Shown in pieces: positions 1 through 64,000 of a stretch of DNA of 64,000 nt (its first letter is position 1; each line of letters starts with the position of its first letter). The stretch spans positions 1 to 64,000 of the forward strand of contig CAVYNY010000019.1 of the NCBI GenBank assembly GCA_963769935.1, in the 5' to 3' direction. A model generated the notes under the pieces. The model did not search any database and was not told the origin of the DNA. It was given only the letters and a program-made list of their open reading frames with translations. This DNA is from an uncultured delta proteobacterium. Its GTDB lineage: Bacteria; Desulfobacterota; Desulfobacteria; Desulfobacterales; JAFDCJ01. The position numbers were made by a program, and so were the translations under genes.

Positions 1-54
1 GTGAAGCGTCCCGGGATCCATGCCGCATCGTTTCTGGTCAGGAAGGATGCAGGT

Positions 55-361
55 ATGCCTAAGAGTTCGAGCCCGCGACGAAGGAGCGGGCGGTGCGGAT
101 GGTCACCGAGCAGGTGGCCGAGTACGGGTCGTTGTCGAAGGCGTGTGAGGTCGTCGGCAAGCGGTTGGGGATCTCGAAGGAGACCCTGCGTGGCTGGTGC
201 CGGCAGGCCGAGGTCGACGCCGGCGGCCGGGAGGGCCTGACCAGTGCCGAGCGGGAGGAGATCCGGGAGCTGAAGGCCAAGGTGCGCCGGCTCGAGGAGG
301 ACAACGCGATCCTGACGGCGGCGGCGACTTTCTTCGCGGGGGCGCTCGACCCCCGCAGCCG

Positions 362-365
<4 letters not shown>
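55..365 (+). CDS. IS3 transposase OrfA (HTH), one apparent frameshift near the start
   Basis: MPK..(shift)..KERAVRMV...LGISKETLRGW...EEIRELKAKVRRLEEDNAIL, typical HTH plus coiled coil of IS3 OrfA. Confidence 0.85.
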
Positions 366-2434
<2,069 letters not shown>

Positions 2435-2481
2435 AGCAATATGATGAAACGAAAGTAGGTTAGACAGTACCACGTATTGCT
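2435..2481. other. Probable nanopore ligation-adapter remnants (read-chimera junction)
   Basis: AGCAATATGATGAAACGAAAGTAGG resembles the adapter reverse complement AGCAATACGTAACTGAACGAAGTACAGG, followed by ...ACGTATTGCT, the adapter 3' end. Sits exactly at the GC shift; genes on both sides are truncated. Confidence 0.85.
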
Positions 2482-2767
2482 GTCGGTCTGCCCGGTATCT
2501 CCCTTGAAAGGGAATTGGTCCGTGAATATTTTGCCGCTACGTTGAATGCGGGCTTCGAGTTTGCCTACCAGTATCCGGGGATCAACCGGGTGGTCAGGCC
2601 GCCGGTCGAGTGATTCGCAGCGAAACCGACCGGGAGCCGTTCTGCTTATCGACCAGCGCTATGCGACCTATCGCTACCGATCACTTCTGCTCCCGGAGTG
2701 GACTCCTATCCAGGTAAAGAACCAGGAGCAGTTTGCCGGGGAGTTGCAGAAGTTCTGGCAAGGATAA
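2482..2767 (+). CDS. C-terminal fragment of a DinG/Rad3-like ATP-dependent DNA helicase (5' part cut by the junction; frameshifts)
   Basis: VGLPGISLERELVREYF...AYQYPGINRVVQAAGRVIRSETDRGAVLLIDQRY across frames (helicase motif VI, QxxGRxIR). Confidence 0.8.
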
Positions 2768-2770
2768 ATT

Positions 2771-2950
2771 CTATCTTTTATATTTTCCCATCAACTGAGC
2801 CTGAGCCAGAATGTGGCCCGCCATGGCGGCCTCAACCTGAGCCTTCGTAGCACCGGCATCCAAGGGCAGCATGGTATCGAGGGCGTAGAGCTTGAAAAAA
2901 TACCGGTGGGTTGCGCTCGGAGGGCAGGGACCGCCATAACCCAATCGGCG
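2771..2950 (-). pseudogene. C-terminal remnant of a YbhB/YbcL (PEBP/Raf kinase inhibitor-like) protein
   Basis: Minus strand reads RRLGYGGPCPPSATHRYFFKLYALDTMLPLDAGATKAQVEAAMAGHILAQAQLMGKYKR*; N-terminal half absent. Confidence 0.8.
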
Positions 2951-3046
2951 CGTTGGATCAGAGGTCCGAGGGATTAATTGACAGCATAAAATAATAACAA
3001 TATAATCAATTTAGAGTTTGTTCCCTAAAAAAACCGGGAGGTATCG

Positions 3047-3568
3047 GTGAAAACAATTATACCGGCGGTCGTATTTCTCATTGCCATGGCGGGTGCTTCT
3101 GATCTTAGTGCCCAAAAGCTGTATACCTGGACCGACGCCCAGGGAGTTGTCCACATAACCGATGGTCCGCCGCCCCAAAATGCCAAAGTGGAGAATATTA
3201 CTAACTATCCCGCAAGAAGCCAGCAGGAAATGGATGCAGTTGAGCTTCAAAAACAGCAGCTGCGCGATAATTATAAACAATTTGAGGAACGTGAGGCTGC
3301 CCGGCGGGCAGCCATAGAATCCCAAAAGGCCCAGCAACGGGCTCGGGAAGCGATGCTAAAGGTGCAGGAGCAAACCGAGTACAACCAGGAATACATCCGC
3401 CGGCTCAGCTCCACCAAAGATAAAAGGAAGCAGTTTAGAAAAAAAATTGAACGGATAAAGAATGAAACCGCAGCCGCTCAGGCCGAAGCCAAGGCGGCCG
3501 AGCAGGAGGCTGAGGCAGCTGCCCAAAAAGCCCAGCAAGCGGCTGGCGAAGCAGGCGAAACGCAGTAA
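3047..3568 (+). CDS. Secreted DUF4124-domain protein with coiled-coil tail
   Basis: Signal peptide, LYTWTDAQGVVHITDGPP motif, GGGAGG RBS. Confidence 0.8.
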   Translation: MKTIIPAVVFLIAMAGASDLSAQKLYTWTDAQGVVHITDGPPPQNAKVENITNYPARSQQEMDAVELQKQQLRDNYKQFEEREAARRAAIESQKAQQRAREAMLKVQEQTEYNQEYIRRLSSTKDKRKQFRKKIERIKNETAAAQAEAKAAEQEAEAAAQKAQQAAGEAGETQ

Positions 3569-3577
3569 TCAGGAATG

Positions 3578-3786
3578 CAGAGACCAGAAGCCAGTGGACA
3601 GAGAACAGAGGATGGATGACGGGACGGAGGACGGATGACGGATGACAGATTTGATTGAAGACGGCTTCCAGATGCCGGCAGCACGCAACCAGCTTTTTCC
3701 CCTTTATCCTTTTACCTTTATCCTTTTACCTTTATCCTTTTAACCTCCAACCTTATCCCTTAAACCTCAGACTTAAGCCTTGAACC
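3578..3786. repeat. Two degenerate heptamer arrays (CAGAGGA/CGGATGA-type, then CCTTTAT/CCTTTTA-type)
   Basis: cagagac cagaagc cagtgga cagagaa cagagga...; cctttat cctttta cctttat cctttta cctttat cctttta. Confidence 0.85.
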
Positions 3787-3932
3787 GTCTACCCGGTACC
3801 ATCCACCCCACAAACGACGCTTTCCATCTTCCGTCTTTGTCCTTGACATACCAGTCGACAAAATCTATTTTGCGGCCTGTTCGAGCCGCGCTGCAGTCCA
3901 GCTCGCAAACCTTGAGAGGCAGCTATTAACGC

Positions 3933-4820
3933 ATGAGCATTTACCGCAACTGGTTTCTCGCCAGCCGCCCCTGGTCGTTTGCCATGACGGCCATATCCGT
4001 CAGTGTCGGCAGTGCCCTGGGGGCCATTGATGGAGATTTTTCCTGGGTCTACTATCTGATTACTCTGGTAGGAACCGTTTTGCTGCATGCCGCCACTAAT
4101 TTGATCAACGACTATTACGATGTAAAAAGCGGTGTCGACACCCAGGAAGTTTCCACGGCGCAGTACCGTCCGCACCCGCTGGTCGAGGGAAAACTGAACG
4201 CGGAACAAGTGCGAATCGCAGCAACCATCCTCTACGGATTATCCACCTGCATCGGCATCTATCTGGCGGCCGCCCGGGGCTGGGCTTTAGTGTGGATTGG
4301 TTTAATTGGCGCATTTGCCAGTTTAACCTATACCGCTCCGCCGCTTAAATACAAATACAGCGCGCTGGGAGAAATTTCGGTTTTTTTTATGTGGGGCCCG
4401 CTGATGGTGGCAGGTGCTTATTTTGTCCAACGTCAAACGTTCAGTATAGATGCCTTCTGGATTTCCCTTCCTTTCGGAGCCCTGGTGGCCTTGGTGCTGC
4501 TGGCCAACAACATACGCGACATCAGCCATGATCGTGACAAAGGTATTTTAACTCTGGCCATTGTTCTGGGACAACGCAACGGTCTCTGGCTGTATTTTAT
4601 CCTGGTCGTATCAGCATATCTGGGAATCGTTCTGATGTCGGTTTTTGGCCCACTGTATCTGTGGTCGCTGATTGTTCTGCTGTCGATGCCGCTGGCTTGG
4701 CGTCTGCTGCGCCAGATGATGAAGCAGGTACCGGCGGATGCCGACGCCCGCACCGCTCAGCTGGACACCGCCTTCGGCGTGCTGCTGGTAATATCTCTGG
4801 TACTGGAGGGTGTATTTTGA
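3933..4820 (+). CDS. menA: 1,4-dihydroxy-2-naphthoate polyprenyltransferase
   Basis: ASRP, NLINDYYDVKSGVD, ANNIRD..HD...G..TLA UbiA-family motifs; multi-TM. Confidence 0.88.
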   Translation: MSIYRNWFLASRPWSFAMTAISVSVGSALGAIDGDFSWVYYLITLVGTVLLHAATNLINDYYDVKSGVDTQEVSTAQYRPHPLVEGKLNAEQVRIAATILYGLSTCIGIYLAAARGWALVWIGLIGAFASLTYTAPPLKYKYSALGEISVFFMWGPLMVAGAYFVQRQTFSIDAFWISLPFGALVALVLLANNIRDISHDRDKGILTLAIVLGQRNGLWLYFILVVSAYLGIVLMSVFGPLYLWSLIVLLSMPLAWRLLRQMMKQVPADADARTAQLDTAFGVLLVISLVLEGVF

Positions 4821-5444
4821 ATCGCAGCGAGTTCCGTCCGATCGCCCTGGTTGCAACGGTGGTGCTGGCAGCCTTTCTATGGTTCGTCACTTTCTATCTC
4901 ACCTGGGCCACTTTTTGGATAAAAATTTCGTTTTCAGCAGCCATCCTGGCCATTTTGTCCCTTCGGCTGCAGCCCAACCGGACAGAAAACCTAAAATTCA
5001 ACGCCGCGGCTGTTGCGCTTGGGACTGCTCTCCGCGGCGGCCCTGTATCTGATCTTCTGGGCCGGCAACGCGGCTGCAACCTTACTGCTGTCTTTTGCCG
5101 GTCAGCAGGTCGAGGGCGTTTATGATAAAGGGGCCGGTACGCCGATGTGGGTAATCGCGCTGCTGCTCTTTTTTATAACCGGACCCGCCGAAGAATTGTA
5201 CTGGCGCGGCTATTTGCAGAAAAATTTAATGGCCCGCTTCGGCCAGTGGCAGGGCTGGCTTCTGGCAACCGTCATCTATGCCGGTGTGCACATCTGGTCT
5301 TTTAATTTTATGCTTATCGGAGCAGCCTTTGTGGCGGGAGGTTTCTGGGGGGCCATGTACTGGCGCTTTAAAAACCTGGCACCGGTTATCATTTCCCATT
5401 CAATTTGGAGTACGGTGATTTTTGCAGTGTTTCCAATCAGCTGA
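4817..5444 (+). CDS. CPBP (Abi/CAAX-type) intramembrane glutamic endopeptidase, apparent frameshift near 5015
   Basis: PAEELYWRGYLQ, YAGVH, IISHSIW motifs; TTG start overlaps menA stop. Confidence 0.8.
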
Positions 5445-5445
5445 C

Positions 5446-5501
5446 CGGTTTGGATGGTTTTGATCATTTGGTTCGTTTGGATCGTTTAGATCTAAACGAT
5501 C
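5446..5501. repeat. Nonamer array (GATCGTTTG-type) between convergent genes
   Basis: gatggtttt gatcatttg gttcgtttg gatcgttta gatc followed by inverted taaacgatc. Confidence 0.7.
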
Positions 5502-5924
5502 TTCAGCTTGGCGCTTTCAACCAGGGCCTTGACGACATCGAGCAAGGGCGGCTTGAGTGCCCGCCATTTGGGTTCAATGGCTTTGTCAAGATGCCAGTTG
5601 AAGTCTACCACGTCGTATTTTTCAGGAATAACGCGGTCCCGATGTTCCCCATAGACGGTCTGAGGAATAATACTCGATAAACATCATCCGATGGGGCTTG
5701 ATGTCGAAATCACGGACCACCCTGGTGGCAATATGACCGCAACAGCTGCGCACGGACATTCGGCTTTCAGGCACATCCGATACAACCACGATAATCGGCT
5801 TTAAATGCGTCAAGCCCTTGTCTTCCTTTTTAAGGTCAAATATCCGCAGGCGACACTTCCCACTCGCCAGATGCAGCAAACCGCCCCAGCCTTCCCAGGA
5901 ATATATATCATCATAGATCAGCAT
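5492..5924 (-). CDS. Hypothetical protein, apparent frameshift near 5660
   Basis: MLIYDDIYSWEGWGG..LASGKCRLRIFDL...; continues YGEHRDRVIPEKYDVVDF...KIV* in another frame; GGAGG RBS. Confidence 0.65.
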
Positions 5925-6033
5925 TAAAACCCTCCGGTCAACGGACCACTGATCGCATCGCATTTCACCTTGCTTTACCAAGTCTTATGTAATATATTTT
6001 AAAATTCAAAAAATAAAGGAAAAATATGGCCTT

Positions 6034-7196
6034 ATGCCAATGACAGACAAATCCGATACCATGCATCATCTCGACCAGGGCGATAAAAAAGTTATCTTGG
6101 TAGGAACCGCTCACGTTTCCAGGGAAAGTGCGCAAGAGGTCGGCCAAATTATCGAGGAAGAAAAACCCGATACGGTCTGCATTGAACTTTGCCAGGCGAG
6201 ATACCAGTCCATGCGGCAGAAAGAGCTCTGGCAGGAAACGGATATAATTAAAGTCATTAAAGAAAAAAAATCTTTCCTGCTGCTTTCAAATCTGTTGTTG
6301 GCATCGTTTCAAAAACGGATTGCGAAAAAATTCGACATAATACCCGGCGCCGAAATGATCAAAGCCATCGAAACCGCCGAAGCCGTGGGCGCTGAAATTT
6401 ATCTGGCAGACCGGGACATTCGCACCACCCTGGCACGAACCTGGCGGGCCATGGGATTGTGGAGCAAAATCAAACTCATGTTTCAAATGATCCTCTCATT
6501 GGCGGAAGTTGAGGATATCAAGGAAGAGGATATCGAAAAAATGAAGCAGCAGGATGTTCTCGAATCCCTGTTGGCTGAAGTTGGAAAATCCCTGCCGATT
6601 TTAAAAGACATCCTGATCGATGAACGCGACCAGTACCTGGCCGAGAAAATCAAAAACGCTCCCGGTCAAAAAATAGTAGCGGTCGTAGGTGCCGGCCATG
6701 TTCAGGGCATTAAAAAATATTGGAACACGGACATCGATATCCAGGCCCTCGAAAAGCTCCCTCCCAAAAAAAAGGATGACCGGTATTTTAAAGTGGCTTA
6801 TTCCGGGCGCTATCATAGCGATGTTTATCGCCGGATTTTTTTACGGCGGCGCCAAGGCCGGCAAGGATATGCTCATCTGGTGGATTGCCGCCAACGCGAT
6901 TTTAGCCGGACTCGGGTGCTATTATCGCGCTGGCGCATCCGGCCACTATTATTTCTTCAATGCTGGCAGCGCCTTTAACCTCGTTAAACCCGATGATTGC
7001 GGCCGGCTGGGTTTCAGGTCTTGTGGAAGCATTTTCCCGCAAACCCAAAGTAAAGGATCTGGAAACACTCCCGGATGATATCTTGTCCGTGCGCGGCTTC
7101 TGGCGCAATAAAGTGACGCGGATCCTGCTGGTGGTTGTATTTACCAACCTTGGCAGTTCGATTGGCACCTTTGTCGCCTTTCCGGTCAATATGTGA
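6034..7196 (+). CDS. TraB/PrgY (pheromone-shutdown-like) family protein, apparent frameshifts near 6770 and 6915
   Basis: LVGTAHVS, PDTVCIELC, PGAEM, LIDERD, VVGAGH, LAAPLTSLNP, VVVFTNLGSSIG motifs. Confidence 0.85.
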
Positions 7197-7312
7197 AGTT
7201 GCTGATCGGCGTATCGCACTAAGGCATGACGGTGGAATGCGGATTGAGGGCATCCGGAACAAATGCCGGATTTCGGTTTATTTCCGTCATTAATTGGCAG
7301 CGGCCGGTTTCA

Positions 7313-8113
7313 ATGGTGCAAACGAATACATATCTTTTCAGAAAAATTCGCGGGTGCCGGGCCCTGATTCCGATTGCCCTGATAGTGATGATGATCCCCT
7401 GGGGCTGCGCCGGCACGGCCGACTTATCGCGGGACGAATTTGAGGCACCGCCGGCCGCATAGCTCCCTCCCATGCGGTACACCATTCAGGTCGGGGCCTT
7501 TTCAAATATGGACAATGCCGTGCGGCTGACCGCAAAACTCCAGGCGCAGGGCTTAAACGCCTACCATTTTCTCCATGATTCGGGGCTCTATAAAGTACGC
7601 TTCGGCAACTATCCGACAAAAAAAGCCGCTCTAAAAAGGGCCGAATAACTGAGCGGCGGACGGCATCATTGATGTGTACTACATTGTCGGCCCGAAGGAT
7701 TACACTGCGTCAGCCTATCGGCCGGGCAATCGGGATTATCTCAGAAACGAAATTGTCACAACCGCCCAAAAGTATATCGGAATTCCCTACCAATGGGGCG
7801 GCGCGTCGCCCCACACCGGCTTTGACTGCAGCGGTTTGACCATGGTGGTTTACCGGTTGAACGGCCTGCAGCTGCCGCGTTCGTCGGGAAGCCCAGTGGC
7901 AAGCCGGAAGACCGATCGACCACAGCCAACTGCAAAAGGGCGATCTGATTTTTTTCGCCACGTCCGGCGGCCAAAGGGTGTCGCACGTGGGTATTTATGT
8001 CGGGGACAACGAATTTCTGCATGCTCCGGGCAAAAACCGCAAAATCAGGATCTCGTCTTTATCGAGCTGAATATTATCGATCCCGCTATCTCGGCGCCAG
8101 AAGATATGTGTGA
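7313..8113 (+). CDS. Lipoprotein with SPOR domain and NlpC/P60 peptidase, several apparent frameshifts
   Basis: WGC lipobox-like site, YTIQVGAF (SPOR), IGIPYQWGG..GFDCSGL, GDLIFF, SHVGIY, FLHAP. Confidence 0.8.
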
Positions 8114-8398
8114 GCGTTTAGTTCGTTAAGATCGTTGAGATCGTTAGGAGCGTTCGTGTGAATGGAAAATAAGAAGCGCAGAAGAGCAGGAAAGCTCTGT
8201 TTTATTCATGATTAGCACGACATTGTGAGGCTTTTATCTGCCATTTCAAATTTCTGCTCTTCTGATCTTCTTAGCTTCTTAACTTCATTCTTCTTTGGTT
8301 TGCGATCAACGATCCAAACCATCCAAACTATAACCGAATCTATTCATCATATCCCAATCAACTAATCAACCAGTCAACATCAACCACAACTAGTCAAT
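8112..8398. repeat. Nested inverted tandem arrays: nonamer A, octamer B, B', A', then octamer C (AATCAAC-type)
   Basis: GATCGTTGA-type 8112-8156; GAAGAGCA-type 8165-8196; TTCTGCTC-type 8252-8286; TCAACGATC-type 8306-8332; CAATCAAC-type 8355-8398. Confidence 0.85.
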
Positions 8399-9184
8399 AA
8401 TCTTAACCACCGTTCTTTCCATTTTTTTCCACCTGTCAGCGATAACTCATTTTGACTGTATTGATACGGTCCCTGGCAAAAAGTTGAATACATGCCGGAT
8501 AAAGCTCCCATTCAAGTTCAAGTCCTTTTTGGCGAATCGAATCGATGGTATCTGCGGCTGGATTTGAAATGCCCGCTGCCCGATGATCGGCCCGGTATCT
8601 TCACCGTAATCAATGAAGTGAACCGTACACCCGCCTACCTTGCAGCCATAGCGGAAGCGTCTCCATATCCGTCGACTCCGGCAAAAGCCGGAAGCAGGGC
8701 CGGATGGATATTCATAATCCGGGGCCGGCGGGGTCGATATTGATCCGGTCGATAAAATATGGCGTTAAATTGCGCATAAAACCGGCTAAAACCAGCAGAT
8801 CGAAAGGGTAGGATTTCATAGCCCGCAGCAGCCCGGCTTCGGCCATGGCACGGGATTTCAAGAAAAAGCCGAGTTTGGCAGGATCGCCACGCTCGCTGAA
8901 AAACGACGTTTGGTCGGCTGCAAATCATTCAAGTCGAAATCATCGGGCAGACCGACTTTTCCTGCTGCCGTTTTCGTCTGCCGTAATGATGAATTATAGT
9001 CGACAACAAAGGTCGGAATATTGTCCTGGCGCGCCGGTACCAGTCCGCCGGCCGTCAGGATTATCCGATCCGACAAAAACCACTCGACCATCGATCGTGC
9101 CGTCGCGGCAGGCATCGATGATCGCCTGCAGATTCGTGCCGCCGCCCGAAATCAGAGCGCTCCGATTCGGATTTTTTTAGTCAA
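8390..9184 (-). CDS. purN: Phosphoribosylglycinamide formyltransferase (long form), many apparent frameshifts
   Basis: TTG start, IRIGAL/ISGGGTNLQAIIDA, RIMNIHPALLPAFAGVDGYGD, GCTVHFIDYGEDTGPII motifs across frames. Confidence 0.8.
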
Positions 9185-9393
9185 TTGGATTCCTCCCCGC
9201 TGGGTTTTTAATAGCCTTTCATTTGAAAAAAGTGCCATTGGAACGAATAAACCAGGGAAAAAATGCCAGAAACCATAAGGCAGATCAACTTGTTTTTGAA
9301 ATCTTAACTCGCGCTTAGGATCCACGAAAAAATAAGTTCACAGATTTGTAGTTGGGGCGTGTCCGGCAAGTGCTTGTATAAAAATTGCTCAGG

Positions 9394-9422
9394 TTGACAA
9401 TAGAGATTGCCATCACTATAAT
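9394..9422 (+). promoter_or_regulatory. Consensus sigma70 promoter of trxA-bamD
   Basis: TTGACA-17 bp-TATAAT, exact consensus, about 40 bp before the trxA start. Confidence 0.85.
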
Positions 9423-9463
9423 GGTCCAATTGTATCATTTTACGTATGAAAGGATGTAAAGTC

Positions 9464-9790
9464 ATGGCAGAAGGAATCATGGAGATAGACGACGATAATT
9501 TCGAAGCTGAAGTGCTGCAGTCCGACAAACCGGTACTGGTCGATTTCTGGGCACCTTGGTGCGGCCCCTGCAAAGCCATCGGACCCATCGTAGAGGATCT
9601 TGCCAATTCATTCGGGGACCAGGTCAAATTTGCCAAATGCAACGTAGACAATAGTCCTATCACTCCCGGCAAATTCGGTATTAAAGCCATACCCACCCTC
9701 ATTTTCTTTAAAAAGGGTGACGTTGTCGAACAAATCACCGGCATGGTCGCCAAGTCAAAACTGGAAGACGCCATCAATAAATTGCTGTAA
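9464..9790 (+). CDS. trxA: Thioredoxin
   Basis: VLVDFWAPWCGPCK motif. Confidence 0.97.
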   Translation: MAEGIMEIDDDNFEAEVLQSDKPVLVDFWAPWCGPCKAIGPIVEDLANSFGDQVKFAKCNVDNSPITPGKFGIKAIPTLIFFKKGDVVEQITGMVAKSKLEDAINKLL

Positions 9791-9799
9791 ATAAAAGAC

Positions 9800-10483
9800 A
9801 TGAAACGTCTGTTTATTGTCGGAATTATTATACTTTTTTTCGGCTCCGGGTGCTCCGCCCTTAAAAAATCATGGAACGCCATTACAGGCAAAGAAGAGAC
9901 CGGATCCGCCCAACAGCTGGCATGGGATGGGATGGATGCCTACGACGATGGCGAATATAAAGACGCCATTGAGAACTTCCAAAAACTGAAAGACTGGTAT
10001 CCATTTTCCAAATATGCCATTCTGGCCGAACTGAAAATAGCAGATGCCCATTATCATCTGGACCAATACGAAGAGGCGATCTTTGCCTACGAAGAGTTTG
10101 AAAAGCTGCATCCGCGCAACGAGGCCGTTCCCTATGTGATTTATCAAATCGGGCTTAGCTACTATGATCAAATCGAAACTATCGATCGCGACCAGACTCC
10201 GGCCCGCAAAGCGCTGGAAACTTTTCAGCGCTTGACCAAACAGTTTCCCGATGATCAATATGCACGCAGCGCGAATGAACATATTCCCAAATGTTTAAAA
10301 AGTTTAGCCGGCAATGATTATTATATCGGTTTATTTTATTTTAACTCCAAACACTACGAGGCTGCCCTGAAACGATTTATGTCGGTGCTTACCAACTACC
10401 CCGACGTTGGATACCACCAGCAAGCCCTGCAATACGTCGCTCAATGTGAAGCCTCGCTGGCTAAGGAGGCCAAGGAAAATTAA
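9800..10483 (+). CDS. bamD: Outer membrane protein assembly lipoprotein BamD
   Basis: GSGC lipobox, TPR motifs, YPFSKYA..AELKIADAHY, DRDQT. Confidence 0.9.
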   Translation: MKRLFIVGIIILFFGSGCSALKKSWNAITGKEETGSAQQLAWDGMDAYDDGEYKDAIENFQKLKDWYPFSKYAILAELKIADAHYHLDQYEEAIFAYEEFEKLHPRNEAVPYVIYQIGLSYYDQIETIDRDQTPARKALETFQRLTKQFPDDQYARSANEHIPKCLKSLAGNDYYIGLFYFNSKHYEAALKRFMSVLTNYPDVGYHQQALQYVAQCEASLAKEAKEN

Positions 10484-10564
10484 AAAAAGCCTTTACACCT
10501 TTCCGGTATTGTTGTAAAAGACCTTTTTTCAGCAAAATACCAATTTGAATCGAGGAGAACAATC

Positions 10565-10762
10565 GTGTCTAAAATGTGTGCAATCTGCGGCAAAAAACCT
10601 ATGGTGGGCAGCCATGTCAGTCATGCTCACAATGTCACCAAACGCCGATTCAACCCGAATTTGCAGCGTGTGCGCGCAATTTCAAACGGCAGAGTCAAAA
10701 AAATGGATGTCTGCGCCAACTGCATCAAATCCGGGCACGTGGTTAAGGCGCCCTGGGAATGA
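10565..10762 (+). CDS. rpmB: 50S ribosomal protein L28 (CxxC..CxxC zinc form)
   Basis: [29 protein letters not shown]. Confidence 0.97.
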
Positions 10763-10858
10763 AGATTGAAGATTGAATAATTAAGGTATGCTTTCTAATT
10801 TAAAAAAGATAGAATTCCATAAATATTCAATCTTCAATCTTCAATATTCAATATTCAT
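10758..10858. repeat. Inverted heptamer-arm element, family D (GAAGATT/AATCTTC), copy 1
   Basis: gaagatt gaagatt gaataat taaggtat ... aatattc aatcttc aatcttc aatattc aatattc. Confidence 0.85.
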
Positions 10859-10866
10859 TTCCTACC

Positions 10867-13012
10867 CTATCCTACCCTTTTAACGTCCTGCACCAGTTTC
10901 ACCTTCCGGACCGCCGACAGAATCTTTTCCAGGTGGTTGGTATTTTCAACGCCGATGGTGAAATAACTGTCGACCGTCTTGTTGTCACGAATCTCCGAAC
11001 TGGCATTGAGAATGTTGGCGCCGAACTTGCTGATATTGCCGACCACATCCGCCAGCAGTCCGACCCGGTCCTGGGAGATGATCCGGATTTTAACCGGATA
11101 GGTTTCATTTTTTTCCTGATTCCATTCGACCTCGATTTGGCGATCGGGATTCATACGCAATGCATTGATACAGTTGGTTCGGTGCACCGTCACACCGTAT
11201 CCCCGGGTGATATAGCCGATAACCGGATCGCCGGGAACCGGTTGGCAACATTTTCCGAACCTTATCAGAATATCATCCACGCCTTTGACGAGCACCCCGG
11301 CTTTGAGCTTTTTCTTGCGAACCACCCGACCGACAAGTCTATTAAAAATAGATTCCTGATCCTCTTCGGACTCCAGTTTGGGCGCAAATTTTCGTAGGAC
11401 CTGCAGCGGCGTAATTTTGCCGTAACCGACATTGGCCACCAGATCGTCGATGGTCTTAAAGCCGAAATGCGCTCCGACCTCAGCCATCTGCTCGGTTTTA
11501 GCCAGGGTCATGAAGTTCAGTTTTTCTTTCCGAAAAGCCTTTTCAAGCATCTCCCGGCCCAGGGTGATACTGCGTTCTTTTTCCTGGGTCTTGATCCAGT
11601 GCCGGATTTTTGAGCGCGCTTTAACGGTCTTGACGAATTTCAGCCAATCTTTGCTGGGATGATGATTCTTGGAGGTGGTGATTTCAACGATATCGCCGGT
11701 TTTCAATTCATAGGGCAGGGGGACCAGTTGGCCGTTTACTTTGGCGCCGGTGCATTGATTACCGACTTCCGTATGGATCATGTAGGCAAAATCAACCGTT
11801 GTGGCACCGCGCGGCAAAGTTTTGATCTCACCGCGGGGTGTGAACACGTAGACTTCATCCTGGAAAAGATCGATGCGTACGTTTTCGAGAAACTCACCGG
11901 GGTCAACAAAATTTTCCTGATTTTCCACCAGATCCTGAATCCAGGCAAATTTTTTGCTGATATTCTCATCGATCCGTTTACCTTCCTTATAGCTCCAGTG
12001 CGCGGCAATGCCGGATTTGGCAACCCGATCCATCTCCCGGGTTCGTATCTGGATTTCAATGCGCTCGCCAAAAGGTCCGATAACCGTGGTATGCAATGAT
12101 TGATACATATTGGGCTTGGGACGCGCAATATAATCTTTGAATTTATGGTCGATCGGTTTCCACATCGAATGAATCAGCCCCAGGGCTTCATAACATTGGG
12201 AGATGGAATCGAGAATAATTCTAAAAGCAATGATATCGTATATTTCTTCGAAAGGAAGGTTCTGGGATACCATTTTAGAATAGATACTGAAATAATTTTT
12301 ATTGCGCCCTAATACCTCACATGCCAGATTGACCTCGTCCATCTTTTTCTGGATGAAGTTTTTGACGGTTTCCATATATTTTTCGCGCTCGGCTTTGGAT
12401 TTGGCCACCAGGCTCTGGATCTGATTGTATTCATCCGGCTGAAAATATTTAAAGGATGATTCCTCCAGCTCGTTTTTTATCCAGTAAATACCGAGACGCG
12501 CCGCGATGGGGGCATAGATGTCCAGGGTTTCCCTGGCAATTTCTTTTCGCTTGCTATCTTTGTGGAATTGCAGCGTACGCATATTATGCAGCCGGTCGGC
12601 AAGCTTGATCAGGATAACCCGGATGTCATCGGCCATCGCCAGAAACATCTTGCGCAGGCTTTCGGCCTGGCGGGCCCGGGAGCTGTGAAAAGAAAGGCTG
12701 CTGAGCTTGGTGACACCGGAAACGATCAGCAGAACTTCAGGGCCGAAGAGTCTTTCGATTTCATTCACTTCGGCATTGGTGTCCTCGATCACATCATGCA
12801 GTAAGCCGGATGCCACACTGATGACATCCAGCTTCATGTCCGTGAGTATTCCGGCGACCTCCAGCGGGTGGGAAAGATACGGTTCGCCCGACAGGCGGAC
12901 CTGGCCTTCATGAACCCTGGCGGAATAAACATATGCGCGCTCAATGATATCCAGATCCGCTTCCGGATGGTATTCGGTGATCTTATCTATGAATGTCGTT
13001 GATTCTGATCAA
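10867..13012 (-). CDS. spoT: Bifunctional (p)ppGpp synthetase/hydrolase (RelA/SpoT), one apparent frameshift near 12990
   Basis: HEGQVRLSGEPY..HP, LLHDVIED, KLADRLHNMRTL, YQSLHTT, EIQIRT, TGS and ACT domains; TTG start at 13012 restores MIRINDI. Confidence 0.93.
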
Positions 13013-13014
13013 GT

Positions 13015-13090
13015 CTGGTCACTCGTTGCTGGTCGCTCGTTACCGGTCGCCGGCTGTTTGGTTGCCGGCTGCCGGCAACTCTAAACCAGC
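13015..13090. repeat. Degenerate heptamer array (CTGGTCG/CTCGTTG-type)
   Basis: ctggtca ctcgttg ctggtcg ctcgtta ccggtcg ccggctg between proS stop and rel start. Confidence 0.7.
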
Positions 13091-13091
13091 A

Positions 13092-14612
13092 CTAATACGC
13101 TTTTGCAAAAACCGCCTGGATGTTGCCCGGCCTGCCGCAGCTGATGCAGGGGCCTTTCATTTTATCCTGTTCAAAAGGAATGCAGCGGATGGTCACCGCC
13201 AGATCATCTTTTATTTTCAGCTCGCACGCCGGCTCACCGCACCAGGAAGATACGGCAAATCCACCATGGATTTCCGGTTTTTCAGAATTTTGCGGCGTAA
13301 AAAAATCGTAAAAGGTTTTGCGGTCTTCAATGGCCACCGTATGATCCTGCTTGAAGGTCTCGGCCCGCCGATAGAGGGTGTCCTGGATATCATCCAGCAG
13401 CTGCGTTATCTGCGTCACAAACTGCTCAGTATCAACGGCGGTCTTTGCATTATGCGGTTTGTCGCGACGGCCGACATAAACGCAATTCCGGGCGATGTCT
13501 CTGGGGCCGATTTCAACCCGCAGCGGTATACCTTTTTTAATCCACTCCCAGCCCCGCGCGCCCCCGACATCGCGATCGTCGACTTCCACCACTAATTTGC
13601 GGTGGTGATAATAAATTTCCTTCAGCCGCTTGGCCAGATTTTCAGTGTAACTCATCACCATTTCCCGGTCTTCGACTTTTCTGAAAATCGGCAGCAGCAC
13701 AACGTGGGCCGAAGCCACTTTCGGAGGCAAAATTATACCGTCATCATCGCCGTGGCTCATGATCACCCCTCCGATTAACCGGGTGGAAGCACCCCACGAG
13801 GTGGTCCAAGCATAATCTTCGGTTTCCTGGGCCGTCTGAAATTTGATTTCGGATGCCCTGGCAAAATTTTGACCCAGAAAATGGGAAGTACCGGCTTGCA
13901 GCGCTTTGCAATCCTGCATCATGGCCTCAATACAAAGGGTGTCCACGGCACCGGGAAAGCGTTCGGCCGCACTTTTGGCACCCCGGATTACCGGCATCGC
14001 CAGATAATCCTCTGCCATCCGGGCATAGACTTCCAGCATCAGCTTCGTTCTTTCCATCGCTTCTTCTTTCGTCGAATGGGCCGTGTGCCCCTCCTGCCAT
14101 AAAAACTCGCTGGTTCTTAAAAACATGCGCGTGCGCATCTCCCAGCGGACCACATTGGCCCACTGGTTGATTAATATGGGCAAGTCCCGATAACTGCTGA
14201 TCCATTTGGAAAAAGAATCCCCGATAATGGTTTCGGACGTGGGTCGCACCACCAGTGGCTCCGTCAAAACCCCGGCCGGCCGCAGCGCTCCGGTGCCGTC
14301 TTTTTCCAGCCGGTGATGGGTAACCACCGCACATTCTTTGGCGAACCCCTCCACATGCGCGGCTTCTTTTTCCAGAAAGCTTAGGGGGATGAACAGTGGA
14401 AAATAGGCATTTTTGACACCGGTCGCTTTAAACATTTCATCCATTACGCGTACAATATTCTCCCAGAGGGCATACCCCCAGGGTTTGATGACCATGCATC
14501 CCCGGACCGGCGATCGCTCCGCCAAATCGGATGCTTTAATCACCTGCTGATACCACTCCGGATAATCCTCGGTCCTTGTCGGTTTAATTGCACTCTGCAC
14601 TGCGTTCCCCAT
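13092..14612 (-). CDS. proS: Proline--tRNA ligase (archaeal/eukaryotic-like short type)
   Basis: HVEGFAKE, RPTSET, NQWANVVRWE, FLRTSEFLWQEGHT, ALQAGTSHFLGQNF, C-terminal FAKAY. Confidence 0.97.
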   Translation of the reverse strand: MGNAVQSAIKPTRTEDYPEWYQQVIKASDLAERSPVRGCMVIKPWGYALWENIVRVMDEMFKATGVKNAYFPLFIPLSFLEKEAAHVEGFAKECAVVTHHRLEKDGTGALRPAGVLTEPLVVRPTSETIIGDSFSKWISSYRDLPILINQWANVVRWEMRTRMFLRTSEFLWQEGHTAHSTKEEAMERTKLMLEVYARMAEDYLAMPVIRGAKSAAERFPGAVDTLCIEAMMQDCKALQAGTSHFLGQNFARASEIKFQTAQETEDYAWTTSWGASTRLIGGVIMSHGDDDGIILPPKVASAHVVLLPIFRKVEDREMVMSYTENLAKRLKEIYYHHRKLVVEVDDRDVGGARGWEWIKKGIPLRVEIGPRDIARNCVYVGRRDKPHNAKTAVDTEQFVTQITQLLDDIQDTLYRRAETFKQDHTVAIEDRKTFYDFFTPQNSEKPEIHGGFAVSSWCGEPACELKIKDDLAVTIRCIPFEQDKMKGPCISCGRPGNIQAVFAKAY

Positions 14613-14646
14613 ATCGTTCCTTTCAGCAATAAAAATATGATTTTTA

Positions 14647-14769
14647 AACCGCAGAGTTCGCTGAGGACGCTGAGAAGATCATAATAAGATAAATGTATCG
14701 AGTTAAGAGAAAATTCTGAGAGCCCATTCTTTCTGAAAAATCTCTGCAGCCTCCGCGTGCTCTGCGGTT
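14647..14769. repeat. Inverted nonamer-arm element (CGCAGAGNN-type)
   Basis: AACCGCAGAG...CTCTGCGGTT exact 10-bp terminal inverted repeat, three 9-mers per arm. Confidence 0.8.
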
Positions 14770-14794
14770 AGCCAAGCGGTTACATTTATCGTCC

Positions 14795-15883
14795 TCAATC
14801 CTTCAGATCGCTGCGATTGCTTTCGTACTCTGCTACTTCAGCCATCAAAACTTCAACCAACTTTTCCTGCGGGAATTTTTTCACAACCTTTCCCTTGCGA
14901 AATAAAATGCCGGTCCCATCGGCGCCGGCAATACCGATATCCGCCTCCCGGGCCTCTCCGGGGCCGTTGACCACACACCCCATGATGGCAATTTTAATCG
15001 GCGCGGCGGTTGACAGCAGCGCTGCTTCAACCTGTTCCACAATTTTGAATAAATCAATGCTGCAGCGTCCACAAGTGGGGCAGGAAATGATCTCCGGCCC
15101 CCGCTGCCGGATGCCCAGCGCTCTCAAGATCTCATAGCCGACCCGTACTTCTTCAACCGGATCCCGTGTCAGCGAAACCCGGATTGTGTCGCCGATACCC
15201 TCGGCCAGCAGCGTTCCGATGCCCAGGGCCGACTTGACGATGCCCGCATAGAGGGTGCCGGCTTCGGTCACCCCAACGTGCAACGGCAGATCGGTTTTGC
15301 CGGACAGCATCCGGTAGGCTTCAACCGTGCGCGCTACATCCGATGCCTTTATAGAAACCTTTATCTCGTGAAAGTCAAGCGATTCCACCAGCTCAATGTT
15401 GTGCAGGGCACTTTCCACCATTGCCGCGGCGGTAACGCCATTGTATTTTTTAAGGATATCTTTCTCGAGCGAACCGGAATTGACACCGATGCGAATCGAG
15501 AGTCCCAAATCTTTGGCACAGTCCACCACCTCCCTGATTTTCCTTGCGCTGCCGATATTGCCGGGATTGATTCTCAGGCCGTCGGCGCCGGCGCGGGCCG
15601 CGGCAATGGCCAGCCGGTGGTCGAAATGAATATCTGCAATAAGCGGAATGGAGATTCCTGCTTTGATGGCCGAGACGGCCCGGGCGGCGTCCGCGTCCGG
15701 CACGGCCACCCTTATAATTTCACAACCGGATGCTTGCAGCCGCAGGATTTGTGAAACCGTGGCTTCAACATCCTGGGTCGGCGTATTGGTCATGGACTGA
15801 ACGGCAATCGGCGCCAAATCTCCCACGGGAACCGGGCCGACCATGATCCGACGCGTTTTTTTACGATTTGCTGTTAAAGACAT
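14795..15883 (-). CDS. ispG: 4-hydroxy-3-methylbut-2-en-1-yl diphosphate synthase
   Basis: VQSMTNT, ADIHFD, RINPGNIG, IGVNSGSL, GVTEAG, CPTCGR, MGCVVNGPGEA. Confidence 0.97.
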   Translation of the reverse strand: MSLTANRKKTRRIMVGPVPVGDLAPIAVQSMTNTPTQDVEATVSQILRLQASGCEIIRVAVPDADAARAVSAIKAGISIPLIADIHFDHRLAIAAARAGADGLRINPGNIGSARKIREVVDCAKDLGLSIRIGVNSGSLEKDILKKYNGVTAAAMVESALHNIELVESLDFHEIKVSIKASDVARTVEAYRMLSGKTDLPLHVGVTEAGTLYAGIVKSALGIGTLLAEGIGDTIRVSLTRDPVEEVRVGYEILRALGIRQRGPEIISCPTCGRCSIDLFKIVEQVEAALLSTAAPIKIAIMGCVVNGPGEAREADIGIAGADGTGILFRKGKVVKKFPQEKLVEVLMAEVAEYESNRSDLKD

Positions 15884-16118
15884 AGTAAAATATTGGTTGT
15901 ACCGAACCCCCCATCGAAAATTCGAGACCGGCATTCATTCAATTGCAAATGAAAGCCGATTTGTGCTATACTTCAACGAAATTTTTCAGTTGCAATGGCC
16001 ATGAAATTATCAAACAAGGCAATTTTATTCAAGCCTAGAATTGGGCCGGCTTCGAATCCTTATTCAAATATATTTTGATTTAAATGGTCTTTGTCAATAT
16101 AAAAAGGAGAGCAGCGCT

Positions 16119-16553
16119 ATGCAGCATGCAAAAGGACAGAAATTTTCAGAAAAACACGGAGCGGGTGCTCAGGTTGACCCCGCGATCAAAGCCGAAATTG
16201 AAAAAAAAGCCGTCGCTGGTGAAGTAGCCTGTGCGGCGGCTTTTCAGATCGCCGATGCGCTCGGCATTCTCCCCGCCGATGTCGGCAGGACCATGGACTT
16301 ATTGGAACTTAGAATAAATAAATGTCAATTGGGATTATTCGGCTATAAGCCCGATAAGAAAGCCGTTAAACCCAAAAAGCCTGCGAGCCGACAGATGGAA
16401 GACGCCGTCCGAAATGCCTTGGTTGACGGCAAACTGGCCTGCCGCGATGCATGGAGCATTGCCCGTAACTTCAACGTGCCGAAAATGTCCGTCAGCGCCG
16501 TCTGCGAAGCTCTTGGCATCAAAATAAAGCCTTGCCAGCTGGGAGCATTTTAG
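16119..16553 (+). CDS. Hypothetical protein with two tandem CxxA..IA...KCQLGxF domains
   Basis: Internal duplication VACAAAFQIA...INKCQLGLF / LACRDAWSIA...IKPCQLGAF; AAGGAG RBS. Confidence 0.75.
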   Translation: MQHAKGQKFSEKHGAGAQVDPAIKAEIEKKAVAGEVACAAAFQIADALGILPADVGRTMDLLELRINKCQLGLFGYKPDKKAVKPKKPASRQMEDAVRNALVDGKLACRDAWSIARNFNVPKMSVSAVCEALGIKIKPCQLGAF

Positions 16554-16758
16554 CCTTATCTGAACCATACCGCCCCAAAAACAGCTAAATTTTAGCCATG
16601 AAAATGCCGATAGCATCAGATAAGTGTTATGGCTCCGCCCTGAAAAATAGCTCAACCAGGTTTGGATAAAACATCCCGGACCGATTGAGACTGAAAGAAT
16701 ATCGCTGCTGCCGGGCGGATTCATAAACCGACAAAACCATCTTTGCAGGTTATTTCCT

Positions 16759-18177
16759 TTGAAATCTACGGCAATCAACAAAATTTTCAATGAACGGCGG
16801 GCCCTTCAGCTGGTTATTGTTGTGCTGTGGATTACGGGAATTCTCTATCTAGCTTATCCAATCGTCAATGATTACAGGTTTGTTACCCTGCACAAAGTTG
16901 TTAAAGCCGGCCAGATTACCGTCATAACCCGCAACACGCCGCACTGCTATTATCTTTATCAAGATGAACCCATGGGCTTTGAGTATGAATTGGCGCAGGA
17001 GTTTGCGAATTATTTAGGGGTCGAACTGAAAATACATATTGCCAAAAGTTGGGAGGGCATGATGCCATTGCTGAAGGATGGCGCCGGCGGTTTTATTGCC
17101 GCCGGTATGGCCATAACCCCGAAAAGGCGCAAGCAGGTCGCCTTTTCAGATGGGTACATGGACATTCAACAGCAGCTCATTGCGAATCGGAATGATGCCA
17201 AAATAAAGAAACTCGAGGATTTGAGCGGTAAAACCATTCATGTTCGCAGGGCAACTCCTTACCAGGAACGCCTGGAGGAGCTCCAAGAGCAGGGATATCA
17301 CTTTAAAATCAAACTGTACAAGGATCTGCCTACGGAAGAATTGATTCAGCAAGTGGCCAGCGGTGAAATCGGATTTACCGTGGCCGACAGCAATATCGCT
17401 TTGCTTAACCGACGCCATTATCCCAACGCCGTTATTGTCCGCCCTATCAGCGAATTAGAGCATCTTGGCTGGGCCGTGCACCCGAAAGCCTTGCAGTTGA
17501 AGGACAAAATAAATTCTTTTTTCTCAGCAATCAAGCAAAACGGCAGATTTAATGAAATTTACAACAAATACTATGGTGACGTTGAAGAGTTTGATTTCGT
17601 CGATCTGAGGGCCTTTCATCGCAGCATCAAAGATAATCTATCCCGCTACAGCCCGTTTATCAAAGCCGCGGCCAAAAAATATGGATTTGACTGGCGTTTG
17701 ATTGCAGCCCAGATTTATCAGGAATCCCATCTGGATCCATTGGCCAAAAGCCAGGCCGGTGCGCGTGGATTAATGCAGCTTCTCCCCAGCACGGCCCGCA
17801 GCCTGGATGTCAAAGATATTCAAAATCCGGTGGAAAATATCAATGCCGGGGTTCAGCACCTAAAATATCTCTTCGACCGCTTCGATAAGGCACCGGACTC
17901 CGACCGAATGCATATCGCCCTGGCTGCCTATAATGTCGGACATGGGCATGTTGAAGATGCCCGTGACCTGGCTGCCAGCATGCATCTCGATCCCAACTCC
18001 TGGGAATCGTTGGAAAAAACCCTTCCGCTCTTAAGATACCGAAAGTATTATAAAAATGCCAAATACGGCTATTGCCGCGGCACTGAGCCCGTCACTTATA
18101 TCAAGCAGATTATGATCTATTACGATATCTTAAAGCGCCAGGGCATTGAATACGGGGAGGTGCAGGCGAGTCTGTGA
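16759..18177 (+). CDS. mltF: Membrane-bound lytic murein transglycosylase F
   Basis: SBP_bac_3 domain (GFEYELA) plus SLT domain (DWRLIAAQIYQES, GARGLMQL, ALAAYNVG, YGYCRG.EPV). Confidence 0.92.
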   Translation: MKSTAINKIFNERRALQLVIVVLWITGILYLAYPIVNDYRFVTLHKVVKAGQITVITRNTPHCYYLYQDEPMGFEYELAQEFANYLGVELKIHIAKSWEGMMPLLKDGAGGFIAAGMAITPKRRKQVAFSDGYMDIQQQLIANRNDAKIKKLEDLSGKTIHVRRATPYQERLEELQEQGYHFKIKLYKDLPTEELIQQVASGEIGFTVADSNIALLNRRHYPNAVIVRPISELEHLGWAVHPKALQLKDKINSFFSAIKQNGRFNEIYNKYYGDVEEFDFVDLRAFHRSIKDNLSRYSPFIKAAAKKYGFDWRLIAAQIYQESHLDPLAKSQAGARGLMQLLPSTARSLDVKDIQNPVENINAGVQHLKYLFDRFDKAPDSDRMHIALAAYNVGHGHVEDARDLAASMHLDPNSWESLEKTLPLLRYRKYYKNAKYGYCRGTEPVTYIKQIMIYYDILKRQGIEYGEVQASL

Positions 18178-18187
18178 AACCTCCGAA

Positions 18188-18307
18188 ATTGAATATTTTC
18201 GATTGAAGATTGAATATTTAAGGATCGCCTTCAGCGCATCAATTTCAACTAAGACGAAGCGAAGCGACATCCATCAATCTTCAATTTGCAATCTGCAATT
18301 TTCAATT
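18188..18307. repeat. Inverted heptamer-arm element, family D, copy 2
   Basis: attgaat attttcg attgaag attgaat atttaagg ... agcgaagcga catccat caatctt caatttg caatctg caatttt caat. Confidence 0.85.
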
Positions 18308-18367
18308 CCGCTTTGTCCGGATTAGGACACGGATGCCCAAGAAAACCACATCACCCGGGGTGATCAC

Positions 18368-19009
18368 CTAACCTAGAAACGAGGCGTGCGCCCCCACAAA
18401 AGGATTGGTACGCCTTTCTTCTCCGATGGTCGTCGTCGGACCATGCCCCGGATAGACCGTCACGTCATCATTCAGAGCAAACAGTTTCTGCTGGATACTC
18501 TTTTTGATCGTCGCAAAGCTGCCGCCCGCAAAATCGGTGCGGCCGATTGAACCTGCAAATAAGGTGTCACCCACAAAAACTTCCCGGTCCGTGCACAGCG
18601 AAATTCCGCCCGGCGTGTGCCCGGGAGTGTGAATCACCTTTAAAATAATGCTGCCGAAGGTGACTTCATCTCCGTCCTCAAGTTCACGGTCCGGCGGAGG
18701 TGAGTTAACCGCAGTAATGCCCCAGGCGGCAGCGCTGCTGGCAACCTGGTTGAGCATCGCAGCGTCCAGGGGGTGGATGAGAATCGGAGCGCCGGTTACT
18801 TCCTTCAATCTTTTGTTGGCGCCCACGTGGTCCAGATGACCGTGGGTGTTGATGATATATGTGACGCTCAGGCCGGATTCAGCCAGAGATCGTAGAATTC
18901 GATCAGCTTCATCTCCCGGATCAATAACCGCGGCCTCGTGCGTCTCTTCACAGCCCAGGATAAAAGAATTTGCCATAATCGGCCCAACAACCAGTGTCTT
19001 AATGATCAA
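18368..19009 (-). CDS. MBL-fold metallo-hydrolase (glyoxalase II-like)
   Basis: THGHLDHVG, HTPGHTPG, GDTLF.GSIGRTD, PGHG. Confidence 0.92.
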   Translation of the reverse strand: MIIKTLVVGPIMANSFILGCEETHEAAVIDPGDEADRILRSLAESGLSVTYIINTHGHLDHVGANKRLKEVTGAPILIHPLDAAMLNQVASSAAAWGITAVNSPPPDRELEDGDEVTFGSIILKVIHTPGHTPGGISLCTDREVFVGDTLFAGSIGRTDFAGGSFATIKKSIQQKLFALNDDVTVYPGHGPTTTIGEERRTNPFVGAHASFLG

Positions 19010-19010
19010 A

Positions 19011-19445
19011 TCAGTCTCCTGTCTTTTTTAAGGTACCCTCTTTCGCCAATTCCGCCCGAATGCTGTCCATGATGCCGTTAATAAAGGCTCCGGACTCCTC
19101 AGTGCCGAATTTTTTGCCGATATCAACCGCTTCGTTGATGGATACTTTCGGCGGTATGTCCTGGCAATACAACAATTCGTAAACCGCAATCCGCATCACG
19201 TTGCGATCGACACAGGACATGCGCCCTATTTTCCAATTCTTAGAAAATCGTTCGATCAAGGCATCGATCTCAACTTTGGCCGCCAGCACACCTTTTACCA
19301 GCTCTGCAAAAAAGGGTTCGGACTTTTGGGGAGGACGAAAAATTTTGCAGAAGTGCCGTAGCATCTGCGGTGATGCCTCGTTTTGCATATCCATGTAAAA
19401 GAGCGCCTGCATGGCGAGCTCTCGCGCCTGGCGACGAGTACCCAT
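19011..19445 (-). CDS. nusB: Transcription antitermination factor NusB
   Basis: RRQARELAMQALF, DRNVMR, INEAVDIGKKFG, FINGIMD. Confidence 0.96.
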   Translation of the reverse strand: MGTRRQARELAMQALFYMDMQNEASPQMLRHFCKIFRPPQKSEPFFAELVKGVLAAKVEIDALIERFSKNWKIGRMSCVDRNVMRIAVYELLYCQDIPPKVSINEAVDIGKKFGTEESGAFINGIMDSIRAELAKEGTLKKTGD

Positions 19446-19450
19446 GATGG

Positions 19451-19921
19451 TTACGATTCGATAATTTCAAATAGGTTGGCCATCTCCACGGCGGCGATAG
19501 CCGCACTCCAGCCTTTATTGCCGGCTTTGGTGCCTGCGCGTTCGATTGCCTGTTCAATGGTATCGGTGGTAATGACCCCGAAGATAACCGGGACTTCGGA
19601 TTCCATGCCCACCATGGCGACTCCTTTCGACACCTCGGCACTGACATAATCAAAATGCGGGGTTGACCCCCGGATAACCGCCCCCAGACAAATAACCGCA
19701 TCAAAGCGGTTTGTTTTTGCCATTTTTTTGGCGACCACCGGAATTTCAAAGGCGCCCGGGACCCTGACGACCTCGATATCTTCATCCGCTGTCCCACTGC
19801 GAACCAATGCGTCCAATGCCCCGCTCAGTAGCTTTTCTGTAATAAAATCGTTAAACCGGCTTACAACCACAGCAAACTTCTTGCCTTCGGCAATGAGCTT
19901 CGCATCAAGAAATTTCGGCAT
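19451..19921 (-). CDS. ribH: 6,7-dimethyl-8-ribityllumazine synthase
   Basis: [41 protein letters not shown]. Confidence 0.97.
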
Positions 19922-19950
19922 ATACGTTCCTTTCGTCGAGTTCGTTGGGA

Positions 19951-21165
19951 TCACGGATTAGCATCAATATGGAGAAGGTGCCCCATTTTTAGTTTTTTGC
20001 ATTCCAGATAACATTTGTTGTACGGATTGGGAGCGATTTCGATGGGGACCTGTTCAACAATCTTGAGACCGTAGCCTTCAAGACCGACCATTTTTTTGGG
20101 ATTGTTGGTCAAAAGCCTCATTTTTCGGACGCCGAGATCGACCAGGATTTGCGCCCCGATACCATAGTTGCGCATATCCGCCTTAAAACCCAGTTTTTTG
20201 TTGGCCTCAACGGTATCATATCCCTCATCCTGCAGAGCATAAGCCTTGATCTTATTGACAAGACCGATGCCGCGCCCTTCCTGCCGGATATACAGCAGTA
20301 CGCCGGAACCTTCTTCTTCCATTGTCTGCATGGCTTTGCGCAGCTGCGGCCCGCAATCGCAGCGCATGGAACCGAAAATATCGCCGGTCAAACACTCGGA
20401 GTGGACGCGCACCAGAATCGGCTGCTCCGGATCGATTTCACCTTTGACCATGGCAATGTGCAACAGATTATCCACGTCATTCTCATAGACAATGGCCCTG
20501 AATTCGCCGGCCACTGTGGTGGGAATACTCGTTTCCGCAGCTCGCCGCACAAAAGATTCCGTTCGCATGCGGTATTCTATTAAATCTGCAATGGTGCAAA
20601 TGCCGATGCCGTGTTTTTCACTGAATTTTTCAAGGGTCGGCATTCTGGCCATGGTACCGTCGTCGTCCATAATTTCACAAATCACGCCGGCCGGCTTCAT
20701 ATGCGCAAGGCGGGCGAGATCTACCGCACCCTCGGTCTGACCGGCTCTGACCATCACGCCGCCTTCCCTGGCCCGGAGAGGGAAAACATGGCCGGGTCTC
20801 ACCAGATCACGGGGGCTGGCGTCATCCGCGACGGCGGTTAGGATAGTGGTCGCCCGGTCAGCCGCCGATATTCCGGTGGTTACACCGCACCTGGCTTCAA
20901 CGGATACTGTAAATCCGGTCCCGTAAGGCGACGTATTATTGTCAACCATCAACGGCAGATCCAGGGCGTCGATTTTCTCCGCCGTCATGGGAAGGCAGAT
21001 AAGTCCACGACCGAACCTAGCCATAAAATTAATGGCTTCCGGGGTTACCTTCTCAGCCGCGAGGCAAAGGTCACCTTCATTTTCTCGGTCCTCATCGTCC
21101 ACGAGGATAACCATTTGCCCTTCTTTGATTTTTTCGATAGCCTCTTCGATAGTAATATGTGGCAT
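19951..21165 (-). CDS. ribBA: Bifunctional DHBP synthase / GTP cyclohydrolase II
   Basis: [48 protein letters not shown]. Confidence 0.97.
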
Positions 21166-21250
21166 TTTTCCTTTATGCTCCGATTTTTAGCGCTTATTTT
21201 AAAGCAGCTCAACTGCTGCTGCAATTCATTCTATATCAAATACCGGCTTG

Positions 21251-21919
21251 CTAATCAATAAAACCGGCTTTGATTAAATAATCCCGATCAAGAACCGGCC
21301 CTCCGCTGGCCGGGCTTTTGAGCTCCGGCGGCCCCCCCCTTACAAACCGTTCAACATATTTGCCGATCATATCGGCTTCTATATTCACCCGATCGCCTCT
21401 GCTTTTGAAACCAATCGTCGTCAGTTTAGCGGTGTGCGGGATTATGCTGACAGAGAAACTGCTGTTGTCGCAGTCATTGACGGTCAAGCTTACCCCGTCT
21501 ACGGCAACCGAGCCCTTGGCGATCATATAGCGCGCGAGTGACTCGGCAACTGCAATGGTAACGATGATGGCATTGCTCAGAGGCTCGCGCTGCTTGATGA
21601 TGCCCGTGCCGTCAACATGTCCGGCAACCAAATGCCCGTCAATACGGTCTGATAGGCGCAGGGAGCGTTCGAGATTTACCCGGTCGCCGACTTTAGCCTT
21701 GTCAAACGTGGTAATATGGAGTGTTTCAGGCGAGACATCCACTTCAAAACGTCGGCCGTCAATCTCGACTGCCGTCAGGCAGGCACCGTTGACAGATATG
21801 CTGTCTCCGATTTTGGTCTGATCCAGCAAAAAATCGGCCTCAATTGCCAGCCGCTTGCCCCAGCCGGTCGAACGGACGCCGCTAATACTACCAAAGCCTT
21901 CTATGATACCGGTGAACAT
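21251..21919 (-). CDS. ribE: Riboflavin synthase (alpha)
   Basis: MFTGII, GDSISVNGACLT, VNLER, GHLVAGHVDG, KGSVAVDGVSLT. Confidence 0.96.
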   Translation of the reverse strand: MFTGIIEGFGSISGVRSTGWGKRLAIEADFLLDQTKIGDSISVNGACLTAVEIDGRRFEVDVSPETLHITTFDKAKVGDRVNLERSLRLSDRIDGHLVAGHVDGTGIIKQREPLSNAIIVTIAVAESLARYMIAKGSVAVDGVSLTVNDCDNSSFSVSIIPHTAKLTTIGFKSRGDRVNIEADMIGKYVERFVRGGPPELKSPASGGPVLDRDYLIKAGFID

Positions 21920-21986
21920 AGTATGATCGTTTCGTTCCTAACGAACTAAACCAATTCAATATAACAATTATTCCGTAATTTACAAC

Positions 21987-23080
21987 CTACCGAATATATC
22001 CCTCGATCATGACATCATCGCCAAATCGTTGGATACCAATATCGCTGACAGCGATGCTCTGGTTCATAAACTCTGCGCCCGGACCGCTGCAAATCGGCAC
22101 GCCGTCGTCGCCGCCTAAAATTTTAGGCGCATAAAAAAAGAACACTTTGTCCACAATTCCGGCTTTAAACGCTGAAGCCAACACCCGGCTGCCGCCCTCA
22201 ACCAATACACTGGCCAACTGCAGGGCGCCTAGCTGGTCCATTAAAGCGTCCATGTCAATCAGCCCATTTTTAAGGGCCGCCGGGAGCACGCGAGTGCCCT
22301 CCTTCTCAAAGGCTTTCATTTTGTCCTGTGCAACCGCCTTGCCAGCCACCAGAATAGTATCAGCATTGGAGTTTTGCCGCAACAGCCTGGCATCCGGTGA
22401 AATGGAAAGGTGGGTGTCCAGAACAATCCTCACCGGATCCTTGCCCCGGCCGGTTGGAAGACGGGTAGTCAGGCTCGGATTGTCCTTTCGAACCGTATTA
22501 ATACCCACCAGGATGGCATCCACGGCATGCCGCAGCCGATGAACGAACTCCCGTGCGCTCTCCCCGGTCACCCATCTGGAATCCCCGGTACGGGTGGCAA
22601 TTCGACCATCCAGCGTGGCGGCACATTTTGCCATTACAAAAGGCCGGCCGGTGGAGACATATTTTATGAAGATCTCATTCAGTTTTTGAGCTTTTTCCCG
22701 GCAAACACCTATTTCGACCTGGATTCCCTTCTGTTTTAATAAATCGGCCCCGCCGCCGGCCACTTTCCGGTTAGGATCGCGCATAGCGATCACCACCCGG
22801 CGAATGCCGGCCTCGATTATCTTATAAGTACAGGGAGGGGTGCGGCCTGTATGGTTGCAGGGCTCCAAAGTCACATACAGGGTTGCCCCTTCGGCCAGAT
22901 TGCCCGCCGCATCAATGGCGTTTACTTCCGCATGGGGCTGGCCGACCCTCTCGTGAAATCCGCGGCCGACGACCCGGCCGTCTTTTACCACCACCGCACC
23001 GACCAGGGGATTCGGGGAGGTAAATCCCTCCCCCCCGTCGCCAGTTCCAAAGCCATTTGCATGAAGTATTGGTCGTCCAT
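21987..23080 (-). CDS. ribD: Riboflavin biosynthesis deaminase/reductase, apparent homopolymer frameshift near 23035
   Basis: TSPNPLVG, HAEV, TLEPCNH.GRTPPC, LDGRIAT, VEGG; true start MDDQYFM at 23080 in a shifted frame. Confidence 0.93.
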
Positions 23081-23092
23081 TTCTAAACGATC

Positions 23093-23563
23093 TCAACCAC
23101 CTAACTTTTCTTGATTGCTTAACAGGCTTTTTAATTCGGATACAAAATCGTTTACATCTTTAAATTCCCGATAAACCGATGCAAACCGCACATAGGCGAC
23201 GTCATCCAGGTCATGCAGCTTGGCCATGATCTTTTCACCGACGACGGAAGCCGGCAATTCCTTTTCGCCGATTTCTCGCAAGTCACGCTCCAGGTCATCA
23301 ATGAATTCTTCAATGACATTCATGCTGATATTGCGTTTTTCGCAGGCTTTGCTGATTCCGGACCGCACTTTTTCCCGGTTAAAAACTTCCCGCCGTCCAT
23401 CCTTTTTAATGATCATTATGGGTATCTCTTCAATGTGCTCATAGGTGGTAAAACGCCGGCTGCAGTCAATGCATTCTCTGCGTCGACGGATCACGCTTGC
23501 GTCCTTGCTCAGCCTGGAATCGATAACTTTGTTGTCAATTTCCCCGCAATATGGACATTTCAT
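23093..23563 (-). CDS. nrdR: Transcriptional repressor NrdR
   Basis: [33 protein letters not shown]. Confidence 0.97.
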
Positions 23564-23781
23564 GTGCGTCTCCCCCGCTTATCGGACATTATCGGTTTCA
23601 ACTCGATCTTTGCCTATACCGCCGGCTTTTGGGCCAAGGGATTTTCTATCCGGATGGAGCGGATACTATCCGCCAATTTGCATAACCGCAAGAAAAAAAT
23701 GCAGAAACCTGACCTGGTGGCCCCACCGACTGTGGGGTTTTGCTTCACCCCAGAGCGGAAATGTTTGCAGCCAGATTAGCC

Positions 23782-23850
23782 ATGGAATTATGGAATGGTG
23801 GCCTCCGGCTCGTAGAGCCTACGGATCGGAGAGAATAATGGAATATTTGG
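23782..23850. repeat. Octamer array (TGGAATNA-type) interrupted by a roughly 30-bp imperfect palindrome
   Basis: atggaatt atggaatg gtg[gcctccggctcgtagagcctacggatcggaga]gaata atggaata. Confidence 0.65.
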
Positions 23851-23867
23851 CGGCAGATAGTAAAAAT

Positions 23868-25112
23868 TCATTTATTTTTGTACTTCGTTAGAATCAGGGT
23901 GGCGTTGGTCCCGCCGAAACCAAAGGAATTGGTCATGGCATTTTCGACGACCGCTTTGCGAGCTTTGTTGGGCACGTAATCCAGATCGCACTCCTCGGCT
24001 TGATTTTCATAGTTAATGGTCGGCGGAATCATATCATGGTAAACCGTGAGGGCGGTAAAAATCGTTTCAACGCCTCCGGCTCCTCCCAGCAGATGACCGG
24101 TCATGGATTTGGTGGAGCTTACCGCCAGAGAGTAAGCATGCTCTTTGAAAACTGTTTTAATCGCCCGGGTTTCATAAAGATCGTTGAGTTCGGTGGAGGT
24201 CCCATGGGCATTGATGTAGTCAATCTTTTGATAATCAAGTCCGGCGTCCTCAATGGCAGCCTGCATGCAGCGCACGGCACCATCACCATCCGGTGCGGGC
24301 GAGGTCATATGGTAGCCGTCGCCGGTCATGCCATAACCAATGATTTCGGCATAGATGCGGGCACCCCGCGCAAGGGCATGCTCGAGGGCTTCGATGATTA
24401 AAATACCGCTGCCTTCTCCGACCACAAACCCGTCGCGGTCACGATCAAATGGGCGTGAAGCTTTTTCGGGTTCATGGTTGCGGGTGGAAAGCGCTTTCAT
24501 GGCATTAAAACCGGCGATGCAGGAAGGGCTTATTACGGCTTCCGTTCCGCCGGTGATCATGGCATCCGCGGCGCCGGTCTGAATGAGTTTGAAGGAATTG
24601 CCCACGGCATGGGCGCCCGCTGCGCAGGCGGTTGCAATGGAAGAATTCGGCCCTTTGGCACCAAAAAGAATGGATATCATCCCGGGAGCCATATTGCCGA
24701 TCATCATGGGAATGAAAAACGGACTCACCCGCTTTGGCCCCTGCTCCGTAACCCGCAGAACCGTTTCTTCCATGAAGCGCAAGCCACCCAGTCCGCATCC
24801 GGTGATCGTTCCAATCCTGGATTCATTGGAGCTGTTAATCACCAATCCGGAGTCCTCAATGGCCAGGCGGGACGCCGCCAGGGCATAGGCAATAAACGGC
24901 TCGACCCGTCTGGCATCCTTTTGGGGCATGAAATCGGCCGGGTTGAAGTTCTTGACCTCGGCCGCTATCTTGGTTTGAAAATTGGAAGTATCAAAACGGG
25001 TAATTTCGCCGGCTCCTGATCTGCCGGCGCGCAGCGAATCCCAGGTCTGCTCTTTGCCAATTCCGACTGGGGTGATAAGCCCCAAACCCGTTATAACAAC
25101 CCGTTTACTCAA
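23868..25112 (-). CDS. fabF: 3-oxoacyl-ACP synthase II
   Basis: RVVITGLG, TACAAG, ASRPFD, INAHGTST, KSMTGHLLG, NSFGFGG; probable TTG start at 25112. Confidence 0.96.
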   Translation of the reverse strand: MSKRVVITGLGLITPVGIGKEQTWDSLRAGRSGAGEITRFDTSNFQTKIAAEVKNFNPADFMPQKDARRVEPFIAYALAASRLAIEDSGLVINSSNESRIGTITGCGLGGLRFMEETVLRVTEQGPKRVSPFFIPMMIGNMAPGMISILFGAKGPNSSIATACAAGAHAVGNSFKLIQTGAADAMITGGTEAVISPSCIAGFNAMKALSTRNHEPEKASRPFDRDRDGFVVGEGSGILIIEALEHALARGARIYAEIIGYGMTGDGYHMTSPAPDGDGAVRCMQAAIEDAGLDYQKIDYINAHGTSTELNDLYETRAIKTVFKEHAYSLAVSSTKSMTGHLLGGAGGVETIFTALTVYHDMIPPTINYENQAEECDLDYVPNKARKAVVENAMTNSFGFGGTNATLILTKYKNK

Positions 25113-25194
25113 AAGACCTCTCTTTTCCCTATTGGATTTATTTGACGCGACTATCAGATTCCGGTTCCCCATGGCCGCAGGCAGGACATGAACG

Positions 25195-25232
25195 ACCGGC
25201 CGCTGCTGACGACTCGGTGGTCAGCGGCCGGT
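25195..25232. other. Strong hairpin between acpP and fabF
   Basis: ACCGGCCGCTG...CAGCGGCCGGT perfect 11-bp inverted repeat; no clear U tract. Confidence 0.55.
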
Positions 25233-25322
25233 TATGATCGTCCCGAAACGGATTCAGATATCAGAAATTATCCGACTCCTGCGGCAAACCGGGTACGGGT
25301 ATCAGCCAACGGCGTCCGTTAT

Positions 25323-25550
25323 TTAGTGGGCTTCAACGTAGGCAATGGCGTCTTTGACCGTTGCGATCTTTTCGGCATCTTCGTCTGAGATTTCAACATC
25401 AAATTCTTCTTCCATGGACATGATTAATTCAACCAGATCGAGGGAATCTGCCCCTAAATCATCTACAAAAGAAGCATTCGGTACAACTTCCTCAAGATCA
25501 ACGCTCAGTTTTTCAGCAATAATCTTCTTAACTTTATCTTCAATGGACAT
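25323..25550 (-). CDS. acpP: Acyl carrier protein
   Basis: [17 protein letters not shown] motif. Confidence 0.98.
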
Positions 25551-25626
25551 CAGAACTACCTCCTCTCCCGCAGGTGAAACCTAGGTGGTTTCATTTAAAT
25601 TTCTCATTATGCTTTTTAGTCAAATA

Positions 25627-26373
25627 TTACATATACATACCGCCATTAACATGGATCACCTGGCCGGTAATGTAGGCGGCCTGGTCAGAAGCCAGAAACA
25701 CGACTGCCGCCGCAATGTCTGCAGGCGTCCCGACGCGCCCCAGCGGAATCTGGTTTACCATCATCTCCCGGGCTTTTTCGGACAGGGAAGTGGTCATCTC
25801 CGTTGCAATGTAGCCGGGCGCCACAGCATTCGCCGTAATGCCGCGCGGTGCCAGCTCCCTGGCCACCGCTTTCGTGAGTCCGATAATGCCGGCCTTGGAG
25901 GCGACATAGTTCGCCTGGCCGGGGTTGCCGCTCACTCCCACCACGGATGAAACGTTGATAATGCGGCCGGCACGCTGTTTTATCATTGCTTTGGAGACCG
26001 CCTTGATGCAGTTGAAGGTTCCCTTAAGATTGACGTTGACAACATCATCCCAATCGGCTTCCTTCATGCGAACAATCAGACCATCACGGGTGATACCGGC
26101 ATTGTTGACCAATACATCGATACGGCCGGTTTCATCCAGGGCCCGACCGACAAATTCGGCGACCTCTTTTTCGGAAGCAACATTCACCTGCATGCCGGTG
26201 GCTTTGCCACCGGCTTCAGCCACCAGTTTTTCAGTTTCAACGGCCGCCTCGGCGGCCGAAGCGTAGTTGAAATAAATATGATTGCCGGAACCGGCAAACG
26301 CCCTGCAAATTCCTCGACCGATCCCCCTGGAGCCGCCCGTTACCAGAATCGTCCGTTCAGCTGCATCTGCCAT
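25627..26373 (-). CDS. fabG: 3-oxoacyl-ACP reductase
   Basis: TGGSRGIG, NNAGITRD, GNPGQANYVASK, VNGGMYM. Confidence 0.95.
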   Translation of the reverse strand: MADAAERTILVTGGSRGIGRGICRAFAGSGNHIYFNYASAAEAAVETEKLVAEAGGKATGMQVNVASEKEVAEFVGRALDETGRIDVLVNNAGITRDGLIVRMKEADWDDVVNVNLKGTFNCIKAVSKAMIKQRAGRIINVSSVVGVSGNPGQANYVASKAGIIGLTKAVARELAPRGITANAVAPGYIATEMTTSLSEKAREMMVNQIPLGRVGTPADIAAAVVFLASDQAAYITGQVIHVNGGMYM

Positions 26374-26375
26374 GA

Positions 26376-28043
26376 TTACCTCTCAAAGACGATGTCGGCG
26401 AGCTGATCCATGTCCGGGATAATGTTCGCAAAGCTTGCCGTCAGGTCATTGTAGCCTGTGCGCACCACAAAGTCAGCAGTTGTTTTCTGATCAAATTGAC
26501 CGCAGCCCATCACTATATTCAATATGCTCTGGGATACAACCCGGCCGACCTCACTGCCAAACAGCCGGGAAATAATTTTTATTCTGGCGGCGTCGGAATC
26601 GCCGTGTTGCACGCTTTGGAAGGCTTTGCGGGCCAGGGCGGCACCCACTTCCACGTGCGCCATCATATCGGCCAGCGCAAACATGATATACTGCTGTCGG
26701 GTCAACCGGTGATCGTTGACCAACGTGATGGTTTGGTTCAGGGCGCCGGCGGCAAGTCCGTATATCCGGCAGCCTAAATCGCCGGCATCGCCGTCCAATC
26801 GCAGCATCTCATCGCTGATGGACTGGTAAAACCCGCCCTTTGATTTGCGGCTTTTTTTCCAGCGAAAGGTGCTGATTATATTCTGCTGGATCTCACTGGT
26901 GCCTTCATAGATACAGGTAATGCGAACATCTCTTTTAATCTTTTCTACGCCGTATTCAGCTATGTAGCCATAGCCGCCCAACGCCTGCATGGCATTTTCG
27001 GCGGCGCAGTTGGCTGATTCAGTCGCAAACAGTTTGGCAATGGAGCCTTCCACCTCAAGATCCTCTTCTCCTGCATCCAACCTTGCGGCGACTTCGCTGA
27101 TAAAAGCGTCTGCGGCGGCCAGCCGCACGACATGCGGGATAATCAGCTTGTGCGTATAGCCCTGTTTTTCCGATAAGGGCGTTTTGAATTGAATACGTTC
27201 TTTGGCATACTGAATGGCAATATCCAGGGCGGCCTCGCCGCCGCCCAGAGCCATGGCGGCGACCATCAGCCGCGTATAACCGAATACCTTGCTGGCCTGC
27301 TTGAGTCCCTGGCCGGGGATGCCTCCGATAAGATTTTCCACCGGCACGAACGCATCCGAGAAGGTCAGCGGGGAAGTGTTTGACGCCCGAATGCCGTGTT
27401 TCTCCTCTCCTTTTCCGGGGATAAAGCCGGCGGTGCCTTTTTCCATAATAAAAAAGGTCGCCCCTTCCGGGGTATTCGCCAGAACCGTAAGAAAGTCGGC
27501 ATATAATCCCGTGGATATAAACTGTTTGCTGCCGTTTATTTTATATCCGATGATCGCCCCCGCCTCATCGGTCACCGGGTCGGCTTTGGTCTTAATGGCC
27601 GCAACATTGCTTCCGGCATCCGGTTCGGTAACTGCATAGGCAACCAGCGCCTCACCCTCGGCAATCTTTCCGAGCCATTTTTCTTTCTGCTGCTCCGTAC
27701 CCCCCACAATAATCGGATCGGCGCCCAGTTGAATGGCAAAAAAAGCGGTCGTGATGCCAAGGCAAATTTTGGCCATTTCGCGGGTCACGGCACAGCTGTC
27801 CCTTGCGCCGCCTCCCATCCCGCCGTACGCTTCCGGAATCATTAAAAGCTGCAGCCCGATCTCGGGGCCCAGCATCTCCCGGATCGTTTCTTCCGGGAAG
27901 AATTCCTTTTTATCAAATTCAAATATTTTGTCTTTGGTTAACAGGCGTTTTTTCAGCTGTCCAATGGTATCCAGCACCATCTGTCTGGATTCCGGATCCA
28001 ATCCAGCCGGCTGTTGTGCGGTTGAAGATTCGTCGTCAGCCAT
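26376..28043 (-). CDS. Acyl-CoA dehydrogenase family protein with C-terminal extension
   Basis: IPEAYGGMG, AVTEPDAGS, NGSKQFIS, YAKERIQF, GGYGYIAEY, IYEGTSEIQ. Confidence 0.92.
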   Translation of the reverse strand: MADDESSTAQQPAGLDPESRQMVLDTIGQLKKRLLTKDKIFEFDKKEFFPEETIREMLGPEIGLQLLMIPEAYGGMGGGARDSCAVTREMAKICLGITTAFFAIQLGADPIIVGGTEQQKEKWLGKIAEGEALVAYAVTEPDAGSNVAAIKTKADPVTDEAGAIIGYKINGSKQFISTGLYADFLTVLANTPEGATFFIMEKGTAGFIPGKGEEKHGIRASNTSPLTFSDAFVPVENLIGGIPGQGLKQASKVFGYTRLMVAAMALGGGEAALDIAIQYAKERIQFKTPLSEKQGYTHKLIIPHVVRLAAADAFISEVAARLDAGEEDLEVEGSIAKLFATESANCAAENAMQALGGYGYIAEYGVEKIKRDVRITCIYEGTSEIQQNIISTFRWKKSRKSKGGFYQSISDEMLRLDGDAGDLGCRIYGLAAGALNQTITLVNDHRLTRQQYIMFALADMMAHVEVGAALARKAFQSVQHGDSDAARIKIISRLFGSEVGRVVSQSILNIVMGCGQFDQKTTADFVVRTGYNDLTASFANIIPDMDQLADIVFER

Positions 28044-28383
28044 CTGTCTAATTCCTTATAAGGTGTTTCGCATTAGATTCAGAAATCTCAAAGCGCTTGA
28101 ATATTTTAACGGTTGATTGGTCGACTTAGAAGAATTGAAATTAATTCATTCAGTTGAATGGTTAATTAATCCGCCCTGAAAAACAGGGTATCCAGACTTG
28201 GATTTAGTTCTTTGAAAACTGAAGCAACTTGTTTGATCGAATCCCCGGCGGCTTAATTACTTAATGCGGCGCATATTTTTCTTTTTTTTATTTCATATCA
28301 GCCACTTCCGAATTCGCTTGGAACGCCTCGACCTAATTAATTGCGCGGCCATTTAACCAATCAGCGATGTCTGAGCCCGGCTA

Positions 28384-28566
28384 TTACTCCTCTTCTTTTG
28401 AAATGACTTTGCGGCCTTTGTAAGAACCGCAGCTGGAACAGGCATGATGCGGCAGCGTTGCTTCACCGCAATCAGGGCAAGTTGATACATTCAGGGCTGA
28501 TATTTTTTGGTGTGTCCGGCGTTTGTCGCGTCTTGATTTTGATATCTTATGTTTCGGTAAAGCCAT
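28384..28566 (-). CDS. rpmF: 50S ribosomal protein L32
   Basis: MALPKHKISKSRRDKRRTH, CPDCG..PHHAC..CGSY. Confidence 0.97.
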   Translation of the reverse strand: MALPKHKISKSRRDKRRTHQKISALNVSTCPDCGEATLPHHACSSCGSYKGRKVISKEEE

Positions 28567-29082
28567 GAGTAATCTCCTATCTATTCAATATAATTATTAT
28601 TATTATAATTTAAGTACTTGATTTAAAAGGTGCGGTTCTAGTAATTTAAATTTGCTTGAATGTCAAGCATTTTCATACCATCATTAAAATTTGTTTGCTT
28701 GAGATCGATGAATTTCTGTGTTATGAAGGTCTTCCGGCAACTTTTAAATTTTATTTTATAACCGATTAATATCATTTGTCAAATTTAATTAAACCATAAA
28801 TTGATTGAATTTGATAATTCCAATAAGTGCGGGAGTTTATCAGGAACACAAACGGCTCAGCCATAGGGGGCAAGCCGGTGCGACAACCTGCTTTTACTAA
28901 CAATTTACTCAGACAATACAATCACAGTAAACCGAATTTATTATAATTGCTTTTAATATCAGTTTGTTGTAAATAACTTCCGGAGTTAAATGAGCTTTTT
29001 TCGCCTATTGAAGTAAGTAAAGAATCCTGGCCCACTGGACCAGGTTTTCAATGTTGGAATAAAAATAATAAAGGTATACGTC

Positions 29083-30492
29083 ATGAATCAAATTATCACC
29101 CGCTTCCCTCCGAGTCCCACCGGCTACCTGCATGTCGGCGGCGCCCGCACCGCCATTTTTAACTGGCTGTATGCCCGGCACATGGATGGTAAATTTGTCC
29201 TGCGCATCGAGGATACCGATGTCAAGCGATCGACTCAGGCATCCGTGGATGCCATCTTTGAGGCCCTCCAGTGGTTGGGAATCGACTGGGACGAAGGACC
29301 GTATTTTCAATCCCGGCGATTTGAGATCTACCGGGATTATACCCAAAAACTGATCGATTCAGGTCAGGCCTATTATTGTACCTGTTCTCCGGAGCAAATC
29401 GAAGCCATGCGGCAGCAGGCCATGGCCGTCGGCGGCAAACCGCGCTATGACGGTACCTGTCGTGATAAAGGACTAAAAATGACCGACAACGCGGTGGTGC
29501 GTTTCAAAGCACCGCTCAGCGGAACAACCGTGGTCGAGGATGTGATCAAGGGCAATATTGTATTTCAGAACGATGAGCTGGATGACTTTATCATTTGCCG
29601 CAGCGACGGGACCCCTACCTATAATTTTGTGGTCGTGGTGGATGATATCACCATGGGCATCAACACGATTATTCGCGGCGACGACCATGTGATGAACACG
29701 CCCAAGCAGATTCTGCTGTATCGCGCCCTGGGAAGTCCGCTGCCGACCTTCGGGCATGTTCCCATGGTGCTCGGCAGCGACCGCAGCCGCTTGAGCAAGC
29801 GCCACGGCGCGATGTCCGTCACCGCCTACCGGGATATGGGCTATTTGCCCGAAGCCCTGCTCAACTACCTGGTGCGACTCGGCTGGTCTTACGGCGATCA
29901 GGAATTTTTTACCCGCGAAGAACTCATCCGGGATTTTGACATCAAAAATATCGGCCGGTCAGCCGGGGTGTTTGATCTCGAGAAGCTTCAGGCGATTAAT
30001 GCCGACCACATCAAAGCCGCGCCCCCGGCCAAGCTGACCGCCCCACTGGAGCCGTTTTTAAAAAAACTCGGCCTGGAGGTTCAGGCCGGCCCCGCTATCG
30101 AAAAGGTTATTGAAACATTGCAGCCGCGCAGCAAAACCCTGGAAGAGATGGCGCAGCAGGCGCAGTTTTTCTATCAGCCCGACATCCGCTATGAGGAAAA
30201 CGCGGCCATGAAGTTTCTAAAGGCCTCAGCGCTGGAGCCTTTGCGGCTCTTGGCCGCAAAGCTTGCGGCCACGGCGGATTTCAGCGAGAAAAGCCTGGAA
30301 AGCGTATTTGTGGCGGTAATGGACGAAACCGGTTTGAAGCTTGGTAAAATTGCGCAGCCGGTGCGGGTCGCGCTGACCGGCCGGACGGCGAGTCCCGGTA
30401 TCTTTGAGATCATTGCAATTCTGGGGAAAGACCGGGTCCTGCAGCGGCTTGGCAAGGCGCTTAGCTTTATTGAGGCGCGTTCAGAAGAATGA
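29083..30492 (+). CDS. gltX: Glutamate--tRNA ligase
   Basis: RFPPSPTGYLHVGG, LRIEDTD, IRGDDH, RLSKR. Confidence 0.97.
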   Translation: MNQIITRFPPSPTGYLHVGGARTAIFNWLYARHMDGKFVLRIEDTDVKRSTQASVDAIFEALQWLGIDWDEGPYFQSRRFEIYRDYTQKLIDSGQAYYCTCSPEQIEAMRQQAMAVGGKPRYDGTCRDKGLKMTDNAVVRFKAPLSGTTVVEDVIKGNIVFQNDELDDFIICRSDGTPTYNFVVVVDDITMGINTIIRGDDHVMNTPKQILLYRALGSPLPTFGHVPMVLGSDRSRLSKRHGAMSVTAYRDMGYLPEALLNYLVRLGWSYGDQEFFTREELIRDFDIKNIGRSAGVFDLEKLQAINADHIKAAPPAKLTAPLEPFLKKLGLEVQAGPAIEKVIETLQPRSKTLEEMAQQAQFFYQPDIRYEENAAMKFLKASALEPLRLLAAKLAATADFSEKSLESVFVAVMDETGLKLGKIAQPVRVALTGRTASPGIFEIIAILGKDRVLQRLGKALSFIEARSEE

Positions 30493-30574
30493 AGATAAGA
30501 AGAGCAGAAGCACGGAAGAGCAGAGGCTGAAAAAATTAAGAAGAGCAGAAGAGCAGAAGATCAGAAAGCAGGAA
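30491..30574. repeat. Left octamer arm (GAAGAGCA-type, about 10 units)
   Basis: gaagataa gaagagca gaagcacg gaagagca gaggctga ... gaagagca gaagagca gaagatca; begins inside the gltX stop codon. Confidence 0.9.
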
Positions 30575-30617
30575 CATGAGGTAATTTAGTAGCTCGAATC
30601 GAAAGGGGGAGGCGGAA

Positions 30618-31001
30618 TTGACTAAAAGAAGGGATATCAAGCACTTCCGTGATCTTGAGGTATACCGGCGGGCATTTAAGGCGGCAATGACGATATTTCA
30701 GGTGACGAAAACCTTTCCGCCCGAGGAAAGATATTCCTTGGTGGATCAAATAAGAAGGGCCTCTCGCTCTGTTTGCTCCAACCTTACCGAAGCCTGGCGA
30801 AAACGGCAATATATCGCCGTATTTAAAAACAAAATCACAGATTCAATGCAGGAGGCTTCAGAGACTCAATGCTGGCTGGAGTTCAGTCTTGCCTGCGGAT
30901 ATATAGAACCGGCTGTCTTTGAAAATCTCGATAATGAATACGAGGAAATCATTGCCATGCTGTCTTCAATGGAAAATAAAGCCGAAAAGTTCTGTTTTTG
31001 A
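30618..31001 (+). CDS. Four-helix-bundle protein (23S rRNA IVP / TIGR02436-like)
   Basis: FRDLEVY, FPPEERYSLVDQIRRASRSVCSNLTEAW, EASETQCWLEF...CGYI; GGGAGG RBS before TTG. Confidence 0.92.
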   Translation: MTKRRDIKHFRDLEVYRRAFKAAMTIFQVTKTFPPEERYSLVDQIRRASRSVCSNLTEAWRKRQYIAVFKNKITDSMQEASETQCWLEFSLACGYIEPAVFENLDNEYEEIIAMLSSMENKAEKFCF

Positions 31002-31049
31002 TGACCATAAACGCAAAATTGTGGTGTCCTAATTTGTCATTTGTCAAGT

Positions 31050-31134
31050 TTCTGATCTTCCTATCTTCTTAGCCGTCTGATTTTCTTATATTTTTGACCA
31101 TCGGATCTTCTGAGCTTCTTAACTTCCGATCTTC
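31050..31134. repeat. Right octamer arm (TTCTGATC-type, about 10 units), reverse-complement family of 30491-30574
   Basis: ttctgatc ttcctatc ttcttagc ... ttctgagc ttcttaac ttccgatc ttc. Confidence 0.9.
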
Positions 31135-31198
31135 TTTCTTAATATATTTTCCTTGACGCCGGGCTAAATATTATGTAAAAAGCACGTTTACAAAATGC

Positions 31199-31272
31199 TG
31201 AGGGATCGTCTAGTGGCAGGACGACGGGTTCTGGCCCCGTTAACCTAGGTTCGAATCCTAGTCCCTCAGCCA
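31199..31272 (+). tRNA. tRNA-Gln (anticodon CTG)
   Basis: Acceptor TGAGGGA/TCCCTCA, anticodon stem ACGGG-TTCTGGC-CCCGT, T arm CTAGG-TTCGAAT-CCTAG, encoded CCA. Confidence 0.96.
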
Positions 31273-31287
31273 ATTTCGACGCGTCTT

Positions 31288-31324
31288 GGGGCACGCCATA
31301 AAAGGACGTGCCTCATTTTATTTG
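31288..31324 (+). terminator. Probable intrinsic terminator after tRNA-Gln
   Basis: GGGGCACG...CGTGCCTC hairpin followed by ATTTTATTT. Confidence 0.6.
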
Positions 31325-31465
31325 TGCCTAAACTATCCTCGCCTTCCATGCCAATTCGAGAAACTCAAAGATTCCAGCATCGGCCAAATATTGGAAAGCT
31401 CAATGATTGAGTAGCGGCTTTCTCTTAGTCAGGAAGATCATCAATGCTTTTGATTCACTAATTGA

Positions 31466-31807
31466 CCTCCGAAGGTAGTCATTGGCTATTACACGTTGAG
31501 CACCTTATCGATTGAACTGAATCAACTACCTGAAGAACTGGCTCGGAAGCTGCCTAAGCATCCTGTGCCCGCAGCCCTGATTGGCAGACTGGCAGTCAGC
31601 AATGCTGCTCAAAGACAAGAAGTTGGAAAAATGTTGCTGGCCGATGCAATCAAGCGCACGCTGGCGGTCAGTGATCAAATTGCAATTTATGCAATGGCTG
31701 TAGATGCCATTAATGAAAATGCCATAGGATTTCACGAACAATTCGGCTTTACCCGTCTAAGCGATGATAGCCCAAGATTATTCCTGCCTTTGAAATCTAT
31801 TACCTGA
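31466..31807 (+). pseudogene. 5'-truncated GNAT acetyltransferase of the TacT/AtaT toxin type
   Basis: VIGYYTLS...LPKHPVPAALIGRLAV...GKMLLADA...VDAINENA..F..QFGF....LFLPL; in-frame TGA at 31463 and no N-terminus or antitoxin. Confidence 0.8.
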
Positions 31808-31918
31808 TTTTTTGCCGGCACACTTCGCATCGAACAGCTCAAGGCCTCGGCCAAGTGATCGGCATCCGCTCAACGAAGGTCGAATACGACTTGAATTCAC
31901 CGATTGCCTGGTTAAATA

Positions 31919-31934
31919 TGGCATATAATTTGCT
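31919..31934 (+). promoter_or_regulatory. Putative sigma54 (-24/-12) promoter
   Basis: TGGCAT-ATAAT-TTGCT matches TGGCAC-N5-TTGC spacing. Confidence 0.5.
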
Positions 31935-32312
31935 TACTTAATGCTGTAGTAATCTGCGTATTTATGTTTTGTCATGCCTTTTAATTGTAAATAATATTGC
32001 CGGCCAAGCATGCATGCAATAATTACCATTTCATTGATTACAGCGGTTGCAGCGACAAATATAGTGCTTTTCTGGTTCGCTTTAAACACTCATATCAATT
32101 AATTTGACCGTTACAGTCAGATCCTTAAAATTCAATTCAAATAAGATTAACAATCACTGTCGTGTAATTCTATTACCCCTAATGTTAAATAAAGTTTAAA
32201 GCCTGTCTATTTTTTTGAACAATTTTCCCGATCATAAATTTTAAATTTGATTTCAGTTCTTCTTAAAATTATAGCGGAATCGCAAAAATAGAAGCTTTAA
32301 AGGTGAGGGCTT

Positions 32313-32720
32313 ATGCAATTATCAATATTGAATGACAATGCCTCAAGCGCACTTAAGGACAAGACAGTTTTGCTTATAGATGATGAAAAATTGGTGATCG
32401 AAATCGGCGAGCTGATGCTGCGGCGGCTGGGGCATAAGGTTTTTAAAGCCAACAGCGGATTTGAAGCCGTCAAAATCTTTGAGGAATACCAGAGCCAGAT
32501 CGATCTTGTGATCATGGATATGTACATGCCGGAAATGAATGGCCAGGAATTAACAGATAAGTTGCGCAAAATAGATCAAAAAATTAAAGTATTGCTCTCA
32601 AGCGGCGGCTTGGCGGATTTAGAGGAAAGGGAAATACTCGACAGAGGTTTCGACGGCTTCATCAGGAAACCTTATAGTATCGATTCCTTATCGGAGGAAA
32701 TGGCTAAGATCTTGAATTGA
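32313..32720 (+). CDS. Single-domain response regulator (receiver)
   Basis: LLIDDE, DLVIMDMYMPEMNG, LLSSG, FIRKPY. Confidence 0.9.
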   Translation: MQLSILNDNASSALKDKTVLLIDDEKLVIEIGELMLRRLGHKVFKANSGFEAVKIFEEYQSQIDLVIMDMYMPEMNGQELTDKLRKIDQKIKVLLSSGGLADLEEREILDRGFDGFIRKPYSIDSLSEEMAKILN

Positions 32721-32803
32721 ATGTCCAACGATTGCATCATTATCCTATGGCCTATGCATCTATGAAAGGTCAAAGTAAAATTTTAATAATAAAGTAAACC
32801 CTT

Positions 32804-33715
32804 TTACAGCAGGTTTTCCGTGCGGTTGCGTCCCAGATCTTTGGCGCGGTACAGGGCTTCGTCGGCTTTGCCGATCAATTGATCCAGGGAGGTCTCCTGA
32901 TCGCCGTTATCCATCATGGCCAGGTGGAAGCCGAGCGATATTGTCACCCGCACCCGCGTCTCCCCAAAATCAAATTCAGAATTCTCGACCCTCCCGCGCA
33001 AGCGTTCGCAGTGCAGCTGCATGCCTTCTTTGCTGAGACCACCGCGCGGCATGATGATGAACTCTTCGCCGCCATAGCGCGCAAAAACATCTTCAGGGCG
33101 TTTGCTGCCGCTGATAATGCTCGCAAAGCGGTTCAGGACGAAGTCTCCCATTTGATGACCATAGGTATCATTGATAAGCTTGAAATGATCAATATCCATC
33201 ATAATGATACCCACCTGGTCAAGATGTCGACGGGCATAAGACAGCTCTTCTTCGGCCCGTTTCATAAAGTATTGGCGATTGAAGATGCCGGTTAACCCGT
33301 CAATGAACGCGCTGCGTTTGAGGTTGCGCTCCAGCTGCAGTTCGGCCTCATCTTTGAATTCAATTTTCATAAGCGAATGGCCGACCTGGATGGGAACACC
33401 GGGCGGCACGTGCGTTCGGGTGATTTTAAGGGTATTCACATAGGTTCCATTGGTGGAATCACGGTCCTCGATTTCGAAAATTTCGCCATCCCAATGGAGT
33501 GCGCAATGAACGCGGGAAGCCCAATCATCTTCGATGGTGATATCGGCCTGGGGCGACCGCCCGATCGTCGCCGCACCCGGTTTCAGGGCATGGCGCTTGC
33601 CGCTGTCCCTGCCGATAAAAATCACCAGATACGGATGCAGGGTGCTGTTTTTGACAAAGGATCGGGTATCCTCGAAGATTGTCTGGTTGAGATCGGTGGT
33701 GCTGTCCTTTTTCAT
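32804..33715 (-). CDS. FHA-domain diguanylate cyclase
   Basis: IGRS, SRVH, STNGTYVN (FHA); DGLTG, DIDHFK.INDTYGH, RPED I-site, ARYGGEEF. Confidence 0.93.
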   Translation of the reverse strand: MKKDSTTDLNQTIFEDTRSFVKNSTLHPYLVIFIGRDSGKRHALKPGAATIGRSPQADITIEDDWASRVHCALHWDGEIFEIEDRDSTNGTYVNTLKITRTHVPPGVPIQVGHSLMKIEFKDEAELQLERNLKRSAFIDGLTGIFNRQYFMKRAEEELSYARRHLDQVGIIMMDIDHFKLINDTYGHQMGDFVLNRFASIISGSKRPEDVFARYGGEEFIIMPRGGLSKEGMQLHCERLRGRVENSEFDFGETRVRVTISLGFHLAMMDNGDQETSLDQLIGKADEALYRAKDLGRNRTENLL

Positions 33716-33930
33716 AAATGACTGCCGTTTCTGGTGGTGTTAAGCTTAATCTTAGTAAAATTTGCCCGATTGGTCAAATCGCATTTAAACCATTACTTTT
33801 AACCTTGCCAGAATACAAAAAATTCTGTTAGAAATGATTCAGCACCCAACGTTTTTTTCCGTCCCAAAACCACGAAAATTTAGGATCACGGAATTAATCT
33901 TAATTTGTCCTTTTCGTCGAGGAAACGACC

Positions 33931-35664
33931 ATGAAACCAAACTCCAATGAAACCCGACCGAAAAACTCAGCCGCTTCCGAGCCGGCTTCAAATTTCATTA
34001 AACATATTATTGATGAGGATTTAAGTACGGGCCGATTTGACAGCCCCATCCATACCCGCTTTCCCCCCGAACCCAACGGTTATCTGCACATGGGTCATGC
34101 CAAGTCGATCTGCCTGAACTTCGGTTTGGCTCAGGAATACAAGGGGCTTTGCAACCTGCGTTACGATGATACCGATCCGAGCAAGGAAGAAATGGAGTAC
34201 GTGGAGTCCATCAAGCAGGATGTGCGCTGGTTGGGATATGAGTGGCAGGATCGGGAGTATTATGCCTCCAATTACTTCGAACAGCTATTTGAATATGCCG
34301 TTCAGCTGATCAAGGCCGGCAAGGCGTACGTGGACAGCCTGAGCGCCGATGAAATCCGGCAATACCGTGGGACCTTGACCGAGCCCGGGAAAAACAGCCC
34401 CTATCGCCAGCGCTCCATCGAGGAGAACCTGGATCTGTTCGAGCGCATGCGGGCCGGCGAATTCAGCGAAGGAGCGCATGTGCTGCGGGCCAAAATCGAC
34501 ATGTCATCCCCCAATATTATTCTGCGGGACCCGACCTTGTATCGCATCAAGTATGTCTCCCATTACCGGATGGCAAGAATGTGGTGTATTTACCCGATGT
34601 ATGATTTTACCCACTGTCTGTCGGATTCCATTGAGGGGATCACGCACTCGATTTGCACCCTGGAATTTGAAACAAACCGCGCGCTTTATGACTGGGTGCT
34701 GGACCAGTTGGAAGTCTATCATCCCCGCCAAATCGAATTTGCACGTCTGAATTTAAATTTCACGGTTTTAAGCAAGCGCAAGCTCATCCGGCTGGTCGAA
34801 GAGGGCTACGTGTCCGGCTGGGACGACCCCCGCCTGCCGACGATCTCCGGCCTGCGCCGGCGCGGGTATACGCCCGAGTCCATCCGCAGTTTTTGCGACC
34901 GCATCGGTGTGGCCAAGGCCGACAGCATGGTCGATATCGCCCTGCTGGAATATTGCATCCGCGAGGATCTGAACAAAAGCGCCCGCCGGGTGATGGGCGT
35001 ACTGCACCCATTGAAAGTCGTGATCGACAACTACCCTGCAGGAAAGACCGAAGAACTGGAAGCCGTCAACAATCCCGAAGATCCGGGCCTGGGCACCCGC
35101 AAGGTACCTTTTTCGCGCGAATTTTATATCGAAAAAGAGGACTTCATGGAGGATCCGCCGAAAAAGTTTTTCCGTCTGGCCCCCGGCCGGGAGGTCCGGC
35201 TGCGCTACGCTTATTTTGTCAAATGCACCGATGTCGTCAAGGATCCTGCAACCGGTGAGGTTGTCGAGCTGCGCTGCACCTATGACCCGGCAACCCGCGG
35301 CGGCGACGCCCCGGACGGACGCAAAGTCAAGGGCACCTTGCACTGGGTGTCGGCGCCGCACTCGATTCCGGCTGAAGTTCGCCTTTACGAGCATCTTTTT
35401 GTGAAGGAAAATCCCGCTGTTGTGGAGGAAGGCAAAGATTTCACGGATTATGTAAATCCCGGATCTTTGGAAGTTTTAAAAGATTGCCGGGTGGAACCCA
35501 GTCTGAAGGATGCCAAACCCGGCGATCGCTGCCAGTTTGAACGACTCGGCTATTTTTGCGCGGATTCAAAAGACTCCGCCCCCGGAGCCCCGGTTTTTAA
35601 CCGCACGGTGACGCTGCGGGATACCTGGGCCAAAATTCTGAAAGCCCAGGAGAAAGGCACTTAA
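33931..35664 (+). CDS. glnS: Glutamine--tRNA ligase
   Basis: [55 protein letters not shown]. Confidence 0.97.
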
Positions 35665-35826
35665 AATAATTAGAGAATCCTGTCCCAGGGCCCAGCCAAC
35701 GGCGGGGTAGGACTTCACTTCGGAGGGATGGTTTCTGTCGTCAGATAATTCATGGAATATTTATACGAAGCAGCCAATCATCTCTGACCTGGCTCAAATG
35801 CCCAGGTTTTCAATGTTTGGAATAAC

Positions 35827-36876
35827 TTAAACAATCTGATCCAGGTACCATTGGTAAACCTGCCGGATTCCCGATTTAAGCTGGATTTTCGGCTGCCACC
35901 CCAGTTTACCCAGCCGGGATCCATCCAGCAGTTTCTGCGGTGTGCCGTCCGGTCTTTCGGCATCCCAATTGATGCTGCCTTTAAAACCCACAACATCGGA
36001 AACTACCTCCGCCAGCTCAAGGATGGTCTGGTCCCTTCCCCAACCGATATTGATAATTTCCGATTCATCGTAGCCACGCATCAGAAACACACCGGCATCG
36101 GCCAGGTCGTCGACATGCAGGAATTCGCGCCGCGGCGTGCCCGTGCCCCAGAGGATTACCACCGGCTGATTCGTTGAGCGGTCGGGCGTTTGATTGGTTG
36201 ACAGGTCGATGCCGATAGATTTCTTTATATCGTCGGGGATGGGCCCAAAGACAGCTTCATCTTTTTGAATTGCCTGCCAATCGCCGGCCGCAGCCAGTTT
36301 GGCCAGGTGAAATTTGCGGATCAGGGCCGGGAGCACATGGGAGGTTTCCAGATCGAAGTTGTCGTTGGGGCCGTAAAGATTGTTGGGCATGACGCTGATG
36401 TAGCGGGTATGATACTGGCGATTGTAGGCCTGGCACATCTTTATCCCGGCAATCTTGGCTACTGCATAAGATTCATTGGTGGGTTCGAGATAATCGGACA
36501 AAAAATATTTTTCCTTGATGGGCTGCGGGCAAAGCTTGGGATAAATGCAGGAGCTGCCCAGAAAGAGCAGTTTTTTTACTTGGTTTTGATAGGACGCATG
36601 AATGATGTTGGTCTGGATGGTGATATTTTCGTATATGAAATTGGCCGGGTAAATGTTGTTGCCCCAGATGCCGCCCACCCTGGCAGCGGCCAGAAAAACA
36701 TATTCCGGCTCTTCTGCCCTGAAAAATGCCTCGACCCGGTCCTGCCGGAGCAAATCCAGCTCAGCATGGGATCGGGTGACGATGTTCCTGTAACCTTCGG
36801 CCTCGAGCCGGCGTACAAAGGCCGAACCGACTAACCCCCCGTGCCCGGCAACATAGATTTTAGCTGTTTTTTCCAT
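35827..36876 (-). CDS. fcl: GDP-L-fucose synthase with a long internal loop insertion
   Basis: AGHGGLVGSA, AARVGGI, LGSSCIYP, LEPTNE.YA.AKIAG, NLYGPNDNF, WGTGTPRREFLHVDD. Confidence 0.94.
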   Translation of the reverse strand: MEKTAKIYVAGHGGLVGSAFVRRLEAEGYRNIVTRSHAELDLLRQDRVEAFFRAEEPEYVFLAAARVGGIWGNNIYPANFIYENITIQTNIIHASYQNQVKKLLFLGSSCIYPKLCPQPIKEKYFLSDYLEPTNESYAVAKIAGIKMCQAYNRQYHTRYISVMPNNLYGPNDNFDLETSHVLPALIRKFHLAKLAAAGDWQAIQKDEAVFGPIPDDIKKSIGIDLSTNQTPDRSTNQPVVILWGTGTPRREFLHVDDLADAGVFLMRGYDESEIINIGWGRDQTILELAEVVSDVVGFKGSINWDAERPDGTPQKLLDGSRLGKLGWQPKIQLKSGIRQVYQWYLDQIV

Positions 36877-36886
36877 CCAAACGTTC

Positions 36887-37753
36887 CTAACGAATAGCCA
36901 CAAACCACGGATTCAGCAGATTCTCCTTGTTATAAACCAGCGGTTCTTCAGTATCGTACTTGAACACCTTGGCCCCGGAGAATTCAACGATGGCCTGGCC
37001 GGCTGCCGTATCCCATTCCATGGTCGGTCCCGTTCTGGGGTAGATGTCCGCCCGGCCCTCGGCTACCAGACATAGCTTAAGAGAACTGCCGGCCGATATA
37101 AATTCAACCTCACCATATTCCCGACGCTTTTTTTCAACAAAAGCCTCTAGTTCGGGTGTCGCATGAGAGCGGCTGCCGGCGATGGTGAATGGTCGATCAG
37201 CTGATGGGGCGAGGGGCAGTTTTGATGAATGCGCAATCAGATCGTGCAGCAGTCGACCTGCGTCGCTGTCCGACATGTCGGCCAGTCGATTCTTCGCGAC
37301 GGATTGGCTGTCCAAAAAGTCGGCTAACCGGCGAACGTCGGCTCGGTAGGCGCCAATTTCTTCGGATGCAAAATATAGAATGTCTTTATCGGGCAGATTG
37401 ACAACACCGGCTATTGGTTTTCGACCGCGAATCATTGCGATGTTGACGGTAAATTCACCGTTTTTCTTGATAAACTCCTTAGTTCCGTCCAGGGGGTCGA
37501 TCAGCCAGTAGACATCCCATTTATTTCTCTGCTGGAAGGGGATATCCTTGCCCTCCTCGCTTAAAATTGAAATGGCGAATTCCGCCAGATCGTTTACTAT
37601 CGTTTTATGAGAAAGCTTGTCTGCAAGGGTGAGCGGTGATTTATCAGCCTTTTCCTCGACCTTGAAATCAGACGATCTATAAACTTCAAGAATCGCATTT
37701 CCGGCCTTGATTGCAGTCTGAATGGAAGCCAACAGGCATATTTTAATGTTCAT
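36887..37753 (-). CDS. cysQ: 3'(2'),5'-bisphosphate nucleotidase
   Basis: KADKSPLT.AD, WLIDPLDGTKEF, SRSH, GSSLKLC, TMEWDTAAG. Confidence 0.95.
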   Translation of the reverse strand: MNIKICLLASIQTAIKAGNAILEVYRSSDFKVEEKADKSPLTLADKLSHKTIVNDLAEFAISILSEEGKDIPFQQRNKWDVYWLIDPLDGTKEFIKKNGEFTVNIAMIRGRKPIAGVVNLPDKDILYFASEEIGAYRADVRRLADFLDSQSVAKNRLADMSDSDAGRLLHDLIAHSSKLPLAPSADRPFTIAGSRSHATPELEAFVEKKRREYGEVEFISAGSSLKLCLVAEGRADIYPRTGPTMEWDTAAGQAIVEFSGAKVFKYDTEEPLVYNKENLLNPWFVAIR

Positions 37754-37936
37754 CTTTTTCCCGATACTCCCTATTATTGCAGCTCCCACCCGTCGATTTC
37801 ATTGGCAAAGTTTGCGTAAGCAACTGAACTAAAAATAAATATTAATGGTTTAACTCCAAATGTTAGTGGGCTTTAGTCTATTATGAACCCAACTGAAAGT
37901 CAATTTGAGATACCGCTGCCTAAATCTTCAACCGAT

Positions 37937-38797
37937 CTACATCACAATTCCCACATATCCCACGAAACTATCGCCCGGTGATTTGTCGAAACTGGTGGCG
38001 TAGGCAATCTCATCCGCTTGATTCGCGCCCAGATTTTTGGCGGCCTCGATGGCAGTGGCGGCCGCCCCCGCACAACATGCATTCCGACTGGCAAGCGCCT
38101 CGGCGATAACTTTTTCAGGCTCCAGCGCCAGCATCGCATTGATGACCCGGCGATCGTTCTCGCTGCGCACCCAGTCCAAGGCCTTTTTACCGGTACCTTT
38201 TGAGGTGAAACCGTAATTGTAGCCGTAATGCGTCAAATCTGTGGAGCCGATGACCTTGACCTTCAAGCCCATTTGATTGGCGATGTCGACGGCCGCCTTA
38301 CCGATCGGCAGAGAACTTTTATTCGGCGGCACGCCCACGGCAACGATCTTCGTCTCCGGGAAAAAGTACTTGATAAACGGCAGCTGCAACTCAACGGTGT
38401 TATCCTGGGTAAACCGATCCGGCGTTTCAAGCGTAAATGAAAAACTTTTTGCCAGTTCGGCCGCCAGCCGCTCTTCGACCGGAATTTCACCGAAGGGTGT
38501 CTCCCAGGCGCCTTCGGGCATCAGATAAGAGGAGGAGTCCGGATGAAGGTGCATGCCGAAGACGACAATCACATCCGGCGGTTCCCGGTCTTTCAATAGG
38601 TTGATCACATTGCAGGCAATACCGCCCGAAAAATACCATCCGGCATGCGGCACAATGCCGCCCACCCGCTTTCGGTCCGGCGGCTTAATGTTCTTGCCCT
38701 CCACCAGAAAACCGGCAATCTCTCTTTCACAATCGGCCGCACTCGAGGGATACCAGCTTCCCGCAAACATCGCCCTTCTGACATTCGAGGTTTTCAT
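37937..38797 (-). CDS. amrB: AmmeMemoRadiSam system protein B (MEMO1 family)
   Basis: AGSWYP, PHAGWYFSG, WETPFG, ELQLPF, STDLTHYG, VGY. Confidence 0.88.
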   Translation of the reverse strand: MKTSNVRRAMFAGSWYPSSAADCEREIAGFLVEGKNIKPPDRKRVGGIVPHAGWYFSGGIACNVINLLKDREPPDVIVVFGMHLHPDSSSYLMPEGAWETPFGEIPVEERLAAELAKSFSFTLETPDRFTQDNTVELQLPFIKYFFPETKIVAVGVPPNKSSLPIGKAAVDIANQMGLKVKVIGSTDLTHYGYNYGFTSKGTGKKALDWVRSENDRRVINAMLALEPEKVIAEALASRNACCAGAAATAIEAAKNLGANQADEIAYATSFDKSPGDSFVGYVGIVM

Positions 38798-39117
38798 GAT
38801 CCACCTCCCATCAGCTTTTAATATAGAGGAAACTGTTTTTATTTTAAAACAACTTAACATGTACCATACTGACTTTAAATTGGCAATTAGGGTTTGCTTT
38901 GATGTTACCCCCGCCGGCGCGCCGTCCCGGCTTGACAGCTAATCATTTATCATTATTGTTAAGTTCGACTTTTCATTTAAAAAAAGATGATTATTTTGAA
39001 TTCAAGTTAATGAAACGAGGGCCGTCTGCGAAAACCGGTACGCGCTGAGATACCGGAAAAATTTAAAAGGTTATGGGGGATGGTCAGGCAACCATTTGAC
39101 CACGCCAGGAGGGTTAT

Positions 39118-39945
39118 ATGTGGGAGTACACGGATAAGGTAAAAGATCATTTTTTAAATCCGCGCAATGTGGGTATCATGGAAGACGCCGACGGCGTCGG
39201 AGAAGTGGGGTCCATCGCATGCGGCGACGCCCTGACATTTTATTTCAAGCTGGATGAAAACGGGAAAATTAAGGATGCCACATTTCAAACCTTCGGGTGT
39301 GCCAGTGCAATTGCATCGTCCTCGGCGCTGACCGAAATGGTGAAAGGCCTGACCCTCGAGGAAGCCAAAAAAATTACCAACGATGACATTGCCGCGTACC
39401 TCGGCGGCCTGCCCAAAGAGAAGATGCACTGTTCGGTTATGGGCCGGGATGCCCTTGAGAAGGCCATCACCTGTTATCTCGGTGAACCTGAAAAAAAATT
39501 GGAAGGCAATATCGTCTGCGAGTGCTTCGGTGTGACGGATGTTGAAATCGCGCGCGTGGTCAGGGAAAACCACCTTTCCACCATCGAGGATGTAACCGAT
39601 TATGTCAAGGCCGGCGGCGGCTGCGGCAACTGCCACGATAAAATTCAGGAAATCATCGACTCCATCATAGGCACGCAACGGCCGCTCAAGAAAAAAGCCC
39701 CGGTGTTGACGAATCTGCAAAAGATTAAGCTGATCGAGGAGAGCATCGAGCGCGAAATCAACCCGAGCCTTAAAAAGGATGCCGGCCGACTGGAGCTGGT
39801 CGATGTGGACGGCAACCGCGTATTGGTACGAATGGGCGGCACCTGCGCATCCTGCGCCAAATCCTCGATTACCCTCAAACACTATGTTGAATCCAAACTG
39901 CGGGAACTGGTAGCGCCTGAACTCGTGGTCGAGGAGGTGCAGTAA
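39118..39945 (+). CDS. nifU: Fe-S cluster scaffold NifU (three-domain)
   Basis: ACGDAL, FGCASAIAS, KMHCS, CECF...GGGCGNC, GTCASC. Confidence 0.95.
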   Translation: MWEYTDKVKDHFLNPRNVGIMEDADGVGEVGSIACGDALTFYFKLDENGKIKDATFQTFGCASAIASSSALTEMVKGLTLEEAKKITNDDIAAYLGGLPKEKMHCSVMGRDALEKAITCYLGEPEKKLEGNIVCECFGVTDVEIARVVRENHLSTIEDVTDYVKAGGGCGNCHDKIQEIIDSIIGTQRPLKKKAPVLTNLQKIKLIEESIEREINPSLKKDAGRLELVDVDGNRVLVRMGGTCASCAKSSITLKHYVESKLRELVAPELVVEEVQ

Positions 39946-41132
39946 TGAAGGTTATCTACCTGGACAATAATGCCACCACTAAAGTTGCCCCGGAAGTGAT
40001 GGAGGCCATGCTGCCGTATTTCAGCGAATATTACGGCAATCCGTCAAGCATGCATTCGTTTGGCGGTGATGTTGCTGCAAAAATCAAAGAGGCGCGCGAA
40101 AATGTGGCCAATCTGATCGGAGCGGCCTCACCGGATGAAATCATTTTTACCAGCTGCGGCACGGAAAGTGACGGCACGGCCATTCGGGCCGCCATTGAGT
40201 CTTACCCCGACAGAAAGCATATTGTCACCTCCAGGGTCGAACATCCCGCCATAAAAAATCTGTTTGAAACCCTGTCCAAAAAAGGCTGCCGGGTTACGTT
40301 TGTGCCGGTTGACCATGAAGGCCGGCTGGATGTGGACTACCTCTACGACAATTTGAGCGACGACACTGCCATCGTCAGTCTGATGTGGGCCAACAATGAA
40401 ACCGGCGTGATCTTTCCGGTGGAAGAAATTTCACAGGAAGTCAAGGACCGGGGAATTGTGTTTCACACCGATGCGGTTCAGGCCGCCGGCAAGTTCCCGA
40501 TCGATGTCAAGACCACCGGAGTGGATATGCTGTCGCTATCAGGCCATAAATTCCACGCCCCCAAGGGCATCGGGGTGCTTTACATCCGCAAAGGCACCAA
40601 ATTTTCTCCCTATATGATCGGCGGGCATCAGGAACACGGCCGCCGCGGCGGAACCGAAAACGTGGCCTCCATCATCGCCCTGGGCAAGGCGGCCGCAATG
40701 GCCAAAATACACCTGAATAACAATGGATATGAGCGCATCGGAAAACTGAGAGACAAACTGGAAACCACCCTGCTGGAAAAGATCCCCCATACCATGATCA
40801 ATGGCGAGCGCGAACACCGCCTGCTGAATACCACCAATATCTCCTTTGAATATGTGGAAGGCGAGGCAATTCTGCTGATGATGAATGAATTCGGCATCTG
40901 CGCCTCATCCGGTTCGGCCTGCACCTCCGGCTCCCTGGAACCGTCTCATGTAATGCGCGCCATGGGAGTGCCGTATACCGCTGCTCACGGCTCCATCCGG
41001 TTCAGCCTCAGCCGCTACTCCAAAGAAGAAGAAATCGATGTCGTCGTTGAAAAGCTTCCGCCCATCATCGAACGCCTGCGGGGGATGTCGCCCTTTTGGA
41101 AAGAAGCCTTCGGGCTGAAAGCTAAATGCTGA
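39945..41132 (+). CDS. nifS: Cysteine desulfurase
   Basis: YLDNNATT, GNPSS, ANNETG, HTDAVQ, SGHKFH, SSGSACTS. Confidence 0.96.
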   Translation: MKVIYLDNNATTKVAPEVMEAMLPYFSEYYGNPSSMHSFGGDVAAKIKEARENVANLIGAASPDEIIFTSCGTESDGTAIRAAIESYPDRKHIVTSRVEHPAIKNLFETLSKKGCRVTFVPVDHEGRLDVDYLYDNLSDDTAIVSLMWANNETGVIFPVEEISQEVKDRGIVFHTDAVQAAGKFPIDVKTTGVDMLSLSGHKFHAPKGIGVLYIRKGTKFSPYMIGGHQEHGRRGGTENVASIIALGKAAAMAKIHLNNNGYERIGKLRDKLETTLLEKIPHTMINGEREHRLLNTTNISFEYVEGEAILLMMNEFGICASSGSACTSGSLEPSHVMRAMGVPYTAAHGSIRFSLSRYSKEEEIDVVVEKLPPIIERLRGMSPFWKEAFGLKAKC

Positions 41133-41157
41133 AAATTGAAGGGGTTGATTGAGTTTA

Positions 41158-41406
41158 ATGACTGTACAGGTAAACATAGGTGAAGCTAAATCCAAACTAT
41201 CGAAATTGATCAACCAGGTAATTGCAGGCGAGGAGGTCATTATTGCCAAATCGGGCAAGCCCGTAGCCAAAATCGTACCGCTTGAAAAACCGATTCAGGA
41301 TCGCAAACCCGGATCGGCAAAGGGCAGAATAATCATTGCTGATAATTTCGATGCACCGCTGCCTGACGATATTTTTAAGGAATTCTACAAAGGAAATATA
41401 ATTTAA
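41158..41406 (+). CDS. Phd/YefM-family antitoxin, no cognate toxin adjacent
   Basis: VNIGEAKSKLSKLI...GEEVIIAKSGKPVAKIVP...RKPG...DNFDAPLP. Confidence 0.88.
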   Translation: MTVQVNIGEAKSKLSKLINQVIAGEEVIIAKSGKPVAKIVPLEKPIQDRKPGSAKGRIIIADNFDAPLPDDIFKEFYKGNII

Positions 41407-41527
41407 AAGTGGTCTGGTAAGGCAAGGGTGATAGGACATTTAAGAAAGTTTTATAACGCTGTGCGCTCGCCGGGATAAATCCGCGATCCGCAATCAAGCC
41501 GTTCTCACCAGCAGCCTCTTTTTTACA

Positions 41528-41615
41528 CTATGCTCTATGCGAATATGTTCCGCCTTCCCCCTTCCGAACTCCATCCTCTGTCATCAGTTCTCTGTCTTCC
41601 GCCATCTGGCTCCTG
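41528..41615. repeat. Stacked degenerate heptamer arrays after the hypB stop
   Basis: ctatgct ctatgcg; ttccgcc ttcccc ttccgaa; tcctctg tcatcag ttctctg tcttccg ccatctg. Confidence 0.65.
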
Positions 41616-42410
41616 TCATGTGTCTTCCGTCTTCTGCTTTACCTTCCCCTTAAGCCACTCCAGCCAAGGCTCCAATCCTTCCTCAGTTTTTGCGGACATC
41701 TCAAAAATCGGCATATCAGGGTGAACCTGGTGGATGAAGTCGATAGCCTTTTGCTTGTCGTAGTCCAGATAAGGCAGCAGATCAATCTTATTGAGTAAAG
41801 CAACTTCACATTCCCGGAACATGAGCGGGTATTTTACGGGCTTGTCTTCACCCTCCGTCACGCTCAATACCACCACGCGGGTGTCTTCACCGATATCGAA
41901 CTCAGCCGGACAGACCAGGTTGCCGACATTTTCTACGATTAATAGATCGAGATCATCCAATTCCAGGCTCACGGCGGCCTTTTCAATCACGTGGGCGACA
42001 AGGTGGCAATCGCCGCCGAATTCGTCCGTATTGATCTGCACCACGGGTGCACCGCTTAGGGCCAGCCGGTCGGCATCATTGGTGGTGCAGATGTCGCCGA
42101 CGATCACCGCCGCTTTTATCTCCGGCATAATGCGGGCCAGCGTCTTTTCCAGGGTGGTGGTCTTGCCGGAACCCGGAGAACTCATGACGTTGATGACAAA
42201 TACGCCCTTATCCGCAAACAGCCGGCGGTTTTCGGCCGCCATCTTATCATTGACGTCAAGAACACGACGAACCACCTTGATTTCCCGAGTTCCGCTCTTT
42301 TGGGTGGTGACGCCGGAATCACCGTCACGGGCATGGGAATGCGGATGTTGGTGATGGGAATCCGTATGGTGAAAGTATTTTGGGGTTTTAAATAACCTGT
42401 CAAGAAACAT
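41616..42410 (-). CDS. hypB: Nickel-incorporation GTPase HypB with His-rich N-terminus
   Basis: SSPGSGKTT, CH, ENVGNLVCPA, EGEDKP.KYP, NKIDL. Confidence 0.94.
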   Translation of the reverse strand: MFLDRLFKTPKYFHHTDSHHQHPHSHARDGDSGVTTQKSGTREIKVVRRVLDVNDKMAAENRRLFADKGVFVINVMSSPGSGKTTTLEKTLARIMPEIKAAVIVGDICTTNDADRLALSGAPVVQINTDEFGGDCHLVAHVIEKAAVSLELDDLDLLIVENVGNLVCPAEFDIGEDTRVVVLSVTEGEDKPVKYPLMFRECEVALLNKIDLLPYLDYDKQKAIDFIHQVHPDMPIFEMSAKTEEGLEPWLEWLKGKVKQKTEDT

Positions 42411-42765
42411 GGTCGTCCTCTCCGGAAATTTCGATTGATTCGATATCAAGTTCGCGGCCGGAAATAATCTCAAGCGCTCCGCTGCCGCAGTTTTCGCAGG
42501 TAAAGGCCGGACTGTTGATGGTCCATTGCGCATCGCAATCTTTGCACCTGGCCACCACCGGCAACTCTTCAATCGCCAGGGTCGCGCCGTCGAGCGGCGT
42601 ATCCTTGACGACAACTTCAAAACAAAATCGTAAACTATCCGGCACCACGGCAGCCAGTTTGCCGATTTTTAAATTCACTTTTTCAATTCGCACCTTTCCA
42701 GCATCCGGCGGGATGGAGGCGGTGGCTATTTCAACAATCTGCAGCGCGATGCCCATTTCATGCAT
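42400..42765 (-). CDS. hypA: Nickel metallochaperone HypA
   Basis: MHEM, CKDC, CENCG, GREL. Confidence 0.96.
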   Translation of the reverse strand: MHEMGIALQIVEIATASIPPDAGKVRIEKVNLKIGKLAAVVPDSLRFCFEVVVKDTPLDGATLAIEELPVVARCKDCDAQWTINSPAFTCENCGSGALEIISGRELDIESIEISGEDDHVS

Positions 42766-43640
42766 TATAAATTAAACACCTCCGCACAAAGCTGCCCAAT
42801 TTCGCCCAGATTCTCGCACACATGAATGCCGGCGGCCTGCATAGCGGCGATTTTAGCCTTCGCCGTGCCGCTGCCGCCGCTGATGATCGCACCCGCATGC
42901 CCCATACGCCGTCCCGGCGGCGCTGTCAGGCCTGCAATAAATCCGACAACCGGCTTGCTCATTTTTGAGGACACAAATTTGCAGGCCTCTTCCTCGGCGG
43001 TCCCGCCGATTTCGCCGACCATGACGACCCCTTCCGTATCCGGGTCATTTTCGAAAGCCGCCAGGCAATCGATAAAGTTTGATCCGATGATCGGATCGCC
43101 GCCGATACCGATGCACGTCGTCTGTCCGATATTTTGTAGTGTTAACTGATTGACCACCTCATAGGTTAGGGTCCCGGACCGCGATATGACCCCAATCGGT
43201 CCGCCGGGTTTATGAATCGCAGCCGGCATAATGCCGATTTTGGCCTCGCCGGGCGTAATGATTCCCGGACAATTGGGTCCGATCAGGCGCGAGGGCTTGC
43301 CCACCAGAAAATTCATGACCTTCATCATATCCAGGACCGGAATGCCCTCGGTGATCGCCACAATGACACCGATTCCGGCATCAGCGGCTTCCATAATTGA
43401 TTCCGCTGCAAATGCCGGCGGCACAAAAATCAGACTGCAGCTGGCGCCGGTTTCATCCACCGCGGTTTGGACCGTATTAAAAACAGGGATATCGTCCATT
43501 TTCTGGCCGGCTTTGCCCGGTGTGACCCCGGCGACCACCCGGGTTCCGTATGCCACGCAGCGACGGGTGTGAAACTGTCCCTCCCGGCCGGTAATGCCCT
43601 GAACCACAACCCGTGAGTTTTTATCTACGAAGATGCTCAT
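42765..43640 (-). CDS. sucD: Succinate--CoA ligase alpha subunit
   Basis: [33 protein letters not shown]. Confidence 0.96.
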
Positions 43641-43694
43641 TGTTTATTCCTTAATTCGTAAAGCTTAAATAATTACTCAACTCAATCAACCCCT

Positions 43695-43792
43695 TTGGCT
43701 TTCAGCTTTAAGCTTTCCCGCCTCCAACCTCTATCCTCTAACCTCCAACCTCAAGCCGGCCGCCCTCTGCGCTTTGCGCCCCGCTCTGTCCT
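43695..43792. repeat. Stacked heptamer arrays after the sucC stop
   Basis: gctttca gctttaa gctttcc; cctccaa cctctat cctctaa cctccaa cctcaag; ctctgcg ctttgcg. Confidence 0.75.
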
Positions 43793-44956
43793 TTATCCAT
43801 TCGCAATTTCCGCCACCTTCCGGGCGGCATCTTTCAAATCCTTGGCGGTAATCAAGGCCAGACCGGATTCGGCCAGGATCCGGCGGCCTTCTTCAATATT
43901 TGTGCCTTCCATCCGGATCACGACCGGAACGCTGATGCCGGTTTTTTGGGCTGCCTGGACCACGCCTTTAGCCAGCACGTCGCACCGCAGGATGCCGCCA
44001 AAAATGTTGATCAGAATCCCTTTGACGTTGGGGTCGCTTAAAATAATCCTGAAACCGTTTTCCACCATCTCGGCGCTGGCCCCTCCTCCCACATCAAGAA
44101 AATTGGCCGGCTCCGCACCGGCAAGTTTGATCAAATCCATGGTGGCCATAGCCAACCCCGCACCGTTGACCATATTGCCGATGTTGCCGTCCAGATTAAT
44201 GTAGTTGAGATGATACTTGGAAGCTTCCACGTCCAGCGGATCTTCTTCTTCGAAGTCCCGGTAATCCTGAACGTCCTTGTGCCGAAACAGCGCATTGTCA
44301 TCGAAGTTGATTTTCGCATCCAATGCCACGATGGTCTGGTCGGCAGTTATCACCAGTGGATTGATCTCGACCAGTGAACCGTCATAGTCGACGAACAGCC
44401 GGTAGAGATTTTGCAGCATGGCGCTGAACGGTTTCATGACAGCTGCCGGCAGGTTTAGGCCGAAAGCAATCTGGCGGCAGTGATAGGCCTGAATGCCCTG
44501 CAAAGGATTAATGGCAACCTTGATAATTTTCTCCGGCGTCGTAGCGGCCACTTCTTCAATATCCATGCCCCCGGCTTCGCTGGCCATAATCACAATCTTG
44601 GCAATCGCCCGATCGGGAATAATACTCAGGTACAGCTCCCGGGCGATATTTAACCCCTGCTCCACCAGGACTTTTCTAACTTTCCGACCCTGCGGCCCGG
44701 TTTGGTGAGTAACCAGATCCATCCCGATGATCTGCCCGGCCAGGTCTCGAACCTCCTGCTCGGTTTGGGCCAGTTTGACGCCGCCGCCTTTGCCGCGCCC
44801 CCCGGCGTGAATTTGAGCTTTTACCACAACCGGGTACCCCCCCAGGGATTTGGCAACCACAGCCGCTTCAGCGGGGCTAAACGCCACCCGGCCCTGCGGG
44901 ATGGGCACACCGTATTTTTTAAAAAATTCCTTAGCCTGGTATTCGTGAATTTTCAT
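43793..44956 (-). CDS. sucC: Succinate--CoA ligase beta subunit
   Basis: MKIHEYQAK, AGGRGKGGG, GGMDIEE, NGAGLAMAT, ANFLDVGG. Confidence 0.96.
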   Translation of the reverse strand: MKIHEYQAKEFFKKYGVPIPQGRVAFSPAEAAVVAKSLGGYPVVVKAQIHAGGRGKGGGVKLAQTEQEVRDLAGQIIGMDLVTHQTGPQGRKVRKVLVEQGLNIARELYLSIIPDRAIAKIVIMASEAGGMDIEEVAATTPEKIIKVAINPLQGIQAYHCRQIAFGLNLPAAVMKPFSAMLQNLYRLFVDYDGSLVEINPLVITADQTIVALDAKINFDDNALFRHKDVQDYRDFEEEDPLDVEASKYHLNYINLDGNIGNMVNGAGLAMATMDLIKLAGAEPANFLDVGGGASAEMVENGFRIILSDPNVKGILINIFGGILRCDVLAKGVVQAAQKTGISVPVVIRMEGTNIEEGRRILAESGLALITAKDLKDAARKVAEIANG

Positions 44957-44957
44957 A

Positions 44958-45285
44958 GGTTCGTTTTGTCCGTGTTGGTTCGTTAAGATGGTTGAGTTCG
45001 TCCCAGTGAAATTCGCTTCGCTCGTCCCTTTCGGAAATTTCACGGGATAAATCCCCATGAAATCCGCTTCGCTGATACTACGTATATTTCACGGGATAAA
45101 TTTGGATCGTTGGCTTTAGGCCTTGAGCTTTTCCGCTTCCTGCCTCAAACCGGACGCTTTCCGCCCTTTGCGCTCAGTTTTAGTCTTTCAGCTTCCTGAT
45201 CTTCTGCTCTTCTCATCTTCTGCGCTTCTTATTTCAAGGCCTCCAACCTTTAGCCTTTTACCTAATACCTTGCGCCTTCGGCCTT
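44958..45285. repeat. Composite repeat spacer: nonamer array with two inserted hairpin units, then octamer and heptamer arrays
   Basis: gttcgttaa gatggttga; 2x CCC..TGAAAT.CGCTTCGCT...ATTTCACGGGATAAAT; ttctgctc ttctcatc ttctgcgc; cctccaa cctttag cctttta. Confidence 0.85.
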
Positions 45286-47298
45286 CTACCCAATCACGGC
45301 CAGCACATCACCTTTGGCCACCGAATCGCCGCTGCTGTAGTTGATGGCCTGAATGGTGCCGCTGGTGGGAGCCGGCAGGGCATTTTCCATTTTCATGGCT
45401 TCCAGGATAAGGACCGTATCGCCTTCTGCAACTGAATCGCCGACATTTTTCTGATAGCTGACGATCATGCCGGGCATCGGCGCTTTAAGCGGTGTGCCGT
45501 TTACAGCGGCAGGCGCTTGCGGCGCAGCGGCAGCAGGCGCGCCTTTTTTAGGTGACGCCGGCGGGGCTGCGGCCGGAGCAGCCGGCGCGGCGGCAGGCCG
45601 GGCATAAACCGGCGGTGTCATGCCGGACCGCGGCTGCATGTAGTCAACCACCGGAGCGCCGTCGACGGAGTCCACCCCGACCTCGAAATAATCCCCATCG
45701 ACGAACACATTATAGGTGCGCAGATTTTCACTCCTGGCAGGCGGTTCCTTCTCTGGTTTTTCAACAAGTTTGCCGGCCTTGGCCTTTTTAATAAGTTCCT
45801 GCTCGGCTTTTACATCCTCCAGTGTTCGCGGTCTGACCTCGGCGGGCGGTTGTTCCTTGCCGTATTTCCAATTCAAAAACCGTTTGCCCGGTTACCGGAT
45901 ACAGAGCATAGATCAGCACATCGTCCAGGTCGACGGCCAAGCCTTGCGTTTCTTCCCTGGCTTTTTCCAGTTCCGGCTCCAGGACCTCGGCCGGTCGACA
46001 GGTAATCGGCTCGTCCCTCTCTCATAACCCTTGAGGGCTTTTTTCTGAACTTCGGAATTGATGGGCACGGCGGTTTTGCCGTAAAGCCCGTAGCACAGAT
46101 CTTTGACCTGGGCCGTAATCATCTTGTAGCGTTCATTCTCATCATCAAACAGAACATTGTTGACGGTCTGGATCCCGACGATCTGGCTGGTGGGAGTTAC
46201 CAGCGGAACCTGTCCCAAATCCTTTCGAACCCGCGGCAATTCCGCATAAACCTGGTCGATTTTGTCAAGCGCATCCATTTCTCTGAGTTGATTGACCAGA
46301 TTGGACAACATGCCGCCCGGGGTCTGGTGCAGCAGAACATTGATATCAATGATCGACATCTTGGTGTCGTCCAGAAGATGCCTGTATTTGGGCAGAATTT
46401 CCTTTTCAAGAACTTCATTGATTTTTGCCAGATGTTTGATGTCAAAACCGGTGTCCCGGTTGGTGCCGAGCAGGGTCATGACCAGCGGTTCGATGGCCGG
46501 ATGAGAAGTACGATACGCGTAAGGCGACATGACGGTGTCAATGATATCAACCCCCGCTTCAATGGCCTTGAGCTGGGACATCGAGGACATACCCGATGTA
46601 AAATGGCTGTGCAGATTAATCGGCGGTTTGACGGCGTCTTTCATGGCCTTGATGACGGCATAGGCGTCATAGGGGGCAATCAGCCCGGCCATATCTTTCA
46701 GGCAGATGCTGTCCGCGCCCATGGCTTCCAATTCTTTAGCTTTACCGACATAATAGTCGATGTTGTAAACCTCGCCGCCCATTCGCGGCTCGGTCATGGT
46801 ATAGCAAATGGATCCTTGGAAGTGTTTGCCGCTGGCCTTGATTACCGGCACCACGGTTTCGAAATTGCGGTAATCATTCAAGGCATCAAAGGTCCTGAAA
46901 ATGTCAATGCCGTTGGCGGCCGCCCGTTCCACGAAGGCCCGGGCAACATCGTCGGCATAGTTCCGGTATCCCACCAGGTTCTGAGCTCTCAGCAGCATGG
47001 AAAAAGGGGTCTTTTTGATATATCGTTTCAGCGTCCGGATTCTTTCCCAGGGATCCTCATTTAAAAAGCGGTGCATGGTATCAAAAGTGGCGCCGCCCCA
47101 GACTTCCATGGCCCAGAAGCCGACATCATCCATCATTTCGGCCACGGGAATCATGTCTTCAGTGCGCCCGCGGGTTGCGAACAATGACTGGTGACCGTCC
47201 CGCAGGGATAAATCCTCTATTTTGACTGGATTTTCCGCTGCCGGCCGATCTTTGCCATAATTCATGGCTGTCATTTTAACTGCAATATCTTCGCTCAT
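45286..47298 (-). CDS. Pyruvate/oxaloacetate carboxyltransferase fused to a biotin carrier (PycB / transcarboxylase 5S+1.3S-like); two compensating apparent indels near 46015 and 45890
   Basis: LRDGHQSL, EVWGGATFD, EDPWER, KDMAG, PGGMLSNL, LVTPTSQIVG; C-terminal EAMKMEN; both ORF pieces are in the same frame. Confidence 0.9.
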
Positions 47299-47325
47299 TT
47301 TAAAGTTCTCCTTTAAAAACATATT

Positions 47326-47553
47326 TTAAATACGAAATCCTCTCTGGAATGTGCGCAATTGCATCAGATTGCGCAACTGCATCTGGGCTTGCCGGCCGCT
47401 CATGCTCCACGGTGAAAAGCCCGCTGCTGCAGCAGAGATATATGGCGCCTGCGCCCTGCCTCCCAGGGCCGCCTGCATCAGGACGGCTTCTTCTTCATAA
47501 ATGTGATGCATCACCGCCGTAATCGCCGCGGTTATTTTCTGTTGCTTGTCCAT
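47326..47553 (-). CDS. Small protein, possible accessory (epsilon/delta-like) subunit of the carboxyltransferase
   Basis: 75 aa with AAITAV and W..SGR motifs; lies between the carboxyltransferase genes; GAGAAGG RBS. Confidence 0.6.
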   Translation of the reverse strand: MDKQQKITAAITAVMHHIYEEEAVLMQAALGGRAQAPYISAAAAGFSPWSMSGRQAQMQLRNLMQLRTFQRGFRI

Positions 47554-47567
47554 ACCTTCTCCCCTCA

Positions 47568-47689
47568 GAATGGAATATATTCTATTGAAATTTATATATT
47601 GAATGAATTCTATCGATTTTAAAAATTATTAAACGCCTGAGCGAAGCGATTTCCACAAATTTTCAATATTCAATCGTCAATATTCAATT
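47568..47689. repeat. Inverted heptamer-arm element, family D, copy 3
   Basis: attgaaa tttatat attgaat ... gagcgaagcga tttccac aaatttt caatatt caatcgt caatatt caat. Confidence 0.8.
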
Positions 47690-49244
47690 ACATGGGTATA
47701 TTGCCATGCTTTTTCGGAGGCCTGGTTTCGCGTTTGGAGCACAGGGCCTCCAGCGCATCGATCAATCGCGGCCGGGTTTCACTGGGTACGATCACGGCAT
47801 CGATATAACCTCTTTGAGCTGCCTGGTAAGGATTGGAAAAAAGCGTTTCATATTCTTTGATTTTTTCCCGGCGTTTGGCATCCGGATTTTCGGCCCCTTG
47901 AATCTCTTTGCGATGGATGACATTGGCAGCGCCAGCCGCTCCCATGACCGCAATTTCAGCCGTCGGCCAGGCAAACGCCATATCCGCACCCAGGTCCTTG
48001 GAGCACATGGCCAGATAGGATCCGCCATAGTCTTTGCGGGTTACGAGCAGCAATTTGGGTACGGTGGCCTCGGAATAACACCATAGTAGCTTGGCGCCGT
48101 GACGGATAATTCCGCCCCATTCCTGCTGGCTCCCGGGCAGGTAGCCGGGGACATCGGCAATGGTTAAAAGCGGAATATTAAAGGAATCACAGAATCGGAT
48201 GAACCGGGTGGCCTTGTCCGAAGCGTTGATGTCCAGACAACCCGCCAGCACCTTGGGTTGGTTGGCAATAATGCCGATGGCTCTGCCGTTCAGTCTGGCA
48301 AAACCGACGATTATATTGCCGGCAAAGTATTGGTGCGGTTCAAAAAAATCACCGTTGTCAACGATGGACAGAATCACCGCTTTCATATCGTAGATTTTGC
48401 TGGGGCTGTCGGGTATAATTGTATTCAAGGTCGCATCGGTCCGCCGGCGGTCATCGCCGGTTTCAACATAGGGCGCATCTTCCATGTTGTTGGAAGGCAG
48501 ATAGGAAAGCAGCCGCTTTATCCGGCTGATCGCATCTTCATCACTCTCGCAGGCGAAATGGGCCACGCCGCTTTTTTCGTTGTGGGTTTTGGCGCCGCCC
48601 AGCTCTTCAAAAGAAATTTCCTCACCGGTAACCGCTTTGATCACTTCGGGTCCGGTAATGAACATGTAACTGCTGTTTTTCACCATGAACACCCAGTCCG
48701 TCATGGCCGGCGAGTACACGGCACCGCCGGCGGTAGGTCCCATGATGGCCGAAATCTGCGGGATCACGCCCGAGGCGGCTGAATTGCGGAAAAATATCTG
48801 CCCGTAGCCGGAAAGCGCATCCACCCCTTCCTGAATTCGGGCACCACCCGAATCATTGATTCCTACAAACGGCACCCCGGCCTTGAGGGCCAGATCCATA
48901 ACCTTGCAGATCTTTTTGGAGTGCATTTCACCAAGACTGCCGGCTCTGGCGGTAAAATCCTGGGAAAAGGCAAATACCGTTCGCCCATCCACCAGGCCGT
49001 GGCCGGTGATCACGCCGTCAGCCGGTATATCCACGTTTTGCATATCGAAATTAACGCAGCGGTGGCTCACGAACATGTCGAGTTCGCGGAATGTGCCCTT
49101 ATCGAACAGCAGATTCAGGCGCTCACGGGCTGTCAACTTACCCTTTTCACGCTGGGCGGCGACCGCTTTCTCGCCACCCATTTCAAGCAGCTTTGCTTCC
49201 CGGGCTTTTAAATCACGAATTTTATCTTCCACGACTCCCATCAT
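47688..49244 (-). CDS. Acyl-CoA carboxyltransferase subunit (PccB/MmdA/transcarboxylase 12S-like)
   Basis: GKLTARER, DSGGARIQEG, AGGAVYSPA, DVPGYLPG, AVMGA.GA, KKHGNIP. Confidence 0.93.
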   Translation of the reverse strand: MMGVVEDKIRDLKAREAKLLEMGGEKAVAAQREKGKLTARERLNLLFDKGTFRELDMFVSHRCVNFDMQNVDIPADGVITGHGLVDGRTVFAFSQDFTARAGSLGEMHSKKICKVMDLALKAGVPFVGINDSGGARIQEGVDALSGYGQIFFRNSAASGVIPQISAIMGPTAGGAVYSPAMTDWVFMVKNSSYMFITGPEVIKAVTGEEISFEELGGAKTHNEKSGVAHFACESDEDAISRIKRLLSYLPSNNMEDAPYVETGDDRRRTDATLNTIIPDSPSKIYDMKAVILSIVDNGDFFEPHQYFAGNIIVGFARLNGRAIGIIANQPKVLAGCLDINASDKATRFIRFCDSFNIPLLTIADVPGYLPGSQQEWGGIIRHGAKLLWCYSEATVPKLLLVTRKDYGGSYLAMCSKDLGADMAFAWPTAEIAVMGAAGAANVIHRKEIQGAENPDAKRREKIKEYETLFSNPYQAAQRGYIDAVIVPSETRPRLIDALEALCSKRETRPPKKHGNIPM

Positions 49245-49395
49245 CCTGTTCCTTTCTTCGTATGACCCACCCTGCATTTCATATCCACCCCCACAGGGTG
49301 TGTCTGCCAACCTGACTCGTTTTTTGTCGACCGAAAAAATCAACCGGCAACTGAATCATTCCAACCGAGGGTTTAAAAGTTAAAAATAAAGCCTG

Positions 49396-50388
49396 CTATA
49401 CAAGTAATTGATTGTCAAGGAAAAAAAGCAGCTCTTCGGCGGCGAGGGTGGGGGCGGTAATACCTTTTTCAACCGCCCGGGTCAGCCTCGGCAGATGCTT
49501 TTTTACCTCGGGATTTTGTTTGAAACGGTTTCTAAGTCCTTCTTCGATCAGAGACCACATCCAGTCCAGAGCCTGCCGGCGCCTCTTAAGTTCCAGTTCA
49601 CCCGTATCCGCAAGCTTCTTGCGATGAATCAAAACGGACTGCCAGATTTCTCTGACGCCGGCCTGCTCCACCGCACTGCAGGTCAGCACCGGTGGAATCC
49701 AGGTCGGCGACGCATGCCGTAAAAAATGCAGTGCATTTTGATAGATTCCGGCTGCTTTTTTCGCCTTGGCCACGTTATCGCCGTCGGCTTTGGTGATGGC
49801 GATGGCATCGGCCAGTTCAAGAATCCCTTTCTTGATTCCCTGAAGCTCATCACCGGCGCCGGCCAGCATCAGCACCAGAAAAAAATCAACCATGGAAGCC
49901 ACTGTGCTCTCCGATTGACCGACCCCGACCGTTTCTACAATGATGACATCGTAACCGGCGGCTTCACAGATAAGCATGGTCTCGCGGGTTTTGCGGGCCA
50001 CTCCCCCCAGGGCGCCGGCCGAAGGGGACGGGCGAATAAAGGCATTGTTTTCAGCCGCAAGTTTTTCCATGCGGGTCTTATCGGCCATGACACTGCCGCC
50101 GCTGCGATTGCTGCTGGGATCAACGGCAAGGACCGCAACGCGGTGGTTATCTTGAACAAGGGACATGCCCAGGCTTTCAATAAACGTACTTTTGCCGACC
50201 CCGGGGACACCCGTAATGCCGAGTCGGACAGCCTTTCCCGTATGGGGCAGCAGGGAATCAATGATTTTGCGCGCCAGGTCCTGATGGGCAGGCAGCGAAC
50301 TTTCGATTCTGGTGATGGTTTTAGAAACCATCCGGCGTTCCCGGTCAAGCACGCCGTCGATGTAGGCCTGAGGATCCAAAGAATTCAT
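49396..50388 (-). CDS. meaB: Methylmalonyl-CoA mutase-associated GTPase
   Basis: GITGVPGVGKST, VDPSS..SGGS..ADKTRM, ETVGVGQSE, GDELQGIKKG. Confidence 0.96.
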   Translation of the reverse strand: MNSLDPQAYIDGVLDRERRMVSKTITRIESSLPAHQDLARKIIDSLLPHTGKAVRLGITGVPGVGKSTFIESLGMSLVQDNHRVAVLAVDPSSNRSGGSVMADKTRMEKLAAENNAFIRPSPSAGALGGVARKTRETMLICEAAGYDVIIVETVGVGQSESTVASMVDFFLVLMLAGAGDELQGIKKGILELADAIAITKADGDNVAKAKKAAGIYQNALHFLRHASPTWIPPVLTCSAVEQAGVREIWQSVLIHRKKLADTGELELKRRRQALDWMWSLIEEGLRNRFKQNPEVKKHLPRLTRAVEKGITAPTLAAEELLFFLDNQLLV

Positions 50389-50440
50389 ACTCTTGATTTT
50401 AGCACCTTTATAGCTTCAATTGTTAGAGATAGGGTTGACG

Positions 50441-50684
50441 CAAATCAAAATCACAAATCCCAATTAACAAATCTCAAACAAATTACAATCACCAAAATAC
50501 AAAATTCAAAACGGAAGTTAATCTGTCTTGATGATCGCTTCAGACAAATACGCAATCCTTCATCACGAAAGCACGAAAGTTCAAAACACGAAAAAATAAA
50601 ACAGATAGATTTTCTTGGTTTGGCCGGTTTCGGTCATTGGCTATTGTGATTTGGGATTTATTTGTTATTTGGTGCTTGGAATTT
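50441..50684. repeat. Inverted heptamer-arm element (CAAATCC/GGATTTG-type) with an inner CACGAAA array
   Basis: Left caaatcc caattaa caaatct caaacaaat...aaac; right gttt...gatttgg gatttat ttgttat ttggtgc ttggaat. Confidence 0.8.
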
Positions 50685-50751
50685 AGACCTTACCGGCTGC
50701 ACGCTGCTATTCGTTTTCGGCCTCCTGAGATTTGACATGACAACCGCCAGA

Positions 50752-50803
50752 TTTTCAGATGTCAGCACTGCCGCTGACACCTGAAACCCGACACCTGACA
50801 CCT
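50752..50803. repeat. CTGACAC-type heptamer array with a short inverted arm
   Basis: ttcagatgtcagc...g ctgacac ctgaaac ccgacac ctgacac. Confidence 0.7.
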
Positions 50804-50833
50804 CTTACGACATGCAACAGCCGAACCGGTCAA

Positions 50834-52975
50834 CTATACAGCAAGTGCCAGCGACTTCTCCAAGGCATTCAGCACCTGATTGGCCGATTCCGTCACCGCT
50901 GTACCGGGACCGAATACACCGGCGGCTCCTGACTGGTACAAAAAATCATAATCAACCGGCGGAATGATCCCCCCGACGACCACCAGGATGTCCTGCCCGC
51001 CCTCGGTTTTCAGAGCTTCGATCAATTGAGGCACCAGCGTTTTATGGGCTGCGACCTGACTGGAAACACCCACCACATGCACATCGTTTTCCACTGCCAT
51101 GCGGGCAACCTCGGCCGGCGTTTGAAACATAGGACTGATATCCACGTCAAACCCGAGGTCGGCAAATCCCGTGGCAATCACCTTTATTCCGCGGTCATGG
51201 CCGTCCTGGCCCATCTTGGTTACAAGTATCCTGGGGCGCCGCCCCTCTTTTTCCTGGAATTGTTCAGTTCGCTTGAGCACGGCTTCAATGATTTCATTTT
51301 TCCCGTACTCGGCGGCATATACCCCGGAAATACACTGGGTGGTGGCCACATAGCGTCCGAACTCCTTTTCCAGGGCGTCGGATATTTCGCCGACCGTCGC
51401 CCGCAGCCGGACCGCAGCGATGCTTAGTTCCAGCAGGTTGGCACCGGACACGGCACCTTTGGTCAGGTCATCCAGTGCTTTTTGCACGGCGGCATTGTCG
51501 CGGGTTTTCTTCAACTCCTTAAGCCTTGCGATCTGCTCATCACGCACGCTGGCCGGGACTTCCAGTATTTCCAGATTGACATCTTCTTCAATCTGATACT
51601 TGTTAACTCCCACAATAACGTCTTTGCCTTGATCAATCCGCGCCTGCCTGCGGGCCGCCGATTCCTCGATGCGCATCTTCGGCATGCCGGTCCCGATTGC
51701 CTTGGCCATGCCGCCCATCTCTTCCACCTCTTCGATAATCTTGCTTGCCTCCCGTATGATGCCGTCGGTCAGGGACTCAAGATAATATGATCCCGCCAGA
51801 GGGTCCACCACATGACAGATCTGAGATTCTTCCTGAACGATGAGCTGGGTATTTCTGGCAATTCTGGCGGAAAAATCCGTTGGCAATCCCACGGCTTCGT
51901 CAAAAGAATTGGTGTGCAGGGACTGGGTTCCACCCAGCGCAGCCGACAGGCACTCCAGCGTGGTTCGGATAATATTGTTGTAGGGATCCTGCGCCGCCAG
52001 GCTCCAGCCGGATGTCTGGCAATGGGTGCGCAACATGGTCGAACGCGGGTTTTTGGGGTTAAAGCGGCTGATGATGCGGTGCCACAAAAAGCGCGCCGCC
52101 CTCAGCATGGCAATTTCCATGAAAAAATTCATCCCGATGCCAAAAAAGAACGAAAGCCGCGGCGCAAAATCATCGATATCCAGTCCGGCATTCAGAGCCG
52201 CCCGCACATATTCTAAACCGTCGGCCATGGTAAAGGCGGTTTGCAGCACGGAATCGGCCCCGGCTTCCATCATATGATAACCGCTGATGCTGATGGTGTT
52301 GTATTTGGGCATATGTTTCGAGCAGTAGCCGATAATGTCCGAGACGATCCGCATGGAGGGTTCCGGCGGATAGATATAGGTATTGCGCGTCAGAAATTCC
52401 TTTAAAATATCGTTCTGAATGGTACCGCTCAGTTTTTCCCGGCTGACGCCCTGTTCTTCGGCGGCCACGATATAGCCTGCCAGAATCGGCAGCACGGCAC
52501 CGTTCATGGTCATGGAAACCGTCATCTGGTCCAACGGGATCTGATCGAAAAGGATTTTCATATCTTCAACGGAATCCACCGCAACCCCGGCTTTGCCGAT
52601 ATCCCCGACAACTCTAGGATGGTCGGAGTCATATCCCCGGTGGGTAGCCAGATCAAAAGCCACCGAAAGCCCCTTCTGGCCGGCCGCCAGGCATCTTCTG
52701 TAAAAGGCGTTGGATTCTTTGGCAGTTGAAAAGCCGGCATACTGGCGAATCGTCCAGGGGCGGCCGGCATACATGGTGGCATTGGGTCCCCGCACGTAGG
52801 GTGCCATTCCCGGCAGGGTGTTGACATGCGCCGTTCCTTCAAGGTCCTCCTTCGTATACAACGGCTTGACGGTAATTCCTTCCGGGGTGTGCCAGTTTAA
52901 CGACTCGACAGGCTTTCCTCTCATCTCCTTGGTTGCTTGACTGATCCATTTTTCAATATCAGGACGCTCGGACAT
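50834..52975 (-). CDS. scpA: Methylmalonyl-CoA mutase (B12-dependent)
   Basis: [46 protein letters not shown]. Confidence 0.96.
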
Positions 52976-53099
52976 AACGGTACACTCCTTTGATCTCGGA
53001 TAATAGTTTTCAAAATAAATTTTATTTTGTGTGCCTTCGAATTTTTGTATTCTAGCAGATTGATGCTGTATATTGGATACTTGTTACTGGATTCTCGAA

Positions 53100-53201
53100 A
53101 CTCAACCCGTAACTTGCAACTCGTAACCTAAGACTCGCACCGCGCAACGCGCATCTCGTAAGCCGAAACCCGTGACTCGTAACCCGCAACGCGCACCCCG
53201 T
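53100..53201. repeat. Heptamer array (CTCGTAA/CGCGCAA-type) abutting the mce stop
   Basis: cccgtaa cttgcaa ctcgtaa cctaaga ctcgcac cgcgcaa cgcgcat ctcgtaa ... Confidence 0.8.
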
Positions 53202-53606
53202 CTAATTTCTTTCACAAAGCTCCACGAGCACACCATTGGTAGATTTGGGATGCAAAAACGCTATCTTGGCGCCGCCAGCCCCTAGTCTGGGTTTTTCATC
53301 AATCAGCCGGATCCCTTTCTCCTTAAGCTCCTGCAGGGCAGCTGCAACATTCTCGACTCTAAAAGCGACATGCTGAATCCCTTCGCCTTTTTTTTCCAGG
53401 TACCGCGCGATGGGACCATCCGGCGCCGTGGATTCCAGCAATTCCACTTCGCTTTCTCCTACCGGGAAAAACGCCGTCGTCACTTTCTGCTCGGCTACAG
53501 TTTCCGAACCTTCGAATTCCAGACCCAGTACATCCGTCCAAAAATTTTTCCCCTGATCAATACTATTGACGGCAATCCCAAGATGATCGATTTTCAAGAC
53601 CTTCAT
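53202..53606 (-). CDS. mce: Methylmalonyl-CoA epimerase
   Basis: IDHLGIAV, EVELLE, GEGIQHVAF, IAFLHPKSTNGVLVEL. Confidence 0.95.
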   Translation of the reverse strand: MKVLKIDHLGIAVNSIDQGKNFWTDVLGLEFEGSETVAEQKVTTAFFPVGESEVELLESTAPDGPIARYLEKKGEGIQHVAFRVENVAAALQELKEKGIRLIDEKPRLGAGGAKIAFLHPKSTNGVLVELCERN

Positions 53607-53645
53607 GGCACCTCCTTGTATTTATGGTTTTGAGACCTGTCTCAC

Positions 53646-53779
53646 TTTCTGATCTGCTTAACTTCTGCTCTTCTTATTTGTAAGCCTCCAACCTTTATCC
53701 TTTAACCTTTCACCTTTCACCTAACACCTTCTGCCTTGCGCCGTGCGCCATGCCCTTTGCCCTCTGCCCTATGCGCCTG
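53646..53779. repeat. Stacked octamer plus heptamer arrays abutting the Nfu-gene stop
   Basis: ttctgatc tgcttaac ttctgctc ttcttatt; cctccaa cctttat cctttaa cctttca cctttca; ccttgcg ccgtgcg ccatgcc ctttgcc ctctgcc ctatgcg. Confidence 0.85.
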
Positions 53780-54001
53780 CTATGGAGCAGATTCTACGGC
53801 TACAACCTCGGGTACTTCCTGCTTTAAAATTCTTTCGATGCCGTTTTTTAGGGTCATTTGAGACATAGGACATCCGCCGCATGCGCCCCGCAGGCGCACC
53901 GTCACGATGCCCTCCTGCACATCCACAAGCTCCACATCGCCGCCGTCGGCCTGGAGCATGGGTCTTATTTTCTGCAATGCTGCTTCAACTTTTTCCTTCA
54001 T
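53780..54001 (-). CDS. NifU C-terminal-domain (Nfu-type) Fe-S carrier protein
   Basis: [30 protein letters not shown]. Confidence 0.93.
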
Positions 54002-54019
54002 GATATTTTCTCCTTTGTT

Positions 54020-54100
54020 CCGGTTTCGTGCGTTGTGATCGTTGAGCTCGTTAAGATGGTTTAGATCGTTTAAAGGTTCAGGGTTATAGATTCTGGACTC
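54020..54100. repeat. Nonamer array (GATCGTTGA-type) plus short GGTTCAG heptamers
   Basis: gtgcgttgt gatcgttga gctcgttaa gatggttta gatcgttta. Confidence 0.75.
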
Positions 54101-54192
54101 TGCGTTAAAGACCCCGAAAGGTATAAATTATTCTGTCCTCTGTCTTCTTTCTGCTGACACATCGTACGAAACTTCACTTATTTCGACTGCCG

Positions 54193-54250
54193 ACGTAGGG
54201 CGGGCCTCCGTGCCCGCCGGAATGGGTCGGCGCGGAGGCCGACCCTACGT
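54193..54250. repeat. GTAG-type REP doublet (inverted pair)
   Basis: ACGTAGGGCGGGCCTCCGTGCC vs reverse complement of GGCGCGGAGGCCGACCCTACGT (19/22 identical); each half has its own GC hairpin. Confidence 0.8.
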
Positions 54251-54377
54251 AAGTGCATGATCAGCGTTTCTTTTATGATTAAATTGACCGCTCCGCGGCC
54301 AGCTGCTGGGCTGCCTGCCCTGCGCAGCCTGGAAGGCGAAGCGGAGACACCTGACACCTTATCTCCCGGCCCCACCG

Positions 54378-55496
<1,119 letters not shown>

Positions 55497-56561
55497 TCAA
55501 TAAATAAACATCGCATCCCCGTAACTATAAAACCGATAACGGCATCTGACCGCCTCCCGGTAAGCATCCAATACCTTCTGCCGGCCGGCAAAGGCCGTTA
55601 CCAGCATCAGCAGCGTCGATTTGGGCAAATGAAAATTCGTGATCAGGGCATCGACGATTTTAAATCGGAATCCAGGGTAGATAAACAGGTCGCAAGTGCC
55701 GCAGCCCGCTTCTATCCTGCCGTCGGCATTGGCCGCGTACTCGAGTGTGCGCACGCAGGTGGTGCCGACGGCAACCACTCGGTGTCCGGCGCTCCGGGCC
55801 GAATTTATCGTTTCGGCCGTCGCGGCGGCAATGGAAAACTGCTCTGAATGCATTTGATGCTGCCGTATGTCGGTGACTCTGACCGGCATAAACGTTCCGC
55901 AGCCGACGTGCAGCGTCAGTTCCACAATTTTAATCCCGCCGGCGCTCAGCTCACTGAGAAGGTTTGACGTAAAATGCAGACCGGCAGTCGGGGCCGCCAC
56001 CGCTCCCTTGCGGCTGGCATATACCGTCTGGTAGGACGTCAGGTCGTCACAGGGAGACCTCCTCCCGGAATTTCTTTTAATATAAGGCGGAAGGGGCACT
56101 TGTCCAATCTTGTACAGCAACGACTCAAAATCGCCGGCTGTGTGAAATTCAAGGGTACAGGCACCATTGCCGGAGTCCAGAACTTTGGCCTTCAGGTCGT
56201 CTGCAAAGTGCAGCCAACTTCCGGGCCGGGGACGTTTGGAGGCCTTCACCAGACACCGGCAGGCAAACCGGCCGTTTGCCTCCTCTGACCGGCGTCCGCC
56301 GGCATAATCGGCGATCAGCAACTCGACCTTGCCTCCGCTTTCTTTTCTGCCCTCCAGACGGGCGGGGATTACGGCCGTGTTGTTTATCACCAGAACATCG
56401 CCGGGTTTGAGGAAATCACCAATAGCGTTGAAGGTTGCATGCAATAAGCCGCCGGTTCGACGGTCCAGGCACAAGAGTTTCGAACGATCCCTTTGTAAAG
56501 CCGGTTGCTGGGCAATTAAATCGGCCGGCAGATCGTAGTGATAGTCGTTTAAAGAATACAT
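55497..56561 (-). CDS. queA: S-adenosylmethionine:tRNA ribosyltransferase-isomerase
   Basis: LIAQ.P, PLPPYI, YQTVYA, AAPTAGLHF, TNFHLPKS, YSYGDAM. Confidence 0.97.
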   Translation of the reverse strand: MYSLNDYHYDLPADLIAQQPALQRDRSKLLCLDRRTGGLLHATFNAIGDFLKPGDVLVINNTAVIPARLEGRKESGGKVELLIADYAGGRRSEEANGRFACRCLVKASKRPRPGSWLHFADDLKAKVLDSGNGACTLEFHTAGDFESLLYKIGQVPLPPYIKRNSGRRSPCDDLTSYQTVYASRKGAVAAPTAGLHFTSNLLSELSAGGIKIVELTLHVGCGTFMPVRVTDIRQHQMHSEQFSIAAATAETINSARSAGHRVVAVGTTCVRTLEYAANADGRIEAGCGTCDLFIYPGFRFKIVDALITNFHLPKSTLLMLVTAFAGRQKVLDAYREAVRCRYRFYSYGDAMFIY

Positions 56562-56562
56562 C

Positions 56563-56748
56563 CTAATACCTGCCGAAGTAAACCAATACCAACCCGAGCA
56601 CCATTAGCACAAGTCCGAACCTCCGCAACGAACCTTCCGGCGTCGCGGCTATCTTTTTAATCCAGAATTTCATTTTTTCCGGAAAGGCAAAATAAGGCAG
56701 CCCTTCGATGACCATGACCATTCCAATGACGCACAGAAAATACTTCAT
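56563..56748 (-). CDS. DUF2065 family small membrane protein
   Basis: MKYFLCVIGMVMVIEGLPYFAFP...LRRFG. Confidence 0.8.
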   Translation of the reverse strand: MKYFLCVIGMVMVIEGLPYFAFPEKMKFWIKKIAATPEGSLRRFGLVLMVLGLVLVYFGRY

Positions 56749-57195
56749 ACTTTTCAGACCTGTCCAATTTCGATACGCGACTGAGAAGGTTGAATATAAT
56801 CTGTTGAATCGAGTTTTGTCAAAGCAAAATGAATCCGCTTGGCTGTCATAGAAAAAGGCGGCATCATGTCCGACCCGAACCCGGCCCAATATACCCTTAC
56901 CAAACATGAAGAGTTAAAAACATTTATCCAACGTTGGGGTATATTCTCCCGCCGTAAAACAGGGCCATAAACCGAACTGATCCCTCCGCATCTTCTGACA
57001 GCCGGCGATTCACATCGGAGACCGTCCTTGCCCGGCTTGCAAATGGGCTTTCAGTGGTTAAGTTAATGCTCTCAAATTTATTCTTGTCATACCTACGCAT
57101 TAATAGTAATAATTACGAATTCATAGAATTGCCAAAGCCTGAAGATATTCCTCTGGCTGCCCGATGTTGTATTCATTAGGGTAAAGGAGCTTGCC

Positions 57196-59712
57196 ATGGT
57201 TAAAGCTGAACCATCTATTGTCAAGCGTTCCCTGTATTCCTGGATTCTCCCCGGCAATCTTAAACTGCAATTGCTGCTTCTGATCATCATCCTCGTGATG
57301 GTATTTACCAGGGTCTTGCCGCTTGAAATGCAAAAACGCATCGTCAATCAAGCCATCAAGCTGAGGAGCATTGATATGCTGTTTTTGTATTGCGGCATCT
57401 ACCTGGCGGCGGTGGTTTTCTCCAGTCTGCTGAAATACCTGACAAATATCATTCAAACCCGTCTCACCGAGCTGACCACCGCCCGCATGCGCAAAGCGCT
57501 GTACCAGCACATCCTGACCCTGCCGCTAAGCTATTTCAGAAAAACTCAGCCCGGATCCGTTGTCAATGCCCTTGTTTCCGAGTTAACCCTGCCCGGCAAT
57601 TTCGTCGGGATGGCAGTGGCAGCACCCGTCTCCAACCTTCTAACCCTGCTGGCTTTTGCCGGCTACCTGTTCTGGCTCAATCCGCTGTTGGCGGTCGTAT
57701 CGTTGAGTATTTATCCGTTCGTCATATTATTGCTGCCACTGCTGCAACGGGGCGTCAATAGGGCCAATAGAAAACGGGTGTACACGGCCCGCTCGCTATC
57801 GTCGCGCATTGCGGAATCCATCTCCGGCATTCATGAAATCCACGGCAACGGTTCCTATAAGTTGGAGGGCGACAAATACAACAAGCTGGTCAACAGGTTG
57901 CTGAAAATCAGAATCGTTTGGAGCCTGTATCGATTCGGCGTCAAAACGCTCAACGGGTTTTTCACCGGCCTGGGCCCTTTTCTGGTATTTATCCTGGGCG
58001 GCTGGCTGACCATCAAAGGCCGGCTGGAACTGGGTGCCCTGGTCGCGTTTCTGTCGGCCCAGGAACGTTTATTTGATCCCTGGAAAGAACTCATCGAGTT
58101 TTATCAGGTCTTCCAGGACGGCAAGGTCAACTACGATCGCACCATGGAATATTTTGACGTTGAACCGGAGTACGAACTTGAGCCCCGTGACCGCGAACCG
58201 CTGGAGTTGGAGGGCAGCGTGGAGGTAAAGGATTTGTCTTTCGTAACCGACAGCGGCATTCACCTGCTCGACGGCATCAACATGTCCTTGAAACAAGGCG
58301 AGCATATGGCGCTGGTGGGATTTTCCGGCAGCGGCAAAAGCACGCTGGCGCTTTGTATCGGACAGCTTTACAAATACACCGGCGGCAGTGTGATGATCGG
58401 CGACAAGGAAGTTTCCGGGCTTACCAAAAGAGACATGATAAACAATATGGGGTTTGTGGCCCAAAGCCCGTTCATTTTCGACGGTACGATTGAAGAAAAC
58501 ATTCTCTACTCCTGCCAGGCCAAATTCGGAGGCAACGGTCAGGGGGTAGGAAAAAACGGCATGCCCTCCCTGGACGACATTATCGCCGTCCTCCATCAAA
58601 CCGGCATTTTCGTTGACGTGCTGCGTTTTGGACTTAACGCTATTTTAACCCACGATCGGCATGAGGAGTTGATCAATGCGATCATCCGCATCCGCAAAAA
58701 CTTCAGACAGGACTACGGTGAAGAACTGGCGGATTATGTCGAATTTTTTGATGAAAATAAATATCTTTACTTCTCCAGCGTGGCTGAAAACCTGACTTTC
58801 GGCGCTCCCAACAAAGCTGAATTTGCCGCCGAAAATTTGGCTAAAAGCAGCTATTTTCTAAATTTTCTGGATACCGCCGATCTGACCCGCCCGCTGCTCA
58901 GCCTGGGCGCCAATCTCTGCCGGCAAACGGTTGACATTCTGGGCAATTTGCCGCCTGACGCCGTTTTTTTTCAACAAAGTCCCCTAAACCCGGAGGAACT
59001 GGAAGATTTCAAAGTTCTGGAAGAACATTTGAAGAAAAAGAGACTGCATGAACTGGATGATGGGGAACGCCAAAAACTGCTGGAACTGGGCTTGCGATTT
59101 ACACCCGGTATTCATAAGATGGCCGCGCTGCCGGAAATTCTGGAAACATTGATCCTTGAAAGTCGGGCGCTGTTTCACGATAAAATTGCGGAAGACGACC
59201 CGGACGCCTTTACTTTTTATCAAATGTCGGAATACATATATTCTCAGACCATTCTGAACAATATCTTTTTCGGTAAAACAAAAACCGCCAATCCCCAGGC
59301 CCAGGACAAAATCGACCAGAACATTATTCAGCTTTTAATTGAGGAAGATTTTTTGGAAGCCATAATTGAAATCGGCATGCACTATCAGGTCGGCACCAAG
59401 GGAGATAAATTGTCCGGCGGGCAGCAGCAAAAGCTGGCGATTGCCCGAATATTTCTCAAGGCGCCCCGGATTTTGATAATGGACGAAGCGACGTCGGCGC
59501 TTGACAACAAATCCCAGACCCGCATTCAAAACCTGCTGGAAACCCGCTGGAAGAAGAAAAGCACCGTGGTTTCCGTTGTTCACCGGCTGGATACCATCAA
59601 AAACTATGACAAGGTCGCGGTCATGAAAGCCGGCAAAATTCTGGAAATGGGCACCTATGATGAACTGATAGCCCGGAAAGGAATGCTTTATGAGCTTGTC
59701 GGAAAGAAATAA
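57196..59712 (+). CDS. ABC exporter (TMD+NBD) with a large insertion splitting the NBD
   Basis: Multi-TM N-terminus; Walker A GFSGSGKS, Q-loop FVAQ, then about 316 aa to LSGGQ, ILIMDEATSALD, VVHRL. Confidence 0.9.
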   Translation: MVKAEPSIVKRSLYSWILPGNLKLQLLLLIIILVMVFTRVLPLEMQKRIVNQAIKLRSIDMLFLYCGIYLAAVVFSSLLKYLTNIIQTRLTELTTARMRKALYQHILTLPLSYFRKTQPGSVVNALVSELTLPGNFVGMAVAAPVSNLLTLLAFAGYLFWLNPLLAVVSLSIYPFVILLLPLLQRGVNRANRKRVYTARSLSSRIAESISGIHEIHGNGSYKLEGDKYNKLVNRLLKIRIVWSLYRFGVKTLNGFFTGLGPFLVFILGGWLTIKGRLELGALVAFLSAQERLFDPWKELIEFYQVFQDGKVNYDRTMEYFDVEPEYELEPRDREPLELEGSVEVKDLSFVTDSGIHLLDGINMSLKQGEHMALVGFSGSGKSTLALCIGQLYKYTGGSVMIGDKEVSGLTKRDMINNMGFVAQSPFIFDGTIEENILYSCQAKFGGNGQGVGKNGMPSLDDIIAVLHQTGIFVDVLRFGLNAILTHDRHEELINAIIRIRKNFRQDYGEELADYVEFFDENKYLYFSSVAENLTFGAPNKAEFAAENLAKSSYFLNFLDTADLTRPLLSLGANLCRQTVDILGNLPPDAVFFQQSPLNPEELEDFKVLEEHLKKKRLHELDDGERQKLLELGLRFTPGIHKMAALPEILETLILESRALFHDKIAEDDPDAFTFYQMSEYIYSQTILNNIFFGKTKTANPQAQDKIDQNIIQLLIEEDFLEAIIEIGMHYQVGTKGDKLSGGQQQKLAIARIFLKAPRILIMDEATSALDNKSQTRIQNLLETRWKKKSTVVSVVHRLDTIKNYDKVAVMKAGKILEMGTYDELIARKGMLYELVGKK

Positions 59713-60214
59713 GCCAAACCCCTCAAGTGAATTCCAGGAAAATCTGGATATCTTGCGACAAACCTACTTTTTCTCCGGACTTCCACTTGAAACCCTTAAA
59801 ATTTTCGCTTATCTTTGTACCAGGGAAAGATTCAGACAAGGTGAGCATATTTTCCGTCAGGACGAAGACGACGGCCAGGCGTTTTATATTATCGATGGCA
59901 AAGCCATACTCGAGCGCAGAAACAACGGCGATATTTCCGAGATCCGTGACTGTAAGGCCGGGGAATTTCTGGGAGGCTTGACGTTGCTGGGTGAAACGGG
60001 CCGATTATTTTCGCTGAAATCAGTTTCGAACACAACCTGCCTAGTATTGAGCCGGGAGAAATTTTCCAAAACCATGGAACAGTTTCCCGGTTTGATGATG
60101 AAGATATGCAAAGCCGTGGCCCAGCATATCGATACCTGGGAAAAGCGGTTTCTTGCCGACCAAGGGGATCAATGTGGTGGATGCATCGGAAGATTGGGAG
60201 TCACTCTTATCTGA
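59690..60214 (+). CDS. Cyclic-nucleotide-binding domain protein
   Basis: FFSGL, GEHIFRQ, AFYIIDG, GEFLGGLTLL, RLFS; overlaps the ABC stop. Confidence 0.85.
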   Translation: MSLSERNKPNPSSEFQENLDILRQTYFFSGLPLETLKIFAYLCTRERFRQGEHIFRQDEDDGQAFYIIDGKAILERRNNGDISEIRDCKAGEFLGGLTLLGETGRLFSLKSVSNTTCLVLSREKFSKTMEQFPGLMMKICKAVAQHIDTWEKRFLADQGDQCGGCIGRLGVTLI

Positions 60215-60305
60215 GCTGCGGCGGCGGGGCAAAATCACAAAAGGAGTGTGATGGAACAGCAGGATCAGAAGCCCTGAACGCGGATCTTCGAAAGGTGGTC
60301 GCTTT

Positions 60306-60737
60306 ATGGCGAAAAAAAAGTATTCATTTGAACTCAAGAGCAGCCTGGGCGAATTAGATAATTTATGCCTGAATCTGGAAACTCTCGGCGAAAAAATCGG
60401 ATTATCCAAGAAACTGGTCTTTGAGATAAACCTGGCGTTGGATGAATTGTTCACCAACATCATCTCCTACGGATTCAGCGACGAAGAAGAGCATACCATC
60501 AAGGTGACCATAACCCCGCATAAAGGGAAAATTTGCCTGAGCATCGAGGATGACGGCATACCGTTCAATCCGATCGAATTTGAAACTCCTGATGTCGCCT
60601 GCTCGGTGGAAAACTGTAAAATCGGGGGACTGGGAATTCACATTATGCGCAAGCTGATGGACGATATATGCTATCAGCGCTGCGGGGATAAAAACGTTTT
60701 AACGCTCAAAAAAAACCTCTCGCAAGATGAATCTTAA
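60306..60737 (+). CDS. Anti-sigma factor / Ser kinase (RsbW-like HATPase)
   Basis: LALDELFTNIISYG, IEDDGIPFNP, IGGLGIHI. Confidence 0.9.
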   Translation: MAKKKYSFELKSSLGELDNLCLNLETLGEKIGLSKKLVFEINLALDELFTNIISYGFSDEEEHTIKVTITPHKGKICLSIEDDGIPFNPIEFETPDVACSVENCKIGGLGIHIMRKLMDDICYQRCGDKNVLTLKKNLSQDES

Positions 60738-60799
60738 TTCTAAAGAATACTCCAACACAAAATACGCGAACGGATTTTTAATACGAGCCAACTGGGAGG

Positions 60800-61138
60800 A
60801 TGGTAATGGAAATTATCGAGGAAAAACAAAGCGGCATCAACATCTTTAAACTTAACGGTCGCCTGGATTCGAATACATCACAAGGATTTGAGCAAAAACT
60901 TTTTCAAGCGATCTCCGACGGGTCGAAAAATGTGGTTGTTGATTTTAAGGATCTCGACTATATCTCAAGTGCCGGTTTGCGTGTTATCTTAAAAGCCACG
61001 AAAGCCATCAAACGCGAAGACGGCCGACTCATGCTCTGCTCCATGCAGGATTATGTCAAAGAAGTCTTCGAAATTGCAGGGTTTGACTCCTTCCTACCCA
61101 TTGTTGCCACCATGGACGATGCGCTCAAGTCATTTTAG
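60800..61138 (+). CDS. STAS-domain anti-sigma factor antagonist (RsbV-like)
   Basis: GRLD, LDYISSAGLR, VFEIAG. Confidence 0.93.
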   Translation: MVMEIIEEKQSGINIFKLNGRLDSNTSQGFEQKLFQAISDGSKNVVVDFKDLDYISSAGLRVILKATKAIKREDGRLMLCSMQDYVKEVFEIAGFDSFLPIVATMDDALKSF

Positions 61139-61212
61139 GCGTTATGTTAGCGTGAAATTCAATGATAAACAGCTTCAACTTGTGAGCTTGCCATTTCGGC
61201 AAATTTGACATC

Positions 61213-61244
61213 CGAGTCCCGCTGCAGGCGGGATTCGTCTTTTC
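61213..61244 (+). terminator. Probable intrinsic terminator
   Basis: CGAGTCCCGC-TGCAG-GCGGGATTCG followed by TCTTTTC, between convergent genes. Confidence 0.6.
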
Positions 61245-61256
61245 TTCCGCCAAAAT

Positions 61257-61640
61257 TCATCGCAGGCCGAGGAGACCGCGCTGCCCCAGTTGTTTGATGA
61301 AACTAGTCACGGAAACCTCGGCTTCCCTGTTTTCCAAACGATGAGTTTCGGCAAAAATCCGGACAATCCGGCGCACGGATCGATTCCCATCCACCAAATC
61401 CCATACGGCGGTTCCCATAGCATCCAACTGAAGCTTTTTGGTATGAACTCGATCCGTTGGGCCTCCCAGACGCTTGGCCAGAGCAGCAATCCACGGCCTT
61501 GCCGTCAGCGGATATTCTAAGAGCACCTCCCCGTTCTCAAGCCGTGTTTCAGCAATATGAAGGCTTTTGGCCGGTCGGCATTCAAGCGCATGGCTGCGCG
61601 ATAGCTGACTTTTTCGATGCTTGCTTTTAAAGACTTTCAT
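61257..61640 (-). CDS. PqqD-family (RiPP recognition element-like) protein
   Basis: LQLDAMGTAVWDLVDGNRSV..I......EAEVSVTSFIKQL.QRGLL winged-helix pattern. Confidence 0.82.
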   Translation of the reverse strand: MKVFKSKHRKSQLSRSHALECRPAKSLHIAETRLENGEVLLEYPLTARPWIAALAKRLGGPTDRVHTKKLQLDAMGTAVWDLVDGNRSVRRIVRIFAETHRLENREAEVSVTSFIKQLGQRGLLGLR

Positions 61641-62583
61641 AATCGGTGCAGATCTGATTCAACAGTTGGAAATCAAGCGCGCGTTTGCTTTCGGCCCGAA
61701 CACCGAGCAGCCGGTTTTTATCGTTCAGATGCCACAGTCGATACCAAAAAAAAGACGGCTTTACTTTCAGCCGGCGGATGGCTCGCCGCCAGTCGTCGGG
61801 GGGCGACACCTGCCATTCTACTGCGGCGTATCCGTCAATCGTCGACCCTTGCGGCTGGCCGGCGGAAAAATCAGGGATCGTTCCGCAAAACCAGACGAGG
61901 TCCCGCCCGCCCAGCAAAGCGGCTGCCGGTGCCCAGCGGTAAAACCGGACGCTTTGCCGACCATCGGAAAATAAAAGTTCATATTTGCCGGTTTCGAACC
62001 GGTAGTGCAACAACCCGAATGGAGCGGGCAGTTTGAGCCGGAGGTCGAAAACTTCCCAGCGTATCATGCCGTCCGAGCTGTGGTCGCGGAAAGATTTGAG
62101 CACCGCCAGCAATACCTTTTCGCGTTCCGGTGAACTATCCCCCGTAAATTGAATCAGGGTTGCATTGCGGCATACAGGGCAAAACAGGATGGCTCCGCGC
62201 CCCCCTGCATTCTGGCTTTGCCACAGAAAACCGCTGGCCTCATAATCCGCCAGAGCCTTTTGCCAGGGCGGCGGCAGAAACCATTCAGCAATGCGGCCTC
62301 TGATGTTGCCGGATTGTGAAGCAGAGAGCCGCTTCAGGTGGGCTCTGTGGGAAAAAGTCCCTTTCACAGATCCCCACTTAACTTCCAGCACGGGTCCGGC
62401 TTCATCCTCCAGTATCAGATGCCGGGTGCCGATCCGGCCGATCTCCCATAGCGGCGGGGTCTTAAACCGGATTCCGTTCCAGGCGACGTGTCTCCAATGG
62501 TTGGTCAAATCGTTAACTTCTGACTTTAGACGCTTAAACAACAGGTTGTCAGATGATTTTGAACTAAAGCTACCGCGGCACAT
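61627..62583 (-). CDS. Hypothetical protein (start uncertain)
   Basis: Long ORF overlapping both neighbours in the same operon; Trp-rich; no family recognised. Confidence 0.7.
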   Translation of the reverse strand: MCRGSFSSKSSDNLLFKRLKSEVNDLTNHWRHVAWNGIRFKTPPLWEIGRIGTRHLILEDEAGPVLEVKWGSVKGTFSHRAHLKRLSASQSGNIRGRIAEWFLPPPWQKALADYEASGFLWQSQNAGGRGAILFCPVCRNATLIQFTGDSSPEREKVLLAVLKSFRDHSSDGMIRWEVFDLRLKLPAPFGLLHYRFETGKYELLFSDGRQSVRFYRWAPAAALLGGRDLVWFCGTIPDFSAGQPQGSTIDGYAAVEWQVSPPDDWRRAIRRLKVKPSFFWYRLWHLNDKNRLLGVRAESKRALDFQLLNQICTDYESL

Positions 62584-63193
62584 AAAGGTTCCAGCCGGTC
62601 AACTCCGTCGTCATCGTTTTAGAATCCTGCTGGCGGAGTTTGTCTAGTTTATCCAGCCCCTTGACTTCGTAGCAGTGTTGATCCTCCTCAATCAGGCTGG
62701 TCATGGTGAGCTTGATGGCATTGCCCAGTTTTTCCTCCGTATCCATTGAGTTGTGCTGCAGGGTCATACTGATTCGGCTGCCGTCCTTGTCGACAAAAGA
62801 CCATTTCCAGCTGATCAGAATATGAAAAGGATCACCGCGATACTCATCCGGCTCACCGTATTTCGCCTTAATCTTCGCAAAAAGTTTTTTATAAAAATCT
62901 TCGCTCGAATCGTCATACTTGAGCTTGATCCTGACGATATGACCCGGCGCCGTGCAGGTGGCATAAGCAATCAATCCGGTTTTAATGCCTTCAAGCGGCC
63001 TTGTCTCCACTTCTTCAATGTTTTCCATATACCGGGTGGGCAAAGCGGTTTCCATGATGACATAGTCTTTGATATCTTCGATTCCGCCGTTTAATTTAAA
63101 AACCGCAATCTGATGCGGCGCATCGGCGGCCGGACAAACATTGGCAATCCATAACAGTGCTGCGCTGGCTGCTAAGACAAGTATCCGTTTCAT
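62570..63193 (-). CDS. Secreted hypothetical protein
   Basis: Signal peptide MKRILVLAASAALLWIANVCPA; GGAG RBS. Confidence 0.75.
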   Translation of the reverse strand: MKRILVLAASAALLWIANVCPAADAPHQIAVFKLNGGIEDIKDYVIMETALPTRYMENIEEVETRPLEGIKTGLIAYATCTAPGHIVRIKLKYDDSSEDFYKKLFAKIKAKYGEPDEYRGDPFHILISWKWSFVDKDGSRISMTLQHNSMDTEEKLGNAIKLTMTSLIEEDQHCYEVKGLDKLDKLRQQDSKTMTTELTGWNLYVPR

Positions 63194-63211
63194 ACGGGGC
63201 TCCGATCTGAT

Positions 63212-63488
63212 ATTGACGAATGACGAATGTCGATTGACGAATTAAGGTATCCAATCAATTTAAATTTATTATAGTATAGGCAGACTACCAGGATGAAGCA
63301 AGCCTTATGAGCGACTATTTACAAACGATCTGCCGGCGGGGAATCTGATCTATACTTACATAAATTAAAAACCAGGATTTTCATATCCGTGAACCCTGAA
63401 CCTCTGATCCTCTAAACTCTAAACTCTGAACCCTGAACTTTGAACCTTGAACCCTCATTCTTCATTGGTCAATCTTCATTCGTCATTC
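63212..63488. repeat. Family D element, copy 4, with an inner CCCTGAA heptamer array
   Basis: attgacg aatgacg aatgtcg attgacg aattaaggtat ... gaaccct gaacctct ... gaacctt gaaccct cattctt cattggt caatctt cattcgt cattc. Confidence 0.8.
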
Positions 63489-64000
63489 CTAATATGCCAA
63501 TCGCTCCAGAGACTTGAGAATCAGCGTAATTCCCATGGCAAACATACCGGTCAATCCCATGCCGCAGGAAAAACCGGCCAGAAGCACCGGCGCATACTGC
63601 CGCCACACGGCGCCGTAACGCTTCAAAAAGAAAAAGCGCCCCAGCAGGGCTCCGACAACTTCCAGAATAAGCCCGTGGGGTGTACTCTGCCCCAGTCCGC
63701 GCACCATCCCGTAGACCAGCATGATCGGCAGTCCGAACAGGGTTAAGATCCCGTAAGTGACAACCCCCAGGCCCAGGCCCGCCAGCACATGCGTCCCGCT
63801 GAGGGCCTGGTAGAAAAGAGAATTGCCCTCCAGGGTGGAAGTCTGCATCAACAGCGTGTTCAACGCCTGCAAATGCCACAATTCCTGGGCATAGGGGTAG
63901 GCACTGGATGGAATCGGAGCTAAACGCCAGATGAATTGAGAAAACAGCAAGCTGGCCACCATCACGATGGGAAAAACCACAATTTCAGATTTGATGATGC
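63489..64000 (-). CDS. C-terminal part of an OPT-superfamily-like membrane transporter (continues beyond the window)
   Basis: Hydrophobic helices, IWRLAPIPSSAYPYAQ..W, YAPVLLAGFSCGMGL (OPT-like C-terminal AG..xG). Confidence 0.65.
   Translation of the reverse strand, partial: IIKSEIVVFPIVMVASLLFSQFIWRLAPIPSSAYPYAQELWHLQALNTLLMQTSTLEGNSLFYQALSGTHVLAGLGLGVVTYGILTLFGLPIMLVYGMVRGLGQSTPHGLILEVVGALLGRFFFLKRYGAVWRQYAPVLLAGFSCGMGLTGMFAMGITLILKSLERLAY

Follow-up and report, generated by a model that had tools for sequence, protein, structure and literature searches.

We read the short tandem arrays in the spacers of this genome as arms of hairpin elements sited behind stop codons, the complete form of which encloses a gene of the PF05635 family. 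Because the same arms enclose that gene, we think it likely that many of the gene-less pairs, which are far more numerous, and the single arrays too, derive from such a cassette by decay or as its dependent copies; we give the whole reading about one chance in two. A stretch of 64,000 nucleotides (the window) is described in detail and set within its genome and related genomes.

That the arrays exist, as the original prediction held, is confirmed, and few of them lie outside spacers. Tandem Repeats Finder (TRF) was run on the window, and arrays were counted across the 7.99 Mb genome, which is that of a sediment bacterium from an uncultured Desulfobacterales genus. Genes were modelled with a crude caller of our own using ORFs and codon scores, so that start codons are less reliable than stops. 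Genome-wide, real spacers held 1240, 685, and 397 arrays of periods 7, 8, and 9 vs. about 45, 49, and 45 in three dinucleotide shuffles, an enrichment over shuffled spacers of 27x, 14x, and 9x. Intergenic DNA, which makes up 21% of the genome, carries 85% of the period-7 and 81% of the period-8 arrays, and array cover amounts to 5.7% of intergenic vs. 0.75% of coding DNA. The unit families named beforehand are present (GAAGATT/AATATTC, CAGAGGA, CCTTTTA, CTGACAC, CTCGTAA/CGCAACG, CAAATCA, a CCCTGAA type, AGAAGAGC, CCAATCAA, and GATCGTTGA), and the arrays are indeed degenerate, since TRF unit matches range from 65 to 100%. The genome has 312 distinct heptamer units, the commonest of which (AATATTC, AAGATTG, and ACACCTG) are all without G-tracts.

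Arrays of this kind are known: they are long simple sequence repeats, and the closest forms are those of Xanthomonas/Nostoc and Geobacter. The STRR of cyanobacteria are heptamer repeats. Long simple sequence repeats have units of 5-11 nt (Mrazek, Guo and Shah 2007, account in PMC4679880); like the arrays here, they and STRR are made of short head-to-tail units, are non-coding, are commonest as heptamers and occur sporadically among lineages, and the descriptions at hand speak of neither arm polarity, nor complementary pairing, nor a cargo gene. Slippage is their proposed origin. A rival account, which we hold as a tentative possibility, sees in the arrays nothing but long simple sequence repeats produced by replication slippage, selection deciding only which of them survive where. 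Behind stops, the C-poor orientation rich in stop triplets would be tolerated; before starts, it would be the G-poor one, without start codons or Shine-Dalgarno-like words. Inverted pairs would result from template switching, and PF05635 genes would merely persist or land in hairpins. The dominance of heptamers, as in the long simple sequence repeats of other bacteria (Mrazek 2007, via PMC4679880), and the number of heptamer units speak for it.

Placement is not random with respect to stop codons. Across the genome, 12.9% of the arrays lie at most 3 nt from the stop-side edge of their spacer, 5.6x the 2.3% predicted by random placement in the same spacer; at the start-side edge the figures are 3.6% vs. 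2.0%. Array cover behind stops peaks at 13% (+12 to +30), dips to 9% (+45-60) and reaches 12% again at +75-105. Among ten stops of the window that had been listed as overlapping or abutting arrays, eight are at most 5 nt from an array or under one; at the TRF threshold, those of sucC (+40) and of the 45286 gene (+56) are farther away.

The window has 59 TRF rows, and 19 of its 35 spacers of at least 100 nt hold an array, 18 of these outside the window start, which is foreign, high-GC DNA. A G-rich heptamer array of the GGACRGA type (3596-3650) stands 28 nt behind the stop of gene 3047-3568; its heterologous partner, a C-rich CCTTTWA array in TRF (3695-3786), has a 14-mer three times at 100% and then a 20-mer period, and the pair folds no better than shuffles (z -0.59). 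A nonamer array GTTTGGATC (5448-5492) occupies a convergent spacer 4 nt behind the stop of 5013-5444. Where the NlpC/P60 frame ends, it is overlain by the nonamer array GATCGTTGA (8112-8154): this array does cover 8113, where the stop had been placed, but the frame ends at 8129 in the ORF list, and the array spans both positions. Two pairs are nested here, and the array is the G-rich arm of the outer one, with its partner at 8308-8328; the inner inverted pair (8166-8286, TRF rows 8252-8286) has arms of the GAAGAGCAG and CTGCTCTTC types, and C-rich arrays AACCATCCA, complementary to 8112-8154, follow with CCAATCAA octamers at 8308-8397. Region 8105-8335 folds as a stem (MFE -64.7 vs. -51.5 kcal/mol for shuffles, z -3.31). 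Between convergent genes, a hairpin element (10760-10857) whose first unit contains the rpmB stop codon TGA (offset -3) is built from arms TGAAGAT and AATCTTC/AATATTC around a loop of 44 nt, in which there is a right core like that of family 1 (see below) (MFE -33.1 vs. -15.0, z -5.82 against shuffles). Another convergent spacer holds an inverted pair GATTGAA / CAATCTG-CAATTTG (18201-18307, z -2.12), with the left core of family 1 in reverse orientation in its loop.

Farther on, heptamer arrays lie over and behind the hypB stop (41548-41629; stop offset -14), G-rich on the sense (minus) strand. The sucC-sucD spacer holds arrays GCTTTAA and CCTCCAA (GAGGTTGG on the sense strand; 43698-43752, 40 nt behind the sucC stop), and an octamer array CTGCTCTT (45196-45229) lies 56 nt behind the stop of a biotin-carrier gene. 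In a family-1 element on the minus strand (47600-47688), a TTGAATA arm begins on the mmdA stop (offset -1), and the conserved core comes next; the arm on the right has decayed, and folding does not surpass that of shuffles (z -0.21). Heptamer arrays CAAATCA / CAAAATA (50441-50511) are found upstream of gene 49396-50388, CTGACAC (sense GTGTCAG; 50774-50803) 30 nt behind the methylmalonyl-CoA mutase stop, CGCAACG / CTCGTAA (53143-53200) adjoining the mce stop (+1), and AACCTTT with ATGCCCT (53690-53774) behind the stop of the NifU-like gene nfu (+5). A nonamer array CGTTGAGAT (54031-54070) belongs to the family of the 8112-8154 array. Finally, a heptamer array TGACGAA occupies 63214-63242, and arrays of the TGAACCTC type and TCATTCG (63385-63488) end exactly at the stop of a reverse-frame gene at 63489 (offset 0).

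Inverted pairing exceeds chance, as predicted. Genome-wide, neighbouring arrays with equal unit length and related units are inverted in 194 cases and direct in 37, and a G-rich arm precedes a C-rich one in 323 pairs vs. 74 in the reverse order. The G-rich-then-C-rich order is found on either strand, regardless of the direction of the flanking genes. Within 60 nt behind stops, arrays have little C on the sense strand (orientation counts by family 48:3, 31:4, 22:0, and 17:1); over all four types of spacer, the GC skew of array DNA goes from +0.4 to -0.4, that of non-array DNA being near 0. Paired arms are complementary, with a median arm length of 31 nt and a median gap of 69 nt. Their median duplex energy is -17.6 kcal/mol vs. 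-9.65 with permuted partners, 43% vs. 12% reach -20 kcal/mol, and the median fold z is -2.8 vs. -0.34 for array-free spacer DNA. Some of these data favor plain slippage. Indeed, partnerless single arrays obey the same positional rule (129 G-rich vs. 45 C-rich near stops; 76 C-rich vs. 47 G-rich near starts), as does the one G-rich heptamer of Xanthomonas and Nostoc (PMC4692102). Moreover, RNA pairing energy has no strand bias (sense more stable in 76 and antisense in 74, n = 151 pairs), so that G-U wobble yields no hint that the transcript is under selection.

Arrays behind stops and within operons (sucC-sucD; mmdA to the next gene) might also be devices of the host, namely REP-like mRNA stabilisers, Rho or read-through insulators, or tandem sites for nucleoid or global-regulator proteins, which we judge unlikely. 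Rho prefers C-rich RNA, and the RNA first emerging behind the stop is C-poor, as would suit such a device. A weak hint in the same direction is an RNA-library contig that spans the spacer from mmdA into the following gene, weak because the records are contigs and may include carried-over DNA. The paired tandem sites of Geobacter metallireducens have been interpreted as sites for regulators (PMC2700814). However, sister species with the same operons (sucC-sucD, mce-mcm, and mmdA-next gene) have empty spacers of 17-46 nt, and a host function would thus be dispensable. Hundreds of unit families would require hundreds of binding specificities, the sense strand has no folding advantage, and the hairpins are not intrinsic terminators since no U-tract lies behind the arms of pairs.

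Behind gltX, paired arms enclose a PF05635 gene. A G-rich arm of octamers AGAAGAGC (30498-30571) begins 5 nt behind the gltX stop; a complementary C-rich arm of the GATCTTCT / CTTCTGAA type (31054-31136) is followed by a tRNA gene (31199-31269). Between the arms, the plus strand carries a cargo gene (30618-31001) assigned by profile matches to a small four-helix-bundle protein of the family known from 23S rRNA intervening sequences (TIGR02436, 95.7 bits; PF05635, E 1.1e-30). All 6 intact PF05635 genes of the genome lie inside arm pairs, as do those at 25 of 27 loci in relatives (score above the 95th percentile of controls) and at 24 of 29 across the phylum. The six genome copies, each framed by arms with its own unit, score 37-54 (controls: median 16, 99th percentile 24). 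In the phylum survey (29 loci, 29 genomes), the score exceeded 24 at 24 loci vs. 0 of 55 shifted controls, and TRF arrays flanked the gene on both sides at 23. Slippage leaves these 55 of 62 examined genes between complementary arrays unexplained. It also fits poorly with the array-framed PF05635 locus of genome G097, whose 40-kb sample held a single array, and with the arms around the cargo gene, which are G-rich before its start and C-rich behind its stop, contrary to the positional rule. As the six proteins of the genome are only 26-51% identical, or not alignable, the packaging of the gene by arms is old or recurrent. Array density in genomes with many PF05635 copies had a median of 21.25 per 100 kb vs. 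5.0 in those with none (p 0.053; n = 10 vs. 10, only 14-40 kb sampled per genome), three many-copy genomes being array-poor. A tblastn search of the genome with 59 PF05635-family proteins returned only seven known places and no further remnants, and therefore no remnant ties the remaining arrays to the gene. We found no published link between PF05635 and repeat arms.

Orthologous spacers vary between species. Among 16 genomes, the gltX-tRNA spacer carries the gene in two lineages, which are unrelated (29% identity) and differ in their arms; it is hairpin-only in five and free of TRF arrays in six (empty at 59-71 nt in G007 and G004, 101 nt in G015, 157-179 nt in G013 and G006; G011 keeps an unscored arm remnant); the others have a truncated PF05635 gene or arm remnants. 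The decayed arm remnants at this spacer are scars. Arm lineage and gene lineage travel together at this site, which plain slippage does not explain. At a second site, arms are gene-less in G000 (C36), and a PF05635 gene is present in four relatives, G004, G006, G008, and G018. Array length changes by whole units: the gltX arm has one extra 8-nt unit behind 30546 in DNA runs X1 and X2. Internal deletions of 126 and 268 nt affect the cargo gene in other contigs. Unit-sized indels, together with the drift in place of orthologous arrays between related units, count in favor of slippage. In a strain about 97% identical, two spacers have other DNA in place of the parts that bear arrays, and the flanking genes are kept. 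Three relatives have a sucC-sucD spacer of 17-36 nt without a TRF array; the mce stop spacer is either empty (41-42 nt) or holds arrays with related and unrelated units, and that behind mmdA shares its core with the orthologous spacer of relatives, the arrays there being different. The original prediction that arrays are ends or scars of cassettes thus holds for some of them (PF05635 arm pairs, gltX-tRNA states) and is conjectural for the others.

Some arrays serve as arms in elements that share conserved cores and occur dispersed, in multiple copies. The left core of family 1 has 52 copies vs. 1-2 for shuffled motifs, and family 3 has 23. Three arm families, each self-matching and different from the others, accompany one and the same conserved core, the arms being by our reading matched in 16 of 20 copies and heterologous in 4. 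Higher-order unit orders are identical among dispersed family-1 copies, which indicates that whole elements were copied and is hard to reconcile with plain slippage. Family-1 cores lie either way relative to genes (20 vs. 17), and this lack of bias is, like the following figures, to the advantage of slippage and against a cassette: most surroundings are unique, 192 of 271 loops are single-copy, and array flanks are repeated only slightly more often than other intergenic DNA (929, or 24%, vs. 708, or 18%, of 3916). The dispersed families could suggest REPIN- or MITE-type hairpins that depend for their movement on a transposase acting in trans from another place in the genome, for instance a Y1 enzyme of the RAYT / IS200-IS605 kind. 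REP elements are extragenic and lie behind genes, a site resembling that of the arrays, and the genome has 11 Y1 transposase matches. Yet only 4 of 22 Y1 gene flanks hold an array, and these genes' flanks have 0-11 other copies; no target-site duplication was recognised, no transposase partner or other transposition machinery was found for the arrays, and the arms are not the same in every copy, whereas terminal inverted repeats have to be recognisable to their transposase. Such mobilisation therefore appears very improbable.

As to how hairpin elements with a PF05635 gene might work, the family suggests a model. ORF-bearing 23S rRNA intervening sequences were reportedly described in Leptospira, by Ralph and McClelland in 1993. 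In Coxiella burnetii, the intervening sequence has an ORF of the PF05635 family, and RNase III excises this sequence (Warrier et al. 2016, PMC4990558). By analogy, the element may act in RNA, its stem being cut by RNase III; a stem of about 30 bp would be cut out of the host transcript, or would cap it. Slippage plus arm-to-arm copying (template switching) could keep the arms complementary, and gene-less copies might descend from gene-bearing ones or be made by the same mechanism. In both systems a PF05635 (“S23p”) gene sits in the loop of a long stem of inverted flanks. The rRNA stem is cut by RNase III. Our element differs in being located between protein and tRNA genes, with a stem of tandem 7-9-mers.

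A multi-family paired form was thought to be undescribed, which is not quite right. Geobacter metallireducens has “global regulator binding sites” in several families, where 8-, 9-, or 7-mers stand three to five in tandem; they form 24, 21, and 8 opposite-strand pairs, respectively, at variable distance, between and after genes (Aklujkar et al. 2009, PMC2700814). These form tens of pairs, vs. hundreds here; they were read without test as IHF/HU or regulator sites, and the relevant part of that account states no link to stop codons or PF05635. In Xanthomonas (GGGAATC) and Nostoc (GGGGAYT), tandem intergenic heptamers are mostly transcribed and rare between divergent genes, and each genome has 70-75 convergent pairs of them (Rehm et al. 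2015, PMC4692102). The positional rule and pairing hold here too. However, the work there concerned a single G-tract family in each genome and its ability to form quadruplexes, and its description there mentions no cargo gene, whereas the 312 heptamer types here are joined by octamers and nonamers. The TAACTGA direct repeats of marine Beggiatoaceae, also intergenic heptamers, have stops in all frames in forward orientation and can therefore overlap only gene ends (MacGregor 2015, PMC4679880). They consist of a single unit, repeated two to six times and in most cases close before a start codon, with only one inverted set. Finally, 23S_rRNA_IVP genes wedged within cas operons were read as having a possible Cas-associated function, in a passage that does not mention flanking repeats (Zhang and Ye 2014, PMC3936711); there, as here, a PF05635 family gene is inserted between genes of unrelated operons.

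The window covers the initial 64 kb of contig 19 in an assembly (7.99 Mb in 41 contigs, G+C about 51%) that carries degenerate tandem arrays in the spacers between its genes. The window genes are ordinary housekeeping genes, with gltX, relA/spoT, hypB, sucCD, the methylmalonyl-CoA mutase/epimerase/carboxyltransferase cluster, and menA. Genes were modeled with our own method, based on open reading frames and codon scores (6679 models covering 79% of the genome), for which stop positions are good and start positions less reliable. In the window, Tandem Repeats Finder (TRF) returned 59 rows, mostly of period 7, 8 or 9 or of doubles of these, with 65-100% matches, and an array is present in 19 of the 35 spacers of at least 100 nt. 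Genome-wide, 5920 rows were found, with a sharp peak at period 7 (1553) followed by periods 8 (873) and 9 (868). Hence, the 7-, 8- and 9-base arrays noticed in the original prediction are confirmed at both scales. In the periodicity scan that it had proposed, real spacers hold 1240, 685, and 397 rows at periods 7, 8, and 9, versus 38-56, 38-57, and 36-61 in three dinucleotide-preserving shuffles of the same spacers. The intergenic share is 85% at period 7, 81% at period 8, 47% at period 9 and 20-23% at periods 6 and 12, intergenic DNA representing 21% of the genome according to our gene models; arrays cover 5.7% of intergenic versus 0.75% of coding DNA. After collapsing rotation and strand, 312 distinct heptamer units remain, the commonest being AATATTC (112 arrays), AAGATTG (81), ACACCTG (56), and AAAATTG (54). 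The arrays fit the class of long simple sequence repeats (LSSR), made up of head-to-tail units of 5-11 nt occurring above chance, as in the account of Mrazek (2007) given in an excerpt of PMC4679880. In LSSR, units whose length is not a multiple of three are mainly non-coding and heptamers are commonest, and both are true here.

Within the spacers, arrays are frequently paired. When neighbors have the same unit length and their units differ at no more than one base, the two arrays are inverted in 194 cases (5-400 nt apart) and direct in 37, so that inverted pairing exceeds chance, as had been anticipated. The two arms follow a preferred order: in 995 adjacent array blocks sharing a spacer, a G-rich array followed by a C-rich one is found 323 times and the reverse order 74 times. 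For the G-then-C pairs, the median duplex energy is -17.6 kcal/mol, versus -9.65 kcal/mol when partners are permuted within class, and 43% of them reach -20, versus 12% with permuted partners. Paired arms have a median length of 31 nt and a median gap of 69 nt. As compared to shuffles, the median fold z of whole elements is -2.8 (61% below -2), and that of array-free spacer DNA is -0.34 (13% below -2). In the window, the rpmB element forms a 25-bp stem beginning at the stop codon (z -5.82), in the spacer downstream of the NlpC/P60 gene the pair is nested (z -3.31), and the array pair at 18.2 kb has a z of -2.12; the heterologous pair at 3590-3725 and the decayed pair at 47600-47692 show no folding gain over shuffles. 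Selection on one of the two transcripts via G-U pairs was rejected, the sense RNA being better in 76 and the antisense RNA in 74 cases (n = 151). Intrinsic terminators were also rejected, since 10.5% of C-rich arms are followed within 12 nt by a T-run of at least 4, and 8.5% of control 12-mers contain one. Integron attC sites and CRISPR arrays were set aside as well, given that no spacers separate the units and that the elements reside in housekeeping operons.

Listing the genes found between paired arms, a check suggested in the original prediction, yielded a gene at 30618-31001 (+ strand), located between AGAAGAGC-type and GATCTTCT-type arrays and matching PF05635 (E 1.1e-30) and TIGR02436 (95.7 bits). 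Both models describe a four-helix bundle named “23S rRNA intervening sequence protein”, which we take to be a relative of the retroelement accessory protein Avd. The genome contains seven PF05635 matches, and each of the six intact copies is framed by a G-rich array and a C-rich array complementary to it. Every one has arms built on a different unit, of 7, 8 or 9 bases, and the six proteins are 26-51% identical or not alignable. Flanks were scored by local alignment of the left flank with the reverse complement of the right flank. RNAduplex on 200-nt flanks was discarded in favor of this score, as it did not separate the loci of this cargo gene from controls (-89 vs. -79). The six loci score 37-54, versus a median of 16 for 299 other small genes of the same genome (95th percentile 21, 99th percentile 24). 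Among relatives from the genus and the order, 25 of 27 usable loci exceed the control 95th percentile, and 20 loci have TRF arrays on both sides. Across the phylum, sampled with 29 usable loci (one per genome), 24 score above 24, versus none of 55 windows shifted by 1 kb within the same loci; TRF arrays flank 23 of the 29 on both sides and 5 on one side. Other genes within G-then-C brackets are ordinary (rhodanese, LysM, MeaB).

These features recall the 23S rRNA intervening sequence with an S23p ORF, which combines a PF05635 ORF and stem-forming inverted flanks; both are found here (6/6, 25/27, and 24/29 loci). However, the rRNA intervening sequence sits in a 23S rRNA helix, whereas the copy in the window is flanked by gltX and a tRNA gene. 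PF05635-family genes wedged into unrelated operons have been noticed in cas loci, according to the part of PMC3936711 consulted. In the portions retrieved from the literature under the names of the PF05635 family, no paper linking arrays with the gene was found and flanking repeats are not mentioned. A search for heptamer or tandem repeats in Desulfonema or Desulfosarcina returned no paper for these taxa.

The original prediction placed the arrays at stop codons, and their placement is indeed not random. Array cover is 3.9% at the last base of the stop codon, rises to 13% at +12 to +30, dips to 9% at +45 to +60 and reaches 12% at +75 to +105, for a background of 7.5-8%; the 20 nt upstream of starts are depleted. 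At the stop-side edge of spacers, 12.9% of arrays lie within 3 nt and 19.0% within 10 nt, versus 2.3 and 6.2% for random placement within the same spacer. At the start-side edge, the values are 3.6% versus 2.0% and 6.7% versus 5.5%. The stop codon is under an array or at most 3 nt from one in 274 of 4558 well-scored genes. Of ten stops named as overlapping or abutting arrays, eight are within 5 nt of one, and the exceptions are those of sucC (+40) and of the gene ending at 45286 (+56).

Placement goes with polarity. Arrays within 60 nt behind a stop have a C-poor sense strand (C 13%, G 28%), and unit families found there nearly always adopt a single orientation (48:3, 31:4, 22:0, 17:1, and 15:0). 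On the plus strand, the GC skew of arrays declines across a spacer, from close to +0.4 on its left side to close to -0.4 on its right side; this is seen in tandem spacers of both directions and in convergent ones, more weakly in divergent ones, and the skew of non-array spacer DNA is near zero. Array cover is 6.5% in tandem and convergent spacers and 3.1% in divergent ones. Spacers with a single array obey the same rule, with 129 G-type versus 45 C-type arrays near the stop and 76 C-type versus 47 G-type arrays near the start. The main rival explanation, slippage alone combined with orientation filtering, accounts for such single arrays: C-poor strands are rich in stop triplets and can safely follow a gene, and G-poor strands, with neither start codons nor ribosome-binding words, can safely precede one. 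A related argument was made for TAACTGA repeats, whose stops in all frames were put forward, in the excerpt of PMC4679880, as the reason why forward repeats overlap only gene ends. However, slippage and filtering leave the link with the PF05635 gene unexplained. The arms of this gene oppose the positional rule, with the G-rich arm upstream of the start and the C-rich arm behind the stop; around the cargo gene, the array pattern is set by the pair and not by the gene end.

Comparison with relatives shows that the spacers are not invariant, again in line with expectation. The mce to hypB operon is syntenic in eight genomes (seven from the genus and one from another family), but its spacers differ. 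Two genomes have an array-free mce-mcm spacer of 41-42 nt, and others one of 189-337 nt with arrays of related or unrelated units; between sucC and sucD, three genomes have 17-36 nt and others 126-355 nt. Behind mmdA, the core of a dispersed element (family-1, see below) is recognizable in several species with different arms. In the genome of the other family (G019:C1:639300-653300), the mce-mcm spacer has 1053 nt and seems to hold an extra gene, and a PF05635 gene is located immediately upstream (G019:C1:639190-639510).

Presence and absence states are seen in the gltX-tRNA spacer of 16 genus members (G-numbers, G000 being the genome under study). Six of them have no TRF array: the spacer is bare in G007 and G004 (59-71 nt) and measures 101 nt in G015 and 157-179 nt in G013 and G006, and G011, also counted here, keeps an arm remnant not scored by TRF. 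Five genomes have a hairpin without gene. G000 has the cargo gene with AGAAGRKS-type arms and G014 a truncated version of the same gene; only arm remnants are left in G018, G011, and probably G009. G008 carries a different cargo gene (29% identity) with AGTTAAATAG-type arms, a unit family that recurs in G012 and G151, whose hairpins are gene-less. Another site, behind an mcm-like gene, has the cargo gene in G004, G006, G008, and G018 and only CAATCCG-type arms in G000.

Changes are also seen between strains. In contigs assembled from two public DNA runs, the left arm of the window cargo locus has one extra 8-nt unit; other contigs from public runs show internal cargo-gene deletions of 126 and 268 nt. 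In an about 97%-identical strain sampled in RNA libraries, the array-bearing 76 nt behind mmdA are replaced by 66 other letters and 59 nt behind hypB by 112, and there is one 7-nt insertion. Contigs of these RNA libraries join mmdA to the next gene, a weak hint that the two are co-transcribed. Around mmdA, array density falls with distance: it amounts to 20.8 array bases/kb where protein identity is at least 86% (27 loci), 9.5 at 80-85% (35 loci), and 4.7 below 80% (18 loci).

Some of the elements are dispersed. Among 271 loops of at least 30 nt, 88 resemble another loop, 79 have at least two genome copies and 192 are single-copy. Family-1 (for example 47600-47688, behind mmdA) has conserved cores between its arms; the left core occurs 52 times versus 1-2 for shuffled motifs, and the right core 158 times versus 7-39. 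Twenty complete copies have GAANATT-type or GAATGAC-type arms, a further copy being AAAATGCCT-type; as read from the listing, arms match each other in 16 of the 20 and are heterologous in 4. The identical order of variant units in several copies indicates that whole elements were copied. The orientation of the cores with respect to genes shows no preference (20 vs. 17). Another family measures about 230 nt and combines TGGAATAN octamer arms with a conserved core; its 23 copies (e.g., G000:C11:345480-345780) could correspond to a so far unnamed small RNA or to a miniature mobile element. In Rfam, only tRNA was matched in the window at gathering thresholds, and five loci with dispersed cores gave nothing up to E 0.1.

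As compared to REP/REPIN elements, conserved cores exist in some families (52 and 23 copies), but 192 of 271 loops are single-copy and arms differ between copies. A RAYT link, that is, a Y1 transposase flanked by the same repeats, was rejected: the 11 Y1 matches have an array in 4 of 22 flanks and no high-copy flank. As for MITEs, inverted arms are present; a search of the genome found no transposase partner, and at the gltX site, empty and filled spacers have diverged too far for a target-site duplication to be recognized. Copies of array flanks occur elsewhere for 929 of 3916, versus 708 of 3916 control spacer pieces; thus the whole genome is rich in dispersed repeats.

According to the original prediction, the arrays are ends or scars of small cassettes targeting gene ends. 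This view is supported in part: the gene link and the empty and filled states agree with it, whereas the lack of cargo remnants in gene-less hairpins, of a transposase partner and of a recognized target-site duplication weighs against a simple cassette history. Indeed, tblastn with 59 family proteins against the genome returned only the seven known places, with no cargo-gene remnant in gene-less hairpins, which is unsurprising for a median loop of 69 nt. Most arrays are only putative descendants of a cargo-bearing cassette. Period-7/8 arrays per 100 kb have a median of 5.0 in ten genomes without the gene versus 21.25 in ten with 6-9 copies (p 0.053), a marginal difference on samples of 14-40 kb per genome that are too small to lean on, with three many-copy genomes being array-poor.

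A tentative reading, to which we give a probability of about 0.3, connects all these elements. The STRR/LSSR 7-, 8- and 9-mers of bacterial spacers may be the arms and debris of one widespread insertable PF05635 cassette, whose protein would help to make or spread the arms and whose stem would let RNase III cut the element from any host transcript, rRNA or mRNA. The mechanism favored here is narrower than this broad reading: slippage would make the arrays grow and shrink, and template switching within the hairpin would keep both arms alike. The element would act in RNA like the rRNA intervening sequence carrying the same gene family; in Coxiella, an rRNA intervening sequence with a PF05635-family gene is excised by RNase III, as stated in the section of PMC4990558 consulted. 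Gene-less pairs would likely be decayed or dependent copies.

Cyanobacteria, Xanthomonas, Geobacter, and Beggiatoa have been known for decades to harbor repeats of this kind, for which, to our knowledge, there is no accepted origin or function. The cyanobacterial STRR, which have a few named unit sequences, are heptamers of filamentous cyanobacteria, whereas the present lineage belongs to Desulfobacterales. In Geobacter metallireducens, sites with three to five tandem 7-9-mers occurring twice on opposite strands at variable distance, as here, are listed as putative regulator sites in the source excerpt, which documents the multi-family paired form. The G-rich heptamers of Xanthomonas and Nostoc (Rehm 2015) have their G-rich strand as the sense strand behind stops and as the antisense strand before ORFs, with convergent pairs, and the same is true here. 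In the available text of PMC4692102, these are single families overlapping stop codons, with 70-75 convergent pairs per genome. However, the commonest units here contain no GGG run, unlike the quadruplex-type G-tract of the Xanthomonas/Nostoc unit. Beyond a repeat list, the tie with the gene (55 of 62 loci across the phylum) offers an experimental handle, with one protein, one stem, and one cassette. The arrays break short-read assemblies, and contigs of the likely source sample end at them; they also supply or overlap stops and, where stop triplets are lacking, can be interpreted as protein sequence. This affects gene calling for metagenome-assembled genomes from this group, which is widespread in sediments.

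Several minor observations were made. At about 70720-70820 of contig G000:C36, outside the window, a CAATCCG array lies in the long open frame of a hydantoinase/oxoprolinase-like gene, upstream of its conserved N-terminal motif; either it is translated as an N-terminal extension or the start was called too early. Window positions 1-2430 have a G+C content of 74%, versus about 51% elsewhere, and only fragmented transposase frames (integrase core, IS30-type HTH) are found there. This part represents an insertion sequence of foreign origin or else a chimeric end of the contig in the metagenome-assembled genome, whose contamination is estimated at 5.4%. Window parts without run cover and the habitat labels of runs with small shares were given no weight. 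In all four runs, the summed contig depth goes up 10-20-fold at 28988-29081 and 50514-50947, and many loose contig ends are found at 29015-29066 and 50562-50684; hence, these two regions are dispersed repeats common to many genomes or places. A similar word, CAGGTTTTCAATGTT(T)GGAATAA, is present at 29030-29065 and 35790-35826. Random array-free intergenic 35-mers have a similar copy among the other sampled pieces in 18% of cases (708/3916), dispersed repeats being unusually abundant in the spacer DNA of this genome in general. One dispersed GC-rich repeat, about 130 nt long and often located between arrays (e.g., G000 C11:294644-294776 and C16:61989-62120), ends with an AT-rich word on one side and a perfect GC hairpin (CCCAGCCGCCGGCC...GGCCGGCGGCTGGG) on the other. 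Finally, CACGAAAG/CTTTCGTG octamer arms form inverted pairs with a nearly fixed gap of 15-32 nt at window positions 50564-50579 and in about ten places genome-wide (e.g., C1:67342-67419 and C10:443538-443613), and look like one compact high-copy hairpin family.
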